IMG/VR virus record: IMGVR_UViG_3300014914_000030
Location: 1-28,549 of that record
Length of the DNA: 28,549 nucleotides
Strand: one strand, 5' to 3'
Program-made: the position numbers and the translations under genes
Shown here: one piece after another, positions 1 through 28,549 of the stretch
How positions within the stretch are numbered: position 1 is the stretch's first letter
How the letters are laid out: each line of letters starts with the position of its first letter
Notes under the pieces: generated by a model
Seen by the model: only the letters and a program-made list of their open reading frames with translations
Told to the model about the DNA's origin: nothing
Databases searched by the model: none

Positions 1-123
1 AGGATTTTGTGGTTGTATGTCGAGGATATTGAATTTTTAATTACGGAAAGCTTGAAATTACAAAAGCTTTAGGCATGAGAATAAGGAGTGGTCAAGTCTA
101 TAGCAGTAGCAGAGGAGAGAAGG
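1..123. repeat. Left inverted terminal repeat (123 bp)
   Basis: Bases 1..123 are the exact reverse complement of 28427..28549; the match breaks at 124 (A versus G). Confidence 0.98.
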
Positions 124-136
124 AAAGAGATAAATG

Positions 137-152
137 TAACATGTACGTGTTA
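137..152. promoter_or_regulatory. Near-palindrome TAACATGTACGTGTTA, candidate RHH operator
   Basis: 16-bp palindrome with one mismatched pair, just inside the ITR and upstream of an RHH gene. Confidence 0.4.
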
Positions 153-185
153 ATAGTCTAAGGTAGAAGGGGGGTATCGAGGACA

Positions 186-494
186 TTGTTAAACAAGGAT
201 AGGATGGAACATCTTTCTTGCTACATTCCGAGGAAACACATCGAGGAATTGGATAAGCTTGTTAGGAAGGGAGTTTATCCAAGTAGGTCTGAGGCTATCA
301 GAGAAGCCATTAGAAGACTTCTAAGGATTCATGGTGAGGAGAATCTTGTCAAGGTGGTCTGTGATTGCTGTAATGGAGATGGTTTCATTGTACGCCGAAA
401 ACACCTTACTGGTGAGGAAGTCAAAGTCAGATGTCCTTGCTGTGATGGTCTAGGATATGATTATGAGGTTGAGTGGAAGGAGAGGGAGAAATGA
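186..494 (+). CDS. CopG/NikR-type ribbon-helix-helix regulator with C-terminal Cys-rich zinc finger
   Basis: SCYIPRKHIEELDKLVRKGVYPSRSEAIREAIRRLL is a typical RHH; CDCCNGDG and CPCCDGLG are DnaJ-like CxxCxGxG motifs. Confidence 0.85.
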   Translation: MLNKDRMEHLSCYIPRKHIEELDKLVRKGVYPSRSEAIREAIRRLLRIHGEENLVKVVCDCCNGDGFIVRRKHLTGEEVKVRCPCCDGLGYDYEVEWKEREK

Positions 495-691
495 AGTATC
501 CTAAGCTCAAGAGACCGTCTAGGCGTTGCTACCAGACCCATGCCTACTGTAGAAGGTGCGGTAACTGGATTCCGAAAAGTCAGCTAGACATGTCTAATCC
601 TAGATGTCCAGTATGCGGAAATAGGTTTCTGAGATTTAAGCCTAAGCACAACCCCTTCAAGGAGAAGTACGTTAGCTACATTGAGGTCTAA
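491..691 (+). CDS. Small zinc-ribbon protein (Rpo12-like pattern)
   Basis: YCRRCG-x13-RCPVCGNRFL; ATG at 491 overlaps the upstream stop (ATGA). Confidence 0.7.
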   Translation: MKYPKLKRPSRRCYQTHAYCRRCGNWIPKSQLDMSNPRCPVCGNRFLRFKPKHNPFKEKYVSYIEV

Positions 692-909
692 GGGTCTTCA
701 AGTAGGTCTTTGGCTTCCTTGATTACCTTTTCCCATTGTTTTTCTATTTTTTCTGGATTAGTCTCATAAGTCTCCCATAACTCATCTATTGCGTCTATGA
801 GTTCTCTGAACTCCTTGAATTTCCTTCTTGCTTTCTTGTATTTTGCTCCTAGATAGATTGAGGCTACTAGGAGTATTAAGGTGATGATTTGCAGTATTAT
901 TTGCTCCAT
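688..909 (-). CDS. Small membrane protein (N-terminal TM plus charged helices); possible egress protein
   Basis: Hydrophobic IILQIITLILLVASIYLGA then a basic/charged helical tail; GGGGAG SD upstream. Confidence 0.7.
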   Translation of the reverse strand: MEQIILQIITLILLVASIYLGAKYKKARRKFKEFRELIDAIDELWETYETNPEKIEKQWEKVIKEAKDLLEDP

Positions 910-940
910 GCTTGTCTCCCCTTTAGTTCTTAGATTTAGT

Positions 941-1765
941 TCAGATACTTATACCTTCAGAACGCCATTTATCAAAGTATTTCTTGTAGCCAGTTGCCTC
1001 TTCGTATTCCTCTGCACTCAAATCTCTTAGATTTGCCCCTTTATACTTGCCAGTTTGTATGATTCTACTTGGTCTTTTGTCTGGGTTGTCTCTTGCTTCC
1101 AATATATTAAGCAGATTTTCAACTGGAGTTATTACTGTTAGCCTTTCTATTGGGAAGTTTGTTCTTGGGTCAACTGCTAGTGGTGTGTTTTCCTCAAGCA
1201 TTATGGCTGGAATGTAATCGTTTAGCCTATGGTCAAAAACTTCACAAGCATAGGAGCTTAAGGATTTGATTCTTGAAGGAAGTGAAGTTTGCAGTTCACG
1301 TTTCCATGCTGGGATACTAGGATTATTGAATCGTTTAGGTGTCCATAAGGGTTCACTTAGCTTAAATCCACTATAACCATAAACCCCAGTATGAGCATCG
1401 CCAGTATTTTGATAGAAAGCTACTGAACCGTAAAGGGAGTTTGTTAGCACTTTCATAGTTCCTAATGTCTCATATCTAACTAGATGTCCATAATTAGGGT
1501 TGTCTGTTCCTTCTCTAAATCTATCTTTATGACATCTACGTGTTGTTCCATCATAATCAAAATACATTATCGTAAGCTGGTAGCCTACTCCTATATTGTA
1601 GAGAGACCAGTCAATCCATACCAGCCATGTTTCGTTTGGTGGTGGTTGTATATCTACATAAGTTGTACTACCACTAGGAACGCTAATGCTCCCTTGAGTC
1701 TGTTTGATTATTGCACTCCAGAATGGGAATTTTGGTGGTGGGGGTAGTCCATGCCAAAGGCTCAT
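941..1765 (-). CDS. Putative virion/adhesin protein with N-terminal beta-sandwich
   Basis: 274-aa ORF in an operon; N-terminal VDIQPPPNETWLV motif shared with 2818..3111. Confidence 0.7.
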   Translation of the reverse strand: MSLWHGLPPPPKFPFWSAIIKQTQGSISVPSGSTTYVDIQPPPNETWLVWIDWSLYNIGVGYQLTIMYFDYDGTTRRCHKDRFREGTDNPNYGHLVRYETLGTMKVLTNSLYGSVAFYQNTGDAHTGVYGYSGFKLSEPLWTPKRFNNPSIPAWKRELQTSLPSRIKSLSSYACEVFDHRLNDYIPAIMLEENTPLAVDPRTNFPIERLTVITPVENLLNILEARDNPDKRPSRIIQTGKYKGANLRDLSAEEYEEATGYKKYFDKWRSEGISI

Positions 1766-1780
1766 TTCTCATCTCTCCTA

Positions 1781-2149
1781 TTAGATTTCTTCCATTATTT
1801 GGTATATGAATGTGTATGGGAATGTTCTTAGGTCTCCAGCCGTTTGGGTTATTGTTACTCTGAATTTTCCGTTGTAGGGTACTGTTTGGCTTGTGATTCT
1901 GACTACTGGGACTTCTTGTGCGTCTTTGAAGGTTAGTTTGTCTTGTAGTCTCTGGTTTGTTCCATCTACTGCAACATAGACTTTGATGACAACTTCATCT
2001 CCAGATTGCATGTTTGCTAGGTCTATTGTTCCTTCGATGATGTAGTCATCATCTTGGTCTGGTAGGTTGATGAGGTCTGTTTCCGTGTTTAGGCTTTCTG
2101 GTGTAACTGAGCCTTGACTACGTACTTTGTCTTTAAATCTAACTACCAT
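1781..2149 (-). CDS. Beta-rich putative virion structural protein
   Basis: 122 aa, alternating beta-strand pattern, co-oriented with tail-collar-like gene. Confidence 0.65.
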   Translation of the reverse strand: MVVRFKDKVRSQGSVTPESLNTETDLINLPDQDDDYIIEGTIDLANMQSGDEVVIKVYVAVDGTNQRLQDKLTFKDAQEVPVVRITSQTVPYNGKFRVTITQTAGDLRTFPYTFIYQIMEEI

Positions 2150-2159
2150 TTTTGGGTTA

Positions 2160-2735
2160 TCACCTTGACATTTGTACGTAGTATCTTATTGTGAGTGTGT
2201 CTCCAGCATCCCAATCTACTGGTACGGCTGAGAATACCTTTCTTGCTAGCATGTCTCCACCAGAGCTTGCATTGAAGATTCCAGTTTCTGATATGTTCAT
2301 TGAGCCAGACAGACCGTCATCTTTTGAGAATGTAGCTTCTAGAAGGGCTGTATCATCCGTGATTGTTGTGGTTGTTTGGGATACTGAGGCTGATTTTCTG
2401 GCTACTTCGTATTCTAGGGCTGTGTCTGTAGCTGATTCTGAGGTTGTTCCAGAGCCTATGGCTAGGTAGCCGAATTTGTCTTCTGTTAGACCAGCAAAGA
2501 TTAGTCTGACCATGCAAGCTAGACCTACGTTAGTTATGATGTTCTTTCTAAAGTAGAAGTCTCCTTCTTTTGCTGGAAAGCTTGTCAAAATTGGTACTGG
2601 ATTTCCTTTCATTATTGCTTTTGGTGGTGCTCCAGCCTTGTATTTGATGTTTCCGTTTTTGTCTCTGACTATAATTTCTATCCATCCTTGTACTTTTGTT
2701 GTGTCAACATCTTTGGGAATCTTCTTTTCAGTCAT
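2160..2735 (-). CDS. Phage tail-collar fibre-like protein (DUF3751-like)
   Basis: NIITNVG...YLAIGSG...TDTALEYEVARK...ISETGIFNASSGGDMLAR...GDTLTIRY follows the tail-collar consensus order. Confidence 0.75.
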   Translation of the reverse strand: MTEKKIPKDVDTTKVQGWIEIIVRDKNGNIKYKAGAPPKAIMKGNPVPILTSFPAKEGDFYFRKNIITNVGLACMVRLIFAGLTEDKFGYLAIGSGTTSESATDTALEYEVARKSASVSQTTTTITDDTALLEATFSKDDGLSGSMNISETGIFNASSGGDMLARKVFSAVPVDWDAGDTLTIRYYVQMSR

Positions 2736-2763
2736 GATTCACGACCAATAAAGCAATTATTAA

Positions 2764-2785
2764 GAAAGAATATTTAAATTCTTTC
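2764..2785. promoter_or_regulatory. Palindromic bidirectional BRE/TATA promoter
   Basis: GAAAGAAT-ATTTAA-ATTCTTTC has 8-bp inverted arms around a TTTAAA core, about 40 nt from each of the divergent starts 2735 and 2818. Confidence 0.65.
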
Positions 2786-2817
2786 GGAGTTAGATTCAAG
2801 GTTAGGGGTAAAGCACT

Positions 2818-3111
2818 TTGGCTGTAGGAGACGTAGTTTCTGACCTTGTTTCAGTATCAGCTAATGGAACTTTAGACATTCAGCCACCATCTGGAGAAGA
2901 GTGGGTTATCCACAACATCTACCATGAGTATGACATAGAAGTAGTCTTTACTGATGGTACTAATGAGTTGTCTTTCTTAACGCATGAGGGGAAAGGTGTT
3001 CTTTCAAAATTTGCTTTCCATGTTAGGAATGGTTTGTGGATTAGGGTTAAGAATTTGGATTCTGCAAATTCTAGGCTTATTGGGTATGATGGAGTGGTAA
3101 CCAAGGCATGA
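2818..3111 (+). CDS. Small beta-sandwich putative virion protein
   Basis: 97 aa, LDIQPPSGEEWVI motif; stop overlaps next start (ATGA). Confidence 0.7.
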   Translation: MAVGDVVSDLVSVSANGTLDIQPPSGEEWVIHNIYHEYDIEVVFTDGTNELSFLTHEGKGVLSKFAFHVRNGLWIRVKNLDSANSRLIGYDGVVTKA

Positions 3112-3533
3112 ATGACATAATTACTCCAGAGACCCTTTTGCAGAGAATCGTTATAGCCTTGAAGTTTGGCTCTGAAGGGGCTACAACTACAAGCACAAGC
3201 TATGTTACGATTGCTGATAGTGATATTGCATTTGACCCTCAGAAAATTAAGAAAGCTATGCCTAATCGTAAGCTCTATGCCAAATTCATTTATCATTTAA
3301 AGAACGATACGGATGGTGAGAAAACTTACGCTAGGATTTATAGGCAAAATGCTGGGACTCCAGTTGATGGGAGTGAGGTTTCTGTTACTGGTGCTGGATG
3401 GGGGATAGTGGAAACTGATTGGATAGATTTTTCGGATGAAAGTGAGGAAAGCTATCAAGTTCAGATGTATGTTACTGGTGGTGTTGGAGAATACAATAGC
3501 ATTATTATGTTGCTGACTAATATTAAGTTCTAG
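3108..3533 (+). CDS. Putative receptor/carbohydrate-binding beta-sandwich virion protein
   Basis: TTTSTSYVTI, beta-rich, translationally coupled to neighbours. Confidence 0.6.
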   Translation: MNDIITPETLLQRIVIALKFGSEGATTTSTSYVTIADSDIAFDPQKIKKAMPNRKLYAKFIYHLKNDTDGEKTYARIYRQNAGTPVDGSEVSVTGAGWGIVETDWIDFSDESEESYQVQMYVTGGVGEYNSIIMLLTNIKF

Positions 3534-3535
3534 CT

Positions 3536-4849
3536 ATGATATGCTTGGTTAGTTTACCGTTTAAGGTGAATCTTGTTTCTCCTTTGAGTTTAGCAATTTT
3601 GAAGGCTTTAATTCCAGAATATGATTCTGTTTGTGTAGATTTATCCCCAGAGTTTAATCAATGTTTCATGAGATGGGTTTTAAAAGACAAGATTGAGGAA
3701 CTCCATGAAGAGACCTATCGTAGGGATTTTTATCCAGTTGAGTTATTGTTAAAGGGAGAGGGAGATTCCGAGTTATACAGCATTTGTCATAGCATGGCTG
3801 ATAGGATTCTTTCGTATGACCCTAAAGTGGTGTGCTTTTCTGTTCAGCTAGGCAATATTGGGACTAGTCTAACTGTCGGCAAAATCCTCAAAGATGAAGG
3901 AATAAAAGTTATTTTTGGTGGGAGTGCTTTTCTGTGGAAATCCAAGATTTATGCAAGAATGTTTCCTTGGATTGATTGTGTTGTAGAGGGAGAGGCTGAG
4001 CCAGTTTTTAGGAGTTTAATCCATAAGGTTATAAAGGGATACAAAGTTCAGAGGTTCATCATTAGTCCTATGCTTCTTGACTTAAATGAGTCGCCTATTC
4101 CAGATTACGGAGACCTAAACTTAGATAATTACCAACTTATAGGCATTGAGACTCAGAGAGGTTGTGTCAATAGGTGTTCTTTTTGCAATAATAGATTTTC
4201 ACAGTTGTACGAAGTTTATAGAGAGAAAAAAGTTGAGAGAGTTAAAAGAGAACTTGAAATCTTGAAGGAATATAACAAGCCTTTCTATTTTTGCGATAAC
4301 ATCACAAATCCTAATAGGAAGAGGCTTATTTCGTTATGTAAGGCTATAGCTCCATTAGGCATAAAATGGATGGGGGAGTTTTTGCCTAGAATTAGTTTTC
4401 AAGAGGCATATTGGTTATGGAAAAGTGGTTGTTTTTCCGTTACTTTAGGAGTTGAAAGCCTATGCGATAGAACCTTGAGGAAAATGGAGAAGCCTATCAC
4501 AGTTAGGGATATTTTAAATTCCATTGAAGCCCTAAGCATGTTTGGAATAGACATTCAAGTAAATCTAATTATTGGTTACCCTAGAGAGAGTCTGCTTGAT
4601 TTCTTGCAGACGGTTGTAAGGTTGTTTAGGGTGGAAAATAAAGTTAAGAGGTTTCTTTTTTCTGAGTTTGTAGTACCTCAAAAATCAAAAATTTACAATA
4701 ATCCAGATAAATACGGAGTAAAATTGCTTTCTAAATGTGAAAACAGTATTTTTTCAAGAGCTTTTCAATTAAAAAGTGAGTGGGAAAGAAGAAAGCAGAA
4801 ATTCTTATTAATTTTTATGGAGCTTCTCTTCAATAGGGAGTCTTTATGA
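3536..4849 (+). CDS. B12-binding-domain radical SAM protein
   Basis: ETQRGCVNRCSFC (CxxxCxxC); N-terminal PLSLAILKA, VIFGG, VVEGEAE typical of cobalamin-dependent class B radical SAM; LGVES and IIGYPRES in the barrel. Confidence 0.92.
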   Translation: MICLVSLPFKVNLVSPLSLAILKALIPEYDSVCVDLSPEFNQCFMRWVLKDKIEELHEETYRRDFYPVELLLKGEGDSELYSICHSMADRILSYDPKVVCFSVQLGNIGTSLTVGKILKDEGIKVIFGGSAFLWKSKIYARMFPWIDCVVEGEAEPVFRSLIHKVIKGYKVQRFIISPMLLDLNESPIPDYGDLNLDNYQLIGIETQRGCVNRCSFCNNRFSQLYEVYREKKVERVKRELEILKEYNKPFYFCDNITNPNRKRLISLCKAIAPLGIKWMGEFLPRISFQEAYWLWKSGCFSVTLGVESLCDRTLRKMEKPITVRDILNSIEALSMFGIDIQVNLIIGYPRESLLDFLQTVVRLFRVENKVKRFLFSEFVVPQKSKIYNNPDKYGVKLLSKCENSIFSRAFQLKSEWERRKQKFLLIFMELLFNRESL

Positions 4850-5049
4850 AGGTAGCACAGTTCCGATTTGCTATTAGTCAAGAGGGTGGTGGAGAACACG
4901 TTATGTACAACATGGCTAGAGTTCTGAAGGCAAGCGTTTTAGCTTTTGCTGTAACATCAGGAAAACTAAAAAAGAAAGGATATATCAAGGAGATAGCCTC
5001 TGATGTTGACAAGTTGATTCTGACACATAATCGTTTGGTAAAGGTGTAA
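4846..5049 (+). CDS. N-terminal fragment of a GT4 glycosyltransferase
   Basis: MKVAQF...GGGEHVMYNMARVL is the canonical GT4 N-terminal beta/GG-E/helix motif that the downstream ORF lacks. Confidence 0.7.
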   Translation: MKVAQFRFAISQEGGGEHVMYNMARVLKASVLAFAVTSGKLKKKGYIKEIASDVDKLILTHNRLVKV

Positions 5050-5059
5050 AAGTGGTCTT

Positions 5060-6025
5060 ATGGAAACGTACACAAAGAATGAGATTGAATCAATTTTGAA
5101 ATTAAGAAGGCTCTTCAGAGATGAGATTCTAAAGGAATTTGATGGGGTTGATGTTGTTGTTTTGCATTGTCCTTGGGATTTAGAGGTTTTTGATGGAGTC
5201 AATGATAAGGCTGTTGTTTTGTATGAACATAGAGCTTGTAGATTTGCAACTTTCATGTTTGATGAGATAATCAAGTATGTTGAGCCTCTACGTGCAAGAT
5301 TAGTTATTCGTGATAGAGGGTGGGTTTTGCAGAAGCATAAAGAGTTGTTCAAGAAGGCTGATTTGATTATTGTTAATAGTAAGTTTATTCAAGAGCAAAT
5401 GCTGAAGTGGTTCGGAATTGAGACCTATGTTTGTTATCCACCTATTGATTTGAGGGTTTTTCGACCAGTTAAGAATCCAAGCAGAGATTTCTTTCTTTCC
5501 GCACAGAGGGTTAACTGGCAGAAAAGAATTGACCTTCAGATTGACGCTTTTCGTGGTCTGAAAGAGAGGCTGATTATTGTCGGTAGCCCTAATGAGCCAG
5601 AGCCTAATCCTACATTGGTAGAATTAGCTAAGGATTGTCCCAATATTGAGATTTTAGGTGGTGTGAAGTTAAAGGAGCTTGTTAATTTAATGGCAAATGC
5701 TAAGGCTGTTATTCAAACTGGTTACTATGAGGATTTTGGATTAGTCCCAGTTCAAGCTTTGGCTTGTGGTACTCCAGCTATAGTGGTTGATGAAGGGGGA
5801 TTTAGAGAGACCATTCATTCCCCAAAGCTTGGTGTCAGAATAAAAAAGCCTTATCTGGAAAACTTAAGAAAAGCTGTTTTGGAGTTTGATATTAGCAGAT
5901 ATGACCCTAAGATATTGAGGGAAGAAGCTAAAAAGTATGGGTTTACGGAATTTAGAAAAAGATTCAATAAGTTACTTAAACTTGCTGTGAGGAAACATGA
6001 GGAACGATATAATTTACGTAGATAG
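5060..6025 (+). CDS. GT4 (GT-B) glycosyltransferase, main part
   Basis: IIVNSKF, YPPID, KRIDL, EDFGLVPVQALACGTP, GGFRETI. Confidence 0.92.
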   Translation: METYTKNEIESILKLRRLFRDEILKEFDGVDVVVLHCPWDLEVFDGVNDKAVVLYEHRACRFATFMFDEIIKYVEPLRARLVIRDRGWVLQKHKELFKKADLIIVNSKFIQEQMLKWFGIETYVCYPPIDLRVFRPVKNPSRDFFLSAQRVNWQKRIDLQIDAFRGLKERLIIVGSPNEPEPNPTLVELAKDCPNIEILGGVKLKELVNLMANAKAVIQTGYYEDFGLVPVQALACGTPAIVVDEGGFRETIHSPKLGVRIKKPYLENLRKAVLEFDISRYDPKILREEAKKYGFTEFRKRFNKLLKLAVRKHEERYNLRR

Positions 6026-6524
6026 GGAAAGAGGTCTCAGAGTTAGAGAGGCTGATTTAAGTAAGGTCGAAGATTTGAAGATTTTAGCTAGAGCAATCAA
6101 AAGCGATTTTTTAGCTGGTAGAGAGACTCCAACTGCGGTAAATGACCCTTTCTACAGCAAGTTCTGGAGCTATTATCTAGAGCTAGGCTGGGATATGTTC
6201 TGTTATCATCATAACCCTACAAAAACTAAATTTTTCATTGTGCTTAAAGACATGAGAACGGTTGGGTTTGCCCGTGTTAAAGAACAAAAAATACTGGGAA
6301 ATAAGGTCTTTTATCCAACGATTTATGCTAATGAGCTTGAGTATCCTTGGAGTGAGATAACTAACGATATAAGGGTCTGCATTTTTAATATGTTAAGAAG
6401 ATTTGGTTTTGATAGAGTTTTTATTGAGCTTCCTTTTGGTCATGAACTTAATAGTAAGCTTCCTTTGAGGAAGATGGTAGTAAGATTTAAAGAGTTAACA
6501 GAAATATGGGAGATGGGTTCATGA
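5997..6524 (+). CDS. Hypothetical protein, GNAT-like fold
   Basis: LRVREAD..D start and KFFIVLKDMRTVGFARV beta-hairpin resemble GNAT; acetyl-CoA motif not clear. Confidence 0.5.
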   Translation: MRNDIIYVDRERGLRVREADLSKVEDLKILARAIKSDFLAGRETPTAVNDPFYSKFWSYYLELGWDMFCYHHNPTKTKFFIVLKDMRTVGFARVKEQKILGNKVFYPTIYANELEYPWSEITNDIRVCIFNMLRRFGFDRVFIELPFGHELNSKLPLRKMVVRFKELTEIWEMGS

Positions 6525-7420
6525 CTTATGTTGAGCTATTGTTTAGGGTAAACCCAAAATTTCGACTCAAAGCTGACAAAGTTAGAGATATTTTAAATAA
6601 GAGGTTAGAACTTGAGAAAATACCGTTTGTTTTTGCTATTCATTCCATTACGGTTATGTCTAAGTGGTTAAGCGTTATTGTCGAAGTACCTAGGATTTTG
6701 GAAGTAAAGCCTTATGTATTGAACTTAAAATTCTTAGCAATCAGCCTTGGTGGTTTTGTTATGGATTCTCTTCTAGATTATGGTGTTAGATTTTTAACTT
6801 ATGAAGTGCATGGGTTGACTAGTTCTCTAGTTTATCATAAGGATTGGAGAAAGGAGAAGGTTGCTTTATGTGTTATCGCAAAGGATGAAGAACCCCATGT
6901 AGCAGACTTCATGAAATGTGTTGAGGGATGGTTTGATGATATTGTTGTTGGGGTAGATACCAGAACTGTGGATAGTACTTGGGATAGGTTTGCAGAAAGA
7001 GGGGCTAGGTGCTTCTATATTGATTGGGAAGACCATTTTGGTGAATTTAGGAATAGGACTATGAAATTTGTTGCTCCAGAGATAGATTGGGTTTTCTGGT
7101 TGGATGTTGATGAGTACCCAGAAGATAGGCTTCTTGAGAATTTGAAAGGTTTAGTTCAAACGAAAATTTATGATGCGTATTCTTTCATTAGAGTTAATCT
7201 GGAAACAAAAACTGAAGAGAGGGTTGTTAGGCTTTTTAGAAGGTCTAAGGGGAAGTGGGAAGGGAGAGTTCATGAATCTGTTTCTGGTATTGATTCAAAG
7301 AGGATTTGTGAGACAGACTTTAAGATTTTTCACATTCAGAGATGGATTAAAGAAGGTGGAAGTGTAGCTGAGGAACGTAATGCATTTTACCGTAAACTAG
7401 AAAATATGGATTCAGCCTAG
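6506..7420 (+). CDS. GT2 (GT-A) glycosyltransferase with extra N-terminal domain
   Basis: VALCVIAKDEE, WEDHFGEFRN, WVFWLDVDE (DxD), RLFR...WEGRVHE. Confidence 0.88.
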   Translation: MGDGFMTYVELLFRVNPKFRLKADKVRDILNKRLELEKIPFVFAIHSITVMSKWLSVIVEVPRILEVKPYVLNLKFLAISLGGFVMDSLLDYGVRFLTYEVHGLTSSLVYHKDWRKEKVALCVIAKDEEPHVADFMKCVEGWFDDIVVGVDTRTVDSTWDRFAERGARCFYIDWEDHFGEFRNRTMKFVAPEIDWVFWLDVDEYPEDRLLENLKGLVQTKIYDAYSFIRVNLETKTEERVVRLFRRSKGKWEGRVHESVSGIDSKRICETDFKIFHIQRWIKEGGSVAEERNAFYRKLENMDSA

Positions 7421-7442
7421 AAGATTCTAGGTGTAGCGTCTC

Positions 7443-9656
7443 TTGAGCATTACTATAAGAGCATTAGATGAGTATGGAGAGTTTTCGTTTAACGGTATTA
7501 ATGAGTTTGGTCTTCAGAGGGTTGGGTTTCTTGTTGAGTTTGGTAGCCGTGTAATTGTTCAGCAAATTGAGGCTGTTTTTACGGATTATGCTGTAGGAGA
7601 ATACATTATCCAGACTATTCACGGAATGTTTGTGGAAGTTGTTGAGACGGTCATTGTAGCTGAGTATCTGAGAAAAAGGTCTGAAAAGGTGATGGTTGAT
7701 GTAAGCATAGGGTCAGATTATCTGAGAAAGGCTACTCTTAAGGTCTTTACTGACAGTAGCATTGTTTCTGATAGGATTATAAAAGAGGCTATTAGATGTT
7801 TTGTTGACTCTGTGGTTTCAAGTGATTATGTACGGAGAGAGGTCAGTAAAAGTATTTTGGACTTGTCCAGAGTTAGCGATTGGATAGGGAAGACTTTAGC
7901 TAAAGTGCTTGTTGATTCTGAGGTTACGGTTGATTGGATTTCTAAGGCTATTTCTAGGAGCTTCATAGACTCCAGCAAATCCTATGATTATGTCAGTAAG
8001 GCTTCAATTAAGAGTTTTAAGGATGTAGGAAAGGGAATTGATAGAATTTCAAAAAGTGTCGGCGTATCAAGGCTAGATACGGTTCTTGTCTCTGATTGGA
8101 TTTCAAAAGAGTTGCTTAAGGCTGTTTTGGATTTAGGTAAGGTTGCTGATTGGGTCAGCACTTTAAAGGCTAAAATTATTGAGGTAAAGGATGTTGTGTT
8201 TCCAGACTACTCCATAGCTAAAGATTCTGTACTGGTTAAGAGAGATTCAAGCTTAATTAGTGATTTCTACAGTAAGAGTGTTGAAAAGGTTGCTACTGAC
8301 TCTGGGGTTATAAGTGATAGAGTGTCTCTTGCGTTTTCTAAAGTTCTGGTTGATTCTGGTGTTGTAAGCGATTACTTCAGTAAAGCTATTTCCAAAGTAG
8401 CAAGAGACATAGGAAAGGGAGTGGATTGGATTTCTAAGGACATTTTGGCTTCTATAGTTGAAAGTGCAAGGGTTTCTGATTGGGTTTCAAGAGATATGGT
8501 CTATTCGCTTATGGATTCAATTTCTGTAGCTGACTATATTAGAAGGGAGTTCAGTAAGAGTTTCAGAGATTATGTGGTAGGCGAATACGTAATTACAAAA
8601 ACTGCTACTCTGCACAGAAGCTATGCTGATGTTGTCAAATCGGTTGACTTTGTTTCTAAGGGTCTTTTCATCCCTCTGAAGGATACAGTAATAAGCTCAG
8701 ATTACCTTGTGAAAGAAATATCAAGAGTTGTTTCTGATGTCGCAAGAGTCCTCGATTGGATAGGTAGAAGGGTTGCAGTTACTGTTTCAGACTTAGTTAA
8801 AGGTCTAGATTATGTCAGTAAGAGCCTTGCAGTAAACATTTCTGATTTGGCTAAGGCTATTGATTGGATTGTTGTTCCTACGGTTAAGTTGATTGTTGTC
8901 AAGGATGTTGTGTTTCCAGACTTCTCTACAGCTAAAGGAGTTGAAAAGCCATTTAGAGAGGTTATCTCCGTCATTGACTTGAAGGCTGTTAAGGATATTG
9001 CTAAGAGATTTGTTGATTATGTTATAGTTAGAGACCAAGCAATTAGAACTAGGATTATTGAGGTCTTTGACCGTGTTATTGCTGACTTTGAGGTTGTCAA
9101 GGGCTTAAGTCCAGCTATTAGGGATTTGGTTAAGTCGGTTGATGTCATTACTAAGCTTAGATATACACTTACTGGAATTGATGTTAGACGTGTCTATTTC
9201 CACAAGTATCTAGGCGATATTATTGAGGATACGGATGAAATCAATAGGGTTGACTCTTCTAAGAACTTGCTGAACATGATTAAGAATTTGGCTAGTAAAA
9301 TGGGGGTTGCAGATGACCCATACATTAGTGCAGATATTTCTAAGCTTGAGGAAATCGTAGGGACAATGGAGTACGTTAAGGATGGAGAGTACGTTTATGC
9401 TAGGCATGTTAATGTGTTTGTGGATTACATGACCTATGCCATTGATGTTGTGCAGTTGCTTTATGATAAGTGGAAGTCTGCTAAGGGGACTAGTCTTCCA
9501 GAGGTTGAGTACTGGCTTGAAATGGCTAAGGGAAGAAAGGATTTAATGCGTACTGTCAAGTTTGGTGATATTGTTCTGACTAGAGACCACAACTTGATTA
9601 TAGATACTTTGAAGCCCTTAGAGTGCAGTATCAGAGTTATGGATAGGGAGTGGTAG
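7443..9656 (+). CDS. 737-aa fibre-like protein with 18-aa repeats
   Basis: Over 25 units such as DWIGKTLAKVLVDSEVTV / DWISKAISRSFIDSSKSY / DYFSKAISKVARDIGKGV, then a distinct C-terminal domain. Confidence 0.8.
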   Translation: MSITIRALDEYGEFSFNGINEFGLQRVGFLVEFGSRVIVQQIEAVFTDYAVGEYIIQTIHGMFVEVVETVIVAEYLRKRSEKVMVDVSIGSDYLRKATLKVFTDSSIVSDRIIKEAIRCFVDSVVSSDYVRREVSKSILDLSRVSDWIGKTLAKVLVDSEVTVDWISKAISRSFIDSSKSYDYVSKASIKSFKDVGKGIDRISKSVGVSRLDTVLVSDWISKELLKAVLDLGKVADWVSTLKAKIIEVKDVVFPDYSIAKDSVLVKRDSSLISDFYSKSVEKVATDSGVISDRVSLAFSKVLVDSGVVSDYFSKAISKVARDIGKGVDWISKDILASIVESARVSDWVSRDMVYSLMDSISVADYIRREFSKSFRDYVVGEYVITKTATLHRSYADVVKSVDFVSKGLFIPLKDTVISSDYLVKEISRVVSDVARVLDWIGRRVAVTVSDLVKGLDYVSKSLAVNISDLAKAIDWIVVPTVKLIVVKDVVFPDFSTAKGVEKPFREVISVIDLKAVKDIAKRFVDYVIVRDQAIRTRIIEVFDRVIADFEVVKGLSPAIRDLVKSVDVITKLRYTLTGIDVRRVYFHKYLGDIIEDTDEINRVDSSKNLLNMIKNLASKMGVADDPYISADISKLEEIVGTMEYVKDGEYVYARHVNVFVDYMTYAIDVVQLLYDKWKSAKGTSLPEVEYWLEMAKGRKDLMRTVKFGDIVLTRDHNLIIDTLKPLECSIRVMDREW
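8187..8922 (+). repeat. 22-bp exact direct repeat pair in fibre gene (8187..8208 and 8901..8922)
   Basis: AAGGATGTTGTGTTTCCAGACT occurs twice, 714 bp apart, both encoding KDVVFPD. Confidence 0.85.
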
Positions 9657-9659
9657 GGC

Positions 9660-10157
9660 TTGGGGCTAAAGCTCAATTTGGGTTGTGGATTGGATAAGAG
9701 GGAAGGTTATGTGAATATTGATGTTAGGGAAGATGTTGAGCCAGACATGGTTATTGATTTAGAAAAGGAGCTTCTGCAAAGGTTTGAGGATGAAAGTGTG
9801 GATGAGATTTTGGCTAAGGATTTCTTGGAGCATTTAAGCTGGAGAGTTGTTGAGACCTTTCTTAGGGATTGTCATAGGGTCTTGAAGCCTAACGGTAGAA
9901 TCTATATTCAGACTCCAGATTTGGAAGCTATTGCCAAAAAGGTTATTCTTAATCCCAATTTCAAGTTCGGAAGTCTCTATGGCTTTAAGGCTATTAGCTA
10001 TTGGGTTTATGGTGGTCAAGAGTACCCAGAGAATACTCACAAGTCTGGTTTTACAATGAGTAGTTTAAAACGGTTGCTTGAAGACATTGGTTTTGAGGTT
10101 TTGGAGTTGAAAAATGATAGTGGTACGAATATTGTTTGCTGGGCTAGGAAGCCCTAG
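9660..10157 (+). CDS. Class I SAM-dependent methyltransferase
   Basis: LKLNLGCG...GYVNID, FEDESVDEI, FLEHL, RVLKPNG. Confidence 0.92.
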   Translation: MGLKLNLGCGLDKREGYVNIDVREDVEPDMVIDLEKELLQRFEDESVDEILAKDFLEHLSWRVVETFLRDCHRVLKPNGRIYIQTPDLEAIAKKVILNPNFKFGSLYGFKAISYWVYGGQEYPENTHKSGFTMSSLKRLLEDIGFEVLELKNDSGTNIVCWARKP

Positions 10158-10855
10158 AGATTTCTTATTTCATGCCAAAAAACTGTATTTAGAACTGGAT
10201 GTTTTACGCAAGGGTGGAATAACCTACCGTTTTCTCCCAAAAATTCTCCATGGTCAGATGTTATCACAACTTTTCTATTTTTAGGTATTTTTGGCAGAAG
10301 ATTTGCTTTTATCTCTTTTAGGACTATTTGTAGGTTTTCTTTGTAAGCTTCTTTTATGATGTCTAGTGGGGGTAGATGTTTGGGATAAGTTACTCCATCA
10401 ATGATTGTATTTAATGGGTCGGGTTTCCATGCTTCAAATGTTACTCTGATTTTCCCTATGCTTGGGAAGTGTGGTTGCATATAGTGAATTATGACTCTTT
10501 CATTTTTAAGGTAAGGAAGGGAAGCTTTGGTAACTTCTCTGGGGGGAACTGTTTTAAGCTCATCATCCCAACCAAACTCCCATACGTCTATAACCTTCTT
10601 AAAGTGCTCTAACCCTAAGAAATCTCCAACCTTTATTTTGCTGTTACAAAAGGGGTTTGCTGAGACATATACGTATGGATACCTTGAAGGGAAATTCATG
10701 GTCAGCCATGTTTGAGTATCACTTGATTCAACTTCTAACTTTAAAAGCTCTCCCTTGAAAGGAGTAAACTTCTCATAATAATCATATCTGCAAGCATCCA
10801 GAACTATTAAGATGTCCCAAGACCACTTGTGAATATACTGAGTTGGTGCTTTCAT
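10154..10855 (-). CDS. Alkaline phosphatase/sulfatase-superfamily protein
   Basis: LIVLDACRYD, IHYMQPHFP, VITSDHGEFLGENG..HP metal-binding motifs. Confidence 0.88.
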   Translation of the reverse strand: MKAPTQYIHKWSWDILIVLDACRYDYYEKFTPFKGELLKLEVESSDTQTWLTMNFPSRYPYVYVSANPFCNSKIKVGDFLGLEHFKKVIDVWEFGWDDELKTVPPREVTKASLPYLKNERVIIHYMQPHFPSIGKIRVTFEAWKPDPLNTIIDGVTYPKHLPPLDIIKEAYKENLQIVLKEIKANLLPKIPKNRKVVITSDHGEFLGENGRLFHPCVKHPVLNTVFWHEIRNL

Positions 10856-10861
10856 TTGTAC

Positions 10862-11932
10862 TCAAAGATATTGTAGAAGAATATCTCTTAGCTGTTCTCC
10901 TATTTTATTCCATGTGAATTTTTCCTTAATGGTAGTTTCGGCGTATTCTTTTGCTCTTGCTTTGTAGTCATCTAGGTTGTCTATGATGTGGATTAGTCTA
11001 TCTACTGCTTTCTCTATTTTCATTTCTACTCCTATGCCTACGTGTATTGGGTTTCCTTCTAGCACTTGTTTTGATGGTTGGGAGTCAACTAAGCTCCATT
11101 TTGGAAGGAAGTCTTCCCATGCTCCACCTTTAGCTCCTATTACTGGTATTCCTCTTGCTAGTCCTTCTAATGCTGGATGTTCAAAACCACCACCACGTGA
11201 GGTTAGCAGAAAGACATCACATAGGTCGAAAAGCTCCATTTTTTGCTGGTCTGTTAACCATCCACTATAGACTTGTCCTTTCATTTCGTATTTTCCATCT
11301 TTTACGTATTCTGGGAAGTAGCCTACGCCAGCACCAGTTTTAAGAACTAGGAGAACATTGTTTCTTTCCGCTAGGGTTCTTCTGTAGATTTCAACTAGTA
11401 GGTCGAAGCCTTTTCTGTATGGTGAGTGCACTATGTAGCTGAGTAAGAGTATTCTGTTTTCTTCTTTCTTGAGTTTTGCTAGATGTTGGAATGTACTTGG
11501 TGGTTGTGGTGGTGTATCTATCCATTCTGGGGTTACTCCATGCGGAAGTACGTAAACTGGTTTTTTGACCCCAGATTTTATGTATGATTGCCTAGCCCAG
11601 TTTGAGGGGACTATTAGGGCTGTAGCGTATTGGGTTAGCTTTACTGCATATTTGCTGATTTGGTTTGAGTCTGCAACGTCTATTCCTATTAGGGCTGAGA
11701 ATTTGGGTACTTTTAGGGATAGGTTTCTTTCAAGCTTTTGGAATGGGTAAAAGTAAGGATGTAAGAAAACTACTGGGTTTCCGACTATGTGTATGAAGGG
11801 GAAGGCTAGCTCATCTATTTCTTCAACCCTAAACCATTGTCTTAGCTGGGCTACATGATGTACGCCTATGCTGTTCCATGAAACATGCTTAAAGAAGGGA
11901 TAGACGTACCAGATTGACTTTCTTGATAGCAT
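10862..11932 (-). CDS. GT4 (GT-B) glycosyltransferase
   Basis: IVPSNW, VLPHGV, RKGFDLL, SRGGGFEHPALEGLARGIPVI. Confidence 0.92.
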   Translation of the reverse strand: MLSRKSIWYVYPFFKHVSWNSIGVHHVAQLRQWFRVEEIDELAFPFIHIVGNPVVFLHPYFYPFQKLERNLSLKVPKFSALIGIDVADSNQISKYAVKLTQYATALIVPSNWARQSYIKSGVKKPVYVLPHGVTPEWIDTPPQPPSTFQHLAKLKKEENRILLLSYIVHSPYRKGFDLLVEIYRRTLAERNNVLLVLKTGAGVGYFPEYVKDGKYEMKGQVYSGWLTDQQKMELFDLCDVFLLTSRGGGFEHPALEGLARGIPVIGAKGGAWEDFLPKWSLVDSQPSKQVLEGNPIHVGIGVEMKIEKAVDRLIHIIDNLDDYKARAKEYAETTIKEKFTWNKIGEQLRDILLQYL

Positions 11933-11942
11933 TTCAGCATTC

Positions 11943-12281
11943 CTAGAATCTTATTGCTAACCACCAGAGCTTAACGTTATCTGACCCACTTGCTGGTGCA
12001 GATTTGAAGTGTACGGTTATGTAGGTGTCATCAACTTCCCAGTAGTCTATGTCTGGTAGGTCTGCTATGGCTTTCCCTACAAGGGCTACTGTAGGTGCTT
12101 GTGATAGTCCGTGAGGTATTTGGAAGCTTGTGGTTACTCCGTCTCCAGAGAATGTATATGTTCCACCATTTCTCTCTGCTAGGGTTCTTCCGTCTAGCTC
12201 CTCTAGTGCGTCAACTACCTTGTTCCATTCTTCTGGTGTGAGTATTTCTGTACCCTTGTAGGTTAAGCCCCATTTTGACAA
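11943..12281 (-). CDS. Small fibre/adhesin subunit
   Basis: N-terminal ILTPEEWNKVVDAL helix; C-terminal GDGVTTSFQIPHGL..AP..ITVHF..AP beta domain seen in viral fibres. Confidence 0.65.
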   Translation of the reverse strand: MSKWGLTYKGTEILTPEEWNKVVDALEELDGRTLAERNGGTYTFSGDGVTTSFQIPHGLSQAPTVALVGKAIADLPDIDYWEVDDTYITVHFKSAPASGSDNVKLWWLAIRF

Positions 12282-12283
12282 GT

Positions 12284-12475
12284 TTAGCCTCTCCTTTGCT
12301 CTCTTAGTGGTCTAGGAGTTGGGCTTGTTCTTGGTCTTGGGGCTGTTTGTCTTGCTCTTCTCATATCTACTTTGATTGCCTCTGCTATTTTGGGTTCTAT
12401 CTGCTTGTAGAGTTCCGTGAATGATTTGGCTAATTCTTTCGGTCTAGTCCTTCTTTCAGCCATTTTAACCACCAT
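12284..12475 (-). CDS. Small basic protein
   Basis: Arg/Pro-rich tail; fills the gap between co-oriented genes. Confidence 0.55.
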   Translation of the reverse strand: MVVKMAERRTRPKELAKSFTELYKQIEPKIAEAIKVDMRRARQTAPRPRTSPTPRPLREQRRG

Positions 12476-15400
12476 ACATAGCTCTGCGTTTCAAGTATCT
12501 AGCTTTTTTCATTCCAGCAATAGACTTGTAGAACATAATCTCATAGTCATCTAGTCCGTATTCTCTTAGGGCTTCTAGCTCTGCTAGGAACTCCTCTTCT
12601 GTTATCACGTCTTCTACGAAGTCATTGATTAGTTCAGTTATGTATTTGCGTACTTCATCCATGATGGGTTTTAGCCTAATGAATTGTTCCCACATAGCTT
12701 TGATGACTTGTTTCTGTTCATCTTCTATGGGTAGTGCGTCTATCATCTTTTCAAGTTGACCCATAGCATAGTCTCTTGCTTTTGGTGAGTACTCTGCTAG
12801 CATGGTCATTCTGTCAACATCGCCTATGAGTTCTCTCCATGCAACCTTTATTCTTTCATAGTTGCTTGTCTGGAATAGAAGCTCTATTTCCTTGTCTGTG
12901 TAGCCTACATCCTTGAGTTTTGATAAGACTTCTTTGTAGTCTTCCTCTTTTAGCATGAAATAGACAAATAGGTCTTCGATTCTACTGTACATTTTCTTGA
13001 TGTCATCAATTACTGGTTTGAGGTCTATGTATTTAGCCCAGATTACTTGCCATTCTTCTGGTATTTTTCTTGCGGTCATTACTTCATCGAAAAATTCTCT
13101 GGCTTCTGGTACGATTTCGCATATTGTTGCTAGCTGGGAAGGTGTAGGTGCGTATTCTCTTTGAGCTATTCCAACTAGGGCTTCTGCAATTCCCTTTAGG
13201 TATTGGTATTCGTAGTCTGTGAGCTTTGCTCCTTGTTTTACGTACTCTATGATTTTGTCTGCGTCTTCTTTTGAGACCACTCCATAGGCTAGCCTATACA
13301 TTACGTAGCCTAGAAATCTCTGTGTCCAGTAGCGTACCCTTCTGATGGTGAATACCGTTCTCCAGATTTCTAGGCTATAGACGTAGGGTCTGAAGTATTC
13401 CTCTGTAAATTGTAGCTTCATTTCATTTGGAAGCTCTGTCCCAGTTATCAATGCATAGTCATAGGCGAATATCTTGTTTACAGCCTCTATCACCTTGCTT
13501 AGAATGTTCTTGTATTCATCATAGCTATCTATTATCCATTCTGAGTATGCTCTGCTTACTTCTCTGCTTGTGTCTCTGAGTATGTCTAGGCTTCTGTCCA
13601 TTAAGGCTCTAAGCTCTAGGAGTTTTCGTTCTGCTGGTAGGAACATTACTGGAAGGTTTACCCATCCAGCCTTCCATTCCATAGCTTCTGTATCGAAATA
13701 GGCTACTAGGAAGCTTGCTTTGATTATTCCAGCTAGTAGCGTTTCTAGTGCTTTTGTGTTCCAGAATCCTTCCTTGAATAGGTTTATGAATCCAGTTCTG
13801 AGTATTGTTCTTTCATCTGCTAGGGCGTTCATTGATTCTGCTATGGCTGTAGGGACAACCCAGTATGGGTGTAGTCCAGTTGCTTGTAGGGTTCTACAGA
13901 ACTGTGCTAGGTTCATCATTACTTTGCTTGTCGGTCTTCCTTCAATAATTGCTGTAGTGAACTTTTTGATTGGGTCTGATAAGGCTACGTCTTTGCTTGC
14001 TAGGTATTCGTAGATTCCCCATTTGACCATCCATCTCTGGTCTATTTTTGTTGGTATGTCTGCTATTGTGTCTATGTATATGAGGTTGTCTGATGTGAAG
14101 TTTGGTAACCAGCTAAATCTTGCGTAGTCATGCCATTTCATGTAGGTCTTTAGTGCTGAAAGCAACATTCCAGCTTGGAAGTTAAGTTCAGTTGGGCTTA
14201 TTGGTGTGAATGCTCCTAGCTCTTTGGCTCTGGCTTCAAGTTCCTTTTTCTCCTCATCTGTTAGGGTTACCCATAGCAGACCAGCAATTCCTCTTGTTGT
14301 GAAGTCCCATAGTCTTTCTGGTGGTGGGTATCTGAAGTGCAGTAGGTAGTATAGGTATGCTATGTCATCTGTCATTCCTCTTGTTCTCATGGCTCTTTTG
14401 AACTCATCTAGCTGTAGGATTATGTCTCTGACCATCATTCGACATAGGTCAGAGGCTGAGGGTAGGGAGTGTACTAGGCTTAATGGAATGTTCCTCTTCC
14501 TTCCGAATCTATCATAGATAGAAATCCAATCATCTAAGCTGTAGCTGAACATCCACCTTAATGCTTGGTCGGAGTAGCCGTAGAGACCATAGAAATAGTT
14601 AGCCCATTTGAGTACTTCAGCATAAGACTCTCTGGGAGCTATATTGACTAGGTTTCCTTCCGCATCGTATTCAAATAGGTAGTCTATGTGTCTTCTTGCA
14701 TATTCTAGAATTACGTCTTCTCTGGGGATTTCAACTGGTACTAGGTTTCTTATCATGTAGTTGACTAGTCTGCTTACTGGTCTAGTGAACCATATTGCAT
14801 ATCCATAGACTAGTCCTCTGCCAAATTCCTTTATGTATTCCATCATTTCTTTGCTGAATGTTGTTAGTGTTGAGCCTAGAGCTTTTGCAAAGTTGAATGT
14901 GGTATCTACTCCTAGTCCTAGTGGTCTGAGGTTTATCCTTAGATTCCATTCTAGGTCGCCTAGTGCTTTTCCAATTGCGGTCATAATCCAGCTAACAAGT
15001 CTTGTTGGTAACTGTCCGTATAATGGAAAGGTCATCAGACCCAGAGCATAGACAATTGTCGTTCCTACTTGCTCAGATATTTCCTCTTCTTTTGGTGCTA
15101 TTCCCAGAGAAGACATTACCCATCCTATAAGACTCCCTAGCACATCTTGTGCTACTGTTCTGGTTAGGTCTCCTACTCCACCAAGTATCCATTCAAAAAA
15201 TTCCTTTATTGGAGTGGTGATTAGCGTAAAGGCATTCCATATTCCAGAGAAGAATCTGAATAATGCGTCTCCCATGAAGTTAAAGAATTGTGTAAATACG
15301 TTTGATATGAAATCCCATGCTCCTTGTATTGCTGAGACAATCCATTCACCTAGTGTTTGGAGACCGTTCCATATTGTTTCTCCAAGCCATGTTAATCCTT

Positions 15401-16118
15401 GAACTAGTGGGGAAACTATGTATGTGTTAGCCCATCCTATTGGGTCTTGAATTAGTGCTATGAATCCTTCAGCTATTCCAGAGAAGAAGTTTCCTATCCC
15501 AGTAAAGATGTCTTTGAGCCAGTCTGGAAGCATGTTCCATATTGCTGAGGCTAGTCCACCTAGTGCGTCTGAGATTGGTTTTGCTATATTATCCCAGAAC
15601 CATTTGGGAAACCATTCTGGGAACTTCAGTATTGCGTTTATGAATCCAGTTAGGGCTGAACCTACTTGACTTACTACGTTTCCTACTCCCTCTAGAATGC
15701 TCGTTAGTCCAGTATAGACCGTTCCAGCTATGGTTACGGCTGTTTCTGAAATTGTGCTCCAAATCGTGTTTACTCCACTAGAAATTGTGTCTAAAATTGG
15801 TTTTATTACACTATTTATGAAGCTTTCAATTCCCGAAGTAATCCATGAAGCAACTGAATTGAACATTCCAGTTAGCCAGTCTTTTAGCTGACCTAGAGGG
15901 TCTAAGATTCCAGCAGTACTGCTAGATATGATGTCTAGGTTAATGACTTCTATGGCTTCTTGCTCTGTAATGACTTCCATTCCAGAGACAACATATACCT
16001 TGTAGAAGTCTGCGTTTTGGCATTGTTCAATGTATGCTTGGGCTAGTATTTCCCCTAGTTTTTTGATGTCTTTTAGTGAAATGTCAAGTATTGATTCTTC
16101 CTCTTCAATATTGCTCAT
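12465..16118 (-). CDS. 1217-aa large virion protein (terminal fibre / tape-measure-like N-terminus)
   Basis: Largest ORF; N-terminal W/F-periodic amphipathic helices, helical C-terminus; size and position parallel the roughly 1070-aa rudivirus terminal fibre protein. Confidence 0.75.
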   Translation of the reverse strand: MSNIEEEESILDISLKDIKKLGEILAQAYIEQCQNADFYKVYVVSGMEVITEQEAIEVINLDIISSSTAGILDPLGQLKDWLTGMFNSVASWITSGIESFINSVIKPILDTISSGVNTIWSTISETAVTIAGTVYTGLTSILEGVGNVVSQVGSALTGFINAILKFPEWFPKWFWDNIAKPISDALGGLASAIWNMLPDWLKDIFTGIGNFFSGIAEGFIALIQDPIGWANTYIVSPLVQGLTWLGETIWNGLQTLGEWIVSAIQGAWDFISNVFTQFFNFMGDALFRFFSGIWNAFTLITTPIKEFFEWILGGVGDLTRTVAQDVLGSLIGWVMSSLGIAPKEEEISEQVGTTIVYALGLMTFPLYGQLPTRLVSWIMTAIGKALGDLEWNLRINLRPLGLGVDTTFNFAKALGSTLTTFSKEMMEYIKEFGRGLVYGYAIWFTRPVSRLVNYMIRNLVPVEIPREDVILEYARRHIDYLFEYDAEGNLVNIAPRESYAEVLKWANYFYGLYGYSDQALRWMFSYSLDDWISIYDRFGRKRNIPLSLVHSLPSASDLCRMMVRDIILQLDEFKRAMRTRGMTDDIAYLYYLLHFRYPPPERLWDFTTRGIAGLLWVTLTDEEKKELEARAKELGAFTPISPTELNFQAGMLLSALKTYMKWHDYARFSWLPNFTSDNLIYIDTIADIPTKIDQRWMVKWGIYEYLASKDVALSDPIKKFTTAIIEGRPTSKVMMNLAQFCRTLQATGLHPYWVVPTAIAESMNALADERTILRTGFINLFKEGFWNTKALETLLAGIIKASFLVAYFDTEAMEWKAGWVNLPVMFLPAERKLLELRALMDRSLDILRDTSREVSRAYSEWIIDSYDEYKNILSKVIEAVNKIFAYDYALITGTELPNEMKLQFTEEYFRPYVYSLEIWRTVFTIRRVRYWTQRFLGYVMYRLAYGVVSKEDADKIIEYVKQGAKLTDYEYQYLKGIAEALVGIAQREYAPTPSQLATICEIVPEAREFFDEVMTARKIPEEWQVIWAKYIDLKPVIDDIKKMYSRIEDLFVYFMLKEEDYKEVLSKLKDVGYTDKEIELLFQTSNYERIKVAWRELIGDVDRMTMLAEYSPKARDYAMGQLEKMIDALPIEDEQKQVIKAMWEQFIRLKPIMDEVRKYITELINDFVEDVITEEEFLAELEALREYGLDDYEIMFYKSIAGMKKARYLKRRAMYGG

Positions 16119-16393
16119 TGGGTCATCACTTTCCTTAGAGTCTCCTTATCATAAGTGTACTCTATCATTTTTAGCTTTGTAAGTTCTATCTTAAGTTTGT
16201 TTATTAGGTCTTTGGTATCCTTTGCGTCTATGCCGTATCTTTTGGACTCTATTCCTCTATATCGGAAGGAAACTACAACATGGTATCTTGGTCTTCCACC
16301 TACTGGCTGTGTTTTGATTACTTCCCATACTGTAACTATTGCGTCATCTACCTCTATGGAAAAAGGGGGGAGACGTATTTCCATTCTTTCCAT
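16115..16393 (-). CDS. Hypothetical protein in structural operon
   Basis: 92 aa, ATGA overlap with the 1217-aa gene. Confidence 0.7.
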   Translation of the reverse strand: MERMEIRLPPFSIEVDDAIVTVWEVIKTQPVGGRPRYHVVVSFRYRGIESKRYGIDAKDTKDLINKLKIELTKLKMIEYTYDKETLRKVMTQ

Positions 16394-16394
16394 T

Positions 16395-16721
16395 TTAGCT
16401 TATGTACCCCTTATTAGATGGGGGTTGTATTTGCTTTAATAGGTTGTGCATTTTCTTTACTGTTTTGAAGAGTTCTCTGCATTTGTTAGCTAAGGGACAT
16501 TTATGTATGTCTTTGCAATCTAGGGTTGAGTATTCAAATGATAATTCATGCGTTTTTAAAAGTAGTTCTTGCATTGTTGCTGTTAGTTCATCTCTGACTT
16601 CTTGAGATATAGGTGGTGCTGGAACTGGTGGTTGAATCATACCGACAGAGCTAGGCGTTTGCGGACTTGCTTGAGGCGTTGTCCTATCCGTGTTTTTACG
16701 TCTCTTACGTGTTGTACCCAT
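16395..16721 (-). CDS. Hypothetical protein with Cys motif CKDIHKCPLANKC
   Basis: Co-oriented in operon, GGAGATGAG SD upstream. Confidence 0.6.
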   Translation of the reverse strand: MGTTRKRRKNTDRTTPQASPQTPSSVGMIQPPVPAPPISQEVRDELTATMQELLLKTHELSFEYSTLDCKDIHKCPLANKCRELFKTVKKMHNLLKQIQPPSNKGYIS

Positions 16722-17962
16722 ATACTCATCTCCTCATATAGTGTTTTTAATACGTCTGGATTTAAACCTTGAGACTCCCAGTTTTTCAACCACCAATCCT
16801 TGAACTCCTCTTCGGTCATTGATTCCCAAGCTTTGAAACCCCATGCATGTCTTTTAGCTCTCCAGCATATTGCTTGAAGTACTGCATTTTGGTATTGTCT
16901 GATTCTTAGGGGGTTTTGTTCTGATTTGGGGATTCTTGGGATTGTCCACCTTTCTATTTCTCCTCTTATCCTCATCAGGTTGTCATATTGGTCTGCTTTT
17001 TCGGATTTATGGAAGTTTGTCATTTCTTCTGGTCTGTTATAGTTGCTGTAAGCCCATGCTATTGCTGGTGCTCTGTTTATCATTCCATAGATTTTTTCGC
17101 ATAGTACCTTGATTATTGCTGGGTTTTCCTTTCCATTGGGAAGTTTGTATATGCTCTTCTTGGGTAGGAGTATTCCGTAGCCTAGAGGAGTAACTCCTAG
17201 TACGAAGCCTATTTGCAGATGGTCTAACGTTTTGAATTTTATCTCTGCTAGGTTGCCTTGTGCGTCTATTATTGGTACTTTTCCCATTCCGTTCTCTGTT
17301 TCTGTTAGGAAGCTTCTACCAAGTACGGATAATCCAAGCACAAATGCGTTTGTCTGTGCACTCATTATCATGAATAGCCTATTCCAAACCATGTCATCTG
17401 TAATTTCTATCATTTCCAGTAGTTCTTGTATTTGCTGTAGGTTGGTCTTCCATGATATGTCTGGGGTTCTTATCTGTCTCAGCTTGTAGAAGGTTGCTCT
17501 GAGAAATTCTCTCGCTACTACTGGGTCGTATAAGCCTCTTCCGTATGGAGTTACGCCATAAATTGCCTTTTCTCCTTTTCCAACCAGTAGGTCTGCTTGA
17601 TATTCTTCCTCAAAATTTTCTAGGATGTACTCTCTGTAGTCTGTCATCCATGAGTATAGTTTTTCGTAGGGTACTGGCTCGAAGTTAGCCCATATTCCTT
17701 GTAGGGTTTCCTCTACACTTGGAAGTTCATAGGTGAAGTCTATTGAGTAGGGTTCTAGGTCTATTGGGGTTATTGCGTTTAGTAGTCCTATTCCTAGCTC
17801 TGTTAGGTCGAATGCGGAGATTTGTAGCCATACAATTTCCGCAAATAGAGGGGATAAGTCTAGGCTTCTGGTGAAAGTTAGATTTATGGCTGAGTCAGAG
17901 GCTGTTTTTGTCCAGTATTTCTTTTTCCATTGTTCGTATGGTCTTTCCTTTGGGATTATCAA
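16637..17962 (-). CDS. Putative minor virion protein
   Basis: 441 aa between the MCP/GT locus and the large fibre gene; repeated YGVTPYG / FVLGLSVLG / FVLGVTPLG motifs reminiscent of rudivirus minor structural proteins (by memory, unverified). Confidence 0.6.
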   Translation of the reverse strand: MIIPKERPYEQWKKKYWTKTASDSAINLTFTRSLDLSPLFAEIVWLQISAFDLTELGIGLLNAITPIDLEPYSIDFTYELPSVEETLQGIWANFEPVPYEKLYSWMTDYREYILENFEEEYQADLLVGKGEKAIYGVTPYGRGLYDPVVAREFLRATFYKLRQIRTPDISWKTNLQQIQELLEMIEITDDMVWNRLFMIMSAQTNAFVLGLSVLGRSFLTETENGMGKVPIIDAQGNLAEIKFKTLDHLQIGFVLGVTPLGYGILLPKKSIYKLPNGKENPAIIKVLCEKIYGMINRAPAIAWAYSNYNRPEEMTNFHKSEKADQYDNLMRIRGEIERWTIPRIPKSEQNPLRIRQYQNAVLQAICWRAKRHAWGFKAWESMTEEEFKDWWLKNWESQGLNPDVLKTLYEEMSIWVQHVRDVKTRIGQRLKQVRKRLALSV

Positions 17963-17978
17963 GGCTTGTTCATGTTTG

Positions 17979-19001
17979 CTATTGTACGAATGCCTTATAT
18001 GTGTTTGTTATGTCCATTTGCTTTGCGTATTCTTTTAGTTTCTCCTTTAATCCATCGAAGTTTCCTCTAGATTTTTTGTATAGGTCAAAAACATAGAGAA
18101 CTGTTCTAGACATTTCTTCTGTATCAAAATAATGGCATAGATACCATATTCCGTCTCCAAAGTCTTTCATTTCAGTTTCAACTATTGGAACTGGGAAGTT
18201 GATGTTTGTAGGTGCTACTTGGGTTAGGGGTTCGTATTCTGGATATATACATGGTACTCCCAAGGCTTGAGCTTCTAGAAGTGGGAGACCAAACCCTTCA
18301 CATAGACTAGTCTGCAAGTACACATCAAAGCTTCCTATTAGGCTGAGCACTTCCCATCTTGGAAGTTTCATAAATCTTGTATCCACATAGACATTGGGTA
18401 AGTCATCAAACCACTTTGCTCCTCTTTCCTCTGTTAGCACATAGAACTTTATACTAGAATCTTTTTCTAGTGTTTGTTGCACCACTCTTGCTAGGTATTC
18501 TAAGCCTTTTCTTGGATGTCCACTCTGTACAGTACCCACTACAAACCTTGCTCCTAGTCTTTTGTGTAGGTCTTTTTTGAGCTTTTCAGCCTCTTCCACG
18601 TCTTCTAGGTTGATTCCGTGAGGAATGGTCTTAATAACTTGGAGTCCTATGGCTGTTAGCATTTTTTGTGTGAATTTGCTGTTTGCTATGTATAGGATGT
18701 CTTCTCTATGCCAGTCTTTTACAAGGTGTTGTTTTGGCATTCCTTCGACGGTTGCATAGCATACACCAGATATTCCGTGTTTTTGATAGTCTCTTAGTTG
18801 GAGAAGCCAGTTTCCCACATAGAGAGGGTCAAATGTCATAACCATTATTGCCTTGTCGAACTCTTTAACTGCATTGAACCAGAAAATTTGCTGTTTGAAG
18901 TGTTTGGCTGGTACTCCCAGCTTGTTGAGTGCTTTTGTTATGTCTTCTGCAACCACAACTAGACTTGTCTTATGTGGGCTAATGATACCGTATGTTGTCA
19001 T
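17979..19001 (-). CDS. GT4 (GT-B) glycosyltransferase next to MCP
   Basis: IANSKFT, IPHGIN, HPRKG, EGFGLPLLEAQALGVP; MCP-GT adjacency is typical of rudiviruses. Confidence 0.93.
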   Translation of the reverse strand: MTTYGIISPHKTSLVVVAEDITKALNKLGVPAKHFKQQIFWFNAVKEFDKAIMVMTFDPLYVGNWLLQLRDYQKHGISGVCYATVEGMPKQHLVKDWHREDILYIANSKFTQKMLTAIGLQVIKTIPHGINLEDVEEAEKLKKDLHKRLGARFVVGTVQSGHPRKGLEYLARVVQQTLEKDSSIKFYVLTEERGAKWFDDLPNVYVDTRFMKLPRWEVLSLIGSFDVYLQTSLCEGFGLPLLEAQALGVPCIYPEYEPLTQVAPTNINFPVPIVETEMKDFGDGIWYLCHYFDTEEMSRTVLYVFDLYKKSRGNFDGLKEKLKEYAKQMDITNTYKAFVQ

Positions 19002-19004
19002 ATC

Positions 19005-19011
19005 AAAAAAA
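19005..19011 (-). terminator. Oligo-T terminator after MCP
   Basis: T7 run on the minus strand about 35 nt downstream of the MCP stop. Confidence 0.4.
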
Positions 19012-19046
19012 TGGGGAACTTGAGGGTATTAAGGGTTTAGGCTAGT

Positions 19047-19421
19047 CTAGTAGGCTATAGCCCATCCACAGACTACGTTAATGATTTCATCACAGATGTC
19101 TGAGTTAAGTCCATAGGCGTTCACGAAGTAAGTCTTCAGAGCCGTAGCGATTGTCTTTGCTGAGTCTCCAGACTGGTGTAGGACATGTCTATAGAGCTTG
19201 GTGGCAAATGCCAAATAGGTGGCTCTTAAGCCACCCGTTACACCATAGTTGTCAAGGATTGGTCGAACCATGTCCCTTACCGTTCCGATTGCGTTGAGTC
19301 CAGCTTGTGCTCTGTCAAGGGCTACACTCTGAACATCTGTGAACCTTGTGCTAATTACTGTGGGGTTGAACTTCGCTTGGTATTTCTTGTACATGTCAAG
19401 ACCGTCTCTATAGAGGGGCAT
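19047..19421 (-). CDS. Major capsid protein, SIRV2/rudivirus-type (Adnaviria)
   Basis: KYQAKFNPTVIST, LDNYGVTGGLRATYLAFATK, LKTYFVNAYGLNSDICDEIINVV align with recalled rudivirus MCP motifs (KWQAKF..NPTVAST, YGITGPNRAIYQGFGLK, LKGYYISAFNANPQVLDAVVNII); AAGGTGA SD. Confidence 0.9.
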   Translation of the reverse strand: MPLYRDGLDMYKKYQAKFNPTVISTRFTDVQSVALDRAQAGLNAIGTVRDMVRPILDNYGVTGGLRATYLAFATKLYRHVLHQSGDSAKTIATALKTYFVNAYGLNSDICDEIINVVCGWAIAY

Positions 19422-19521
19422 TTTCCTTCACCTTTTCTTTTTTCTTACGAAAGCATTAAAAGGGTGGATTACATTAAAGGTAATTGCAAAGATTGAACTA
19501 GTGTGGGGTACTTTATTAGCC

Positions 19522-19899
19522 ATGCAGAAGCTTGAAGTAAAAGAGGAAGAGTTTGACGAAGCTTTAAATCTGGAGTACAGAGACGCTAGGAAGAGAGCTA
19601 TTGATAGTGCTCTTTATTTGGTTAAGAAGGAATTTCATTGGGTTTTGAGGTACTACCAAGCTAGGATGAATGAGCTTTTGGTTCGTGATGGGATTAGAAT
19701 TAATGAAAAGAGTGAGATTAGGATTGAGGGAAACAAGATTATTATGACTATTGAGGGTGAGATTACTGAGGATACAATTAAAGAAGCTACTGATGTGATT
19801 TTGAGAGCAAAGAGGAGTATTCTATCACGTAGGACTAATAGGCGTAAAAAATACAAGGCTGGGAGTACAGAATTATTGAGTACGGTAAAGGGTGGTTAA
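19522..19899 (+). CDS. Hypothetical protein, basic C-terminus
   Basis: ORF divergent from MCP; ATG at 19522 likelier than GTG at 19501. Confidence 0.7.
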   Translation: MQKLEVKEEEFDEALNLEYRDARKRAIDSALYLVKKEFHWVLRYYQARMNELLVRDGIRINEKSEIRIEGNKIIMTIEGEITEDTIKEATDVILRAKRSILSRRTNRRKKYKAGSTELLSTVKGG

Positions 19900-19900
19900 T

Positions 19901-20041
19901 TTGGCTACTAAGGTGTTGCAGATTGTTGTTCCAGCTAGGCTTTATGATAGGCTTGTTCAATGCAGTAAGAAGAGTGGGATTAGCAAGGAAGACTTAATTA
20001 TGAGGGCTTTAATCAAGGTTATTGAGGAGTTTGAGGGATGA
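19901..20041 (+). CDS. 46-aa ribbon-helix-helix protein (not in ORF track)
   Basis: TTG start after GGTGG; MATKVLQIVVPARLYDRLVQCSKKSGISKEDLIMRALIKVIEEFEG. Confidence 0.75.
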   Translation: MATKVLQIVVPARLYDRLVQCSKKSGISKEDLIMRALIKVIEEFEG

Positions 20042-20045
20042 AGTT

Positions 20046-20360
20046 ATGAGTCTTCAGCAAAAGATTTTGACTTTGATTTCTGGCATTCCAGACCCAGCTA
20101 CAAGGGTTGACATCGCTACTACGATTAATTATCTTTTCCAGTTGTATGTTGGTGGACATATCAATGAAGACCAAGTTAGAACTGAGCTTTATAATGTGTG
20201 TTATAGTGTGATTGGTGCTACGTATCCAGACTTAACAGAGGATGAAGTACGCAAGAAGGCTAATCAGCTTTCGGATGAGTTTATGAGAGTCTTTAGAATT
20301 GAGAATGTGCATAGGCGTATGGTCAGTAGGTTTGGGTCTGCAACTAGGCTTCCTTACTGA
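20046..20360 (+). CDS. Hypothetical alpha-helical protein
   Basis: MSLQQKIL... follows the RHH gene with GAGGGA SD. Confidence 0.75.
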   Translation: MSLQQKILTLISGIPDPATRVDIATTINYLFQLYVGGHINEDQVRTELYNVCYSVIGATYPDLTEDEVRKKANQLSDEFMRVFRIENVHRRMVSRFGSATRLPY

Positions 20361-20608
20361 GTTTTCTTTTTAGTTTTTTCTTTGATTATTCCTAGCTTTT
20401 TGAGTATTTTAACTTGTATTCCTATGAGAATTGCCATTACAAGGAATCCTAGGGGTATGCCTATTCCGATTCCTATAGCTCCAAGCAAAGCTCCAAAAAT
20501 ACACACAACTATGAAGGATACTAGGATGTCGAATAGAAATAGGATTACGCCTAAAAGTAGGTTAAGTATGTTTTTCGCTAGGTCTAGTAGGGCTTTTAGT
20601 TTCTTCAA
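20354..20608 (-). CDS. Small membrane protein (two TM segments)
   Basis: Long hydrophobic stretch with GIGIGIPLG turn and Lys-rich ends. Confidence 0.75.
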   Translation of the reverse strand: MKKLKALLDLAKNILNLLLGVILFLFDILVSFIVVCIFGALLGAIGIGIGIPLGFLVMAILIGIQVKILKKLGIIKEKTKKKTQ

Positions 20609-20906
20609 CCTTTTTCACCTCTATAAATGTGTATCTTCCTTCTTTTTTAATGAACACGAAGGGTCTTACCCTATATGTTCCAGCTAGGCTGTATAGGTCT
20701 TGGAATTTCTTGTGGAGCTTGGACAAGTCTTTAGGTGCTTCTGCTTTTTTGCATTGAACCAGCCAGATTTCGTTTTGGTCTGGGAAGAAGGCTATTAGGT
20801 CTGCTACGCCTAAGCTTCTGCTACTGCGTATTACGTATGCTCCTTTCTGCTTTAGGAGTTCTCTGCACCTATGCTCTACTAGGTATCCATATCTGTACGC
20901 CGACAC
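20562..20906 (-). CDS. hjc: Archaeal Holliday junction resolvase (PD-(D/E)xK)
   Basis: YRYGYLVE...L...GAYVIRSSRSLGVADLIAF...WLVQCK. Confidence 0.88.
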   Translation of the reverse strand: MSAYRYGYLVEHRCRELLKQKGAYVIRSSRSLGVADLIAFFPDQNEIWLVQCKKAEAPKDLSKLHKKFQDLYSLAGTYRVRPFVFIKKEGRYTFIEVKKVEETKSPTRPSEKHT

Positions 20907-20909
20907 TTC

Positions 20910-21446
20910 CTACCTCTCCATTCCGTAATATTTGGATTGGGATATTCCTAATGCTCCTAGGGTTACCATGATTATGTAGTTTGCTAGTTTAGGCATTTTC
21001 TTAACTACTCTTTCCTCAATCCACACTTTCTGGTTTTCTATGTCGAACCAGAGTGGTACAATGTCTCTCTGTAGGTTTCCGTGTTTGTCGTAGCGTTTCT
21101 TGGTGAGAATGTAGTAGGTTATTTTTCCTACTTGTTTCTTCTTTAGAATGAAGTTTTTGTCTGGAAATCTCTTTTGTAGGGTTGCTACGTATGTTTTGAG
21201 CTTTTCTAGAGTTATTTTTGCTGGTCTTGATTTTGGTACTATTATGAATTTCTGGTTGTATCTTCCGAATTGTCCTTTTCCGTTCACGATTGGGTAGTAG
21301 TCTCTGAAGATTTCAAGGATAATTGGGAATCTTCCGTGTACGATTTTATGGCATGTTTTACATAAGCGTCTGTATTGAAGTGGAGCATACCTTATAATGT
21401 GATATTCTAATGGTACGTCTGACCTTCCACATATCTCACATATCAT
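20910..21446 (-). CDS. Protein with N-terminal HNH-like zinc finger
   Basis: CEICG...YHII...LCKTCHKIVH; probable start 21446 with GGTGA SD and TATA upstream (the track extension to 21635 overlaps a plus-strand gene). Confidence 0.7.
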   Translation of the reverse strand: MICEICGRSDVPLEYHIIRYAPLQYRRLCKTCHKIVHGRFPIILEIFRDYYPIVNGKGQFGRYNQKFIIVPKSRPAKITLEKLKTYVATLQKRFPDKNFILKKKQVGKITYYILTKKRYDKHGNLQRDIVPLWFDIENQKVWIEERVVKKMPKLANYIIMVTLGALGISQSKYYGMER

Positions 21447-21469
21447 TGTGTTCACCATGTAGTATATGG

Positions 21470-21535
21470 TGCTTAAGTCCCTTATATACCTTACGGTTCT
21501 AAAGGGTATCAAAACGCTTATATACCGTAGGTGTA
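21470..21535. promoter_or_regulatory. Divergent BRE/TATA promoters
   Basis: Minus strand AAGGTATATAAG; plus strand AAAACGCTTATATA; between divergent genes. Confidence 0.65.
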
Positions 21536-21560
21536 TTAAGTTAATTAGGGGGATGGAAAA

Positions 21561-21725
21561 ATGGTCAAGGTAGTTAAGGTGTGGTTTGATGATGAGGTTT
21601 GGGAAGATGTTTGGAAAATAGTGAAGGCTATACATACGAATCCTACTAGGAAGTTTTCTTTAACTGTAAATGAATTGCTCAGAAAGGTTATTCCAGAGGA
21701 GAAAAAGAGGCTGGGGCTGGAGTAA
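21561..21725 (+). CDS. 54-aa RHH-like protein (not in ORF track)
   Basis: MVKVVKVWFDDEVWEDVWKIVKAIHTNPTRKFSLTVNELLRKVIPEEKKRLGLE; GGGGGA SD and TATA upstream. Confidence 0.7.
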   Translation: MVKVVKVWFDDEVWEDVWKIVKAIHTNPTRKFSLTVNELLRKVIPEEKKRLGLE

Positions 21726-21863
21726 ATGCCTAGAACAACCGAAAGTCTAGTCAAGTGCATAGGCAAATATAACGAAAATGACCTAGAATGCCAAAACTGT
21801 TTCTTCAAGGCTGAATGCATGGAAATCAAAAGGTTAAAGAAAATACGAAAACGTAAGGAGTGA
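21726..21863 (+). CDS. 45-aa four-Cys protein (not in ORF track)
   Basis: MPRTTESLVKCIGKYNENDLECQNCFFKAECMEIKRLKKIRKRKE; starts right after the upstream stop. Confidence 0.6.
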   Translation: MPRTTESLVKCIGKYNENDLECQNCFFKAECMEIKRLKKIRKRKE

Positions 21864-21871
21864 GCATAACA

Positions 21872-21988
21872 ATGAACTTGATATGCCTAGTAAAAGGACA
21901 CAAGTTTAAACGAATAGCCATTCTTTTTGGTTATGTACTAGTTTTAGAGTGTGAAAGGTGCGGAAAAATTGAGCTTAAGAGAGCATGA
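21872..21988 (+). CDS. 38-aa zinc-finger protein (not in ORF track)
   Basis: MNLICLVKGHKFKRIAILFGYVLVLECERCGKIELKRA; C-x4-H...CxxC; GGAGTGA SD. Confidence 0.6.
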   Translation: MNLICLVKGHKFKRIAILFGYVLVLECERCGKIELKRA

Positions 21989-22391
21989 TGAATTTATCAA
22001 GCATTTAAGGGAAGAAATCAATTTCCTACGTAAGAGAGTAGCTAAACTAGAAGAGGAAAACGCCTTACTCAGAAATGCTCTAGCCCAGAAAGTGGATGAC
22101 CTAGAACCAACCTATAGGGAAATCGAAGATAGACTAGACCGTTTAAAAACACACGTTCTAAAAGCCATAAGATTTCTAATTAGAAGTCGAAAAAGACCAG
22201 TAAACTATGAGGAAATCATAAAGGCTGTGCAAGTAAGGTATCCCTTCAAAATTAAAGCAGAGACCATAACACGGACAGTACGGAAACTAAAAGAGGAAGG
22301 CTACCTATTCTCTCCCAAAAAAGGGTACTTTATGCTTTCAGATACCCCACCACAAGAAATAGGACAATCAACTCTCAGTTCTTTTAAGTAA
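21951..22391 (+). CDS. Coiled-coil plus winged-helix DNA-binding protein
   Basis: N-terminal heptads; C-terminal TITRTVRKLKEEGYLFSPKKGYF; likely TTG start at 21969. Confidence 0.8.
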   Translation: MKGAEKLSLREHDEFIKHLREEINFLRKRVAKLEEENALLRNALAQKVDDLEPTYREIEDRLDRLKTHVLKAIRFLIRSRKRPVNYEEIIKAVQVRYPFKIKAETITRTVRKLKEEGYLFSPKKGYFMLSDTPPQEIGQSTLSSFK

Positions 22392-22652
22392 AACAGCAAT
22401 TCCCTCATTGACCGTCTTTAGCTCACGTAAGACCTTCCCTATGTTGTTTCCCAGCTTAATCATGTTATGGTTCATCTCATTGAGAGCCTTTGTAATTTGA
22501 CTATTCTGTTCCAGCACAAGAGCAACAAGCAAAGTATTTAGCTCATTCCCTTTCAAACGCCTATTTCCTACAATTTCCTTGAACTTTTGAGCTATCGTAG
22601 GAGCAAACACGTCAATCAAGGTAGCTAGTACATCACCCATGCTCCTACTCAC
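22368..22652 (-). CDS. Hypothetical coiled-coil protein
   Basis: 94 aa helical; GGAG SD and TTAAAA promoter upstream. Confidence 0.65.
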   Translation of the reverse strand: MSRSMGDVLATLIDVFAPTIAQKFKEIVGNRRLKGNELNTLLVALVLEQNSQITKALNEMNHNMIKLGNNIGKVLRELKTVNEGIAVLLKRTES

Positions 22653-22708
22653 TCCTTTTCAAAATATTATCGTGAAAAACTATTTTAAGCCTTATCGGAA
22701 TGAGGGTC

Positions 22709-22780
22709 AGTTAGCCCATTTCCGAACATCGGGGAGATTTGGGGCGTAACTGTAGGTGTAATTTGGGGGTTGGGCTAACT
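22709..22780. repeat. 10-bp inverted repeat enclosing G-rich loop
   Basis: AGTTAGCCCA (22709..22718) / TGGGCTAACT (22771..22780). Confidence 0.7.
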
Positions 22781-22860
22781 TCATCATCCCATACTCTAAA
22801 ATTTTAGACAGAGACTTGAATTTTTTGTGGTTAAGGTTTATATTCAAAAAATAAAAAATA

Positions 22861-23580
22861 GTGAAATTGCGGTCTGCAAGCAGAAAATATAGGAGTTGTA
22901 GCATAAAAATGTTACGAACTGAAATGAGCCGTGAAGAATGTCTAGCATTATTATCTACTACTACTACTGACTGGGTTAAGGTCAGAGGCTTCTCAATTGA
23001 GCTTCTGCACCATCTCAGAGACAAGCAACTACTCCTATGTGAACTCTGCGAACTGACTGGAAAAGACCCCATTTACGTAAATGTCTATCTGAATCGCCTT
23101 AGACGGTACGGATTCGTTCAGAAAGACCGTTATTACTATAGAATAACTGAAATTGGAGTTGCTTTGCTTAATATACTTAATACACTTAATACACTTAAGT
23201 ACACAAAATATAACAGTTATATAACAGTTATTAAACAGAAATATAACAGAAATATAACAGAAAAAAGAGCTTCAAAGCAAGCTTCTTTGAGGCAAACTGG
23301 CTTGGAGCTTTGGCTTCAGAGTTGCGATTTGAGTGAGAAAGAGAAGGAAGTAGTAGAGGTACTGATAGACCATTACAACAAAACTGGCTCTAAATATCTG
23401 TATTTTGACACTCCATTCGACTTTGCAGAAAGATTCAAGATTAGTCCACAAATGGCTACTGAAGTACTAAAACGCCTAAAGCAAGACGGAATCATTTACG
23501 TGTTCAGAGACAGACAACTTGGCTCATGGAAGATAGGCTTAAAGTCAGCCTTCCTTGAAGCCCTCAAGCTCTCTCAATAA
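22861..23580 (+). CDS. Double winged-helix protein, candidate replication/origin-binding protein
   Basis: Two wHTH signatures (YLNRLRRYGFVQK..YYYRITEIG; VLKRLKQDGIIYV..WKI) joined by a repeat-encoded linker; true start may be 22909 or 22924. Confidence 0.75.
   Translation: MKLRSASRKYRSCSIKMLRTEMSREECLALLSTTTTDWVKVRGFSIELLHHLRDKQLLLCELCELTGKDPIYVNVYLNRLRRYGFVQKDRYYYRITEIGVALLNILNTLNTLKYTKYNSYITVIKQKYNRNITEKRASKQASLRQTGLELWLQSCDLSEKEKEVVEVLIDHYNKTGSKYLYFDTPFDFAERFKISPQMATEVLKRLKQDGIIYVFRDRQLGSWKIGLKSAFLEALKLSQ
23167..23260 (+). repeat. Tandem 9-bp (x4) and 11-bp (x5) AT-rich repeats, iteron-like
   Basis: CTTAATA(T/C)A x3 plus CTTAAGTACA at 23167..23203; AAATATAACAG, TTATATAACAG, TTATTAAACAG, AAATATAACAG, AAATATAACAG at 23206..23260. 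Confidence 0.9.
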
Positions 23581-23746
23581 TCGGAAAGATTAACATCCAA
23601 AAATCAAGCCTCTGCACGTTCTTTTTAGAGGGATAATACTGCAAAAAACACCTTTCACACATAGGAACTTTAGTTTTGTTCACAGCATCCCTAACATACG
23701 TATCTGTAGGCTCTCCACAAATAAAACAAGGAAACTTCTTTACCAA
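23564..23746 (-). CDS. Small zinc-finger protein
   Basis: CFICG...MCERC. Confidence 0.7.
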   Translation of the reverse strand: MVKKFPCFICGEPTDTYVRDAVNKTKVPMCERCFLQYYPSKKNVQRLDFWMLIFPIIERA

Positions 23747-24015
23747 TCTACATCACCAAGCCAGACCTCACTCTCTTTAGGGTAGTATCTCTTAGCTAAA
23801 GCCTTACGCAAAAGCTCATTCCCCCTCATTTTGCTGGTCAATGTATTAACAAGCTTCCTAGCTCTCCAGTACTTTCGGCGTAACCTATACAAAATGGTAT
23901 AGGCTGTACGTTCCTTAATACCAATAGCATGTGCAGAATCCTTGATGGTCAAATGCTCTCTCATAGCTTCAATCAACCTTTCCTCTAAAGGCGTAAGTAC
24001 CCTTTCTTCAGACAT
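23740..24015 (-). CDS. Helix-turn-helix protein
   Basis: LTPLEERLIE...TIKDSAHAIGIKERTAYTILYRLRRK; GGTGAGG SD. Confidence 0.85.
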   Translation of the reverse strand: MSEERVLTPLEERLIEAMREHLTIKDSAHAIGIKERTAYTILYRLRRKYWRARKLVNTLTSKMRGNELLRKALAKRYYPKESEVWLGDVDW

Positions 24016-24032
24016 AACCTCACCAAGCCAAA

Positions 24033-24055
24033 TTTATACATGCAGAATGTATAAA
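24033..24055. promoter_or_regulatory. Palindromic operator overlapping TATA box of HTH gene
   Basis: TTTATACAT-GCAGA-ATGTATAAA, perfect 9-bp arms. Confidence 0.65.
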
Positions 24056-24155
24056 AATCTTATGTCCGCAAAAAGACTTATCACAAATTCCGAAAGACTT
24101 CCACAAAAAAGTAATAAAAAAGCTGAAAAAAATAAGGGTACTTAACGTAGGTTAA

Positions 24156-24359
24156 CTACTCAACTTTTAGCTCTTCTATTAGCTCTTCGCAAGCTTCCTT
24201 GAACGGTAGCGGAATGAAGATAGCTACCACATGCATGTTCAACTTCTGGATTTTGTAGATTTTAGCCCAACCCCAGAACCCATTAAGGGCTTCTCCATTC
24301 TGAATACGCACTTGCTTAGAGTCTTTCACCATTACCTCATAATCAAGCTCTTCCATCAT
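24156..24359 (-). CDS. Hypothetical protein
   Basis: 67 aa, translationally coupled in the minus-strand operon. Confidence 0.6.
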   Translation of the reverse strand: MMEELDYEVMVKDSKQVRIQNGEALNGFWGWAKIYKIQKLNMHVVAIFIPLPFKEACEELIEELKVE

Positions 24360-24634
24360 TTCTCACTCTCCAATTTGGCTAATTCCGTATAGTTAGGCAT
24401 GTACTCCTTACAGATTTTAGCCAAATTCCAGACCTCAAAAGGCTTCCTTCCTTCCCATTGGTTGAGCAAAGGTGCAATAGCCCTATACAATGCACAGACA
24501 TTGACATGCTTACAGTACTTGCAACTCCTAGCGTCTTCAATCTCCACTTTAGGCATTCTAACAGTTAAGGTCATACTAGACCACTCTCCCTTACGTACAA
24601 GAGAAAGAGGGACAGAGTTCATGCTCTTGCTCAT
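24356..24634 (-). CDS. Cys-rich hypothetical protein
   Basis: SCKYCKHVNVC...ICKEY. Confidence 0.65.
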   Translation of the reverse strand: MSKSMNSVPLSLVRKGEWSSMTLTVRMPKVEIEDARSCKYCKHVNVCALYRAIAPLLNQWEGRKPFEVWNLAKICKEYMPNYTELAKLESEK

Positions 24635-24851
24635 ATTGTTCCTCTAAGACCTTCCTAATCTCAGAGGCTACCGTCTCAAGAGCCTTAGCAAGTATGTGGG
24701 TAGCGTCTAGCTGGATTACAATGCTGTAGTCTCCCTTTCTCGGTCTGTACTTCTCAATCCATAGATAAGGTGGATGGTAGTGTCCCTTGATAGTAAAGCG
24801 AATGCCTTGTACGGTTACAGAAATGTCCTTTCCTTCTCTTTCGACCTTCAT
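24591..24851 (-). CDS. Hypothetical protein
   Basis: 86 aa, beta-strands then helix; ATGA-coupled to upstream ORF. Confidence 0.6.
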   Translation of the reverse strand: MKVEREGKDISVTVQGIRFTIKGHYHPPYLWIEKYRPRKGDYSIVIQLDATHILAKALETVASEIRKVLEEQYEQEHELCPSFSCT

Positions 24852-25018
24852 TCTTTCAACCTCTGTATTTCCTTTAAGACAGTTCTAACGGTCTCCTCAA
24901 GGTTTGGATGTTCCCATCCGACACATAGTTGCACTAGCAGACTAGTATCATCCAATATTTTCTGGTAGTGGAATTTCGCTAAAGCCCTTGCATGTTTTCT
25001 AATCTCTTCATCCTTCAT
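24848..25018 (-). CDS. 56-aa hypothetical protein (not in ORF track)
   Basis: MKDEEIRKHARALAKFHYQKILDDTSLLVQLCVGWEHPNLEETVRTVLKEIQRLKE fills the operon gap exactly. Confidence 0.65.
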   Translation of the reverse strand: MKDEEIRKHARALAKFHYQKILDDTSLLVQLCVGWEHPNLEETVRTVLKEIQRLKE

Positions 25019-25021
25019 AGA

Positions 25022-25876
25022 CTAGACCACCGCAACTACTGGGCTTAAAATCTTGTGTAGCTCATCAAACATTCTGTTCTTGGTTACAATGTCTTGACGG
25101 ACATTATGCCAAATCCTCTCGGTAACATCATTGTAGGTATCCCAGACGGTCTTGGACTCATCGAACCACACAAGCTCAGTTCCTTCCGTCTTAATGTAAG
25201 GTGGTAACAGCTTTCTTGGAAGTCTGCTTTTAGCTATGCTCTCAGCAATTTCCTCATTAAGCTGAAGCTCAACCATCTTACGATAAGCCTCTAACACCTT
25301 CTCCATAGCATTGATTACATCCATTGTACGTTTCAGAATATTATCCATGTCAACCTTCAAGCCCTTAGTGTGCTTGTGGTAAAACCTCGCAAGCTCTCTG
25401 TAGCCCATGAAAACACCATTAGAGCACATTTCTCTATATGTGAATCCAGTAACGCTAAACGCTAGTGTTCCATCAATGCTGTTTCTGAAGGCAAATCCAA
25501 TCTTGCACCTATCCCTTCCGTCTATCTCATGCCATTCTGGGAGAGTATAGACCAAATAGACCTTCCAAGAATCCTTGCTGAAATAGGCGTTACCCCACTC
25601 AGTAGGTAGCCTAGTCTTCTCAAGCAGAGGCTCTGCATTCAGCCTACTAGCTATTTCATCAGCTACTTGCTTGACAACCTCATTAGGAAGAACTTGATAG
25701 CCCCTACCGACAATTGCTACAAGCCTTCCGTTCTTGAGAATAGCCTTGTAAGGTGTCTGCTTGTCATTGTATTTTAGGTATGCCTCTGTAATGTTGTATT
25801 CTTTCCAAGTCTCATCTATTTTACCTACATCAAATACAATCTTCATCTCGGACACGGCTACATCCCCCCTTTTCAT
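25022..25876 (-). CDS. DUF932/DUF945-like phage/plasmid protein
   Basis: IVGRGYQVLPNE, FRNSIDG, YREMCSNG, TVWDTYNDVTE match the family motif order. Confidence 0.8.
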   Translation of the reverse strand: MKRGDVAVSEMKIVFDVGKIDETWKEYNITEAYLKYNDKQTPYKAILKNGRLVAIVGRGYQVLPNEVVKQVADEIASRLNAEPLLEKTRLPTEWGNAYFSKDSWKVYLVYTLPEWHEIDGRDRCKIGFAFRNSIDGTLAFSVTGFTYREMCSNGVFMGYRELARFYHKHTKGLKVDMDNILKRTMDVINAMEKVLEAYRKMVELQLNEEIAESIAKSRLPRKLLPPYIKTEGTELVWFDESKTVWDTYNDVTERIWHNVRQDIVTKNRMFDELHKILSPVVAVV

Positions 25877-25994
25877 GTTAACTACATGTTAATATGCACC
25901 TAAGTCCTATAAAAACCTTTCTATTTGCATAAATTATACAAACACAAAAAAGGAAGCTATACAATACTTAAATACTCAGCTAGTCCAACATTAG

Positions 25995-26201
25995 TTGGTG
26001 AAAACAAAAATGTCCGAAGAAAGGAGATACGGAAGACCAAGGACAGACCAAGAAAGGCAACTTAGACACTTCCAGAGAACTGGAGAATTGCTCCCAATAG
26101 ACCAGCTACCCCCAAGAGGAACTGGACTCAAAACATGGAAACAGACCAGCACAAGTACTAGACCCATCCCCCTAAAAGAGCTAAGAAGACAACAGAGATA
26201 A
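25995..26201 (+). CDS. Small basic protein
   Basis: YGRPRTDQER..RH...LPPRGTGL; GGTGA SD before ATG at 26010, own TTAAATA promoter. Confidence 0.7.
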   Translation: MVKTKMSEERRYGRPRTDQERQLRHFQRTGELLPIDQLPPRGTGLKTWKQTSTSTRPIPLKELRRQQR

Positions 26202-26271
26202 GACCCTCAATCTACACAAAATTAGAAAACCTTAAATTAGGCTTATTTCTCGACTTCTAAGTGGTGAAAAT

Positions 26272-26379
26272 ATGGACTGGAGTTGGGTACAGCCAGTAAT
26301 AGGGCTATTCGTATCTGGGCTAATTGTCGGTCTAGGCTTCGCAATCGGATGGAAAGTGATACACGGAAAGGAGAAATAG
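26272..26379 (+). CDS. 35-aa single-TM peptide (not in ORF track)
   Basis: MDWSWVQPVIGLFVSGLIVGLGFAIGWKVIHGKEK; GGTGA SD and AAAACCTTAAAT promoter. Confidence 0.7.
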   Translation: MDWSWVQPVIGLFVSGLIVGLGFAIGWKVIHGKEK

Positions 26380-26487
26380 ACTCGACAATCTCGAAAACTA
26401 CTTCTTAAATCCCCATTTTTTTAGACCATACTCGCAACCCTTATAATGAGGACTAGTCTAACAACATAGCATAGGTGAAAGAAGAAA

Positions 26488-26778
26488 ATGAATCCCATAC
26501 CATTGAAAGAATGGGAAAGACTCAGAAACTACACTCAGAAGCTTTCGGAAGGAGTAACTAGCGTACAAAACACTCTAGAAGCATACAAGCATGATGTGGA
26601 TGAAATTGTAAACACCTACATAGACCAAAACAAATGGCTAGAAAAAGTCAAAAATGCATGGGAATCCCAAAAAGTCAACCCTACTGCATGTGAGGAAGCT
26701 CTAAGAACACTAGATGAGCATAAACCAGTAACGCCTAAACCAGTACCAATTCCACTAAGCCAAATCAGAGCAAGATAA
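26488..26778 (+). CDS. Small helical protein
   Basis: 96 aa, AGGTGA SD, CCTTATAA promoter. Confidence 0.75.
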   Translation: MNPIPLKEWERLRNYTQKLSEGVTSVQNTLEAYKHDVDEIVNTYIDQNKWLEKVKNAWESQKVNPTACEEALRTLDEHKPVTPKPVPIPLSQIRAR

Positions 26779-26790
26779 AAAAAGGGAAAG

Positions 26791-27270
26791 TTAAGGCTTA
26801 GCTGTTATAATCAAGTCTGGTCGAATAGCTAATCTTTTCCCTACCTTGCACTCCTCAAGCTCAATGAACTCATTGAACTCCTCAACAACCTCTCTAGTTA
26901 TGTCCTTGTAGAAGGCTTTAGCTTCATGGTATAATCCACTATCATCATAGTCTCCTACAAGGTAAATCTCATCTCCAGCCCATCTTCCACAAGTCTTAAA
27001 CCTTCCTTTCCCTAGAGGAGTCCTAGAAATTCTGCTTATAGTCTCTAAAGCCTTTTCCTTAGTCTTCTTGTCTTTTGCATCCCAGTAGAGCCTCTCAGCC
27101 TCTTTAAACTCTGGCTCAAAGTTGCACATGCCAGTACCATCCATTGGAGCTTTAGCTACTAGCCAGCACAGAAGTCTAGCCTCGTTATTAGCAAGCCATT
27201 CCCAGAGCTTAGAGCCACCTTTAACGTACTCCTTTTTGGTCTTATTTACAAGTAGGAAGTACTGCCCCAT
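26791..27270 (-). CDS. Conserved viral hypothetical protein (MGQY...GRWAGD..VGDY type)
   Basis: Motifs MGQYFLLVNKTKKEY and GRWAGDEIYLVGDY; strong promoter upstream. Confidence 0.8.
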   Translation of the reverse strand: MGQYFLLVNKTKKEYVKGGSKLWEWLANNEARLLCWLVAKAPMDGTGMCNFEPEFKEAERLYWDAKDKKTKEKALETISRISRTPLGKGRFKTCGRWAGDEIYLVGDYDDSGLYHEAKAFYKDITREVVEEFNEFIELEECKVGKRLAIRPDLIITAKP

Positions 27271-27299
27271 CTCTACTTAACCCCCCTAATAACCATAAT

Positions 27300-27325
27300 A
27301 CCCTTAAGGGTATATAAACCTTTTG
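27300..27325 (-). promoter_or_regulatory. Strong BRE/TATA promoter followed by palindrome TACCCTTAAGGGTA
   Basis: Minus strand AAAAGGTTTATATACCCTTAAGGGTA. Confidence 0.7.
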
Positions 27326-27373
27326 CAATTACACAAAATCGAAAAAGATAAAAAATTGGGAAATTTTGGGAGC

Positions 27374-28357
27374 TTAGCTCAGCATGTCAAGGATTTTCTG
27401 TTTAGCCTTAGCCTTGTAGTCTTCCAATAGCTGTTTTACTTGACTTCTGAGTGCTTCAGCCTTAGCTCTGAGCTTTTCGTAAATCTCCCTATCCCAGTAG
27501 CTATAAATGGCTTCTATGAGTATTCTCCTAAACTCTTCTGGTACGTAAGCAACTAGTGAATCAAGCTCTACAATATACTCATGCTCATAATTCTTGTACC
27601 TTGGGTCTCTCTGCAATTTGGCTAAGGTTTCTGCGTCTTCTGGTCTAGGTGGAAGGTTGTACTTCCTAACTTGCTCTGGAGTAACAGCAAGCCTTATCAG
27701 TTGCACCTTATCCTCTGGAAGACCAAAATAGTCTAAGGCTTCCTTGAGAAACCTCTCAATGTCAACTCCAGAAGGGTCTAAGTCTCCCAAGTACAATATA
27801 ATGACTTTATCATGTTTCTCAAGCTCATACCTCAATGCTTGAACATTGTTGTAGATAAATGTCCAGCTTGAATATCCTCTGTTAACCCTTATCAAAACTC
27901 CTAGTCCTTCTGTCCAGTTTTGAATTGTAGAGCTTAAAGCTTCCTTCTCTATCCAAATCTCAACTGCATAAGGCTGTTCTGCCCATCTACCGACAGTTAT
28001 GAAAGGCTGTAGGTAGTCAAAGGTTTCTGCTAGCATTTTGTCAATGTCAAGCTCTTCAAGTCTCTGCTTTAGGGTCTCCTCAAACCTTTCAACCTCATCA
28101 TCTCTGAATCTTCCATCATCAATATTTCCATAGACAAGTCTGGTTTTGTCCTCAAGGAAATCCCACTCATATCTCCCTTGCTTCCTAGCATTAACTAGCT
28201 TCCTTGACAGTTGCTTGTAGCTACTCCTTGTGTTTGGAATTATGTTCTTGCTGACCAAGTAGTAGAACAATGTTCTAAGTGTAGGCTTGACTCCTTGACT
28301 ACTGAAGTACCTTAAAGCTTCATCCACATGTTCTAGTACTTCTCCCCAATTTATCAC
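27374..28357 (-). CDS. Topoisomerase VI-A/Spo11-related (Mini-A-like) WHD-TOPRIM protein
   Basis: TLRTLFYYLV (catalytic Tyr region), VEIWIEKEAL, RGYSS, ILYLGDLDPSG (DxD), VELDSL; probable GTG start at 28357 with GGTGA SD. Confidence 0.82.
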   Translation of the reverse strand: MINWGEVLEHVDEALRYFSSQGVKPTLRTLFYYLVSKNIIPNTRSSYKQLSRKLVNARKQGRYEWDFLEDKTRLVYGNIDDGRFRDDEVERFEETLKQRLEELDIDKMLAETFDYLQPFITVGRWAEQPYAVEIWIEKEALSSTIQNWTEGLGVLIRVNRGYSSWTFIYNNVQALRYELEKHDKVIILYLGDLDPSGVDIERFLKEALDYFGLPEDKVQLIRLAVTPEQVRKYNLPPRPEDAETLAKLQRDPRYKNYEHEYIVELDSLVAYVPEEFRRILIEAIYSYWDREIYEKLRAKAEALRSQVKQLLEDYKAKAKQKILDMLS

Positions 28358-28426
28358 CTTAATCACCGTAATATACTTAAGTGCATTAGGTGTATATAAG
28401 CATTGTGGTCTAGTCCACAACCAAAC

Positions 28427-28549
28427 CCTTCTCTCCTCTGCTACTGCTATAGACTTGACCACTCCTTATTCTCATGCCTAAAGCTTTTGTAATTTCAAGC
28501 TTTCCGTAATTAAAAATTCAATATCCTCGACATACAACCACAAAATCCT
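28427..28549. repeat. Right inverted terminal repeat (123 bp)
   Basis: Exact reverse complement of 1..123. Confidence 0.98.

What the first reader, a model, noticed from the sequence alone, without database searches (positions are those of the whole stretch)
1..28549. Apparently complete genome of a divergent rod/filamentous archaeal virus, probably of an anaerobic host
Seen: 123-bp ITRs bound the window and there is only one MCP gene. Known: a single SIRV2-fold MCP (homodimer) is typical of rigid rudivirus-like virions, whereas lipothrix- and tristromaviruses have two. Inference: the termini lack the AATTTAGG repeats of Sulfolobales rudiviruses, gene content differs, and an oxygen-sensitive B12 radical SAM gene points to an anaerobic, non-Sulfolobales host and possibly a new lineage.
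Basis: partly seen in the sequence, partly recalled or inferred. Interest (0 to 1): 0.8.

Follow-up and report, generated by a model that had tools for sequence, protein, structure and literature searches.

The report
Guaymas rod-shaped archaeal virus, Chiyouvirus relative
The window is a nearly complete genome of an uncultivated rod-shaped archaeal virus from Guaymas Basin hydrothermal sediment; it belongs to the same capsid lineage as the recently named family Chiyouviridae, so it is not a wholly new lineage, and its 123-base terminal repeats are stubs cut by the assembler.

Summary
The window (IMGVR_UViG_3300014914_000030) is bounded by a perfect 123-nt inverted repeat. It carries one SIRV2-fold capsid gene (19047-19421, minus strand) and an intact radical SAM gene.

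Two points need correction.

First, completeness is not shown. A k=141 re-assembly of the same virus is identical but extends 18 nt past both ends, giving a 141-nt ITR. An unrelated virus in the same JGI assembly also has an ITR of exactly 123 nt. ITR length therefore follows assembler k-mer size. The true ITR is at least 141 nt and its outer part is missing.

Second, this is not a new family-level lineage. Its capsid protein is 65% identical to that of Chiyouvirus (Chiyouviridae, ICTV 2025) and sits with it in a well-supported clade apart from Rudiviridae (33-36% identity). Thirteen of 46 genes, including a collinear structural block, are shared with Chiyouvirus, against four with SIRV2.

'One MCP' holds with nuance. 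The 441-aa minor structural protein has an MCP-like C-terminal bundle. The 122-aa protein is the stand-alone jelly-roll half of Chiyouvirus's second 'MCP'.

An anaerobic, non-Sulfolobales host is likely. The sample and the relatives support this better than the radical SAM gene does; that gene sits in a mobile glycan-tailoring cassette.

The parts
1..123 (.). Left inverted terminal repeat (inner 123 nt only; the outer part is missing)
   Evidence: It is 100% complementary to 28427-28549. The k141 re-assembly extends it by 18 nt to 141 nt. An unrelated contig of the same assembly also has an ITR of exactly 123 nt.
186..494 (+). Ribbon-helix-helix (CopG-type) transcription regulator
   Evidence: PF01402 at E=4.4e-9.
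941..1765 (-). 274-aa protein of unknown function, unique to this virus among the fetched relatives
   Evidence: No Pfam or PHROG hit. No tblastn hit in relatives.
1781..2149 (-). 122-aa single jelly-roll protein. It is the stand-alone counterpart of the C-terminal domain of Chiyouvirus_23 ('second MCP'). It is a probable virion or fibre component.
   Evidence: It is 37.5% identical to residues 169-245 of Chiyouvirus_23. The AF2 model has pLDDT 97.2 and eight strands. Foldseek returns jelly-roll hits such as Ena fibres, IBDV VP2, phage cement proteins and tail-fibre tips. More than 190 relatives exist, nearly all 120-123 aa.
2160..2735 (-). 191-aa tail-fibre / tail-collar-like protein, homologue of Chiyouvirus_21
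   Evidence: phrog_5417 at E=2.4e-19 and phrog_4176 (tail fibre) at E=2.3e-12. It is 37% identical to Chiyouvirus_21. The paper's table annotates that gene as a potential terminal fibre.
3108..7420 (+). Mobile glycan-tailoring cassette. Gene order: 141-aa protein, B12-type radical SAM (3536-4849), 67-aa protein, GT4 glycosyltransferase (5060-6025), 175-aa protein, GT2-like glycosyltransferase (6506-7420).
   Evidence: Pfam and NCBIfam hits. CxxxCxxC at C210. Five of the six genes (all but the 175-aa ORF), in nearly the same order and at 39-54% identity, occur in two unrelated MGE contigs, L024 and L025. They occur in no fetched adnavirus relative.
7443..10157 (+). 737-aa protein with a weak methyltransferase-like signal, followed by a 165-aa SAM-dependent methyltransferase (9660-10157)
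   Evidence: For the 165-aa protein, PF13489 and PF08241 at E about 1e-8. The 737-aa protein has only weak hits. A 96%-ANI variant has a 949-aa version.
10154..10855 (-). 233-aa accessory gene, present in the window but absent in a 96%-ANI variant
   Evidence: The blastn alignment with L043 jumps from 10152 to 10864. Homologues occur in L025 (40%) and in L022/L029 (34%).
10862..19001 (-). Conserved virion and glycosylation block. Genes: GT4 (10862-11932, SIRV2 gp44-like), 112 aa, 63 aa, 1217-aa terminal-fibre/P1070-like protein (12465-16118), 92 aa, 108 aa, 441-aa minor structural protein with an MCP-like C-terminal bundle (16637-17962), GT4 (17979-19001, SIRV2 ORF335-like).
   Evidence: It is collinear with Chiyouvirus genes 15-20 at 39-65% identity and with about ten other relatives. 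The 1217-aa protein hits tape-measure PHROGs, phrog_7334 and the SIRV2 ORF1070 C-terminus. The 441-aa family profile against the MCP profile gives hhalign 80% probability and E=1.4e-5, aligning residues 332-418 to MCP 44-123.
19047..19421 (-). Major capsid protein (SIRV2 fold), the only one in the window
19501..21635 (.). Conserved small-gene cluster next to the MCP gene. Genes: 132 aa (+), 49-aa RHH-like (+, Chiyouvirus_12 homologue), 112 aa (+), 84-aa membrane protein with three hydrophobic segments (-), Hjc-like PD-(D/E)xK nuclease (20562-20906, -), 241 aa (-).
   Evidence: tblastn to Chiyouvirus and other relatives. PF01870 (Hjc) at E=1.3e-4, 22.2 bits against a cutoff of 21.1. Weak alignment to the SIRV2 resolvase, with D37 and Q52-x-K54.
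21951..26167 (.). Variable region with a coiled-coil/wHTH protein (21951-22391), a double winged-helix protein (22861-23580), a run of small ORFans on the minus strand, and a DUF932 protein (25022-25876)
   Evidence: Pfam hits. There are almost no homologues in relatives.
23167..23263 (.). Two adjacent tandem arrays, 9 nt x 4 and 11 nt x 5.3, inside the double-wHTH ORF. The first resembles a subterminal sequence at 28374-28395.
   Evidence: TRF result. Inverted pair I21. Sequence.
26791..28462 (-). 159-aa and 362-aa proteins of unknown function. The 362-aa protein is 65% identical to a gene of the co-occurring 30-kb virus.
   Evidence: No family or PDB hit. tblastn to L022 and L029.
28427..28549 (.). 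Right inverted terminal repeat (inner 123 nt only)

Best explanation
The window holds the whole unique region, plus the inner 123 nt of each terminal repeat, of a linear dsDNA rod-shaped archaeal virus of the realm Adnaviria, order Ligamenvirales.

Classification (shown): it belongs to the large, mostly uncultivated capsid clade that contains Chiyouvirus (family Chiyouviridae). Within that clade it is a distinct species, probably a distinct genus. It comes from Guaymas Basin hydrothermal sediment.

How it most likely works (inferred from homology to rudiviruses):
- Homodimers of the single 124-aa SIRV2-fold capsid protein wrap the DNA into a rigid, non-enveloped rod.
- The virion ends carry the 1217-aa P1070-like protein, the 441-aa MCP-derived minor protein and small conserved partners.
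- A 191-aa fibre protein and a 122-aa jelly-roll protein serve for attachment.
- Three GT4 enzymes, a GT2-like enzyme, methyltransferases and a class-B-like radical SAM enzyme build and tailor glycans. The targets are virion proteins or the host surface.
- The host replisome copies the genome from the terminal repeats.
- An Hjc-like nuclease resolves the replication intermediates.

The host is an unidentified anaerobic thermophilic archaeon.
For: MCP fold and family.

Clade placement:
- The window MCP is 65% identical to the Chiyouvirus MCP. P0055 lies on the 26867-nt contig Ga0212120_1000794, which is Chiyouvirus in the paper's tables.
- In the IQ-TREE analysis, Rudiviridae are split off by a branch of length 2.14 with 100/100 support. 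Chiyouvirus and the window fall in one 98/96 subclade.

Gene sharing:
- 13 of 46 genes are shared with Chiyouvirus at a mean identity of about 47%, in a collinear block.
- 4 of 46 are shared with SIRV2 or SMRV1.

Single MCP.

MCP-like domain in the 441-aa protein. This agrees with PMC13700489 and bioRxiv 10.1101/2025.08.23.671958.

Jelly-roll protein.

Termini. The Chiyouvirus ITR spans at least 511 nt, because mirrored HTH genes lie at 176-511 and 26357-26692.

Environment:
- The same assembly holds the contig identical in length to 'Archaeoglobales archaeon B35_G2 B35_Guay2_scaffold_00106'.
- Variants at about 96% ANI occur in three other samples.

Archaeal-type TATA/BRE-like boxes lie upstream of the first genes of operons.
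Against: - Only 28% of genes are shared with Chiyouvirus.
- The fused MCP-like plus jelly-roll gene, the Cas2 homologue and the mini-CRISPR arrays of Chiyouvirus are absent.
- The official genome-wide proteomic tree was not run.
- PBV300 (Ahmunviridae) could not be fetched, so a closer tie to that family is not excluded.
- Virion shape, A-form DNA, homodimer packing, hairpin ends and every enzymatic role are inferred, not shown.
- The Hjc match is borderline, and a Q sits where the third acidic residue is expected.
- No replication initiator was recognised.
- No host was identified. MAG bins that hold relatives are taxonomically scattered.
Confidence: 0.8

Rival explanations
1. One reading: a complete genome that founds a new family-level lineage of rod-shaped archaeal viruses.
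For: - There is no nucleotide match to 50,697 phage and archaeal-virus records.
- About 70% of the genes have no homologue in Chiyouvirus or the rudiviruses.
- It differs from Chiyouvirus in having a single MCP gene and in carrying the radical SAM cassette.
Against: - The MCP nests with the Chiyouviridae exemplar.
- The structural block is collinear with it.
- ITR length follows assembler k, so the termini are incomplete.
Confidence: 0.1
2. It belongs with Ahmunviridae (Methanophagales virus PBV300, order Maximonvirales), or between Ahmunviridae and Chiyouviridae, and infects ANME-1 or related Guaymas/Pescadero archaea.
For: - It comes from the same kind of habitat.
- Papers report that PBV300 also has an MCP next to a glycosyltransferase, an MCP-plus-beta-domain protein and an MCP-derived larger protein (PMC13700489; bioRxiv 10.1101/2025.08.23.671958).
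- A Pescadero contig (L035) carries a 58%-identical MCP.
Against: - No protein named for PBV300 appeared among the 127 MCP relatives.
- PBV300 is 41.5 kb.
Confidence: 0.08
3. It is a highly divergent member of Rudiviridae.
For: - It has a single MCP matching PF12193 and adjacent to a GT4 gene.
- It has homologues of SIRV2 ORF335, ORF356 and ORF1070.
- It has an Hjc-like nuclease.
Against: - MCP identity is 33-36%, and the MCP sits in a separate clade across a long branch.
- Only 4 of 46 genes are shared.
- No homologue was found for the rudiviral Rep, the ORF131b/ORF436/ORF207 replication genes or the P98 pyramid protein.
Confidence: 0.02
4. The inverted repeats are a pure assembly artefact, and the element is not a linear ITR-bounded genome.
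For: ITR length equals assembler k in both assemblies.
Against: - Two assemblers join the same repeat to two different unique flanks, with the same inner boundary.
- Relatives, including Chiyouvirus, have long ITRs.
- The pattern is what a de Bruijn graph gives for a real ITR longer than k.
Confidence: 0.03

Closest known systems
[quoted passage not shown]
   Same: - MCP is 65% identical and in the same supported clade.
- Both have the collinear block MCP, GT4, ~440-aa minor structural protein, ~91 aa, large P1070-like protein, 112 aa, GT4.
- Both have a fibre protein, a jelly-roll domain, and RHH and 112-aa genes beside the MCP.
- Both have ITR-bounded linear genomes of about 27-28 kb.
   Different: - Only 13 of 46 genes are shared, at a mean identity of about 47%.
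- Chiyouvirus fuses an MCP-like domain to the jelly-roll (gene 23). The window keeps only the jelly-roll as a 122-aa protein.
- The window has no Cas2 homologue and no mini-CRISPR arrays.
- The window has the radical SAM/GT cassette.
- The habitat is marine hydrothermal sediment, not a terrestrial hot spring.
Rudiviridae (SIRV2, SMRV1, SSRV1)
   Same: - SIRV2-fold MCP encoded as a single gene, probably forming a homodimer.
- Two conserved GT4 genes and a P1070-like terminal protein.
- A SAM methyltransferase and an Hjc-type nuclease.
- RHH regulators and a linear genome with ITRs.
   Different: - MCP identity is 33-36%, in a separate clade.
- Only 4 of 46 genes are shared.
- No rudiviral Rep, Cas4-like nuclease or P98 egress protein was detected.
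- No AATTTAGG terminal motif occurs in the part of the ITR that is present.
- The habitat is not a Sulfolobales habitat.
Ahmunviridae (Methanophagales virus PBV300, OP413840)
   Same: According to the cited papers, it is a hydrothermal-sediment rod-shaped virus with ITRs, an MCP next to a glycosyltransferase, and MCP-derived extra proteins that include an MCP plus an eight-strand beta domain.
   Different: PBV300 is 41.5 kb and is placed in another order. The sequences could not be compared here.
Class B (cobalamin-dependent) radical SAM methyltransferases
   Same: - The CxxxCxxC cluster motif is present.
- An N-terminal Rossmann-like region gives a weak B12-binding match.
- The best NCBIfam hits are B12-rSAM families (TIGR04072, TIGR03975, PhpK).
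   Different: - Every family score lies far below its cutoff (88.6 bits against a cutoff of 360 for the best hit).
- The substrate is unknown.
- The context is a GT4/GT2 glycan cassette on mobile elements.

Membership tests
Adnaviria / Tokiviricetes | Alpha-helical SIRV2-fold major capsid protein | tested here: met
   - PF12193 at E=1.3e-20.
- Profile against PDB 3J9X at E=2.5e-22.
- The AF2 model matches 3J9X and 6WQ0 at TM 0.70 and probability 1.0, and 3F2E at rmsd 1.1 A.
Adnaviria / Tokiviricetes | Linear dsDNA genome packed as A-form DNA in a helical rod or filament | not testable with these tools
   ITRs indicate a linear genome. DNA form and virion shape need microscopy.
Chiyouviridae | MCP groups with the family exemplar | tested here: met
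   65% identity. They share a 98/96 subclade inside a 100/100 clade that is separate from Rudiviridae.
Chiyouviridae | Shared, collinear core gene block with the exemplar | tested here: met
   Thirteen genes at 37-65% identity. The order MCP, GT4, 441 aa, 92 aa, 1217 aa, 112 aa, GT4 is kept.
Chiyouviridae | Family-level grouping in a genome-wide proteomic tree or gene-sharing network, the ICTV criterion used in the proposal | not tested
   VICTOR, ViPTree and vConTACT with ICTV exemplars were not available. Only 28% of genes are shared, so genus-level separation is likely and the family call is provisional.
Chiyouviridae | Second MCP-like gene (MCP-like N-terminal domain fused to a jelly-roll), as in the exemplar | tested here: not met
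   Only the jelly-roll half is present, at 1781-2149. No homologue of the N-terminal half was found by tblastn at E<10 or by HMM. This feature describes the exemplar and is not a stated demarcation criterion.
Rudiviridae | MCP and core gene set group with rudiviruses | tested here: not met
   MCP identity is 33-36% and the clade is separate. Only 4 of 46 genes are shared with SIRV2 or SMRV1.
Rudiviridae | Long ITRs with the AATTTAGG-type terminal motif | tested here: inconclusive
   The motif is absent from the 141 nt of ITR that are known. The outer ITR is missing.
Lipothrixviridae / Ungulaviridae / Tristromaviridae | Two paralogous MCPs forming a heterodimer, with an enveloped virion | tested here: not met
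   There is one MCP gene and only about four small proteins with hydrophobic segments. An envelope cannot be excluded from sequence alone.
Ahmunviridae | Grouping with PBV300 by MCP and gene content | not testable with these tools
   OP413840 is not in the collections. No PBV300-named protein appeared among the MCP relatives.
'Samediviridae' (Thermococcales filamentous viruses) | Core replication set of PCNA, an MCM-like protein, AEP PriS and an AAA+ wHTH protein | tested here: not met
   None of these domains was found in any window protein by Pfam. The family description is in the supplement of PMC12934983.
Class B radical SAM methyltransferase | CxxxCxxC [4Fe-4S] motif plus an N-terminal cobalamin-binding domain | tested here: inconclusive
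   The motif is present at C210-C214-C217. PF04055 is met at 55.8 bits. PF02310 scores 21.4 bits, below its 32.1 cutoff, although close relatives carry the precomputed PF02310 hit. All NCBIfam families score far below their cutoffs.
Archaeal Holliday junction resolvase (Hjc) | Hjc-family match with the catalytic E...D...E-x-K residues | tested here: inconclusive
   PF01870 scores 22.2 bits against a 21.1 cutoff. The alignment to the SIRV2 resolvase shows E11, D37 and K54, but Q52 sits in place of the third acidic residue. There is no PDB sequence hit.

The most novel reading that the evidence does not exclude
The window may represent a marine hydrothermal-sediment genus, or even a subfamily, of Chiyouviridae-like viruses with three departures from the exemplar:
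- It has reverted to a single-MCP capsid.
- It has split the ancestral 'MCP-like + jelly-roll' protein, keeping only a very strongly conserved free jelly-roll subunit as a new virion component.
- It has captured a cobalamin/radical-SAM glycan-tailoring cassette that would place an unusual (for example C-methylated) sugar on the virion. As far as I know, no radical SAM enzyme has been described in Adnaviria (from memory, not searched).
Probability: 0.25. Interest if true: 0.55.

Novelty: new member of a known kind. Interest (0 to 1): 0.35.

Why it matters
- Chiyouviridae currently has one species, from a hot spring. This genome and the more than 120 related capsid clusters show that the lineage is large and also common in anoxic marine hydrothermal sediments.
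- It gives a clean case of an ITR called 'complete' whose length is only the assembler's k-mer. This matters for completeness flags in viral databases.
- The mobile radical SAM/glycosyltransferase cassette and the free jelly-roll protein are concrete, testable leads on how these virions are built and decorated.

Tried and rejected
- Megablast of 25 kb against INPHARED phages gave no match.
- Search for a second MCP:
  - hhalign of every ORF against the MCP profile, hmmsearch of all 145 ORFs of at least 40 aa, and tblastn with Chiyouvirus_23 and with the second MCP of QMZE01000010. All returned only the known MCP.
  - The 122-aa candidate suggested by the Chiyouvirus_23 hit is a jelly-roll, not an MCP.
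- Fetching Chiyouvirus from viral contigs with its own protein failed. It was reached through the look-up of encoding contigs instead.
- Search for the outer ITR: a scan of JGI metagenome contigs with window 1-40 found only the window's own contig. Close variants (L043-L045) do not reach the termini.
- PBV300 could not be fetched.
- Literature search for the sample, run and contig identifiers gave no paper.
- Function of the 362-aa, 284-aa, 737-aa and 441-aa proteins: PDB sequence searches found nothing. PHROGs and NCBIfam added little.
- No tRNA, no Rfam family and no CRISPR-like array were found.
- The bacterial promoter scan is uninformative for an archaeal virus.
- Host from MAG bins was rejected as evidence. 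The bins holding relatives span Archaeoglobales, Thermoprotei, Culexarchaeia, Aenigmatarchaeota, Korarchaeia and even 'Deltaproteobacteria'.
- The 70.5-kb contig carrying a related MCP looked viral around the gene and was not pursued.

Full report
**What the window is.** The window is the public contig IMGVR_UViG_3300014914_000030, also known as JGI Ga0164311_10000123. It is 28,549 nt long with about 40% G+C. It is densely coded, with about 46 genes. It has no tRNA, no Rfam match and no CRISPR-like array.

**The termini.**
- Arms 1-123 and 28427-28549 are perfectly complementary. The repeat exists and cannot be due to chance.
- Its length, however, is not biological. The same virus was assembled independently as ENA ERZ27227318 k141_1565922 (28,585 nt). 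That contig is identical to the window over all 31 kb compared. It runs 18 nt further at both ends, giving a perfect 141-nt ITR with the same inner boundary.
- As a control I examined a different virus from the same JGI assembly, IMGVR_UViG_3300014914_000026 (30,061 nt). Its ITR sequence is unrelated yet is also exactly 123 nt. Its k141 version is again 36 nt longer, at 30,097 nt.
- An ITR equal to the largest k-mer is what a de Bruijn assembler produces when the true repeat is longer than k. The unique part is output with k bases of the collapsed repeat on each side. That 123 was the largest k of the JGI MEGAHIT runs of that period is from my memory. The two-virus control does not depend on it.
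- The true ITR is therefore at least 141 nt. The outer part is missing and its length is unknown. Chiyouvirus has mirrored HTH genes at 176-511 and 26357-26692, so its ITR is at least 511 nt. SMRV1 has an annotated ITR of 1,240 nt.
- A scan of JGI metagenome contigs for the first 40 nt found only the window itself. The outer piece was not recovered.
- AATTTAGG occurs once, at 7044. With the outer ITR missing, absence of the rudiviral terminal motif is not established.

**The capsid protein.**
- ORF 19047-19421 (-) matches PF12193 at E=1.3e-20.
- It is 33-36% identical to all rudiviral MCPs over about 90-97% of its length.
- A profile of 36 relatives hits the SIRV2 virion structure 3J9X at E=2.5e-22, and also hits SSRV1, AFV1 and SFV1 capsid proteins.
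- The AlphaFold2 model (pLDDT 77.6) has a long N-terminal helix followed by a helical bundle.
- Foldseek ranks 3J9X and 6WQ0 first, at TM 0.70 and probability 1.0. The C-terminal bundle superposes on 3F2E at 1.1 A.
- The refutation test 'MCP fails to model as the SIRV2 fold' is therefore not met.

**One MCP or two?**
- Several searches found no second copy. These were hhalign of all ORFs against the MCP profile, hmmsearch of 145 ORFs where the next-best E was 2.1, and tblastn with second MCPs of relatives.
- First nuance. Chiyouvirus gene 23, annotated as a second 'SIRV2-like MCP', has two parts. Its N-terminal roughly 120 aa are MCP-like (hhalign 63% probability from a single sequence). Its C-terminal domain is homologous to the window's 122-aa protein at 1781-2149 (37.5% identity).
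  - That 122-aa protein models at pLDDT 97 as an eight-stranded jelly-roll.
  - Its Foldseek neighbours are generic: Ena fibre subunits, birnavirus VP2, phage cement proteins and fibre tips.
  - It is as conserved as the MCP, at 60-76% identity across more than 190 clusters, nearly all 120-123 aa.
  - It lies next to a 191-aa tail-fibre-like gene.
  - The window's lineage therefore keeps the jelly-roll as a free protein and lacks the MCP-like half.
- Second nuance. The 441-aa minor structural protein (16637-17962) has 120 representative relatives. Its profile aligns residues 332-418 to the MCP C-terminal bundle at hhalign probability 80% and E=1.4e-5. This fits reports that this protein family contains MCP-like domains (PMC13700489; bioRxiv 10.1101/2025.08.23.671958).

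**Relatives and classification.**
- The MCP has 127 relatives clustered at 90% identity, nearly all 124 aa, at 54-94% identity.
- One of them, P0055, is 65% identical to the window MCP. It sits on Ga0212120_1000794 (26,867 nt). The supplement of Duan et al. 2024 lists that contig as Chiyouvirus (PMC10848311). Chiyouvirus was ratified in 2025 as Wargodvirus xiongnu, family Chiyouviridae, order Ligamenvirales (PMC12451623).
- An IQ-TREE analysis of 49 MCPs separates six rudiviruses by a branch of length 2.14 with 100/100 support. It places Chiyouvirus and the window in one 98/96 subclade.
- tblastn of 46 window proteins finds 13 homologues in Chiyouvirus at 37-65% identity, with a mean of about 47%. 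Ten of them lie in the collinear region 10862-21635. Only four homologues are found in SIRV2 or SMRV1: two GT4 enzymes, the MCP and the C-terminus of ORF1070.
- Other fetched relatives share the same core at similar identities. None is much closer, apart from variants at about 96% ANI in three other samples.
- The window is therefore a distinct species, probably a distinct genus, inside the Chiyouvirus-type lineage. It is not a new family-level lineage.
- Two caveats remain. PBV300 (Ahmunviridae) could not be obtained. The formal proteomic-tree criterion was not run.
- 'Samediviridae' is excluded by its PCNA/MCM/PriS core, which is absent here.

**The radical SAM gene and the host.**
- The 437-aa protein has PF04055 and an intact CxxxCxxC motif. 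Its B12-domain match is sub-threshold. All NCBIfam B12-rSAM families score far below their cutoffs.
- It has only nine close relatives, at 34-48% identity, all unnamed.
- In two of them (L024 and L025) it sits in nearly the same cassette as here: 141-aa protein, small ORF, rSAM, GT4, a protein of about 150 aa, GT2. These contigs share nothing else with adnaviruses and gave no MCP hit.
- The gene is thus part of a horizontally mobile glycan-tailoring module. My best guess is a C-methylation or a related radical modification of a sugar that the neighbouring glycosyltransferases attach. This is inference.
- Radical SAM and cobalamin-dependent enzymes also occur in aerobes, so the gene alone says little about oxygen.
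- The habitat does say something. The same assembly contains the contig deposited as 'Archaeoglobales archaeon B35_G2, B35_Guay2_scaffold_00106'. That places the sample in Guaymas Basin hydrothermal sediment.
- Chiyouvirus itself is tied by two spacers to a Bathyarchaeia MAG.
- MAG bins that hold relatives are too scattered to name a host.
- Archaeal-type TATA/BRE-like boxes precede several first genes of operons.

**Mechanism: what is shown and what is inferred.**
- Shown: the capsid fold, the conserved structural block, the jelly-roll fold, the ITR junctions and the cassette mobility.
- Inferred from rudivirus biology:
  - homodimeric packing of A-form DNA into a rigid rod;
  - terminal fibres made of the 1217-aa protein, whose N-terminal third resembles tape-measure proteins and whose C-terminus resembles SIRV2 ORF1070;
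  - glycosylation of virion proteins;
  - replication by host enzymes from the ITRs, with resolution by the Hjc-like nuclease. That nuclease is a borderline match with Q52 in place of an acidic residue.
- No replication initiator and no egress protein was recognised.

**Verdict.** The finding is real and well observed, but it is over-interpreted on completeness and on novelty. It is a new member of a known, recently named kind. It has a few features of moderate interest.

Noticed in passing
window 23167-23263: Two adjacent tandem arrays lie inside the double winged-helix ORF 22861-23580, between its two DNA-binding domains: CTTAATACA x4, then AAATATAACAG x5.3. The 11-nt period is not a multiple of three. 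The first array resembles a subterminal sequence at 28374-28395. They may be binding sites (iterons) and not merely a coding linker.
   Followed up: partly
L054/L055 = IMGVR_UViG_3300014914_000026 (30061 nt); also L022, L029, L046: A second adnavirus is present in the same sample. Its MCP is 67% identical to the window's and at least 16 genes are shared. Its ITR sequence is unrelated but is also exactly 123 nt. It was deposited in a MAG called Archaeoglobales archaeon B35_G2.
   Followed up: yes
L028 and L038 (QMZE01000010.1, 16.3 kb): One relative's contig carries two MCP-family genes about 13 kb apart. They are 72% and 48% identical to the window MCP, and the second is extended to 184 aa. 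MCP copy number therefore varies within this clade.
   Followed up: partly
QMZE01 contigs L028, L029, L032: A single 'Archaeoglobales' MAG holds at least three different adnavirus contigs. This could be binning of viral contigs by composition, or it could be a real host signal.
   Followed up: no
window 10154-10855 compared with L043: A variant at about 96% ANI from a sister sample lacks the 233-aa gene. It also has a 949-aa protein where the window has 737 aa, and a 1257-aa protein where the window has 1217 aa. These are recent indels in accessory and fibre genes.
   Followed up: partly
L044:1-465 compared with window 22224-22688: In another variant, this segment is inverted and joined next to position 21467. 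This indicates a local rearrangement in the variable region.
   Followed up: no
L024 (Logan SRR7051073, 32 kb) and L025 (JGI 3300006469, 21 kb): Two related mobile elements of unknown type are dense in small ORFs and gave no MCP hit. They carry the same rSAM/GT4/GT2 cassette. L025 also has a 917-aa protein that fuses three methyltransferase domains to a glycosyltransferase.
   Followed up: partly
L026 (ENA ERZ23491050, 70.5-kb scaffold): A 75%-identical MCP lies on a 70.5-kb scaffold, more than twice the usual genome size. The locus includes an 1884-aa fibre-like protein and a gene with a faint RAMP hit. It could be a chimeric scaffold, a dimer, or a much larger relative.
   Followed up: no
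window 20562-20906: The Hjc-like nuclease has D37 and K54 in place but Q52 where the third acidic residue is expected. The Pfam score is just above threshold.
   Followed up: partly
Chiyouvirus table in the supplement of PMC10848311: In the rows for Chiyouvirus2, the label 'Major capsid protein, SIRV2-like' sits on the 433-aa gene (2261-3562) and not on the 249-aa gene. This looks like a one-row shift in the published table.
   Followed up: no

What the first reader, a model, noticed from the sequence alone, without database searches (positions are those of the whole stretch)
941..3533. Tailed-virus-type tail-collar/adhesin module in a filamentous virus
2160..2735 follows the DUF3751-like tail-collar motif order known from Caudoviricetes fibre-attachment proteins, and sits among four beta-sandwich proteins. 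With the 18-aa repeat fibre (7443..9656) this suggests a cross-realm acquired, multi-part adsorption apparatus grafted onto the ends of an Adnaviria rod. No HK97 capsid, portal or terminase is present.
Basis: partly seen in the sequence, partly recalled or inferred. Interest (0 to 1): 0.8.

Follow-up and report, generated by a model that had tools for sequence, protein, structure and literature searches.

The report
Phage tail-fibre domain in rod virus
A complete rudivirus-like archaeal virus genome carries a tightly conserved gene pair whose first protein is a true relative of a tail-fibre building block of tailed phages, which gives concrete candidates for the poorly known host-attachment parts of filamentous archaeal viruses.

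Summary
The core observation holds, but the label needs correcting. ORF 2160..2735(-) (191 aa) has no direct Pfam match to DUF3751/PF12571. It belongs to the related Gp80 family (PF23140). PHROG hits are strong (2.4e-19; 'tail fiber' 2.3e-12). The predicted fold matches GP4 fibre protein gp80, the HFTV1 baseplate hub and many 'tail-collar fibre' proteins. A family profile aligns collinearly with the P2 gpH N-terminus (E 1.6e-4).

The window is a complete linear genome with 123-nt terminal inverted repeats and one SIRV2-type capsid gene. No HK97, portal or terminase match was found among the ORFs scanned. Misassembly is excluded: the 191-aa gene and the next gene (122 aa, a confidently predicted jelly-roll) are adjacent in all 11 related loci. 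One of these also carries the capsid gene 1.2 kb away.

The pair is more conserved than the capsid protein (72-75% against 48%). The third gene (274 aa) is swapped out in most relatives. The nearest outside relatives (50-54% identity) lie in tailed-virus contigs, so cross-realm sharing is real. It is not private to this genome: lipothrixvirus AFV9 ORF164 is a homologue (hhalign probability 96%).

A role at the virion ends is inferred, not shown. The beta-sandwich claim was tested for only one of the four neighbouring ORFs.

The parts
2160..2735 (-). 191-aa Gp80 / tail-fibre-N-terminal-like protein. It has an N-terminal beta-hairpin (about residues 14-34), a variable linker (about 35-63) and a conserved core domain (about 64-190).
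   Evidence: PHROG and Pfam; AF2 model with Foldseek; hhalign to P2 gpH, AFV9 ORF164 and HFTV1 gp44; 189 homologue clusters (60-97% identity among the 120 listed).
1781..2149 (-). 122-aa eight-stranded jelly-roll protein, the invariant partner of the 191-aa gene. Most listed homologues are exactly 122 aa long.
   Evidence: AF2 pLDDT 96.6. Foldseek matches Ena spore-appendage subunits, the lambda tail tip, a phage cement protein and TNF/C1q-like heads, with TM about 0.5-0.6. Adjacent to the 191 homologue in 11 of 11 loci. 196 homologue clusters.
941..1765 (-). 274-aa protein in the third, exchangeable position of the operon. It has a conserved N-terminal motif, a hypervariable middle and a conserved C-terminal tail.
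   Evidence: 144 homologue clusters at 36-78% identity and lengths of 229-451 aa. The alignment shows a variable block. The family is present only in the L014/L023 virus, in L028 (C-terminal tail only) and, away from any 191/122 pair, in L015. Other relatives have a different gene at this position.
688..909 (-). 73-aa protein with an apparently hydrophobic N-terminal stretch, 31 nt downstream of the 274-aa gene. It may be the last gene of the operon.
   Evidence: Read from the translation. Only weak Pfam noise was found. Membership of the operon is inferred from spacing alone.
2736..2817 (.). 82-nt divergent intergenic region with a palindromic TATA-like element at 2769-2781 and a purine-rich ribosome-binding-like site before the TTG start at 2818.
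   Evidence: Read from the sequence. Promoter function is inferred.
2818..3111 (+). 97-aa ORF that shares one short motif with the N-terminal domain of the 274-aa family.
   Evidence: BLASTP E 1e-4; hhalign probability 93% over 22 columns; HMM hit at 3.5e-4. No other relatives were found.
3108..3533 (+). 141-aa ORF of unknown fold and function, with no relatives detected.
   Evidence: No Pfam, PHROG, PDB or phage match. Only the window itself was found in IMG/VR.
7443..9656 (+). 737-aa protein with about 22-25 units of an 18-aa repeat in three blocks, followed by a non-repetitive C-terminal domain. It is a likely fibre shaft.
   Evidence: Lag-18 autocorrelation and register. Hydrophobic periodicity peaks at 100 degrees, which is alpha-helix-like. 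A homologue lies just upstream of the 191-aa gene in 8 of the 9 relatives that have upstream sequence.
12465..16118 (-). 1217-aa homologue of the SIRV2 terminal-fibre protein P1070. Its N-terminal region resembles tape-measure proteins.
   Evidence: phrog_7334 at 4.4e-13 on residues 986-1081; this family matches SIRV2 ORF1070 at E = 0. TMP PHROGs score down to 3.7e-14. Role of P1070 as given in PMC10848311.
19047..19421 (-). SIRV2-type major capsid protein, the only copy detected in the window.
   Evidence: PF12193 at 1.3e-20. 33-36% identity to 40 Rudiviridae records. No paralogue found by tblastn.
1..123 (.). Left terminal inverted repeat. Its partner is 28427-28549, 100% complementary.

Best explanation

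Genes 2735->941 on the minus strand form an operon. Its first two products are constant structural parts:
- a stand-alone Gp80/tail-fibre-N-terminal-type domain (191 aa);
- a compact jelly-roll protein (122 aa).

Its third product (274 aa here) is an exchangeable protein with a hypervariable middle.

The most likely mechanism is as follows. The two constant proteins act as a connector or adaptor of the virion's terminal attachment structures. They work together with the 18-aa-repeat fibre protein (7443..9656) and the P1070-like giant protein (12465..16118). The variable third protein is the best candidate for the part that contacts the host.

Shown:
- homology and fold of the 191-aa protein;
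- fold of the 122-aa protein;
- gene linkage and the conservation pattern;
- the Adnaviria identity of the genome;
- sharing of the domain with tailed viruses.

Inferred:
- that these proteins are in the virion;
- that they sit at its ends;
- their stoichiometry;
- which partner they bind.
For: Homology to tail-fibre and baseplate parts. Phage homologues are annotated as virion structural protein, baseplate protein or tail fibre.

Linkage: the 191 and 122 genes are adjacent in 11 of 11 loci. The repeat-protein gene lies just upstream in 8 of 9. These genes lie beside the P1070-like gene, a 112-aa gene and a glycosyltransferase in relatives. According to PMC10848311, P1070 is thought to form the terminal filaments of SIRV2.

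Conservation gradient between the window and L014:
- 191-aa protein 72%, 122-aa protein 75%;
- capsid protein 48%, giant protein 47%, repeat protein 34%, 274-aa protein 42%.

The third operon position is filled by unrelated genes in most relatives. The 274 family itself has a hypervariable block. This constant-adaptor plus variable-distal pattern is the one known from phage fibres.

In AFV9 the homologue ORF164 lies next to the giant ORF1170 and glycosyltransferase genes.
Against: - There are no proteomic or imaging data, and no cultured host.
- Very high conservation of the pair, with a fixed length of 122 aa, would also fit a capsid-decoration or cement role. One of the fold matches is a phage cement protein.
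- The AF2 model of the 191-aa protein is only moderately confident (pLDDT 73), with a disordered stretch at residues 42-63.
- Fold matches of the jelly-roll are generic, with TM about 0.5-0.6.
- SIRV2, the best-studied relative with known terminal fibres, has no detectable homologue of any of the three proteins.
- In the window itself the repeat-protein gene lies 4.7 kb away, not adjacent.
Confidence: 0.55

Rival explanations
1. The 191- and 122-aa proteins decorate or cement the helical capsid body. They would be bound along the capsid-protein lattice rather than forming terminal attachment structures.
For: They are more conserved than the capsid protein (72-75% against 48%), and the length is fixed at 122 aa in most homologues. 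This suits proteins with many fixed contacts. The jelly-roll model matches a trimeric phage cement protein (7dou, TMq 0.60) and self-polymerising Ena fibre subunits. In L014 the operon lies 1.2 kb from the capsid gene.
Against: The 191-aa family's characterised relatives are tail, fibre or baseplate parts, not head decoration. The usual neighbour is the repeat or P1070-like gene, not the capsid gene. The variable third gene fits host recognition better.
Confidence: 0.2
2. Chain-like fibre. As in podophages GP4, VP1 and A1002, the Gp80-type protein forms dimers strung by beta-strand augmentation along a separate 'rope' protein. Here the rope would be the 18-aa-repeat protein or the protein's own N-terminal arm.
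For: The best Pfam family is Gp80. The protein is a stand-alone domain of the same size class as gp80, gp40 and gp41 (140-171 aa, PMC13730344). A repeat protein whose length varies between relatives is encoded next door (412-1194 aa).
Against: The repeat's hydrophobic periodicity peaks at 100 degrees, which is alpha-helical rather than extended beta. Foldseek similarity to gp80 itself is modest (E 0.03, TMt 0.49). The oligomeric state is untested. Two structurally similar fibre proteins are not seen here, since the 122-aa partner has a different fold.
Confidence: 0.12
3. The left arm is an assembly chimera with a tailed virus, or the similarity is due to chance or composition.
For: Known-phage tblastn hits are all to Caudoviricetes. 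No read coverage could be examined.
Against: - Perfect 123-nt terminal repeats close both ends of the window.
- GC content of 941-3533 is 0.397 against 0.395 for the whole window.
- The same gene order is found in independent contigs from different samples and assemblers. This includes L014, where the triad lies between the P1070-like gene and a PF12193 capsid gene.
- E-values are as low as 2.4e-19.
Confidence: 0.02

Closest known systems
Gp80-type fibre subunits of podophages (Ralstonia phage GP4 gp80, PDB 8JOU; Pseudomonas phage A1002 gp40/gp41; VP1 gp11), Pfam PF23140
   Same: It is a stand-alone single-domain protein of similar size. It is the best Pfam family for the 191-aa protein and for 53 of 141 of its relatives. 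The fold match has probability 0.99.
   Different: The window protein scores below the Pfam cut-off. It carries an extra N-terminal hairpin and linker. It is encoded in a virus without a tail, nozzle or rope protein. Dimer-on-rope assembly is untested.
N-terminal 'tail-collar fibre' domain of long tail fibres (P2 gpH and relatives), Pfam PF12571, formerly DUF3751
   Same: It has the same order of conserved motifs (hhalign E 1.6e-4, 95 columns). Foldseek matches proteins named tail-collar fibre at probability 1.0. 4 of 141 relatives hit PF12571.
   Different: There is no direct hmmscan match. The protein is not fused to a fibre shaft. The domain is a whole protein here rather than the attachment end of a protein of about 670 aa.
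Baseplate hub gp44 of the archaeal tailed virus HFTV1 (PDB 9H4P)
   Same: It is the best solved-structure match (E 3.9e-6). The profile aligns to gp44 residues 403-508 (probability 81%). This shows that the domain is used in tail tips of archaeal tailed viruses.
   Different: There it is an internal domain of a 954-aa hub that carries the fibres. Here it is a 191-aa protein in a rod-shaped virus.
Uncharacterised lipothrixvirus proteins: AFV9 ORF164, AFV1 ORF274, AFV2 ORF338, the SIFV2 gp53-like protein and an SBFV2 357-aa protein
   Same: They belong to the same realm (Adnaviria) and have the same fold. AFV9 ORF164 is a profile-level homologue that includes the N-terminal hairpin (probability 95.9%, E 5.8e-9; HMM 2e-9). 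It lies beside a giant ORF and glycosyltransferase genes.
   Different: Identity is only about 24%. AFV9 has no detectable 122- or 274-type partner. In the tree AFV9 sits on a long unresolved branch outside the window's clade. These proteins are annotated as hypothetical.
Terminal fibres of SIRV2 (P1070 and the other minor structural proteins)
   Same: The window encodes a P1070 homologue. A relative's repeat protein carries DUF2341, as SIRV2 ORF564 does. The genome type, capsid protein and glycosyltransferases are the same.
   Different: SIRV2 has no detectable Gp80-like, 122-type or 274-type protein.

Membership tests
Pfam PF23140 (Gp80, podophage GP4 fibre I protein) | Profile match at or above the curated gathering score (27 bits) | tested here: not met
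   18.7 bits, E 0.0023. However, 53 of 141 relatives match at E<=1e-3, the best at 7.1e-17.
Pfam PF23140 (Gp80, podophage GP4 fibre I protein) | Fold of gp80 as solved in PDB 8JOU | tested here: inconclusive
   Foldseek probability 0.99, but E 0.03 and TMt 0.49, from a model with pLDDT 73.
Pfam PF23140 (Gp80, podophage GP4 fibre I protein) | Dimers docked by beta-augmentation on a rope protein to give a chain-like fibre | not testable with these tools
   Only single-chain prediction was available. The feature is taken from PMC13730344.
Pfam PF12571 (Phage_tail_fib, formerly DUF3751) | Direct profile match | tested here: not met
   No hit at E<=1. 4 of 141 relatives hit it, the best at 1.2e-4.
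Pfam PF12571 (Phage_tail_fib, formerly DUF3751) | Collinear remote homology to a bona fide member (P2 gpH residues 1-150) | tested here: inconclusive
   hhalign E 1.6e-4, probability 51%, 95 columns. gpH scores PF12571 at 2.3e-58.
Pfam PF12571 (Phage_tail_fib, formerly DUF3751) | Position at the N-terminus of a long fibre protein, followed by shaft repeats | tested here: not met
   The 191-aa protein ends with the domain. The next gene is a separate 122-aa jelly-roll.
Adnaviria / Ligamenvirales (rudivirus-like virus) | SIRV2-type alpha-helical major capsid protein | tested here: met
   PF12193 at E 1.3e-20. 33-36% identity to 40 Rudiviridae records.
Adnaviria / Ligamenvirales (rudivirus-like virus) | Linear dsDNA genome with inverted terminal repeats, and no HK97 capsid, portal or terminase | tested here: met
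   123-nt perfect terminal repeats. No head or packaging family was found among the ORFs scanned.
SIRV2 P1070 terminal-fibre protein family (phrog_7334) | Profile match to the family | tested here: met
   Window 1217-aa protein: 4.4e-13 on residues 986-1081, C-terminal part only. L014 giant protein: 1.2e-14. SIRV2 ORF1070: E = 0.

The most novel reading that the evidence does not exclude
The attachment structures of filamentous archaeal viruses (Adnaviria) may be assembled from the same kit of parts as tail tips of tailed viruses. The kit would comprise:
- a Gp80/tail-collar-type connector;
- a jelly-roll partner;
- a P1070 protein with a tape-measure-like N-terminus;
- swappable distal proteins.

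These parts would be exchanged between the two realms within shared archaeal hosts. On this reading the Gp80-like/jelly-roll pair is the universal socket into which host-range cassettes plug, possibly forming a chain-like or composite fibre.
Probability: 0.3. Interest if true: 0.8.

Novelty: new variant of a known kind. Interest (0 to 1): 0.6.

Why it matters
Which proteins build the terminal claws, brushes and fibres of most filamentous archaeal viruses is poorly known. The review read here describes these structures without assigning proteins, and I found P1070 of SIRV2 as the only protein linked to them.

A conserved gene pair with a recognisable tail-fibre domain, found in about 190 metagenomic lineages and more distantly in lipothrixviruses, gives testable candidates for that machinery. 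The third, exchangeable gene gives a candidate host-range determinant.

It also documents a structural module shared between two virus realms that have unrelated capsids, with up to 54% identity across the realm boundary. That bears on how host-recognition modules move between unrelated viruses.

I found no mention of this link in the literature I could search. That is a limited library, so prior description cannot be excluded.

Tried and rejected
Searches that found nothing:
- Sequence searches of the PDB with the 191-aa protein and with its profile.
- Megablast of the window against known phage and archaeal-virus records.
- tblastn of the 274-, 122-, 141- and 97-aa proteins against those records.
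- Single-protein scans of IMG/VR with the capsid, 441-aa and 141-aa proteins, which returned almost only the window itself.
- Tandem Repeats Finder on 7400-9700. The repeat is visible only at protein level.

Ideas tested and rejected:
- The 122-aa protein as a diverged copy of the 191-aa protein, like A1002 gp40/gp41: hhalign probability 1%, and a different fold.
- The 141-aa ORF as a relative of the 122 or 274 families.
- ORF 19501..19899 as a second capsid-protein paralogue: BLASTP E 1.8, and no paralogue by tblastn.
- The 122-family profile hit to the Ig-like MpAFP RII repeats (4p99, E 1.5e-4): not borne out by the jelly-roll model.

Limits of the tools:
- No structure jobs remained for the 274-, 97-, 141- or 737-aa proteins.
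- The tree places the window's clade robustly (100/87) but leaves the deeper order and AFV9 unresolved.
Full report
**What the window is**

The window is identical to IMG/VR contig UViG_3300014914_000030. It ends in perfect 123-nt inverted repeats, 1-123 and 28427-28549.

It encodes one SIRV2-type major capsid protein at 19047..19421(-), with PF12193 at E 1.3e-20. This protein is 33-36% identical to the capsid proteins of 40 Rudiviridae records and to nothing else in the phage and archaeal-virus collection. No second copy was detected.

The 1217-aa protein (12465..16118, minus strand) matches the PHROG family of SIRV2 ORF1070 in its C-terminal part (4.4e-13; SIRV2 ORF1070 itself scores E = 0). 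P1070 is the protein thought to form the terminal filaments of SIRV2 (PMC10848311).

Several glycosyltransferases, a methyltransferase and a B12-binding radical SAM enzyme fill much of the rest. No HK97 capsid, portal or terminase family matched any ORF scanned.

There is no nucleotide similarity to any deposited virus. This is therefore a complete genome of a distant, rudivirus-like member of the Ligamenvirales.

Relatives are binned in MAGs of Archaeoglobales, Ca. Culexmicrobium, Ca. Terraquivivens and Thermoprotei, from Guaymas Basin and other sites.

**The observation**

The five ORFs exist as described. The 191-aa ORF 2160..2735(-) does not match PF12571 (formerly DUF3751) directly. Its only Pfam hit is PF23140 'Gp80', at E 0.0023 and below the curated cut-off.

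The underlying homology is nevertheless solid:
- PHROG families match at 2.4e-19 (phrog_5417), 2.3e-12 (phrog_4176, 'tail fiber protein') and 2.1e-8 (phrog_20420, 'virion structural protein').
- tblastn against deposited viruses finds 15 records, all tailed. They include Thermus phages P23-45 and P74-26 ('baseplate protein', 'virion structural protein') and the Nitrososphaera provirus Pro-Nvie1 ('putative tail fiber protein').
- An exhaustive HMMER search finds 1685 representative clusters at E<=1e-3. Among the 150 listed, most are proteins of 145-200 aa that match residues 64-190.
- Of 141 such relatives, 53 hit PF23140 and 4 hit PF12571.
- Their profile aligns with the N-terminus of P2 gpH at E 1.6e-4 over 95 columns. 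gpH is a textbook PF12571 member, at 2.3e-58.

**Fold of the 191-aa protein**

The AF2 model has pLDDT 73 and pTM 0.72, with a disordered linker at residues 42-63.

Among solved structures it matches the HFTV1 tail (9h4p, E 3.9e-6) and GP4 fibre I gp80 (8jou, probability 0.99). The 953-residue HFTV1 chain is the baseplate hub gp44. The profile aligns to gp44 residues 403-508, at probability 81%.

In the viral model library there are 71 matches at E<=1e-3. They include:
- stand-alone 150-aa proteins from uncultured tailed phages (TM up to 0.87);
- proteins annotated as tail fibres in Xanthomonas and Stenotrophomonas phages;
- proteins of haloarchaeal tailed viruses;
- many entries named 'tail collar fiber protein'.

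It is wrong on the exact family and on the architecture: the protein is a free-standing domain, not the attachment end of a long fibre.

**It is not a misassembly and not private to this genome**

The protein has 189 homologue clusters; the 120 listed are 60-97% identical. The downstream 122-aa ORF has 196, most of them exactly 122 aa long.

In 11 of 11 related loci the two genes are adjacent in the same order (contexts). These loci come from different samples, assemblers and databases.

Locus L014 is a 20.9-kb contig binned with an Archaeoglobales MAG. It is syntenic with the window for ten of the proteins compared. It places the 191, 122 and 274 homologues between the P1070-like gene and a PF12193 capsid gene that lies 1.2 kb away.

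GC content of 941-3533 equals that of the whole genome. The refutation condition 'misassembled from a tailed virus' is therefore not met.

**Conservation pattern**

Identities between the window and L014:

| Protein | Identity |
|---|---|
| 191-aa protein | 72% |
| 122-aa protein | 75% |
| 112-aa protein next to the giant gene | 75% |
| Capsid protein | 48% |
| Giant (P1070-like) protein | 47% |
| 274-aa protein | 42% |
| Repeat protein | 34% |

The 274-aa family has 144 clusters, with lengths of 229-451 aa. Its N-terminus and C-terminal tail are conserved and its middle is hypervariable.

An HMM of this family finds it at the third operon position only in L014. In L028 only the C-terminal tail is present. 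The other relatives carry unrelated genes at that position.

The 97-aa ORF shares one short motif with the N-terminal domain of the 274 family. The 141-aa ORF has no detectable relative.

The conserved unit is thus a pair plus an exchangeable third gene, not a five-gene module.

**The partner and the repeat protein**

The 122-aa protein is predicted with very high confidence (pLDDT 96.6) as an eight-stranded jelly-roll.

Solved-structure matches are generic, with TM 0.5-0.6. They include Bacillus Ena spore-appendage subunits, lambda tail-tip chains, a trimeric phage cement protein, TNF/C1q-like heads and a lactococcal phage receptor-binding protein. The protein is not a diverged copy of the 191-aa protein.

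The 737-aa protein has a clear 18-residue period. Identity at lag 18 is 0.20, and about 22-25 units fall in three blocks. In 19 in-register units Asp is invariant at position 3 and near-invariant at position 15. The hydrophobic periodicity peaks at 100 degrees, that is 18 residues per five turns. This suggests a long helical shaft rather than extended strands. That is an inference, since no model was made.

Its homologues range from 412 to 1194 aa, and one carries DUF2341 as SIRV2 ORF564 does. They lie just upstream of the 191-aa gene in 8 of the 9 relatives with upstream sequence.

In the window a 4.7-kb block separates the two genes. The block holds the 97- and 141-aa ORFs, the radical SAM gene and the glycosyltransferases.

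**Cross-realm sharing**

The closest sequences outside the clade are 54% and 50% identical over the core domain. They lie in IMG/VR contigs L009 and L010.
- L009 encodes a minor head protein, a major head protein, a prohead-protease-like protein and a minor tail protein.
- L010 encodes the small and large terminase subunits.

In a maximum-likelihood tree the filamentous-virus sequences form one short-branched clade (support 100/87). It is nested in a much more diverse, poorly resolved radiation that contains L009 and L010. This fits a single capture by the ancestor of this virus group from the tailed-virus pool. The tree cannot prove the direction of transfer.

Independently, the fold turns up in classical lipothrixviruses: AFV9, SIFV2, SBFV2, AFV2 and AFV1. 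AFV9 ORF164 is confirmed by profile comparison, at probability 95.9% and E 5.8e-9 with the N-terminal hairpin included, and by an HMM hit at 2e-9. It lies next to the giant ORF1170 and glycosyltransferase genes.

SIRV2 has no detectable homologue. The domain is therefore a recurrent, previously unannotated component of Adnaviria. It was either ancient in the order or captured more than once.

**How it most likely works**

In characterised tailed viruses this fold is used in three ways:
- It plugs long fibres onto the baseplate, as in the P2 gpH class. This rests on established knowledge of PF12571.
- It forms small dimeric subunits strung on a 'rope' protein, giving the chain-like fibres of GP4, VP1 and A1002 (PMC13730344).
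- It sits inside a baseplate hub that carries the fibres, as in HFTV1 (PMC12494034).

All three uses are connector roles at the host-facing end of the particle.

This evidence combines with the gene linkage to the P1070-like and repeat proteins and with the constant-constant-variable operon layout. Together they make the best-supported reading a conserved connector pair for the terminal attachment structures, with the third gene product as the host-contacting part (confidence about 0.55).

A capsid-decoration role (about 0.2) and a true chain-like fibre (about 0.12) remain open. Assembly chimera or chance similarity is effectively excluded.

**Novelty**

The protein family and its role in phages are known. 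Its presence as a core, highly conserved gene pair in rod-shaped archaeal viruses, and in lipothrixviruses, is not mentioned in any paper I could search. That includes papers describing related metagenomic Adnaviria. I rate it a new variant of a known kind, of moderate to high interest.

Noticed in passing
window 12465-16118 (-), residues about 55-540 of the 1217-aa protein; also SIRV2 ORF1070 (L019:20451-23663): The N-terminal region of the P1070-like giant protein hits many phage 'tail length tape measure protein' PHROGs (down to 3.7e-14). tblastn also hits TMP genes of Paenibacillus and Lactococcus phages. SIRV2 ORF1070 shows the same (phrog_58 at 1e-9). This could be a real shared membrane-active segment or only a compositional likeness, since the region reads as Gly/Ser/Ile/Trp-rich and amphipathic. 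Pfam gave no hit.
   Followed up: partly
window 2818-7420: A block of about 4.7 kb separates the 191-aa gene from the repeat-protein gene. It holds the 97-aa and 141-aa ORFs, a B12-binding radical SAM enzyme (3536-4849; PF04055 at 8.4e-15, with a weaker B12-binding domain hit), a GT4 glycosyltransferase (5060-6025) and a GT2-like protein (6506-7420). In most relatives the two genes abut. The block looks like an inserted modification cassette.
   Followed up: partly
window 11943-12281 (-): This 112-aa protein next to the giant gene is as conserved as the 191/122 pair (75% identity to L014; 51-65% in other relatives). It has no family match. It may be another constant structural part.
   Followed up: no
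L007:12843-13322 and L008:7582-7947: Some relatives carry a second, diverged copy of the 191-aa gene (L007, 52% identity) or of the 122-aa gene (L008, 48% identity).
   Followed up: no
L001:6341-9925 (-): The homologue of the 18-aa-repeat protein is 1194 aa long in this relative and carries PF10102 (DUF2341). SIRV2 ORF564 is annotated with the same domain. This links the repeat protein to a rudivirus gene next to ORF1070.
   Followed up: partly
window 27374-28462 (-) and 25022-25876 (-): A topoisomerase-like protein (phrog_6247 at 3.3e-48) and a DUF932 protein (PF06067 at 1.8e-15) lie in the right arm. The first is also conserved in the Bathyarchaeota-binned contig L015 (35% identity).
   Followed up: no
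window 2769-2781: A palindromic TATA-like element lies about 40 nt from both divergent start codons in the 82-nt intergenic region. It is a candidate bidirectional archaeal promoter.
   Followed up: no
L012:6817-7701: A related IMG/VR contig has two divergently arranged SIRV2-type capsid-protein paralogues (62% and 28% identical to the window's). The window has only one detectable copy.
   Followed up: partly
A1 alignment columns about 50-95 (linker of the 191-aa family): In many relatives the variable linker between the N-terminal hairpin and the core domain contains paired cysteines or histidines. These suggest a small metal-binding or disulfide knuckle. The window's copy lacks them.
   Followed up: no

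What the first reader, a model, noticed from the sequence alone, without database searches (positions are those of the whole stretch)
3536..11932. Viral glycan-building and tailoring cassette interleaved with fibre genes
Translationally coupled B12 radical SAM, GT4, GNAT-like and GT2 genes precede the repeat fibre and a SAM methyltransferase; a GT4 and a sulfatase/AlkP-like gene converge from the other side. Rudiviruses are known for GT4s and a methyltransferase, but a cobalamin radical SAM plus an AlkP-superfamily enzyme implies a far more elaborate pathway (C-methylated, acylated, phospho/sulfo-substituted sugars on fibres or MCP, or DNA hypermodification). The substrate is unknown.
Basis: partly seen in the sequence, partly recalled or inferred. 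Interest (0 to 1): 0.8.

Follow-up and report, generated by a model that had tools for sequence, protein, structure and literature searches.

The report
Mobile virion-glycosylation cassette in rod virus
A complete rod-shaped archaeal virus genome carries a transferable set of sugar-adding and sugar-tailoring genes, including a vitamin-B12-type radical enzyme, built around a small conserved protein that is probably the surface protein being decorated; unrelated tailed archaeal viruses share the same set.

Summary
All eight genes are at the stated coordinates with the stated folds. They lie in one tightly packed plus-strand operon (2818-10157) that converges on two minus-strand genes.

The window is a complete, very divergent rudivirus-like genome: 123-nt inverted terminal repeats, and a capsid protein at most 36% identical to known rudiviruses.

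- **Linkage is real.** The genes co-occur in at least 14 independent metagenomic virus contigs.
It is a collinear five-gene unit: a 141-aa protein, a ~66-aa protein, a GT4, a GNAT-fold protein and a ~110-aa domain. Tailed archaeal viruses carry it beside their capsid genes.
- **The radical SAM gene is an optional add-on.** It travels with a GT-A domain whose closest solved relatives glycosylate proteins or peptides directly (GmaR, SunS).
- **The cassette was inserted.** The closest relative virus lacks the block 2818-7420, so the position next to the fibre gene is incidental.
- **The "sulfatase" is not a sulfatase.** It is a minimal soluble alkaline-phosphatase-fold enzyme with a threonine nucleophile, nearest to phosphoethanolamine transferases.
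- **The methyltransferase belongs to the sugar pathway.** Its type is fused to a GT4 in one relative.

Nothing supports DNA hypermodification. The substrate and the chemistry remain inferred.

The parts
2736..2817 (.). Divergent intergenic region with an A/T-rich TATA-like box (TATTTAAAT) about 40 nt upstream of the first plus-strand ORF. It is the likely promoter of the 2818-10157 operon.
   Evidence: Read directly from the sequence. The promoter function is inferred.
2818..3111 (+). 97-aa ORF, the first gene of the operon. Function unknown; not found in related loci.
   Evidence: no homologue in the fetched loci. It overlaps the next gene by 4 nt.
3108..3533 (+). 141-aa conserved protein, the first gene of the mobile core and the most conserved part of the module. 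Proposed virion-surface protein and glycan acceptor.
   Evidence: 39 clusters, mostly 56-69% identical to the window protein. T27, T28 and S29 are invariant. It lies upstream of the GT4 in every locus. It sits in the head module of tailed viruses. In a Nanohaloarchaea MAG it is fused to a Tat signal. It has no Pfam, PHROG or PDB relative.
3536..4849 (+). B12-binding-type (class B) radical SAM enzyme, an optional add-on to the core.
   Evidence: PF04055 E = 8e-15; PF02310 is weak. The best NCBIfam hits are all B12-rSAM families and all fall far below their cut-offs. The TokK cobalamin domain aligns to residues 85-163. C210/C214/C217 are invariant. The family has about 10 close members, all on metagenomic contigs. 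The best match in 185,579 species genomes is 24-32% identical.
4846..5049 (+). 67-aa conserved small protein with a GGGE(R/H)V motif, the second gene of the core. Function unknown.
   Evidence: 31-48% identical to the small ORF that follows the 141-aa gene in L011-L013, L020, L181, L184 and L186-L190. Alignment A8.
5060..6025 (+). GT4 (GT-B) glycosyltransferase of about 320 aa, a core gene.
   Evidence: PF00534 E = 6e-24. 47-56% identical over its full length in all viral loci. The family profile's best PDB hit is A. fulgidus WbaZ-1 mannosyltransferase, 1.3e-34. The window copy reads E-x7-Q where 7 of 8 relatives read E-x7-E.
5997..6524 (+). 175-aa GNAT-fold protein, a fast-evolving core gene with no conserved acetyl-CoA loop motif.
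   Evidence: AF2 pLDDT 78 and pTM 0.78. The top Foldseek hits are GNAT acetyltransferases (ArsN, RimL, FdhC, PseH), E about 3e-7, TM 0.5-0.6. Only 7 relatives exist among 1.8 billion representative proteins. Positional homologues are seen in L184 and L188-L190 and in L181 by hhalign, 88% probability.
6506..7420 (+). Two-domain protein. The N-terminal ~115 aa are a core domain that stands alone in loci without the rSAM. It is fused to a GT-A (GT2) domain with AKDE and DVD motifs.
   Evidence: phrog_13126 E = 5e-19. Alignment A11. The family profile's best PDB hits are GmaR 1.1e-20, SunS 5e-11 and a ThuS-like protein 6e-9.
7443..9656 (+). 737-aa protein with about 25 copies of an 18-residue repeat (consensus ...VSDWISK...). 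Probably a fibre or minor virion protein. It is not part of the mobile cassette.
   Evidence: Its homologue in L008 (36% identity) carries DUF2341, as SIRV2 ORF564 does.
9660..10157 (+). Class I SAM methyltransferase (Methyltransf_11/23 type), paired with the AlkP-like gene.
   Evidence: 59-61% identical in L007-L009, always next to the AlkP-like gene. 35% identical to methyltransferase domains fused to a GT4 in L011. No detectable similarity to the rudiviral methyltransferase.
10154..10855 (-). 233-aa minimal soluble alkaline-phosphatase-superfamily enzyme of the phosphoethanolamine-transferase/sulfatase branch, with a Thr nucleophile.
   Evidence: AF2 pLDDT 96. Foldseek finds MCR-1, EptA and EptC catalytic domains at E about 1e-6, then sulfatases and LtaS-type synthases. 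D20, R23, D25, H129, D201, H202 and H214 are invariant and T47 is near-invariant. 30 of 59 relatives hit PF00884 and 18 of 59 hit PglZ. 435 relatives were found.
10862..11932 (-). GT4 glycosyltransferase, orthologue of the rudiviral core glycosyltransferase (SIRV2 ORF356).
   Evidence: 32-34% identical over its full length to six rudiviruses. phrog_2170 E = 5e-44.

Best explanation
The region holds three layers.

(1) A horizontally mobile cytoplasmic protein-glycosylation module.
- Its invariant core has five collinear genes: a 141-aa protein, a ~66-aa protein, a ~320-aa GT4, a GNAT-fold protein and a ~110-aa domain.
- In this virus and about seven other loci the core is expanded. It gains a B12-type radical SAM enzyme, and in most of them also a GmaR/SunS-like GT-A domain fused to the ~110-aa domain.

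(2) A methyltransferase plus AlkP-fold enzyme pair that moves as a unit.

(3) The ancestral rudiviral GT4.

Proposed mechanism (inferred):
- Late in infection the operon is transcribed from the promoter at about 2760.
- The GT-A domain puts a first sugar directly on Ser/Thr of a virion surface protein. The most likely acceptor is the co-inherited 141-aa protein, with its invariant T-T-S(-T) cluster.
- The GT4s extend the glycan.
- The radical SAM enzyme (C-methylation or another radical step), the GNAT-fold protein, the SAM methyltransferase (O- or N-methylation) and the AlkP-fold enzyme (transfer or removal of a phospho-substituent through a phospho-Thr intermediate) then tailor it.

Shown: the folds, the motifs, the synteny, the mobility and the insertion. 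Inferred: the acceptor, the order of steps and each chemical reaction.
For: Genome type:
- The MCP hits Sulf_coat_C at 1e-20 and is at most 36% identical to known rudiviruses.
- The ends are 123-nt perfect inverted repeats.

Synteny:
- The rSAM-GT4-small ORF-GT2 order recurs in L011/L012 and L013/L014.
- L016, L022 and L183 carry permuted versions.
- L015 has the rSAM and GT2-like genes next to tail genes.

The five-gene core without the rSAM:
- It occurs in the tailed-virus contigs L180, L181 and L184, in the head module near the HK97 MCP and cement genes.
- It also occurs in IMG/VR contigs L186-L190.
- The order is always the same.

Insertion:
- L008 shares structural genes at 57-78% identity.
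- It goes straight from the 200-aa gene to the fibre gene, so it lacks the window block 2818-7420.

Protein-directed chemistry:
- The GT-A profile's best solved relatives are GmaR (1.1e-20), SunS and a ThuS-like protein.
- From my own knowledge, GmaR O-GlcNAcylates Listeria flagellin, and SunS and ThuS glycosylate peptides.

The acceptor candidate:
- The 141-aa family is more conserved than the enzymes.
- In a Nanohaloarchaea MAG it carries a Tat signal and lies beside a GT4 homologue (40% identity) and an AlkP-like homologue (32%).

Linkage of the tailoring enzymes:
- L011 holds GT4-AlkP-[3xMT-GT4 fusion]-141-145-55-rSAM-GT4-148-GT2 in one block.

Precedent:
- In the related filamentous virus SFV1, virion proteins VP3-VP5 are glycosylated. 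That virus encodes five putative glycosyltransferases and a GDP-mannose dehydratase (PMC6105669).
Against: - No acceptor has been shown.
- The 141-aa, 67-aa and ~110-aa proteins have no detectable relatives of known function, and I could not model them.
- The rSAM falls in no characterised subfamily, so methylation is only the commonest activity of its class.
- The B12 domain scores below Pfam's cut-off in the window protein.
- The GNAT-fold protein lacks a conserved cofactor-loop motif and may not be catalytic.
- The window GT4 has Gln in place of the second Glu of E-x7-E.
- The rSAM-less core has no GT-A domain, so a GmaR-like first step cannot be general.
- The AlkP-like family is also widespread in cellular contigs, with unknown roles.
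Confidence: 0.55

Rival explanations
1. Host-surface remodelling. The enzymes modify host S-layer or pilus glycans, or membrane glycolipids, to mask receptors (superinfection exclusion) or to aid egress. They do not decorate the virion.
For: - The GT4's best NCBIfam hit is a lipid glycosyltransferase (GlcNAc-phosphatidylglycerol synthase, 1.4e-12), and the rSAM's best is a lipid-biosynthesis B12-rSAM; both are far below their cut-offs.
- The nearest structures to the AlkP-fold enzyme act on lipid A or lipoteichoic acid.
- Reviews leave open whether viral glycosyltransferases target host or virus proteins (PMC6105669).
Against: - The core module sits inside head and structural operons of tailed viruses, and in an operon with a fibre-like gene here.
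- The AlkP-fold protein begins directly at the catalytic domain, with no membrane anchor like those of EptA or MCR-1.
- The GT-A domain's nearest solved relatives act on proteins or peptides.
Confidence: 0.18
2. Direct protein or peptide maturation, as in RiPPs. The radical SAM enzyme C-methylates or otherwise modifies side chains of the 141-aa or 67-aa protein, and the SunS-like GT-A glycosylates it. The product is a modified protein, not a tailored glycan.
For: - The second-best NCBIfam hit of the rSAM is the RiPP-maturation C-methyltransferase family (2.3e-24). ApyD and the MCR glutamine C-methyltransferase family also hit.
- SunS and ThuS are among the nearest solved relatives of the GT-A domain.
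- Small conserved ORFs always accompany the enzymes.
- The rSAM and the GT-A domain travel together: 5 of 6 complete rSAM loci have the GT-A, and none of 8 rSAM-less loci do.
Against: - All the rSAM family hits lie far below their cut-offs.
- The 141-aa protein is a folded-domain-sized, highly conserved protein rather than a leader-core peptide.
- The surrounding extra GT2s, the sugar O-methyltransferase, the DegT aminotransferase and the epimerase point to sugar chemistry.
Confidence: 0.17
3. DNA hypermodification: glycosylation and methylation of viral DNA bases to evade host restriction or CRISPR.
For: Only the general presence of glycosyltransferases, a methyltransferase and a radical SAM enzyme. 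There are weak hits of PF20706 (GT4-conflict) and of a candidate-defence rSAM model.
Against: - The ORFs scanned contain no nucleotide-modifying enzyme such as a hydroxymethylase, a thymidylate-synthase-like protein, a DNA transglycosylase or a kinase.
- The methyltransferase is of the small-molecule Methyltransf_11 type and is fused to a GT4 in L011.
- The module lies in structural operons.
Confidence: 0.03

Closest known systems
Rudiviral glycosyltransferase/methyltransferase set (SIRV2 ORF356, ORF335, ORF158a; the MT - ~200-aa - GT triplet of SMRV1, ARV2, ARV3, SBRV1 and MRV1)
   Same: - The 10862-11932 glycosyltransferase is a full-length homologue of SIRV2 ORF356, and the 17979-19001 glycosyltransferase next to the MCP is a homologue of ORF335.
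- A methyltransferase and a ~230-aa gene sit beside the ORF356-type glycosyltransferase, as in other rudiviruses.
   Different: - The methyltransferase and the middle gene are not detectably related to their rudiviral counterparts.
- The seven-gene block 2818-7420 has no counterpart in any of six rudivirus genomes.
- The rSAM, the 141-aa protein and the AlkP-like protein have no match in 50,697 GenBank phage and archaeal-virus records.
GmaR (Listeria flagellin O-GlcNAc transferase) and the SunS/ThuS glycocin glycosyltransferases
   Same: They are the best solved relatives of the GT-A domain family (1.1e-20, 5e-11 and 6e-9). All are cytoplasmic GT2 enzymes that put a sugar directly on a protein or peptide (my knowledge).
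   Different: - Here the GT-A domain is fused to a virus-specific ~115-aa N-terminal domain.
- It is embedded with a GT4, a radical SAM enzyme and a GNAT-fold protein.
- The acceptor is unknown.
Class B (cobalamin-dependent) radical SAM enzymes, e.g. TokK, GenK, PhpK, RiPP C-methyltransferases
   Same: An N-terminal Rossmann-type domain followed by a CxxxCxxC radical SAM core. The best family hits are all of class B.
   Different: - It reaches no subfamily cut-off.
- It forms a small clade seen only on metagenomic contigs, several of them viral, and shares at most about 30% identity with anything in 185,579 species genomes.
- I found no report of such an enzyme in a glycosylation operon of an adnavirus.
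Phosphoethanolamine transferases (EptA, EptC, MCR-1) and LtaS-type enzymes of the alkaline-phosphatase superfamily
   Same: Their catalytic domains are the best structural matches. The pattern of conserved Asp ... Thr ... His ... Asp-His ... His residues is the same.
   Different: - The viral protein is only 233 aa, with TM-scores of about 0.5-0.6.
- It has no membrane domain.
- It lacks the sulfatase formylglycine motif.
- Its donor and acceptor are unknown.
Glycosylation gene sets of other filamentous archaeal viruses (SFV1: five glycosyltransferases plus a GDP-mannose 4,6-dehydratase; VP3-VP5 glycosylated)
   Same: A filamentous archaeal virus of the same realm with several glycosyltransferases and experimentally glycosylated virion proteins (PMC6105669).
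   Different: No radical SAM enzyme, AlkP-fold enzyme or conserved 141-aa partner is reported there.

Membership tests
Class B (B12-binding) radical SAM enzymes | Radical SAM core with a CxxxCxxC cluster motif | tested here: met
   PF04055 scores 55.8 bits against a cut-off of 29.5. C210/C214/C217 are invariant in 10 family members.
Class B (B12-binding) radical SAM enzymes | N-terminal cobalamin-binding Rossmann-type domain | tested here: inconclusive
   PF02310 scores 21.4 bits, below its cut-off of 32.1, in the window protein. Seven of nine close homologues carry PF02310 on record. The TokK cobalamin domain aligns to residues 85-163.
Class B (B12-binding) radical SAM enzymes | Membership of a characterised subfamily with a known reaction | tested here: not met
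   All 30 NCBIfam hits are far below their cut-offs; the best is 88.6 bits against 360.
Class B (B12-binding) radical SAM enzymes | Cobalamin and [4Fe-4S] binding, and SAM cleavage | not testable with these tools
   This needs anaerobic purification and spectroscopy.
GT4 (GT-B) glycosyltransferases | Glycos_transf_1 C-terminal domain above the curated cut-off | tested here: met
   84.8 bits against 26.4 for 5060-6025, and 36 bits against 26.4 for 10862-11932.
GT4 (GT-B) glycosyltransferases | E-x7-E motif | tested here: inconclusive
   The window copy 5060-6025 reads E-x7-Q, while 7 of 8 family members read E-x7-E. The effect on activity is unknown.
GNAT acyltransferases | GNAT fold | tested here: met
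   The AF2 topology is beta-alpha-alpha-beta3-alpha-beta-alpha-beta, pLDDT 78. 444 PDB matches have E <= 0.001, and the listed top 50 are all GNAT-type enzymes.
GNAT acyltransferases | Conserved Q/R-x-x-G-x-G/A acyl-CoA pyrophosphate-binding loop | tested here: not met
   No such motif appears in the window protein or is conserved across the seven-member alignment, where only G64 is invariant. There is no Pfam acetyltransferase hit.
GT2 (GT-A) glycosyltransferases, GmaR/SunS-like | GT-A domain with a DxD motif | tested here: met
   DVD (in WLDVDE) is conserved in 4 of 5 relatives. phrog_13126 E = 5e-19. The profile hits GmaR at 1.1e-20. Pfam hits of the window protein alone fall below the cut-off.
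GT2 (GT-A) glycosyltransferases, GmaR/SunS-like | Direct glycosylation of a protein or peptide acceptor | not testable with these tools
   Inferred only from the nearest solved relatives.
Alkaline-phosphatase superfamily (sulfatase / phosphoethanolamine-transferase branch) | AlkP core fold | tested here: met
   The model has pLDDT 96. 58 PDB matches have E <= 0.001, and the listed top 50 are all from this superfamily.
Alkaline-phosphatase superfamily (sulfatase / phosphoethanolamine-transferase branch) | Conserved metal ligands and a nucleophile | tested here: met
   D20, D201, H202, H129 and H214 are invariant and T47 is at least 90% conserved in 59 sequences. Their placement at the active site is inferred from the motif pattern.
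Sulfatases proper | C/S-x-P-x-R formylglycine motif | tested here: not met
   The motif is absent from the sequence. The conserved residue at the nucleophile position is Thr.
Membrane phosphoethanolamine transferases (EptA/MCR-1) | N-terminal multi-helix membrane domain | tested here: not met
   The protein has 233 aa, and the catalytic-domain strand starts at residue 15.
Rudiviridae-like viruses (Adnaviria) | SIRV2-type capsid protein, a linear genome with inverted terminal repeats, and the conserved glycosyltransferases | tested here: met
   Sulf_coat_C E = 1e-20. 123-nt perfect inverted repeats. Homologues of ORF356 and ORF335. The C-terminus of the 1217-aa protein matches SIRV2 ORF1070 weakly, E = 4e-5. 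Assignment to a family was not tested.

The most novel reading that the evidence does not exclude
A self-contained 'surface protein plus its own decorating enzymes' module moves between unrelated virus realms: rod-shaped Adnaviria and tailed Duplodnaviria. In its expanded form it uses a cobalamin-dependent radical SAM enzyme, from a clade found so far only on viral or unassigned metagenomic contigs, to modify a virion glycoprotein. This would be radical, B12-dependent chemistry in virion maturation, producing an undescribed C-modified, phospho-substituted glycan or modified side chain. It would also tie virus fitness to the host's cobalamin supply.
Probability: 0.3. Interest if true: 0.8.

Novelty: new variant of a known kind. 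Interest (0 to 1): 0.6.

Why it matters
Virus-encoded glycosyltransferases are common in archaeal viruses, but their targets and products are almost unknown.

This module offers a concrete, testable enzyme-substrate set: a small, highly conserved candidate acceptor that is always inherited with its GT4.

- It shows that a morphogenesis-linked glycosylation unit is exchanged between two virus realms.
- It adds two enzyme types not seen in the six rudivirus genomes compared: a class B radical SAM enzyme and a minimal soluble phosphoethanolamine-transferase-like enzyme.
- It also corrects a likely over-reading in the field. The small methyltransferase of related rod viruses has been called UbiG-like and linked to quinone biosynthesis (bioRxiv 10.1101/2025.08.23.671958). 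Here the same methyltransferase type is fused to a GT4 in L011, which points to sugar methylation.

Tried and rejected
- **Split GT4.** I first read the 67-aa ORF (4846-5049) as the cut-off N-terminus of a frameshifted GT4. This is rejected. The GT4 is full length against all relatives, and the 67-aa ORF has its own homologues, which lie upstream of the rSAM in L011-L013.
- **Orthology of the 233-aa gene** with the conserved ~200-aa rudiviral gene between the methyltransferase and the glycosylase-type GT: no similarity by profile comparison. The same profile does not match the GT2-like protein either.
- **Orthology of the methyltransferase** with the rudiviral methyltransferase: not detected.
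- **DNA tandem repeats in the fibre gene:** none. The repeat exists only at the protein level.
- **Near-identical DNA in GenBank phages:** none.
- **The 141-aa family:** a profile search against PDB gave no hit; Pfam and PHROGs gave nothing.
- **The 97-aa ORF:** no relative in the fetched loci. Profile comparisons of the 141-aa family with the 97-aa and 112-aa ORFs were negative.
- **PADLOC:** only a generic rSAM hit and a generic methyltransferase hit.
- **Sample identifier in the literature:** not found.
- **Technical failures.** The Foldseek search of the viral library failed because the model was no longer held.

Full report
**What the window is**

The 28,549-bp window is the IMG/VR contig UViG_3300014914_000030. 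It ends in 123-nt perfect inverted repeats, so it is a complete linear genome. It encodes a SIRV2-type capsid protein at 19047-19421 (-) (Sulf_coat_C, E = 1e-20). That protein is at most 36% identical to any of 40 deposited rudivirus records.

Local tblastn against six rudivirus genomes found only four genes: the capsid protein, two glycosyltransferases (homologues of SIRV2 ORF356 and ORF335), and weakly the C-terminus of ORF1070. The window is therefore a very divergent rudivirus-like virus. It has no tRNA genes. Megablast of the region against GenBank phage records found nothing.

**Check of the observation**

In short:
- The rSAM core is solid. The cobalamin domain is only weakly detected in this copy.
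- Both GT4s are clear.
- The GNAT-like call holds at fold level only, because no acyl-CoA loop motif is conserved.
- The GT2 call rests on a PHROG hit, a conserved DVD motif and a profile match to solved GT2 enzymes.
- The 737-aa protein has about 25 copies of an 18-residue repeat.
- The AlkP-like call is strongly supported by a pLDDT-96 model.

The nine plus-strand genes from 2818 to 10157 overlap or abut, with junctions from -29 to +22 nt. They follow an intergenic region that holds a TATA-like box.

**The rSAM block is a conserved unit, larger than described**

tblastn of the window's ORFs against contigs fetched through the rSAM and AlkP-like homologues shows recurring gene orders:

| Locus | Gene order |
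|---|---|
| L011/L012 | 141-aa, 145-aa, 55-aa, rSAM, GT4, 148-aa, GT2 |
| L013/L020 | same, with a single 141-type gene |
| L016 | 136-aa, 66-aa, GT4, 147-aa, rSAM, GT2-like |
| L022 | 145-aa, 69-aa, GT4, 174-aa, rSAM, 111-aa |
| L183 | 141-aa, 145-aa, 63-aa, 166-aa, rSAM, GT4, GT2 |

The 67-aa gene (4846-5049) lies inside them but went unmentioned. Both are constant members.
- The 304-aa "GT2" has two domains. Its first ~115 residues occur as a separate gene in L022, L180 and L181.

**The true core does not need the rSAM**

A search with the 141-aa family found 39 clusters, mostly 56-69% identical to the window protein. That is more conserved than any of the enzymes.
- In the tailed-virus contigs L180, L181 and L184 the gene lies in the head module, near the HK97 capsid and cement genes. 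It is followed by the ~66-aa gene, the GT4 (49-52% identical), the GNAT-like gene and the ~110-aa domain. There is no rSAM and no GT-A domain.
- Five further IMG/VR contigs (L186-L190) show the same order.
- The module therefore crosses the boundary between rod-shaped and tailed archaeal viruses.
- None of the 141-aa, AlkP-like or rSAM proteins has any match in 50,697 GenBank phage and archaeal-virus records.
- The best rSAM match in 185,579 species genomes is only 24-32% identical.

**The cassette was inserted here**

L008 is the nearest relative: 57-78% identical in the flanking structural genes, the ORF356-type glycosyltransferase and the 1217-aa protein. It goes directly from the homologue of the 2160-2735 gene to the homologue of the fibre gene, with a 115-nt spacer. 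The window has 4.7 kb there. The interleaving with fibre genes is therefore a consequence of the insertion site.

Even so, the module tends to land in structural operons. Examples are the tail and Laminin_G_3 genes in L015, a beta-helix protein in L183, and the head genes in L180, L181 and L184.

**The methyltransferase and the AlkP-fold enzyme**

- The two genes are adjacent in the window, L007, L008 and L009.
- In L011 the AlkP-like gene (40% identical) lies between a GT4 and a 917-aa protein made of three Methyltransf_11 domains fused to a GT4. That block sits directly upstream of the 141-aa/rSAM block. The fusion is the best evidence that this methyltransferase works in the sugar pathway.
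- The AlkP-like family has invariant D20, R23, D25, H129, D201, H202 and H214, and near-invariant T47.
- It lacks the sulfatase formylglycine motif.
- Its nearest structures are the catalytic domains of phosphoethanolamine transferases, then sulfatases and LtaS-type enzymes.
- It is soluble and minimal, at 233 aa.
- A Nanohaloarchaea MAG contig (L182) holds, on 7.9 kb, a Tat-signal version of the 141-aa domain, a GT4 homologue (40%), an AlkP-like homologue (32%), a type I phosphodiesterase, a cytidylyltransferase and an SDR/epimerase-family (adh_short/Epimerase) protein. This suggests an exported, decorated protein and phospho-substituent chemistry.
- In canonical rudiviruses the same position between the methyltransferase and the ORF356-type glycosyltransferase holds an unrelated ~200-aa gene. 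Their methyltransferase is not detectably related to this one.

**What the glycosyltransferases resemble**

- The GT-A family profile hits GmaR at 1.1e-20, SunS at 5e-11 and a ThuS-like protein at 6e-9. From my own knowledge, these enzymes glycosylate a flagellin or peptides directly in the cytoplasm.
- The GT4 family profile hits an Archaeoglobus WbaZ-1 mannosyltransferase at 1.3e-34.
- The window GT4 reads E-x7-Q, where 7 of 8 relatives read E-x7-E.

**Most likely mechanism**

This is a late-expressed cytoplasmic protein-glycosylation and tailoring system for a virion surface protein.
- The co-inherited 141-aa protein is the best acceptor candidate. It has an invariant T-T-S cluster, it lies in structural modules, and it has a Tat-exported cellular version.
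- The GT-A domain would start the glycan and the GT4s would extend it.
- The rSAM, the methyltransferase, the GNAT-fold protein and the AlkP-fold enzyme would tailor it.

My confidence by level:
- gene identities: about 0.9
- functional linkage: about 0.85
- virion-protein glycosylation: about 0.55
- the 141-aa protein as acceptor: about 0.35

Glycosylated virion proteins and several glycosyltransferases are documented for the related filamentous virus SFV1 (PMC6105669).

**Rivals**

- Host-surface or lipid remodelling: 0.18.
- Direct, RiPP-like modification of the small proteins by the rSAM: 0.17. This overlaps with the main model.
- DNA hypermodification: 0.03. No nucleotide-modifying enzyme was found among the ORFs scanned.

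**Novelty**

Virus-encoded glycosylation genes are a known kind. New here are four things: the conserved five-gene core with its candidate acceptor, its exchange between virus realms, and two add-ons, a class B radical SAM enzyme of a clade seen only on metagenomic contigs and a minimal phosphoethanolamine-transferase-like enzyme.

Literature searches found no description of a radical SAM enzyme in an adnavirus glycosylation operon. One preprint on related rod viruses reads the small methyltransferase as UbiG-like and quinone-related. The MT-GT4 fusion argues for sugar methylation instead.

**Limits**

- The host and the sample type are unknown.
- All chemistry is inferred.

Noticed in passing
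window 1-123 and 28427-28549: Perfect 123-nt inverted terminal repeats. The window is a complete linear genome of a rudivirus-like virus whose capsid protein is at most 36% identical to any deposited rudivirus.
   Followed up: partly
window 9660-11932 compared with L001-L006: Canonical rudiviruses keep a triplet: methyltransferase, a ~200-aa protein with an invariant DSD motif, and the ORF356-type glycosyltransferase. Here the first two positions hold genes with no detectable similarity to theirs (a Methyltransf_11-type methyltransferase and an AlkP-fold enzyme).
   Followed up: yes
L011:6134-8887: A 917-aa protein made of three Methyltransf_11-type domains fused to a complete GT4. It lies next to an AlkP-like gene and upstream of the 141-aa/rSAM block.
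   Followed up: partly
L016:9585-10790: This GT2-like homologue (55% identical) carries an extra C-terminal ~100 aa that contains an FDIDGT motif. The motif looks like HAD-phosphatase motif I, but this is my reading only; no family hit was obtained.
   Followed up: no
L010:10001-11730: In a tailed-virus-like contig an AlkP-like homologue (41% identical, 296 aa) is immediately followed by a PAPS-reductase-family gene. SBRV1 also encodes a PAPS-reductase-like protein.
   Followed up: no
window 12465-16118 (-): The N-terminal third of the 1217-aa protein hits many tape-measure PHROGs (E down to 4e-14). Its C-terminus matches SIRV2 ORF1070 weakly. It probably corresponds to the rudiviral terminal-fibre protein.
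   Followed up: no
window 22861-23580 (+) and 25022-25876 (-): A 239-aa protein with two winged-helix domains (ArsR/HTH_5 and MarR-like hits) and a 284-aa DUF932 protein. A recent preprint reports ArsR-like and 'UbiG-like' genes as hallmarks of Caldarchaeales-associated rod viruses, which hints at the lineage. I did not test this.
   Followed up: no
window 2160-2735 (-): The C-terminal part of this 191-aa protein matches tail-fibre and virion-structural PHROGs (phrog_5417 at 2e-19, phrog_4176 at 2e-12). It is conserved at 71% in L008. It flanks the insertion point of the cassette.
   Followed up: no
L020 and L023 (contig Ga0190308_1000029, 54.8 kb): The rSAM gene matches at both ends of the same contig. 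This suggests a circular or terminally redundant genome that carries the cassette.
   Followed up: no
window 5060-6025, residue 232: The window's GT4 has Gln where 7 of 8 family members have the second Glu of the E-x7-E motif.
   Followed up: partly
P0176, P0196 and L019:9305-9790: Some 141-aa-family members carry N-terminal extensions of 20-125 aa, Ser/Thr/Asp/Gly-rich in P0196. The domain can therefore be the C-terminal part of a longer protein.
   Followed up: no

What the first reader, a model, noticed from the sequence alone, without database searches (positions are those of the whole stretch)
21600..21900. Strand-composition skew flips near 21.7 kb
By eye the plus strand is G/T-rich left of about 21725 regardless of gene direction (plus genes end codons in T/G, minus genes in A/C) and A/C-rich to the right. 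Under the usual deamination model this fits strand-displacement replication starting at both ends and meeting asymmetrically here; an ancient inversion or module fusion is an alternative.
Basis: partly seen in the sequence, partly recalled or inferred. Interest (0 to 1): 0.6.

Follow-up and report, generated by a model that had tools for sequence, protein, structure and literature searches.

The report
Two unequal replication arms, archaeal virus
The two DNA strands of this near-complete linear archaeal rod-shaped virus genome differ strongly in base composition whichever way the genes point, and the bias reverses abruptly at about 21.7 kb, which most likely means the genome is copied inward from both ends in two unequal arms, as already proposed for the archaeal "Borg" elements.

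Summary
At third codon positions the plus strand has GC skew +0.31 and AT skew -0.38 in all 25 genes left of 21.5 kb, on either coding strand. To the right it is -0.15/+0.17. Intergenic DNA flips too. The change point is 21,723 (support 21,610-21,763), far beyond block-shuffle controls.

The window is a linear virus record with inverted terminal repeats. Its capsid protein is rudivirus-like and no polymerase gene was found.

Most relatives tested (ten other lineages) show the same pattern: the G+T-rich strand runs 5'->3' inward from each end, with one switch (absent from two partial sequences) at a variable position (76%, 90%, 48% of length). One relative has no skew. SIRV2, SMRV1 and AFV1 lack it. 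ABV, which has a protein-primed polymerase, shares the polarity. Borgs are the published analogue.

The switch is a step between two plateaus, not the gradient that simple two-ended strand displacement predicts.

In this genome the switch abuts a roughly 1-kb block (about 21.7-22.7 kb) that is inverted in sister strains, whose switch lies at about 22.7 kb.

Terminal origins were not shown directly, because no raw reads exist.

The parts
1..123 (.). Left inverted terminal repeat. It is probably only the inner part of a longer repeat.
   Evidence: A 123-nt perfect inverted repeat with 28427-28549. IMG/VR classes the record as having inverted terminal repeats. The Logan k=31 contig of the source sample starts at window 94, which is 30 nt (k-1) inside the repeat. 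That is the behaviour expected when an assembler stops inside a longer collapsed repeat.
124..21725 (.). Long arm. The plus strand is G+T-rich at synonymous and intergenic sites in genes of both orientations. It carries the structural module.
   Evidence: The G+T fraction at third positions is 0.66 in + genes and 0.69 in - genes. The profile is flat along the arm, with a slope of +0.007 per kb (p = 0.056).
21610..21763 (.). Support interval of the compositional change point (best estimate 21,723).
   Evidence: The logistic transition width is at most 0.1-0.2 kb.
21726..28426 (.). Short arm. The plus strand is A+C-rich in genes of both orientations, with a weaker bias than the long arm.
   Evidence: The G+T fraction at third positions is 0.42 in + genes and 0.43 in - genes beyond 22.7 kb, and 0.33-0.42 in the 21.7-22.7 kb block.
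21561..21725 (+). 54-aa ORF that ends exactly at the switch. It is the last gene with long-arm composition.
   Evidence: Third positions on the plus strand are G 23, T 18, A 11, C 2. An ortholog of about 50% identity lies on the opposite strand in L025 and is also G+T-rich on the plus strand. Orthologs lie 150-550 nt from the switch in L021, L025 and G002. It has no Pfam match.
21726..21863 (+). 45-aa cysteine-rich ORF. It is the first gene with short-arm composition and starts one base after the stop codon of the previous ORF.
   Evidence: Sequence read. The frame was worked out by hand after and was not re-translated. The 200-nt window 21724-21923 has G+T excess -0.20 and AT skew +0.36. It has no Pfam match.
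21699..22669 (.). Block that is inverted in closely related strains.
   Evidence: Logan contigs of other metagenomes join 21460 to 22669 and 21699 to 22705 on opposite strands (X2 depth 84 and 51; X3 depth 14). The JGI contig L025 aligns to window 22390->21871 in reverse at 92.9% identity, between colinear flanks ending at 21467 and starting at 22705. No flanking inverted repeats were found.
21951..22391 (+). Gene A, a coiled-coil plus winged-helix-like protein inside the invertible block.
   Evidence: About 95% amino-acid identity to the L025 copy on the other strand. The plus-strand G+T fraction at third positions is 0.36 here and 0.70 there. The G001 homolog is on the minus strand in that genome's long arm.
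22368..22652 (-). Gene B, a 94-aa protein inside the invertible block.
   Evidence: Homologs lie on the plus strand, beside the Zn-finger gene in G002 and 1.4 kb beyond the resolvase gene in G003. The G+T fraction at third positions is 0.33.
20562..20906 (-). Holliday-junction resolvase (Hjc-like).
   Evidence: PF01870, E = 1.3e-4, above the gathering score. It is conserved in G001-G004. In G004 it lies 1.2-1.5 kb from that genome's switch.
20910..21455 (-). Zn-finger protein with an HNH-like CxxC...CxxCH motif at its N-terminus. It is the last long-arm gene before the divergent promoter region.
   Evidence: The motif was read from the translation. No family match was found. It is conserved in G001, G002, G004 and L025. 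The start codon was chosen by eye.
19047..19421 (-). Major capsid protein of the SIRV2 type.
   Evidence: PF12193, E = 1.3e-20. It is 33-36% identical to Rudiviridae capsid proteins.
28427..28549 (.). Right inverted terminal repeat.

Best explanation
The window is the near-complete linear genome of an uncultivated, rudivirus-like archaeal virus from hydrothermal sediment. Its two strands have been driven apart in composition by a mutation pressure tied to replication, not by gene direction or codon choice.

In each arm, the strand whose 5' end lies at the nearer terminus is G+T-rich. That is the signature of the strand left single-stranded at the fork, either as lagging-strand template or as displaced strand. 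At high temperature such a strand loses C to T and A to G.

[quoted passage not shown] Because the arms are flat plateaus and no viral polymerase is encoded, forks with the same strand exposure all along each arm (for example host-type coupled forks) fit better than classical uncoupled strand displacement.

The switch is a discrete point. Rearrangements that move genes across it are inversions, so a gene keeps its relation to the local bias. One such roughly 1-kb inversion or recombinant block fixes the exact coordinate (21,725) in this strain.

Shown: the strand-specific bias, its independence of gene orientation, its step shape, its conservation among relatives, and the inversion polymorphism.

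Inferred: fork direction, terminal origins, and deamination as the chemical cause.
For: - Orientation-independent skew at third positions, fourfold sites and intergenic DNA, with a highly significant change point.
- Same pattern and polarity, wherever a switch is seen, in relatives found through the conserved 441-aa protein:
  - G001 (30.1 kb, terminal repeats): switch at about 27.2 kb.
  - G004 (41.2 kb, terminal repeats): switch at 19.9 kb, with both 20-kb arms equally skewed.
  - G002, L020 (weak), L021, L022, L025 and L030 also show a switch.
  - L032 and G003 are skewed but show no switch within the sequence held.
- In-situ action of the pressure. The 54-aa ORF orthologs sit on opposite strands in the window and in L025, yet both leave the plus strand G+T-rich.
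- Calibration. ABV, which has terminal repeats and its own protein-primed polymerase, shows G-richness running inward from both ends, whatever the gene orientation in its left half (its right half carries genes on one strand only).
- Published analogue. Borgs are linear, have terminal repeats, have two unequal replichores, and are inferred to replicate from their ends by cumulative GC skew (PMC9605863).
- Rudiviruses are known to initiate at their termini (PMC5062984).
- Genes that change arm between genomes also change strand: gene A, the Topo-VI-A-like gene, the Hjc plus Zn-finger pair, and gene B in G002 and G003.
- The junction at 21.7 kb is not an assembly artefact. An independent Logan contig of the source sample spans 18,800-22,972 without a difference, and a contig from another sample spans 21,516-21,780.
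Against: - There is no direct evidence of where replication starts. All public runs holding this DNA are kept only as contigs, so there is no depth gradient and no molecule ends.
- A fixed, off-centre meeting point of two forks needs a barrier or strict timing. No conserved motif was found at the switches.
- The classical strand-displacing rudivirus SIRV2 shows no such skew.
- One family member, L031, has none.
- A parsimony-polarised substitution count in the long arm did not show the expected excess of C>T over G>A per site (ratio 0.85). Only A>G over T>C did (ratio 2.0). The test is small and biased by the skewed composition.
- The short arm's bias is half as strong, and at fourfold sites its GC component does not reverse.
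Confidence: 0.6

Rival explanations
1. The switch is a site-specific internal origin. Forks diverge from it, and in this host-virus system the mutational polarity is the reverse of the bacterial rule. That could happen if deaminated bases are fixed mainly on the leading-strand template, because archaeal polymerases stall at uracil and hypoxanthine and lagging-strand gaps are repaired without error.
For: - A fixed origin explains the step shape and the plateaus naturally.
- It also explains why the switch can sit anywhere along the genome.
- In several lineages the switch lies in or beside a promoter or intergenic region next to a small conserved ORF.
- The structural genes would then be co-oriented with the forks.
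Against:
- From general knowledge, it is also opposite to archaeal chromosomes with mapped origins, such as Pyrococcus.
- No origin-like repeats or initiator gene lie at the switch. The only tandem repeats (23,167-23,263) are inside a coding region 1.5 kb away.
- The Borg precedent was read the other way.
Confidence: 0.15
2. The pattern is purely historical. The family replicates in one direction from one end, which makes the plus strand G+T-rich throughout, as in PSV. The short arm is DNA that was inverted or acquired in the opposite orientation and has not yet re-equilibrated.
For: - The short arm's bias is weaker.
- Real inversions next to the switch exist among strains that are 90-95% identical.
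- PSV and fragment G003 are skewed uniformly, with no switch.
- Short-arm genes such as the Topo-VI-A-like gene and the DUF932 gene resemble genes of bacterial phages and plasmids.
Against: - G004 has two 20-kb arms of equal and opposite bias.
- Every lineage in which a switch is seen has one main switch with the same inward polarity (single-breakpoint fits). No skew islands of a kilobase or more appear in the binned profiles, although random inversions would create them.
- In the short arm beyond the inverted block, genes of both orientations share the reversed bias.
Confidence: 0.15
3. The bias comes from selection on codon usage, from transcription-coupled mutation, or from a chimeric assembly.
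For: None specific. These are the usual confounders of skew plots, and in Borgs skew and coding strand coincide.
Against: - Plus-strand and minus-strand genes in the same arm use opposite third-position letters (T-ending against A-ending). Translational selection and transcription cannot do that.
- Intergenic DNA flips too.
- Independent contigs from at least two samples cross the junction.
Confidence: 0.03

Closest known systems
Borg extrachromosomal elements of Methanoperedens (Al-Shayeb et al. 2022, PMC9605863)
   Same: - Linear archaeal replicons with inverted terminal repeats.
- Cumulative GC skew rises from one end to a single off-centre maximum and then falls. This was read as two replichores of unequal length replicating from the ends.
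   Different: - Borgs are 0.66-0.92 Mb and carry nearly all genes of a replichore on one strand, so their skew cannot be separated from coding-strand effects.
- Here the genome is 28.5 kb, each arm has genes on both strands, and the bias is shown to be independent of orientation.
- The AT component is as strong as the GC component.
Acidianus bottle-shaped virus and other protein-primed linear replicons (phi29, adenovirus, salterproviruses)
   Same: Inverted terminal repeats, and a G-rich strand running inward from both ends, irrespective of gene direction in ABV's left half (its right half has genes on one strand only; ABV). From general knowledge, this is the classical interpretation of skew in two-ended strand displacement (Grigoriev 1999).
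   Different: - ABV encodes its own protein-primed polymerase, and its GC-skew switch is near the middle. Its width is poorly resolved, with a broad transition slightly favoured for GC.
- The present family encodes no polymerase.
- Its switch is sharp and lies anywhere from 48% to 90% of the length.
Rudiviridae (SIRV2, SMRV1)
   Same: - SIRV2-type capsid protein, two glycosyltransferases, an ORF1070-like large structural protein, a Holliday-junction resolvase, and a linear genome with terminal repeats.
- SIRV2 initiates at both termini.
   Different: - BLAST finds no homolog of the rudiviral Rep (ORF119) or of the gp17-gp19 recombination genes.
- SIRV2 and SMRV1 show no orientation-independent strand bias of comparable size.
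Bacterial and Borrelia-type replichores, with inversions symmetric about origin or terminus
   Same: - Step-like plateaus of skew.
- Rearrangements across the switch are inversions that preserve each gene's relation to the local bias.
   Different: - The switch here has terminus polarity, and the origins would be the chromosome ends.
- The magnitude (G+T fraction at third positions of 0.68 against 0.41) is, from general knowledge, far above typical bacterial values.

Membership tests
Replication-associated strand asymmetry with terminal origins (unequal replichores) | The skew belongs to the DNA strand and is independent of gene orientation. | tested here: met
   The strand term is +0.31/-0.38 against -0.15/+0.17, and the coding term is at most 0.08.
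Replication-associated strand asymmetry with terminal origins (unequal replichores) | The skew is present at synonymous and non-coding sites, so it is mutational rather than selected. | tested here: met
   The fourfold-site AT skew goes from -0.44 to +0.16. Intergenic skew goes from +0.13/-0.14 to -0.10/+0.13.
Replication-associated strand asymmetry with terminal origins (unequal replichores) | There is a single polarity switch, with the G+T-rich strand running 5'->3' from each end inward. | tested here: met
   The cumulative GC skew has one maximum. A single change point is found. The same holds in the complete relatives G001 and G004.
Replication-associated strand asymmetry with terminal origins (unequal replichores) | The pattern is conserved among relatives despite rearrangement. 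| tested here: met
   All but one of the other lineages tested are skewed: nine clearly, L020 only weakly. L031 is not.
Replication-associated strand asymmetry with terminal origins (unequal replichores) | There is direct evidence that forks start at the termini, such as a depth gradient, replication intermediates or Okazaki-fragment polarity. | not testable with these tools
   All runs are kept only as Logan contigs.
Uncoupled two-ended strand displacement (adenovirus or phi29 type) | The skew magnitude declines roughly linearly from each end to the meeting point. | tested here: not met
   The arms are flat. Transition widths of 3.2 kb or more are rejected by 50-150 log-likelihood units in the combined G+T fits for the window, G001 and G004.
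Uncoupled two-ended strand displacement (adenovirus or phi29 type) | The genome encodes a protein-primed family-B polymerase and a terminal protein. | tested here: not met
   No polymerase family matched any ORF scanned, including the only two ORFs over 500 aa. None was found among the ten large ORFs of G004's extra arm that were scanned.
Rudiviridae | A SIRV2-type major capsid protein. | tested here: met
   PF12193, E = 1.3e-20. Identity to rudiviral capsid proteins is 33-36%.
Rudiviridae | The rudiviral Rep (ORF119) and the gp17-gp19 replication and recombination genes. | tested here: not met
   tblastn with all SIRV2 and SMRV1 proteins hits only the capsid protein, two glycosyltransferases, the large structural protein and a ribbon-helix-helix protein. 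Homologs too distant for BLAST are not excluded.
Rudiviridae | Covalently closed hairpin termini. | not testable with these tools
   Only assembled contigs are available. The terminal repeat seen is probably limited by the assembler's k-mer size.

The most novel reading that the evidence does not exclude
The switch is a genetically fixed replication terminus or processing site in a small archaeal virus. Forks entering from the two terminal repeats would always stop, or be resolved, at one defined site. That site may be tied to the adjacent small conserved ORF or to the HNH-like and Hjc nuclease genes. It would also act as a hotspot for inversions that move genes between arms. As far as I know, no fork trap of this kind has been described in archaea or their viruses.
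Probability: 0.2. Interest if true: 0.7.

Novelty: new member of a known kind. Interest (0 to 1): 0.5.

Why it matters
The virus belongs to a large, uncultivated family of rod-shaped archaeal viruses. More than 150 relatives of one structural protein occur in vent and hot-spring metagenomes, and the replication of this family is unknown.

Because genes lie on both strands within each arm, this genome separates replication-linked bias from coding-strand effects more cleanly than Borgs do. That strengthens the idea that some linear archaeal replicons with terminal repeats replicate inward from their ends in two unequal replichores.

The step-like switch, its variable position and the inversions across it give concrete, testable targets for replication mapping. 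These include read-depth profiling, Okazaki-fragment mapping and terminus mapping.

The contrast with the Sulfolobus rudiviruses, which show no bias, points to a real difference in replication mode or in single-strand exposure within the same virus realm.

In practice, the strong strand bias will distort codon-usage, phylogenetic and host-prediction analyses of these viruses unless it is modelled.

Tried and rejected
- Near-identity DNA search in the phage and archaeal-virus collection found nothing.
- A single-sequence locus search in IMG/VR found nothing. A profile search was needed.
- Codon-selection and transcription explanations are rejected because + and - genes in one arm use opposite third-position letters and intergenic DNA flips as well.
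- Assembly chimera is rejected because independent contigs cross the junction.
- Linear-gradient models, whether unequal use of the two ends or forks meeting with exposure proportional to distance, are rejected by the transition-width fits.
- Models with an internal nick, rolling circle or rolling hairpin were worked through by reasoning. All predict the opposite, outward polarity under the single-strand deamination rule.
- Site-specific invertase switch: no inverted repeats flank the 21.7-22.7 kb block.
- Conserved cis element at the switches: the G-rich motif GGGGGTTGG is near the switch only in the window, L025 and G004, and no 9-mer is shared by more than 4 of 8 lineages. The motif TGTATTAAG is not enriched.
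- Polarised substitution spectrum (window, L023, with L025 as outgroup): inconclusive, with small counts and parsimony bias under skewed composition.
- Sequencing runs: all are kept only as contigs, so there is no depth gradient, no strand information and no molecule ends.
- The AFV1 replication paper could not be found in the library. PBV300 (Ahmunviridae) is not in the genome collection.
- There is no tRNA gene or attachment-site hint.
- Sequence search of the Topo-VI-A-like protein against solved structures gave nothing significant.

Full report
**What the window is.** The 28,549-bp window is a whole IMG/VR virus record with perfect 123-nt inverted terminal repeats. It has no close DNA relative among deposited phage and archaeal-virus genomes. 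Gene content:
- a SIRV2-type major capsid protein (19047-19421, minus strand; PF12193, E = 1e-20; 33-36% identical to Rudiviridae capsid proteins)
- several glycosyltransferases, a B12-binding radical-SAM enzyme and a methyltransferase
- a 1,217-aa protein related to rudiviral ORF1070
- a Holliday-junction resolvase and ribbon-helix-helix and winged-helix regulators
- in the right-hand 7 kb, a DUF932 protein and a Topo-VI-A-like protein

No DNA polymerase, and no homolog of the rudiviral Rep or gp17-gp19, was detected.

The conserved 441-aa protein (16637-17962, minus strand) has more than 150 relatives in vent, sediment and hot-spring metagenomes. Some sit in bins labelled Caldarchaeum, Archaeoglobales or Bathyarchaeia. 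The family may correspond to the Caldarchaeales-associated rod-shaped viruses of a 2025 preprint, which does not mention skew.

**The observation.** It is real and strong.
- On the plus strand, third-position GC skew is positive and AT skew negative in every one of the 25 genes left of 21.5 kb, whichever strand encodes them.
- Pooled values are +0.34/-0.32 for plus-strand genes and +0.29/-0.44 for minus-strand genes on the left. On the right they are -0.10/+0.25 and -0.20/+0.09.
- The strand term is therefore +0.31/-0.38 on the left and -0.15/+0.17 on the right. The coding-strand term is below 0.08.
- At fourfold sites the plus strand of the left arm is about 55% T and 6-10% C.
- Intergenic DNA flips as well.
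- A two-segment model places the change at 21,723, with support 21,610-21,763. The likelihood gain is 157, against at most 49 in block shuffles.
- Independent contigs from the source sample and from another sample cross the junction, so it is not an assembly artefact.

**Shape of the signal.** The bias is a plateau in each arm. Slopes along the arms are about +0.007 per kb (borderline in the window and G001, opposite in sign and non-significant in G004's left arm). The reversal is a step.
- The logistic width is at most about 0.2 kb in the window.
- It is at most 0.4-0.8 kb in relatives G004, G001 and L025.
- Widths of 3.2-12.8 kb, which approximate a linear gradient, are rejected by 50-150 log-likelihood units in the combined G+T fits.

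**Relatives.**
- Complete genomes with terminal repeats show the same thing. G001 (30.1 kb) switches at about 27.2 kb. G004 (41.2 kb) switches at 19.9 kb and has two equally skewed 20-kb arms.
- Partial genomes G002, L020 (weak), L021, L022, L025 and L030 also switch. L032 and G003 are skewed without a switch in the sequence held. L031 has no skew.
- Wherever a switch is seen, the G+T-rich strand runs 5'->3' from the end inward. In every skewed lineage the structural genes lie on the A+C-rich coding strand.
- Among known archaeal viruses tested here, SIRV2, SMRV1 and AFV1 have no strand term. PSV is T- and G-rich on one strand throughout. ABV, which has terminal repeats and a protein-primed polymerase, has the same inward polarity with a switch near mid-genome.

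**The local rearrangement.**
- Contigs of other metagenomes join 21460 to 22669 and 21699 to 22705 on opposite strands.
- The JGI contig L025 is colinear with the window up to 21,467 and from 22,705 onward, but carries 21,871-22,390 in reverse at 93% identity.
- In L025 the skew switch lies at the position equivalent to about 22.65-22.7 kb.
- Gene A (21951-22391) is about 95% identical at the protein level between the two genomes and carries its composition with it. Its plus-strand G+T fraction at third positions is 0.36 here and 0.70 in L025.
- The neighbouring 54-aa ORF is only about 50% identical, lies on opposite strands in the two genomes, and leaves the plus strand G+T-rich in both.
- So the pressure acts in place, and a block has moved across the switch by inversion or by recombination between lineages of opposite arrangement.
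- Other genes that sit in different arms in different genomes have also changed strand. This is the behaviour of inversions that span a replication switch point. No inverted repeats flank the block.

**Mechanism.** By the standard rule, the strand left single-stranded at the fork gains T and G. This holds for bacterial leading strands and for the mitochondrial heavy strand, and is calibrated here on ABV. Under that rule, forks move rightward through 1-21.7 kb and leftward through 21.7-28.5 kb, so replication enters from both terminal repeats.
- This matches terminal initiation in rudiviruses and the published reading of Borgs, which have two unequal replichores and origins in the terminal repeats.
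- The plateaus and the absence of a viral polymerase fit forks with the same strand exposure all along each arm, such as coupled forks, better than classical uncoupled displacement.
- What fixes the switch at a sharp, off-centre and lineage-specific point is unexplained. No shared motif was found.
- An internal origin with reversed mutational polarity, or a largely historical origin of the short arm, cannot be excluded without replication mapping.
- The only substitution-spectrum test possible was inconclusive.

**Verdict.** The phenomenon is a new, unusually clean and strong example of a known kind, namely replichore-type strand asymmetry in a linear replicon with terminal origins, in a virus family where it had not been noted.

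Noticed in passing
window 23700-24156: A second pair of opposite-strand joints (23700 to 24156 and 23701 to 24141; depth 81 and 60) appears in contigs of metagenome X2. This suggests another inversion of about 450 nt between close strains within the short arm.
   Followed up: no
window 27374-28462 (-): A 362-aa protein matches phrog_6247, annotated 'DNA topoisomerase' (E = 3e-48), and has relatives in many tailed phages. By eye it carries an RTLFYY motif and Toprim-like IEKE and DLDPSG motifs, as in the Topo VI A / Spo11 family. From memory it resembles the 'mini-A' proteins of mobile elements. Its annotated start overlaps the right terminal repeat by 36 nt. A 68%-identical homolog in G001 lies in the other arm on the other strand, and G004 has none.
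   Followed up: partly
window 1-123 and 28427-28549: The terminal repeats are probably longer than 123 nt. The Logan k=31 contig of the source sample begins at window 94, exactly k-1 nt inside the repeat. G001 also has exactly 123 nt, while its near-identical MEGAHIT k141 twin contig is 36 nt longer. The record is therefore likely the unique region plus k-mer-limited stubs of the true repeats.
   Followed up: partly
L031 (ENA contig of 48,511 bp; locus 1-21329): This family member, whose 441-aa protein is 55% identical, shows essentially no strand bias (G+T fraction at third positions 0.50 against 0.48). It is a natural contrast for finding which gene or lifestyle produces the skew.
   Followed up: no
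L029 (Pyrobaculum spherical virus, NC_005872) and L028 (ABV, NC_009452): PSV has a uniform bias across the whole genome (AT3 about -0.4, GC3 about +0.15), and its annotated minus-strand genes share it, so there is no switch. ABV switches GC skew near mid-genome with inward polarity. Strong strand bias may be common in linear viruses of hyperthermophiles outside the Sulfolobales rudiviruses.
   Followed up: partly
window 20910-21455 (-): The Zn-finger protein next to the Hjc resolvase has an N-terminal CxxCG...H...CxxCH pattern that resembles an HNH nuclease motif. No profile matched it. The long ORF call (to 21635) has an implausible low-complexity N-terminus, so the start is probably near 21455. 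In L025 most of the Hjc gene is deleted (window 20495-20759 is missing).
   Followed up: no
window 7443-9656 (+): A 737-aa protein is built of many degenerate repeats of about 20 aa (SDWISK / SDYVSK-like). It has a larger homolog in G001 (5368-8952), and a smaller match in G004 (33520-34173). Its function is unknown.
   Followed up: no
window 23167-23263: AT-rich tandem repeats (9 nt x 4 and 11 nt x 5) lie inside the double winged-helix, ArsR-like gene 22861-23580. The 9-mer TGTATTAAG also occurs once, in the opposite orientation, in the promoter region at 21532 just left of the switch. Overall it is not enriched.
   Followed up: partly
L023 and L024 (JGI contigs of 94%-identical strains): One contig (L023) ends at the equivalent of window ~21.1 kb, just short of the switch and the invertible block; L024 ends about 115 nt earlier by gene coordinates. 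This is consistent with structural polymorphism breaking assemblies there.
   Followed up: no
window 22766-22778 and 24262-24274: A perfect 13-nt inverted pair, GGGGTTGGGCTAA, is present. The first copy lies in a G-tract-rich, conserved intergenic region (22705-22860; within a 1.46-kb stretch 95.6% identical to L025) immediately right of the invertible block.
   Followed up: no

Follow-up and report, generated by a model that had tools for sequence, protein, structure and literature searches.

In two experimentally established systems, a replication origin lies inside the initiator's own gene, in the segment that encodes the linker between two domains. [quoted passage not shown] The lambda iterons are units of about 19 bp, four to six in number, the sequence-specific domain of O is N-terminal, and the partner is P-DnaB. 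In pSK41-type plasmids of the RepA_N family, an N-terminal winged helix binds four Rep boxes located centrally within rep, the central domain encoded by the ori is a dispensable linker, and the conserved C-terminal domain contacts the host protein DnaG (PMC5703833). RepA_N iterons are mostly semi-palindromic around a poly-A tract (PMC7145576), and the family is found in Firmicutes plasmids. Initiators of the Rep_3/RepE/pi type also have two winged-helix domains in one polypeptide and bind tandem direct repeats next to an AT-rich region, but their iterons of about 19–22 bp lie outside the gene, and both winged helices read one iteron. Tandem 11-bp direct repeats occur in the centromere parC of plasmid R1, where they are bound cooperatively by the ribbon-helix-helix protein ParR, and AspA of the Sulfolobus plasmid pNOB8 is a small archaeal winged-helix centromere binder.

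Here, we analyzed a gene with a similar layout in the 28,549-nt record IMGVR_UViG_3300014914_000030 (also Ga0164311_10000123), which was analyzed over its whole length and is called the window below. A sequence-only reading had described five 11-bp and four 9-bp repeats between two winged helix-turn-helix (wHTH) domains, had compared the arrangement with lambda O-type initiators, and had suggested a novel replication module that may recruit the host replisome. The described arrangement was confirmed, whereas its interpretation was only partly supported, because the lambda O analogy is apt in layout but origin function remains inferred and the protein does not belong to the lambda O, RepA_N or Rep_3 families.

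A conserved repeat array between two winged helices

The gene is located at 22909..23580 on the plus strand and encodes a protein of 223 aa. The open reading frame extends to a GTG at 22861, but two homologues of 223 aa start with MLRTEM, and therefore the ATG at 22909 is almost certainly the real start. Pfam detected HTH_5 at aa 47–88 and HTH_24 at aa 189–212, counted from the GTG. An AlphaFold2 model built on 78 homologues (mean pLDDT 82) predicted two winged-helix domains at aa 28–79 (22990..23145) and aa 141–211 (23329..23541) in ATG numbering. The predicted secondary structure elements of the N-terminal domain are H28–36, H43–50, H54–67, E70–73 and E76–79, and the recognition helix comprises aa 54–67 (23068..23109). 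The N-terminal domain is the variable domain of the family and is inferred to bear the specificity. The C-terminal domain is the most conserved part of the family and a candidate partner-recruiting domain, and its invariant or near-invariant residues include V148, V149, L152, H155, T159, G160, S161 and K162. The two domains are joined by a low-confidence helix (aa 95–122), which is the part encoded by the repeats. The linker-coding segment as a whole (aa 86–128, 23164..23292) has a pLDDT of 52–65. The gene is preceded by a non-coding region (22653..22908) with an AT-rich stretch at 22820–22860, which is the third least stable 40-bp window of the genome, and a TATA-like AAAATATA at 22884–22891, and this region is presumed, by inference only, to contain the promoter.

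Tandem Repeats Finder (TRF) detected a 9-bp array (CTTAATACA, 4.1 copies, 93% matches) at 23167–23204 and an 11-bp array (AAATATAACAG, 5.3 copies, 82% matches) at 23206–23263. The latter comprises five head-to-tail units at 23206–23260, four of which carry the exact core ATATAACAG, while the third is degenerate (TTATTAAACAG). The degenerate third unit, which would give a "2+1+2" pattern of sites, is not general, as the mean identities per unit across the arrays of the family are 0.77, 0.91, 0.84, 0.88 and 0.87.

Next, the conservation of the array was analyzed. A metagenome scan yielded 149 relatives of the protein, of which 80 loci were retrieved, and six additional loci were obtained from species-representative genomes. 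All six are Bathyarchaeia MAGs, as are all hits with an organism name, and one locus lies inside an 820-kb scaffold. The family comprises 241 clusters at 50% identity. In nearly every gene, TRF reported an 11-bp array of about 4.4–5.3 copies at the same place, but the unit sequence differs between clades, e.g., AAATATGAAAG, AATAACACAAC, GAAAGAAAATA, AACAGAAGGAA and ATCAAAAGAAA. The best 55-bp windows of the 86 family genes had a median of 35 of 44 matches at lag 11, in contrast to a median of 18 and a maximum of 25 in 318 control ORFs from the same loci, and 84 of the 86 genes exceeded the control maximum. Lag 11 gave an identity of 0.80, and no other lag from 6 to 15 exceeded 0.64. Thus, the array is far beyond chance. 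Seven remote family members (profile E-values of about 1e-9 to 1e-25) were also sampled, and four of them have an 11-bp array at the same place, with wholly different units. Of the others, locus L091 has no array, L088 has a 9-bp array, and L093 has an array of about 10 bp.

The linker peptide is not conserved, and the alignments show only 11-residue periodic peptides that equal 3 × 11 bp. The conserved core of the unit is the same in all three reading frames, which indicates that selection acts on the DNA and not on the peptide, although this is supportive only, because the phase was chosen by the core motif. No function at the RNA level was indicated, as Rfam returned nothing in the window and the repeat region folded no better than shuffled sequences (z −0.9). 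An apparent tandem gene duplication at the retrieved locus L031 is only an N-terminal remnant.

Covariation of the recognition helix with the repeat unit

Residue 63 in the recognition helix is Arg in the window (codon CGC, 23095–23097) and covaries with position 9 of the unit. Arg was found together with ACA[G/C] in 24 loci, Asn with AAAG in 61 loci, and Asp with AAAG in one locus, while Arg with AAAG and Asn with ACA[G/C] did not occur. Hence, the association holds for 85 of the 85 loci with Arg or Asn at this position. On a tree built without the helix and linker columns, the trait switched at least 8 times on well-supported branches, and 16 times on the best tree, and the base switched concordantly every time (sign test p = 0.0078 for the 8 independent switches). 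The pair is by far the strongest of all helix-by-unit column pairs (mutual information, z = 40). Residue 63 explains 91% of the entropy of the base, compared with at most 52% for any other column. The protein columns that best predict the iteron core all lie in the N-terminal part (aa 5–85), whereas the C-terminal domain shows the lowest covariation. Arg with C (G on the opposite strand) and Asn with A correspond to the classical Arg-G and Asn-A preferences. However, helix and array are only about 100 bp apart, and therefore recombination could carry them together and inflate the covariation.

The closest relatives, loci L003, L004 and L005, provide a natural swap. The window and L003 share iteron and helix but differ in the 9-bp unit, without a change in the protein's domains. 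In L004 and L005 both the iteron (all good copies together) and the helix have changed, while the C-terminal domain is identical in the window, L003 and L004, and differs in L005. Thus, the N-terminal domain tracks the 11-bp unit, but nothing in the protein tracks the 9-bp unit, which therefore seems to be selected for composition rather than for sequence. In summary, it is very likely that the protein binds its own in-gene repeats, although this is inferred from sequence alone.

Duplex stability, genomic context and the replicon

The exact core ATATAACAG occurs four times in the 28.5-kb genome, all within the array, and matches with one mismatch elsewhere are at chance level, so the genome has a single cis site and not a regulon. 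Nearest-neighbor energies revealed that 23167–23267 is the least stable 100 bp of the genome (−1.047 versus a mean of −1.278 kcal/mol per bp, sd 0.044), more than 5 sd from the mean. The same is true for windows of 40 and 60 bp. In 57 relatives of at least 4 kb, the AT-rich block just upstream of the array is at the median 99.98th percentile of instability of its locus, and 93% of the loci are at or above the 99th percentile. In most clades this block reads TATATAATAATATAATA. The block of 9-bp repeats is therefore a candidate DNA-unwinding element.

In 38 of 57 loci with sufficient upstream sequence, a large ATPase gene lies within 1.5 kb upstream on the same strand. It encodes either an XPB/Rad25-like SF2 helicase (PDB 6p4f, E 1e-25; NCBIfam XPB), mostly with a gap of 4 bp to the target gene, or a HerA-like ATPase (18 loci) with a long coiled coil and a C-terminal winged helix, as judged from an AlphaFold2 model that matched 9x1m by Foldseek (E 3e-11). 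Representatives are the XPB-like protein encoded at 8485–9978 of locus L048 and the HerA-like protein encoded at 425–2116 of locus L021. The HerA-like family has more than 1000 members, those with an organism name being Bathyarchaeia, and some carry inteins. Additional neighbors are a ParB-like protein (ParB_N + HTH_ParB) in 18 loci, a DNA methylase, a Cas4/Csa1-like nuclease, a BREX-type ATPase, surface proteins, and a NurA nuclease, and one relative is near a NurA + DUF87 pair. No MCM, Orc1/Cdc6, primase-polymerase or Rep appeared among the neighbors, and the clade of the window (L003, L005) lacks both motors. None of the retrieved relatives has terminal direct repeats that would indicate circular mini-replicons.

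The window is a complete linear genome with inverted terminal repeats of 123 nt (1–123 and 28427–28549, 100% complementary). It encodes a SIRV2-type major capsid protein (PF12193, E 1e-20), an Hjc-like resolvase, three GT4 glycosyltransferases, a radical-SAM protein, methyltransferases, and a 1217-aa protein of the kind found at rudivirus termini. The tape-measure hits of the latter are best read as a P1070-like terminal-fiber protein, not as evidence of a tailed virus. This is the gene set of a filamentous virus of the Ligamenvirales type, and such viruses of Bathyarchaeia have been described as "Chiyouviridae" (PMC10541130). Neither the DNA nor the protein matched the phage genome collection searched. 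Two findings that would have contradicted the sequence-only reading, an absence of the repeats from homologues and a conventional Rep among the hypothetical ORFs, were both looked for. The repeats are present as described above, and Pfam and PHROGs scans of the window's ORFs revealed no other initiator and no polymerase, primase, helicase or conventional or HUH Rep. A PHROG label "DNA topoisomerase" for the 362-aa ORF 27374–28462 found no support in Pfam, NCBIfam or PDB sequence searches, and this ORF is not counted as a replication enzyme. The sequence-only reading had cautioned that the skew polarity fits an internal terminus better than an internal origin. However, all 37 genes have purine-rich coding strands (mean 0.566) and every gene to the right of the target gene is on the minus strand, so that the turn of the cumulative GC skew near 22–23 kb reflects the switch of the coding strand and carries no information in either direction.

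Possible functions of the array

We propose that the gene encodes an origin-binding initiator with the origin inside its own gene. In this view, the N-terminal winged helix would read the five units, and because these are about one helical turn apart, four or five protomers would line up on one face of the DNA. The bound array would bend or strain the DNA and open the adjacent AT-rich block, and the C-terminal winged helix would then recruit a DNA motor. In most relatives this would be the XPB-like helicase or the HerA-like translocase encoded upstream, and in this virus, which has neither, a host factor. The linker peptide would simply be what the origin DNA happens to encode. The repeats, their conservation, the covariation, the stability minimum, the uniqueness of the site and the synteny were established computationally, while binding, melting, recruitment and replication are inferred. 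Origin function is judged to be about as likely as not, which is less certain than self-binding.

The arrangement shares with lambda O the iterons between two domains of the encoded protein, the adjacent AT-rich tract, and an N-terminal domain that appears to be the specific one. In contrast to lambda, the units are 11 bp, contiguous and directly repeated, the candidate partners are XPB-like or HerA-like motors or a host factor, the host is an archaeon, and the genome is that of a linear filamentous virus. No match to Phage_rep_O was found in Pfam (E ≤ 0.1) or by fold. The closest match in logic is pSK41 Rep, with which the central location of the sites and the non-conserved linker are shared. 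However, no RepA_N match was found in Pfam at E ≤ 0.1 and no RepA structure among the Foldseek hits, a weak DnaD_N hit (E 0.006, 17.3 bits against a cut-off of 27) falls in the C-terminal and not in the N-terminal domain, the repeats are simple and direct, and the family is found in archaeal mobile elements. In comparison with Rep_3 initiators, no Pfam or structural match was found, the 11-bp units lie within the gene, and only the N-terminal helix covaries with the unit. The protein also differs from Orc1/Cdc6, which have an AAA+ ATPase domain followed by a winged helix, as it has only 223 aa and no P-loop domain. A profile search against PDB sequences and Foldseek searches against PDB and BFVD yielded only generic winged-helix regulators of the MarR/ArsR type, and two BFVD hits labeled replication initiator had TM values below 0.3 and are not informative.

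Several points argue against an internal origin. No experiment or read-depth data bear on replication, the protein shows only generic winged-helix similarity and matches no known initiator family by sequence or fold, XPB and HerA are repair-type motors and not known replicative helicases, and the window's own clade lacks both. The main evidence against an internal origin is comparative. In the rudivirus SIRV2, replication starts at the termini with a Rep protein (PMC5062984), and this genome also has inverted terminal repeats and a resolvase, although no Rep was found. The lipothrixvirus AFV1 is reported to start replication from an internal D-loop (Pina et al. 2014).

The best surviving alternative, though unlikely, is an autoregulatory operator or roadblock, at which a transcription factor of mobile elements would stop elongating RNA polymerase inside its own gene, or control an internal promoter formed by the AT-rich block, and thereby keep its own level constant. 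The MarR/ArsR-type fold, the similarity of TATATAATAATATAATA to an archaeal TATA box and the single self-directed site are compatible with this, and the binding evidence applies equally. However, a roadblock does not need five phased sites plus the least stable DNA of the genome in every one of about 85 relatives, no conserved internal start codon follows the block, the tight operon with DNA motors is unexpected for a mere autoregulator, and the second, highly conserved winged helix would have no role.

Two further alternatives are less likely still and about equally so. A partition centromere would be in line with the 11-bp direct repeats, the ParB-like neighbors in 18 loci, weak profile matches of the N-terminal domain to AspA (E 0.05–0.08, not significant), and a ParA/CbiA gene near one remote member. 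However, no partition NTPase such as ParA or ParM was recognized in the window, and none apart from that one gene was found among the sampled neighbor families or Pfam-annotated contigs of relatives. In addition, a lytic-type linear filamentous virus has no obvious need for partition, a centromere does not need a melting-prone block, ParR has a different fold, and here the site lies inside a gene. Alternatively, the array might be a loading site for a translocase used in packaging, transfer or end processing, analogous to an oriT or to the pac sites inside the small-terminase genes of P22, SPP1 and P1, with the protein marking the DNA for the HerA-like ATPase. HerA/FtsK-type ATPases package or pump DNA in several systems, and the HerA-like neighbors and the NurA + DUF87 pair would fit. 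However, the window has a SIRV2-type filamentous capsid protein and no recognized packaging ATPase or terminase, an XPB-like helicase is not a packaging or transfer motor, and no capsid or conjugation genes were recognized next to the relatives. Slippage-prone DNA that merely encodes a flexible, charged linker is very unlikely, because, although the linker is Lys/Asn/Arg/Glu-rich and modeled with low confidence, TRF also reports 4- and 7-bp periods in purine-rich arrays of many relatives, and the retrieved locus L083 has lost 33 bp, the same core is kept in different frames, the copy number stays near 4.4–5.3, and linker composition cannot explain the perfect covariation with a residue in another domain.

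A more far-reaching reading is possible but doubtful. The family would be a previously undescribed archaeal initiator family, the first defined origin and initiator for mobile elements of the uncultured Bathyarchaeia, and the first internal origin mapped by sequence in an Adnaviria-type virus. The DNA would be opened in a new way. A phased filament of winged helices would anchor an XPB-type or HerA-type double-strand translocase beside the melting-prone block, much as XPB of TFIIH opens promoters, and swapping Arg and Asn at one helix position would suffice to re-target the protein to a new iteron, so that related elements could become mutually compatible. Full-text searches revealed no description of this family or of an in-gene iteron origin in archaea, which is absence from the literature searched and not proof.

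Bathyarchaeia are abundant and uncultured, and nothing is known about how their viruses and plasmids replicate. If the proposed reading is right, the family gives a sequence-readable origin marker for well over a hundred of their mobile elements and a candidate initiator for a filamentous virus that lacks a recognizable rudiviral Rep. The inferred Arg/Asn-to-C/A switch is a one-residue protein-DNA recognition rule found in nature, and the association with XPB-like and HerA-like motors hints at an origin-opening route unlike the DnaB- or MCM-loading pathways. Even if the site proves to be an operator or a centromere, the result stands on its own, as a cis site hidden in a linker co-evolves with the protein it encodes across about 85 elements.

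Termini and gene content of the viral genome

The first and the last 123 nt of the genome (1-123 and 28427-28549) form perfect inverted terminal repeats, and the contig is a complete linear genome of a Ligamenvirales-like filamentous virus. Two genes on the minus strand were unexpected in this context. The 362-aa ORF at 27374-28462 (-) matches phrog_6247, which is labelled "DNA topoisomerase", and relatives with 25-31% identity are present in 83 bacterial phage genomes. However, searches with Pfam, NCBIfam and PDB sequences yielded no match for this ORF. Nearby, at 25022-25876 (-), a DUF932 / TIGR03299 "phage/plasmid-like" protein is encoded. It is odd to find this bacterial-phage pair in an archaeal filamentous virus.

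In addition, a cluster at 3536-7420 (+) encodes a B12-binding radical-SAM enzyme, a GT4 glycosyltransferase and a GT2-like glycosyltransferase, and it is followed by a 737-aa ORF and a SAM methyltransferase (to 10157). This is a sizeable modification module for a virus of 28.5 kb. The 737-aa ORF (7443-9656, +) contains internal DNA repeats of the three repeat families D1, D2 and D7, which are spaced about 384-714 nt apart, and thus, the protein is built of repeated modules. Only a weak methyltransferase-like hit was obtained for this ORF.

A further repeat was found at 21528-21547, 1.6 kb upstream of the in-gene array. It is an inverted copy (85%) of two of the 9-bp units (TGTATTAAG) and holds the only other exact CTTAATACA in the genome. 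However, this might be due to chance.

ATPases and nucleases encoded near relatives

The HerA-like ATPase encoded at 425-2116 of L021, one of the loci carrying a homologue, and its relatives (family F1) are predicted to have a long coiled coil and a C-terminal winged helix. The family has more than 1000 members, and those with an organism name are Bathyarchaeia. There is no Pfam model for this family, and some copies are interrupted by inteins. In another locus (L096, 3122-4261 and 9348-10997), a member of the double winged-helix family lies near a NurA nuclease and a DUF87/HerA ATPase, the archaeal end-resection pair, on a mobile-element-like contig.

Family members in one MAG and exceptions to the 11-bp array

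Three different scaffolds of one Bathyarchaeia MAG (DRTY-6 bin 50; loci L082, L083, and L086) each carry a family member, and two of these share the same recognition helix. If the arrays are iteron origins, this raises a question of incompatibility, or, alternatively, it may reflect binning of several elements.

The array format did not turn out to be uniform among the homologues. L083 has lost exactly 33 bp (at about 10200-10300), which corresponds to three units and is in frame, and it keeps about two units. In one further locus (L050) the period is 10 bp, whereas two others (L043 and L068) show only purine repeats of 4 or 7 bp. Remote family members also differ: L088 has a 9-bp array, L093 has an array of about 10 bp, and in L091 no array is present. 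Therefore, the 11-bp format is not universal at the edge of the family.

What the first reader, a model, noticed from the sequence alone, without database searches (positions are those of the whole stretch)
27374..28357. Stand-alone Topo VI-A/Spo11-like (Mini-A-like) protein abutting the ITR
WHD tyrosine and TOPRIM acidic motifs look intact, and no GHKL B subunit is evident. As the first gene from the end of a linear genome lacking a Rep, it could cleave or resolve genome termini (with Hjc), stay attached as a terminal protein, or interfere with host Topo VI. Mini-A proteins are known from mobile elements, but their role is unresolved.
Basis: partly seen in the sequence, partly recalled or inferred. 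Interest (0 to 1): 0.7.

Follow-up and report, generated by a model that had tools for sequence, protein, structure and literature searches.

The report
Mini-A topoisomerase-like gene, archaeal rod virus
The last gene at the right end of this 28.5-kb linear archaeal rod-shaped virus genome encodes an intact stand-alone relative of the DNA-cutting subunit of topoisomerase VI/Spo11 (a "Mini-A" protein), but comparison with relatives shows it is a movable accessory gene, not a fixture of the genome end.

Summary
Window 27374-28357 (-) is an intact 327-aa ORF. It has the RxxFY catalytic-tyrosine motif (R28/Y32), the Toprim E137 and D192xD194, and a C-terminal VELDSL box. It matches PHROG 6247 "DNA topoisomerase" (3e-48) and Pseudomonas phage NP1 gp49, a founding Mini-A (3e-24). 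The best structural match of its AF2 model is M. mazei Topo VI-A. No GHKL partner, Rep, protein-primed polymerase or conserved neighbour gene was found.

The window is a complete rudivirus-like (Adnaviria) genome with a 123-bp ITR. The gene starts 70 nt inside the ITR and has its own TATA box, Shine-Dalgarno site and T-rich terminator.

The terminal position is not conserved:
- In the collinear 30-kb sister virus the same promoter-plus-gene cassette sits mid-genome, between a glycosyltransferase gene and the capsid gene.
- In other elements it lies 2.5-14 kb from contig ends.
- 40 of 42 capsid-anchored relatives have no copy within ±10 kb of the capsid gene.
- One 27.4-kb relative, read to 98.6%, has none at all.

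It is therefore a new member of the known Mini-A family, carried as an accessory cassette. A Mg-dependent, tyrosine-linked DNA breaking and rejoining activity in viral replication or recombination is the likeliest role. A terminus-specific role is possible but unsupported.

The parts
27374..28357 (-). Mini-A coding sequence (327 aa plus stop). 5Y-CAP/winged-helix part is about residues 1-75, a clade-specific helical insert about 76-120, Toprim about 125-235, the T2BI-like box 263-268, and a long C-terminal helix 290-326.
   Evidence: ORF. PHROG 6247 'DNA topoisomerase' 3.3e-48. tblastn to phage NP1 Mini-A 3e-24. Alignments A1 and A2. AF2 model with pLDDT 87. Foldseek top hit Topo VI-A 9o0g_A.
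28262..28276 (-). Codons R28-T-L-F-Y32: the RxxFY motif with the presumed catalytic tyrosine (Y32 = 28264-28262).
   Evidence: Invariant R28 and Y32. They align with the RQLYY motif of phage NP1 Mini-A, whose tyrosine Takahashi et al. call catalytic (PMC7671362).
27947..27949 (-). Codon of E137, the Toprim glutamate (IEKEAL).
   Evidence: Invariant.
27776..27784 (-). Codons D192-L-D194, the Toprim DxD metal-binding motif (GDLDPSG).
   Evidence: Invariant. The weak PF21180 and JetD profile hits fall on this region.
27554..27571 (-). Codons V263-E-L-D-S-L268: the T2BI-like box (VELDSL, against the Mini-A signature xWELDAL).
   Evidence: signature from PMC7671362. MAFFT offsets the archaeal and phage boxes by three columns, so their equivalence is my reading.
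28393..28399 (-). TATA box of the Mini-A transcription unit (TTATATA).
   Evidence: Conserved upstream of Mini-A in the window, L015 and L004. Promoter function is inferred.
28361..28366 (-). Shine-Dalgarno-like GGTGAT, 3 nt upstream of the GTG start.
   Evidence: Conserved in the window and L015. Function is inferred.
28403..28420 (.). Near-perfect palindrome TTGTGGACTAGACCACAA just upstream of the TATA box. It is one copy of the over-represented GTGGWCWAGWC motif.
   Evidence: inverted repeat I6. (16 copies against 2.85 expected). Conserved in L015 and partly in L004.
27340..27356 (-). T-rich tracts downstream of the stop codon: a terminator-like end of the cassette.
   Evidence: A similar CCAATT-T-run follows the sister virus's Mini-A. 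Function is inferred.
28427..28549 (.). Right inverted terminal repeat. It contains an exact GTGGTCAAGTC motif copy at 28452-28462.
   Evidence: The independent assembly L015 ends inside this repeat.
1..123 (.). Left inverted terminal repeat.
26791..27270 (-). 159-aa ORF directly downstream, co-oriented, with its own TATA-like box. It has no family match and is absent from the other Mini-A loci, so it is not a general partner.

Best explanation
Shown:
- The gene encodes a genuine member of the Mini-A subfamily of type IIB topoisomerase A-subunit homologues: winged-helix/5Y-CAP with a catalytic tyrosine, Toprim with E and DxD, and a T2BI-like box.
- It has no ATPase subunit.
- It sits in a previously uncharacterised rudivirus-like (Adnaviria) archaeal virus from Guaymas-type hydrothermal sediment.
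- It is a self-contained transcription unit (own promoter, Shine-Dalgarno site and T-rich terminator).
- It behaves as an accessory, relocatable cassette. Here it occupies the variable right arm next to the ITR. In the sister virus the same cassette sits in the insertion hotspot between the capsid and glycosyltransferase genes. Most relatives have none.

Inferred mechanism:
- A homodimer binds duplex DNA.
- Y32 of one subunit, together with the Mg2+ site (E137/D192/D194) of the other, attacks the backbone.
- This gives a 5'-phosphotyrosyl-linked break that can be resealed without ATP.

Inferred role: making or resealing breaks in viral DNA during replication or recombination. That could mean seeding recombination-dependent replication or relieving and resolving tangled intermediates, alongside the virus's Hjc-type resolvase. 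It is an auxiliary role, not an essential terminus-specific one.
For: Identity:
- PHROG 6247 3.3e-48 over the full length.
- tblastn hits to 78 phage records, including NP1 gp49 (3e-24, 84% coverage). NP1 is a Mini-A representative in PMC7671362.
- All catalytic motifs are invariant.
- AF2 pLDDT 87. The only significant PDB fold match is Topo VI-A (9o0g_A, E 5e-4, prob 1.0).
- 5/23 homologues touch PF21180.
- The profile finds 7,788 50%-identity clusters, mostly about 300 aa.

Stand-alone:
- No GHKL family in 43 scanned ORFs.
- No conserved neighbour across 23 Mini-A loci.

Accessory and relocatable:
- The sister virus is collinear from about 7.4 to 22.6 kb, but its Mini-A lies between GT348 and the capsid gene.
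- About 60 nt of upstream promoter sequence moved with the gene.
- 40/42 capsid-anchored loci of at least 10 kb lack it.
- Relative Ga0190363_1000335 was read for 26,983 of 27,370 nt and has none.
- The capsid-GT spacer is a 0.1-4 kb insertion hotspot.

Replication/recombination link:
- In phages NP1 and PaMx25 Mini-A sits between DNA ligase and a Sak4 annealing protein, near a Cas4-like exonuclease, a helicase and a primase.
- The window encodes an Hjc-like resolvase.
Against: - No biochemical activity of any Mini-A is reported in the searched literature, so cleavage, religation and dimerisation are all inferred from Topo VI/Spo11.
- Sequence profiles alone do not reach Top6A in the PDB, and the window protein has no Pfam hit of its own.
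- The T2BI box has V where the Mini-A signature has W.
- Absence in relatives is firm for one near-complete genome only. Most other contigs are incomplete or were seen only within ±10 kb of the capsid gene, and a terminal gene is the easiest to miss.
- This virus has no recognisable replication initiator, so an essential role here is not excluded.
Confidence: 0.5

Rival explanations
1. Terminus enzyme. Mini-A recognises the ITR or the palindromic ITR-ITR junction of replicative concatemers. It nicks or cuts there through Y32 and reseals the strands, so initiating replication or regenerating hairpin ends. It would replace the Rep of Sulfolobus rudiviruses and work with Hjc.
For: - The gene is the first one inside the ITR.
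- No Rep, protein-primed polymerase or primase was recognised, and there is no match to SIRV2 gp16.
- Hjc is present.
- A tyrosine transesterase is chemically suited to cut-and-rejoin reactions.
- An exact copy of the motif found in the Mini-A promoter palindrome lies in each ITR.
- A replication-initiator role has been proposed for skuldvirus Mini-A.
Against: - The position is not conserved: mid-genome in the collinear sister virus, and 2.5-14 kb from contig ends elsewhere.
- Most relatives with the same capsid and core genes lack it, and one near-complete relative certainly does. The family's ends are therefore maintained without it.
- Homologues are common in tailed phages, two of them deposited as circular records.
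- The over-represented motif is scattered over the whole genome, which looks like a transcription-factor operator.
Confidence: 0.12
2. Selfish mobile cassette. Mini-A acts like a homing endonuclease. It breaks a target site in genomes that lack it during co-infection, and recombinational repair copies in the promoter-gene-terminator cassette.
For: - A single-gene insertion of about 1.14 kb sits in an otherwise collinear genome, on the opposite strand to its neighbours.
- The promoter travels with the gene.
- Distribution is patchy and there is no partner gene.
- In the sister virus the cassette is flanked by direct AAGGGTTT copies. The empty site in the window has one copy, and the window's cassette starts with one exactly at the ITR boundary.
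Against: - The 8-mer is not enriched overall (4 copies against 2 expected).
- It occurs in only 5/51 capsid-GT spacers, so the flanking repeat may be chance.
- Mini-A identity between the two viruses (68%) is like that of their core genes (59-67%). That fits old vertical descent with rearrangement as well as it fits transfer.
- A covalent tyrosine intermediate is unknown among homing nucleases.
Confidence: 0.1
3. Host-directed or counter-defence factor. It is an early-expressed enzyme that damages or remodels host DNA, or blocks a host defence. It would be carried in the variable terminal arm where rudiviruses keep such genes.
For: - It lies in the strain-specific right arm (22.7-28.5 kb), which is absent from all relatives. 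In SIRV2 the terminal arms hold anti-CRISPR genes (annotation).
- It has accessory status.
- It shows weak Toprim-level similarity to the Wadjet nuclease JetD.
Against: - No similarity to any known anti-defence protein.
- In phages it sits inside the replication/recombination module, not among host-takeover genes.
- The JetD similarity is marginal (E 0.015 for the window protein).
Confidence: 0.1
4. Interference with host topoisomerase VI: a decoy A subunit that poisons or hijacks host Top6B.
For: - The likely hosts are archaea, which have Topo VI. The sister contig is binned in an Archaeoglobales MAG.
- The fold is that of Top6A.
Against: - Homologues occur in phages of Pseudomonas, Xylella and Flavobacterium. 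That these hosts have no Topo VI is my own knowledge.
- A decoy does not need the strictly conserved Y, E and DxD.
- Mini-A lacks the N-terminal CAP segment that contacts Top6B (PMC7671362).
Confidence: 0.05
5. Terminal protein: it stays covalently attached to the 5' ends and primes replication.
For: 5'-phosphotyrosyl chemistry, a linear genome with an ITR, and the gene's position at the end.
Against: - No protein-primed family B polymerase in the genome. The largest ORFs are structural-type or glycan enzymes.
- Relatives lack the gene.
- Homologues occur in phages, two of them deposited as circular records.
Confidence: 0.02

Closest known systems
[quoted passage not shown] 2020, PMC7671362), e.g. 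Pseudomonas phage NP1 gp49
   Same: - About 300-aa stand-alone protein with the RxxY/FY tyrosine motif, the Toprim E and DxDxxG, and a C-terminal ELDAL-type box.
- No B subunit, and virus-encoded.
- Direct BLAST-level homology (28% identity, 3e-24).
   Different: - Two clade-specific inserts: about residues 76-120, and the EDAETLAKL segment around 240-250.
- A longer C-terminal helix.
- V in place of the signature W.
- The carrier is a rod-shaped Adnaviria virus with ITRs, not a tailed phage.
Topo mini-A of Asgard-archaeal skuldviruses and wyrdviruses (bioRxiv 10.1101/2021.07.29.453957)
   Same: A stand-alone Mini-A in small archaeal virus genomes that lack other recognisable replication proteins. 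A replication-initiator role has been proposed there.
   Different: - Skuldviruses are described there as circular, tailless icosahedral viruses in which all three members carry it.
- Here the genome is linear and rod-type, and the gene is accessory within the family.
Topoisomerase VI subunit A / Spo11
   Same: Same fold (best PDB match 9o0g_A) and the same catalytic tyrosine, glutamate and DxD arrangement.
   Different: - No B subunit or GHKL ATPase.
- Shorter N-terminus.
- Sequence profiles do not reach Top6A in the PDB.
- No Pfam TP6A_N or Toprim hit for this protein.
JetD/MksG nuclease of Wadjet
   Same: Topo VI-A-like Toprim domain. Weak profile matches: 13/23 homologues, best 4e-5; window protein 0.015.
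   Different: - No JetABC genes.
- The similarity is limited to about 30 residues around the DxD.
- Mini-A keeps the catalytic tyrosine. That JetD acts hydrolytically without one is my own knowledge.
Rep (ORF119) and Hjc system of Sulfolobus rudiviruses
   Same: Same virus type: capsid protein 34-36% identical, shared glycosyltransferases and large fibre protein, and an Hjc-like resolvase. Rep is also a tyrosine nicking-joining enzyme acting at the ITR (own knowledge).
   Different: - No Rep homologue here.
- Mini-A is unrelated in fold.
- The ITR is 123 bp, whereas rudiviral ITRs are roughly 1-2 kb (own knowledge).

Membership tests
Mini-A (type IIB topoisomerase A-like, stand-alone) | 5Y-CAP/winged-helix with an RxxY/FY motif carrying the catalytic tyrosine | tested here: met
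   R28-T-L-F-Y32. R and Y are invariant in 23 archaeal and 3 phage sequences.
Mini-A (type IIB topoisomerase A-like, stand-alone) | Toprim with a glutamate and DxDxxG | tested here: met
   E137 and D192-L-D-P-S-G197, all invariant.
Mini-A (type IIB topoisomerase A-like, stand-alone) | C-terminal T2BI box with the signature xWELDAL | tested here: inconclusive
   VELDSL here and (I/V)VELDAL in the clade: ELDAL is kept but W is replaced by V. The V resembles the Topo VIII box RVELNAM.
Mini-A (type IIB topoisomerase A-like, stand-alone) | About 300 aa with no B subunit or GHKL partner | tested here: met
   327 aa. No GHKL family in 43 ORFs. No conserved neighbour in 23 loci.
Mini-A (type IIB topoisomerase A-like, stand-alone) | Sequence homology to founding members | tested here: met
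   tblastn to phage NP1 gp49 3e-24 over 84% of the query. NP1 is listed as a Mini-A in PMC7671362. PHROG 6247 3.3e-48.
Mini-A (type IIB topoisomerase A-like, stand-alone) | Monophyly with Mini-A, separate from Topo VI and Topo VIII, in a phylogeny | not tested
   No Topo VI or Topo VIII sequences were on hand to build the tree.
Canonical Topo VI subunit A / Spo11 | Top6A fold | tested here: met
   Foldseek top hit 9o0g_A/C, E 5.4e-4, prob 1.0, 180 aligned columns. The global TM-score is only 0.33.
Canonical Topo VI subunit A / Spo11 | Matches the Pfam Top6A/Spo11 models above threshold | tested here: not met
   No hit for the window protein. Only 5/23 homologues touch PF21180, best 2.4e-5. No PDB Top6A found by HMMER.
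Canonical Topo VI subunit A / Spo11 | Co-encoded B subunit (GHKL ATPase plus transducer) | tested here: not met
   None in the window or next to homologues.
Topo VIII | B-like ATPase moiety fused or adjacent, and an RVELNAM box | tested here: not met
   327 aa with no ATPase domain. The box is VELDSL.
JetD/MksG (Wadjet nuclease) | JetD profile match over the whole protein, with jetABC neighbours | tested here: not met
   The PADLOC JetD3 hit has E 0.015 and covers residues 171-202 only. No SMC-type genes in the window.
Terminal protein / protein-primed replication | Co-encoded protein-primed family B DNA polymerase | tested here: not met
   No polymerase family in any scanned ORF.
Hairpin telomere resolvase (protelomerase type) | Tyrosine-recombinase-like catalytic core | tested here: not met
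   No such Pfam, PHROG or PDB match. Any resolvase-like activity would be by analogy only.
Rudivirus-like Adnaviria virus (the genome as a whole) | SIRV2-type capsid protein and a linear genome with ITRs | tested here: met
   PF12193 1.3e-20. 34-36% identity to Rudiviridae capsid proteins. 123-bp ITR. Shared glycosyltransferases and large fibre protein.

The most novel reading that the evidence does not exclude
Mini-A genes are self-propagating DNA-breaking cassettes. A Spo11-like tyrosine transesterase cuts Mini-A-less viral genomes at intergenic target sites (the capsid-GT hotspot, the ITR boundary). Recombinational repair then copies in the promoter-gene-terminator unit. This would be a homing system built on topoisomerase chemistry. 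A related reading that is also not excluded: in this Rep-less rod virus the enzyme cuts and reseals the ITR junction to regenerate hairpin ends.
Probability: 0.1. Interest if true: 0.8.

Novelty: new member of a known kind. Interest (0 to 1): 0.4.

Why it matters
Mini-A is a very large family: 7,788 clusters at 50% identity matched the profile. It is the only type IIB topoisomerase branch that lacks an ATPase partner. No activity has been reported for any member, and it bears on how Topo VI and Spo11 arose.

This case adds a well-defined archaeal clade and places Mini-A in a rod-shaped Adnaviria virus. I found no earlier report of that in the papers searched.

It also supplies a natural experiment: two collinear viruses with the same cassette at different sites, and many relatives without it. 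That comparison argues Mini-A is an auxiliary, movable function and not a core replication or terminus enzyme. This narrows the hypotheses worth testing at the bench.

Tried and rejected
- **Direct searches that gave nothing.** Pfam scan of the protein: no real hit. HMMER against PDB sequences, with the single sequence and with the profile: only noise, Top6A not reached. Foldseek against viral BFVD models: nothing below 1e-3, only generic Toprim proteins. Megablast of the terminal 2.5 kb against phage records: no match.
- **Shared termini.** I scanned IMG/VR with the first 16 nt of the ITR. Apart from the window itself, the matches were to unrelated contigs, nearly all at internal positions.
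- **Complete relatives.** None of the 23 fully held contigs I tested has an ITR, so none is complete. I therefore extended one 27.4-kb relative by two look-ups.
- **A 'Mini-B' partner.** I clustered ORFs within ±5 kb of 23 Mini-A genes. Nothing recurs except shadow ORFs of Mini-A itself and a glycosyltransferase in three rod viruses.
- **AAGGGTTT as a target-site duplication.** The placement is suggestive, but the 8-mer is not enriched and occurs in only 5/51 capsid-GT spacers. I kept it only as a weak lead.
- **Hjc variant linked to Mini-A.** I asked whether the Hjc-like protein's E-to-Q change in the ExK motif correlates with Mini-A presence. It does not: the Q is conserved across a whole subclade that includes relatives with no Mini-A in the held ±10-kb stretch.
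- **Samediviridae or Ahmunviridae.** Samediviruses are 12-22 kb, encode MCP-1 and MCP-2, and carry MCM, PCNA and primase. This virus has none of those.
- **NCBIfam.** Nothing for this protein; one homologue touches a Topo VI-A model at 7e-4.
Full report
**What the window is**

The 28,549-bp window is the whole of IMG/VR contig UViG_3300014914_000030. Its ends are a perfect 123-bp inverted terminal repeat. An independent ENA assembly of a 96%-identical variant (L015) breaks off inside that repeat, as expected for a true genome end.

The genome is rudivirus-like:
- ORF 19047-19421 (-) matches the Sulfolobus rod-virus coat protein family PF12193 (1.3e-20). It is 34-36% identical to the capsid proteins of Rudiviridae.
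- Two glycosyltransferases and the C-terminus of the 1,217-aa protein also match SIRV2.
- The rest of the genome is glycan and modification enzymes (GT4, GT2, radical SAM, methyltransferases), small DNA-binding proteins, a DUF932 protein and an Hjc-like resolvase.
- No replication initiator, polymerase, primase, helicase or GHKL ATPase was recognised in 43 ORFs scanned with Pfam. tblastn against SIRV2 found no counterpart of its Rep, gp16.
- The sister contig is binned in a Guaymas Basin Archaeoglobales MAG. That hints at the habitat and only weakly at the host.
- It is not a samedivirus. Those are 12-22 kb and carry MCM, PCNA and primase.

**The gene**

The ORF runs from 28462 to 27374 on the minus strand.
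- Homologues begin there.
- L015 has an ATG at that codon.
- A TATA box (28399-28393) and a GGTGAT Shine-Dalgarno site (28366-28361) are conserved just upstream.

The 105-nt extension into the ITR in public gene calls is therefore probably an annotation artefact. T-rich tracts follow the stop codon.

**Identity**

- Pfam gives nothing for this protein, and HMMER does not reach Top6A in the PDB.
- PHROG 6247 "DNA topoisomerase" matches end to end at 3.3e-48.
- tblastn finds 78 phage records, 60 of which match over at least 80% of the query. One is Pseudomonas phage NP1 gp49 (3e-24), which Takahashi et al. used as a representative Mini-A (PMC7671362).
- In alignments with 22 archaeal homologues and three phage Mini-As, several motifs are invariant: R28..Y32 (RTLFY), E137 (IEKEAL) and D192xD194 in GDLDPSG. 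The C-terminal box reads VELDSL against the Mini-A signature xWELDAL.
- An AF2 model built on the alignment is confident (pLDDT 87). Its only significant PDB matches are the A subunits of M. mazei Topo VI (9o0g_A and 9o0g_C, E 5.4e-4, probability 1.0).
- Five of 23 homologues touch the Top6A/Spo11 Toprim model.
- JetD profiles match weakly, and only around the DxD.
- The profile of this clade finds 7,788 clusters at 50% identity in 1.84 billion proteins. Most are about 300 aa.

I file it as a Mini-A with one reservation: W is replaced by V in the T2BI box.

**Stand-alone status**

No ORF in the window matches a GHKL or Topo VI-B family. Across 23 Mini-A loci (archaeal viruses, IMG/VR contigs, three phages) no neighbouring gene recurs. 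The 159-aa ORF just downstream is unique to this virus and its near-identical variant.

**Position in relatives**

The closest Mini-A-bearing relative is a 30-kb virus known from four records: L002/L057/L172 are one contig and L004 is an independent assembly. It is collinear with the window from about 7.4 to 22.6 kb, with core proteins 42-67% identical. Its Mini-A (68% identical) lies at about 18.5-19.5 kb. It sits on the opposite strand between the glycosyltransferase and the capsid gene, where the window has a 45-nt spacer. About 60 nt of upstream sequence, including the palindrome and the TATA box, and a similar T-rich tail moved with the gene. So the unit that relocated is a promoter-gene-terminator cassette.

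Position of Mini-A in other carriers:

| Contig size | Distance of the gene from a contig end |
|---|---|
| 33 kb | 8.5 kb |
| 29 kb | about 14 kb |
| 21 kb | 4.1 kb |
| 31 kb | 2.5 kb |
| 20 kb | 7.4 kb |
| 26.5 kb | 11.6 kb |

A capsid-anchored scan of metagenome contigs found 207 related loci. Of the 42 loci of at least 10 kb among the 80 kept, only the window and the sister virus have Mini-A within ±10 kb of the capsid gene. The whole right arm of the window (DUF932, the 96- and 159-aa ORFs, Mini-A) is absent from all of them.

Incomplete contigs could hide a terminal gene, and none of the 23 fully held contigs I tested has an ITR. I therefore extended one 27,370-nt relative to 26,983 nt (98.6%). 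It starts in a G/T-rich terminal repeat region, has the capsid gene and Hjc, and has no Mini-A.

The capsid-GT spacer varies from 0.1 to 4 kb among relatives and holds other inserted genes. Mini-A thus occupies variable regions in both viruses that carry it.

**Mechanism**

What is shown: intact and strongly conserved catalytic residues of a type IIB A subunit, no ATPase, an autonomous transcription unit, and accessory, relocatable behaviour.

What is inferred from established Topo VI/Spo11 chemistry: a homodimer in which the tyrosine of one subunit and the Mg2+ site of the other make a 5'-phosphotyrosyl break that can be resealed.

For the role, the best clue is the phage context. In NP1 and PaMx25 the gene sits between DNA ligase and a Sak4 annealing protein, next to a Cas4-like exonuclease, a helicase and a primase. 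Rudiviruses replicate through branched, recombination-rich intermediates that need a resolvase (my own knowledge of the SIRV2 literature, not checked here), and this virus keeps an Hjc-type gene. I therefore favour an auxiliary break-and-rejoin function in viral replication or recombination. My confidence in that function is modest.

No activity of any Mini-A is reported in the papers searched, up to 2026. Reviews still call the function unexplored.

**Rivals**

- *ITR-specific initiator or resolvase.* This remains chemically attractive in a genome without Rep. An exact copy of the promoter-palindrome motif sits in each ITR. But the family evidently maintains its ends without Mini-A, and the motif is scattered genome-wide like an operator.
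- *Terminal protein.* This role lacks the required polymerase.
- *Host Topo VI interference.* This does not fit the phage homologues (my own knowledge that their bacterial hosts lack Topo VI), nor the conserved active site.
- *Homing-type selfish cassette.* This fits the single-gene indel, the travelling promoter, the patchy distribution and the direct AAGGGTTT copies flanking the sister's cassette. Those repeats are not statistically compelling.
- *Host-takeover or counter-defence.* This fits the variable-arm location but has no other support.

**Verdict**

- The identification is right.
- The argument from position to a terminus function is not supported.
- It is a new member, and a well-populated archaeal clade, of a known family whose function is unknown.
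- The useful new point is that it behaves as a movable accessory cassette in rod-shaped archaeal viruses.

Noticed in passing
window 88-98, 25020-25030, 28405-28418, 28452-28462 and 11 further sites: The motif GTGGWCWAGWC (up to 1 mismatch) occurs 16 times against 2.85 expected; 0 of 100 shuffles reach 16. Exact copies lie in both ITRs and, as a palindrome, just upstream of the Mini-A TATA box. It is probably the operator of a virus-encoded DNA-binding protein.
   Followed up: partly
window 7-14 and 28536-28543; L193:1-200: TTGTGGWY is over-represented (14 copies against 4.3 expected) and sits at the very termini. The left end of the 27.4-kb relative is a G/T-rich run of GGTTG-type repeats and shares an 11-mer with the window's terminus. 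This suggests telomere-like terminal repeats in this virus family.
   Followed up: partly
L004:9925-9932 and 11034-11041; window 19031-19038 and 28423-28430: Direct AAGGGTTT copies flank the Mini-A cassette in the sister virus. One copy sits in the window's empty site, and one lies exactly at the ITR inner boundary where the window's cassette begins. The 8-mer is not enriched overall, so this may be chance.
   Followed up: partly
window 19002-19046; L072:8762-12772, L081:8937-11563, L115:10372-14136: The spacer between the capsid gene and the glycosyltransferase gene is an insertion hotspot (0.1-4 kb) among relatives. Three relatives carry a 404-429-aa protein with a conserved DAHGVAT motif there. 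Its function is unknown.
   Followed up: no
window 20562-20906 (-): The Hjc-like resolvase has E11, D36, Q51 and K53, so Q replaces the usual glutamate of the ExK motif. The Q is conserved across a whole subclade of relatives, whether or not Mini-A was found in the stretch held for them.
   Followed up: yes
window 28358-28462 (-): Public gene calls give this protein 362 aa by starting at a GTG inside the ITR. Homologue N-termini, an ATG in the L015 variant and the conserved promoter all point to the start at 28357.
   Followed up: yes
window 25022-25876 (-); L009:843-1646: A DUF932 protein lies in the same strain-specific right arm. Another Mini-A-bearing 29-kb element also encodes a DUF932 protein. 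Only 2 of 6 contexts examined have both, so no firm association.
   Followed up: partly
window 3536-11932: A large block of glycan and modification genes in a 28-kb virus: a B12-binding radical SAM enzyme, GT4 and GT2 glycosyltransferases, SAM methyltransferase(s), and a 737-aa protein whose C-terminal part resembles a DUF2341 protein of the sister virus.
   Followed up: no
P0204, P0221, P0242: A few 737-773-aa proteins carry the Mini-A-like region at their C-terminus (residues about 530-750). They may be Topo VIII-like fusions or new architectures.
   Followed up: no
L172 (QMZE01000005.1): The complete-length sister virus contig (30,061 bp) is deposited as part of an Archaeoglobales MAG from Guaymas Basin. 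This is either a host hint or a viral contig mis-binned into a cellular genome.
   Followed up: no
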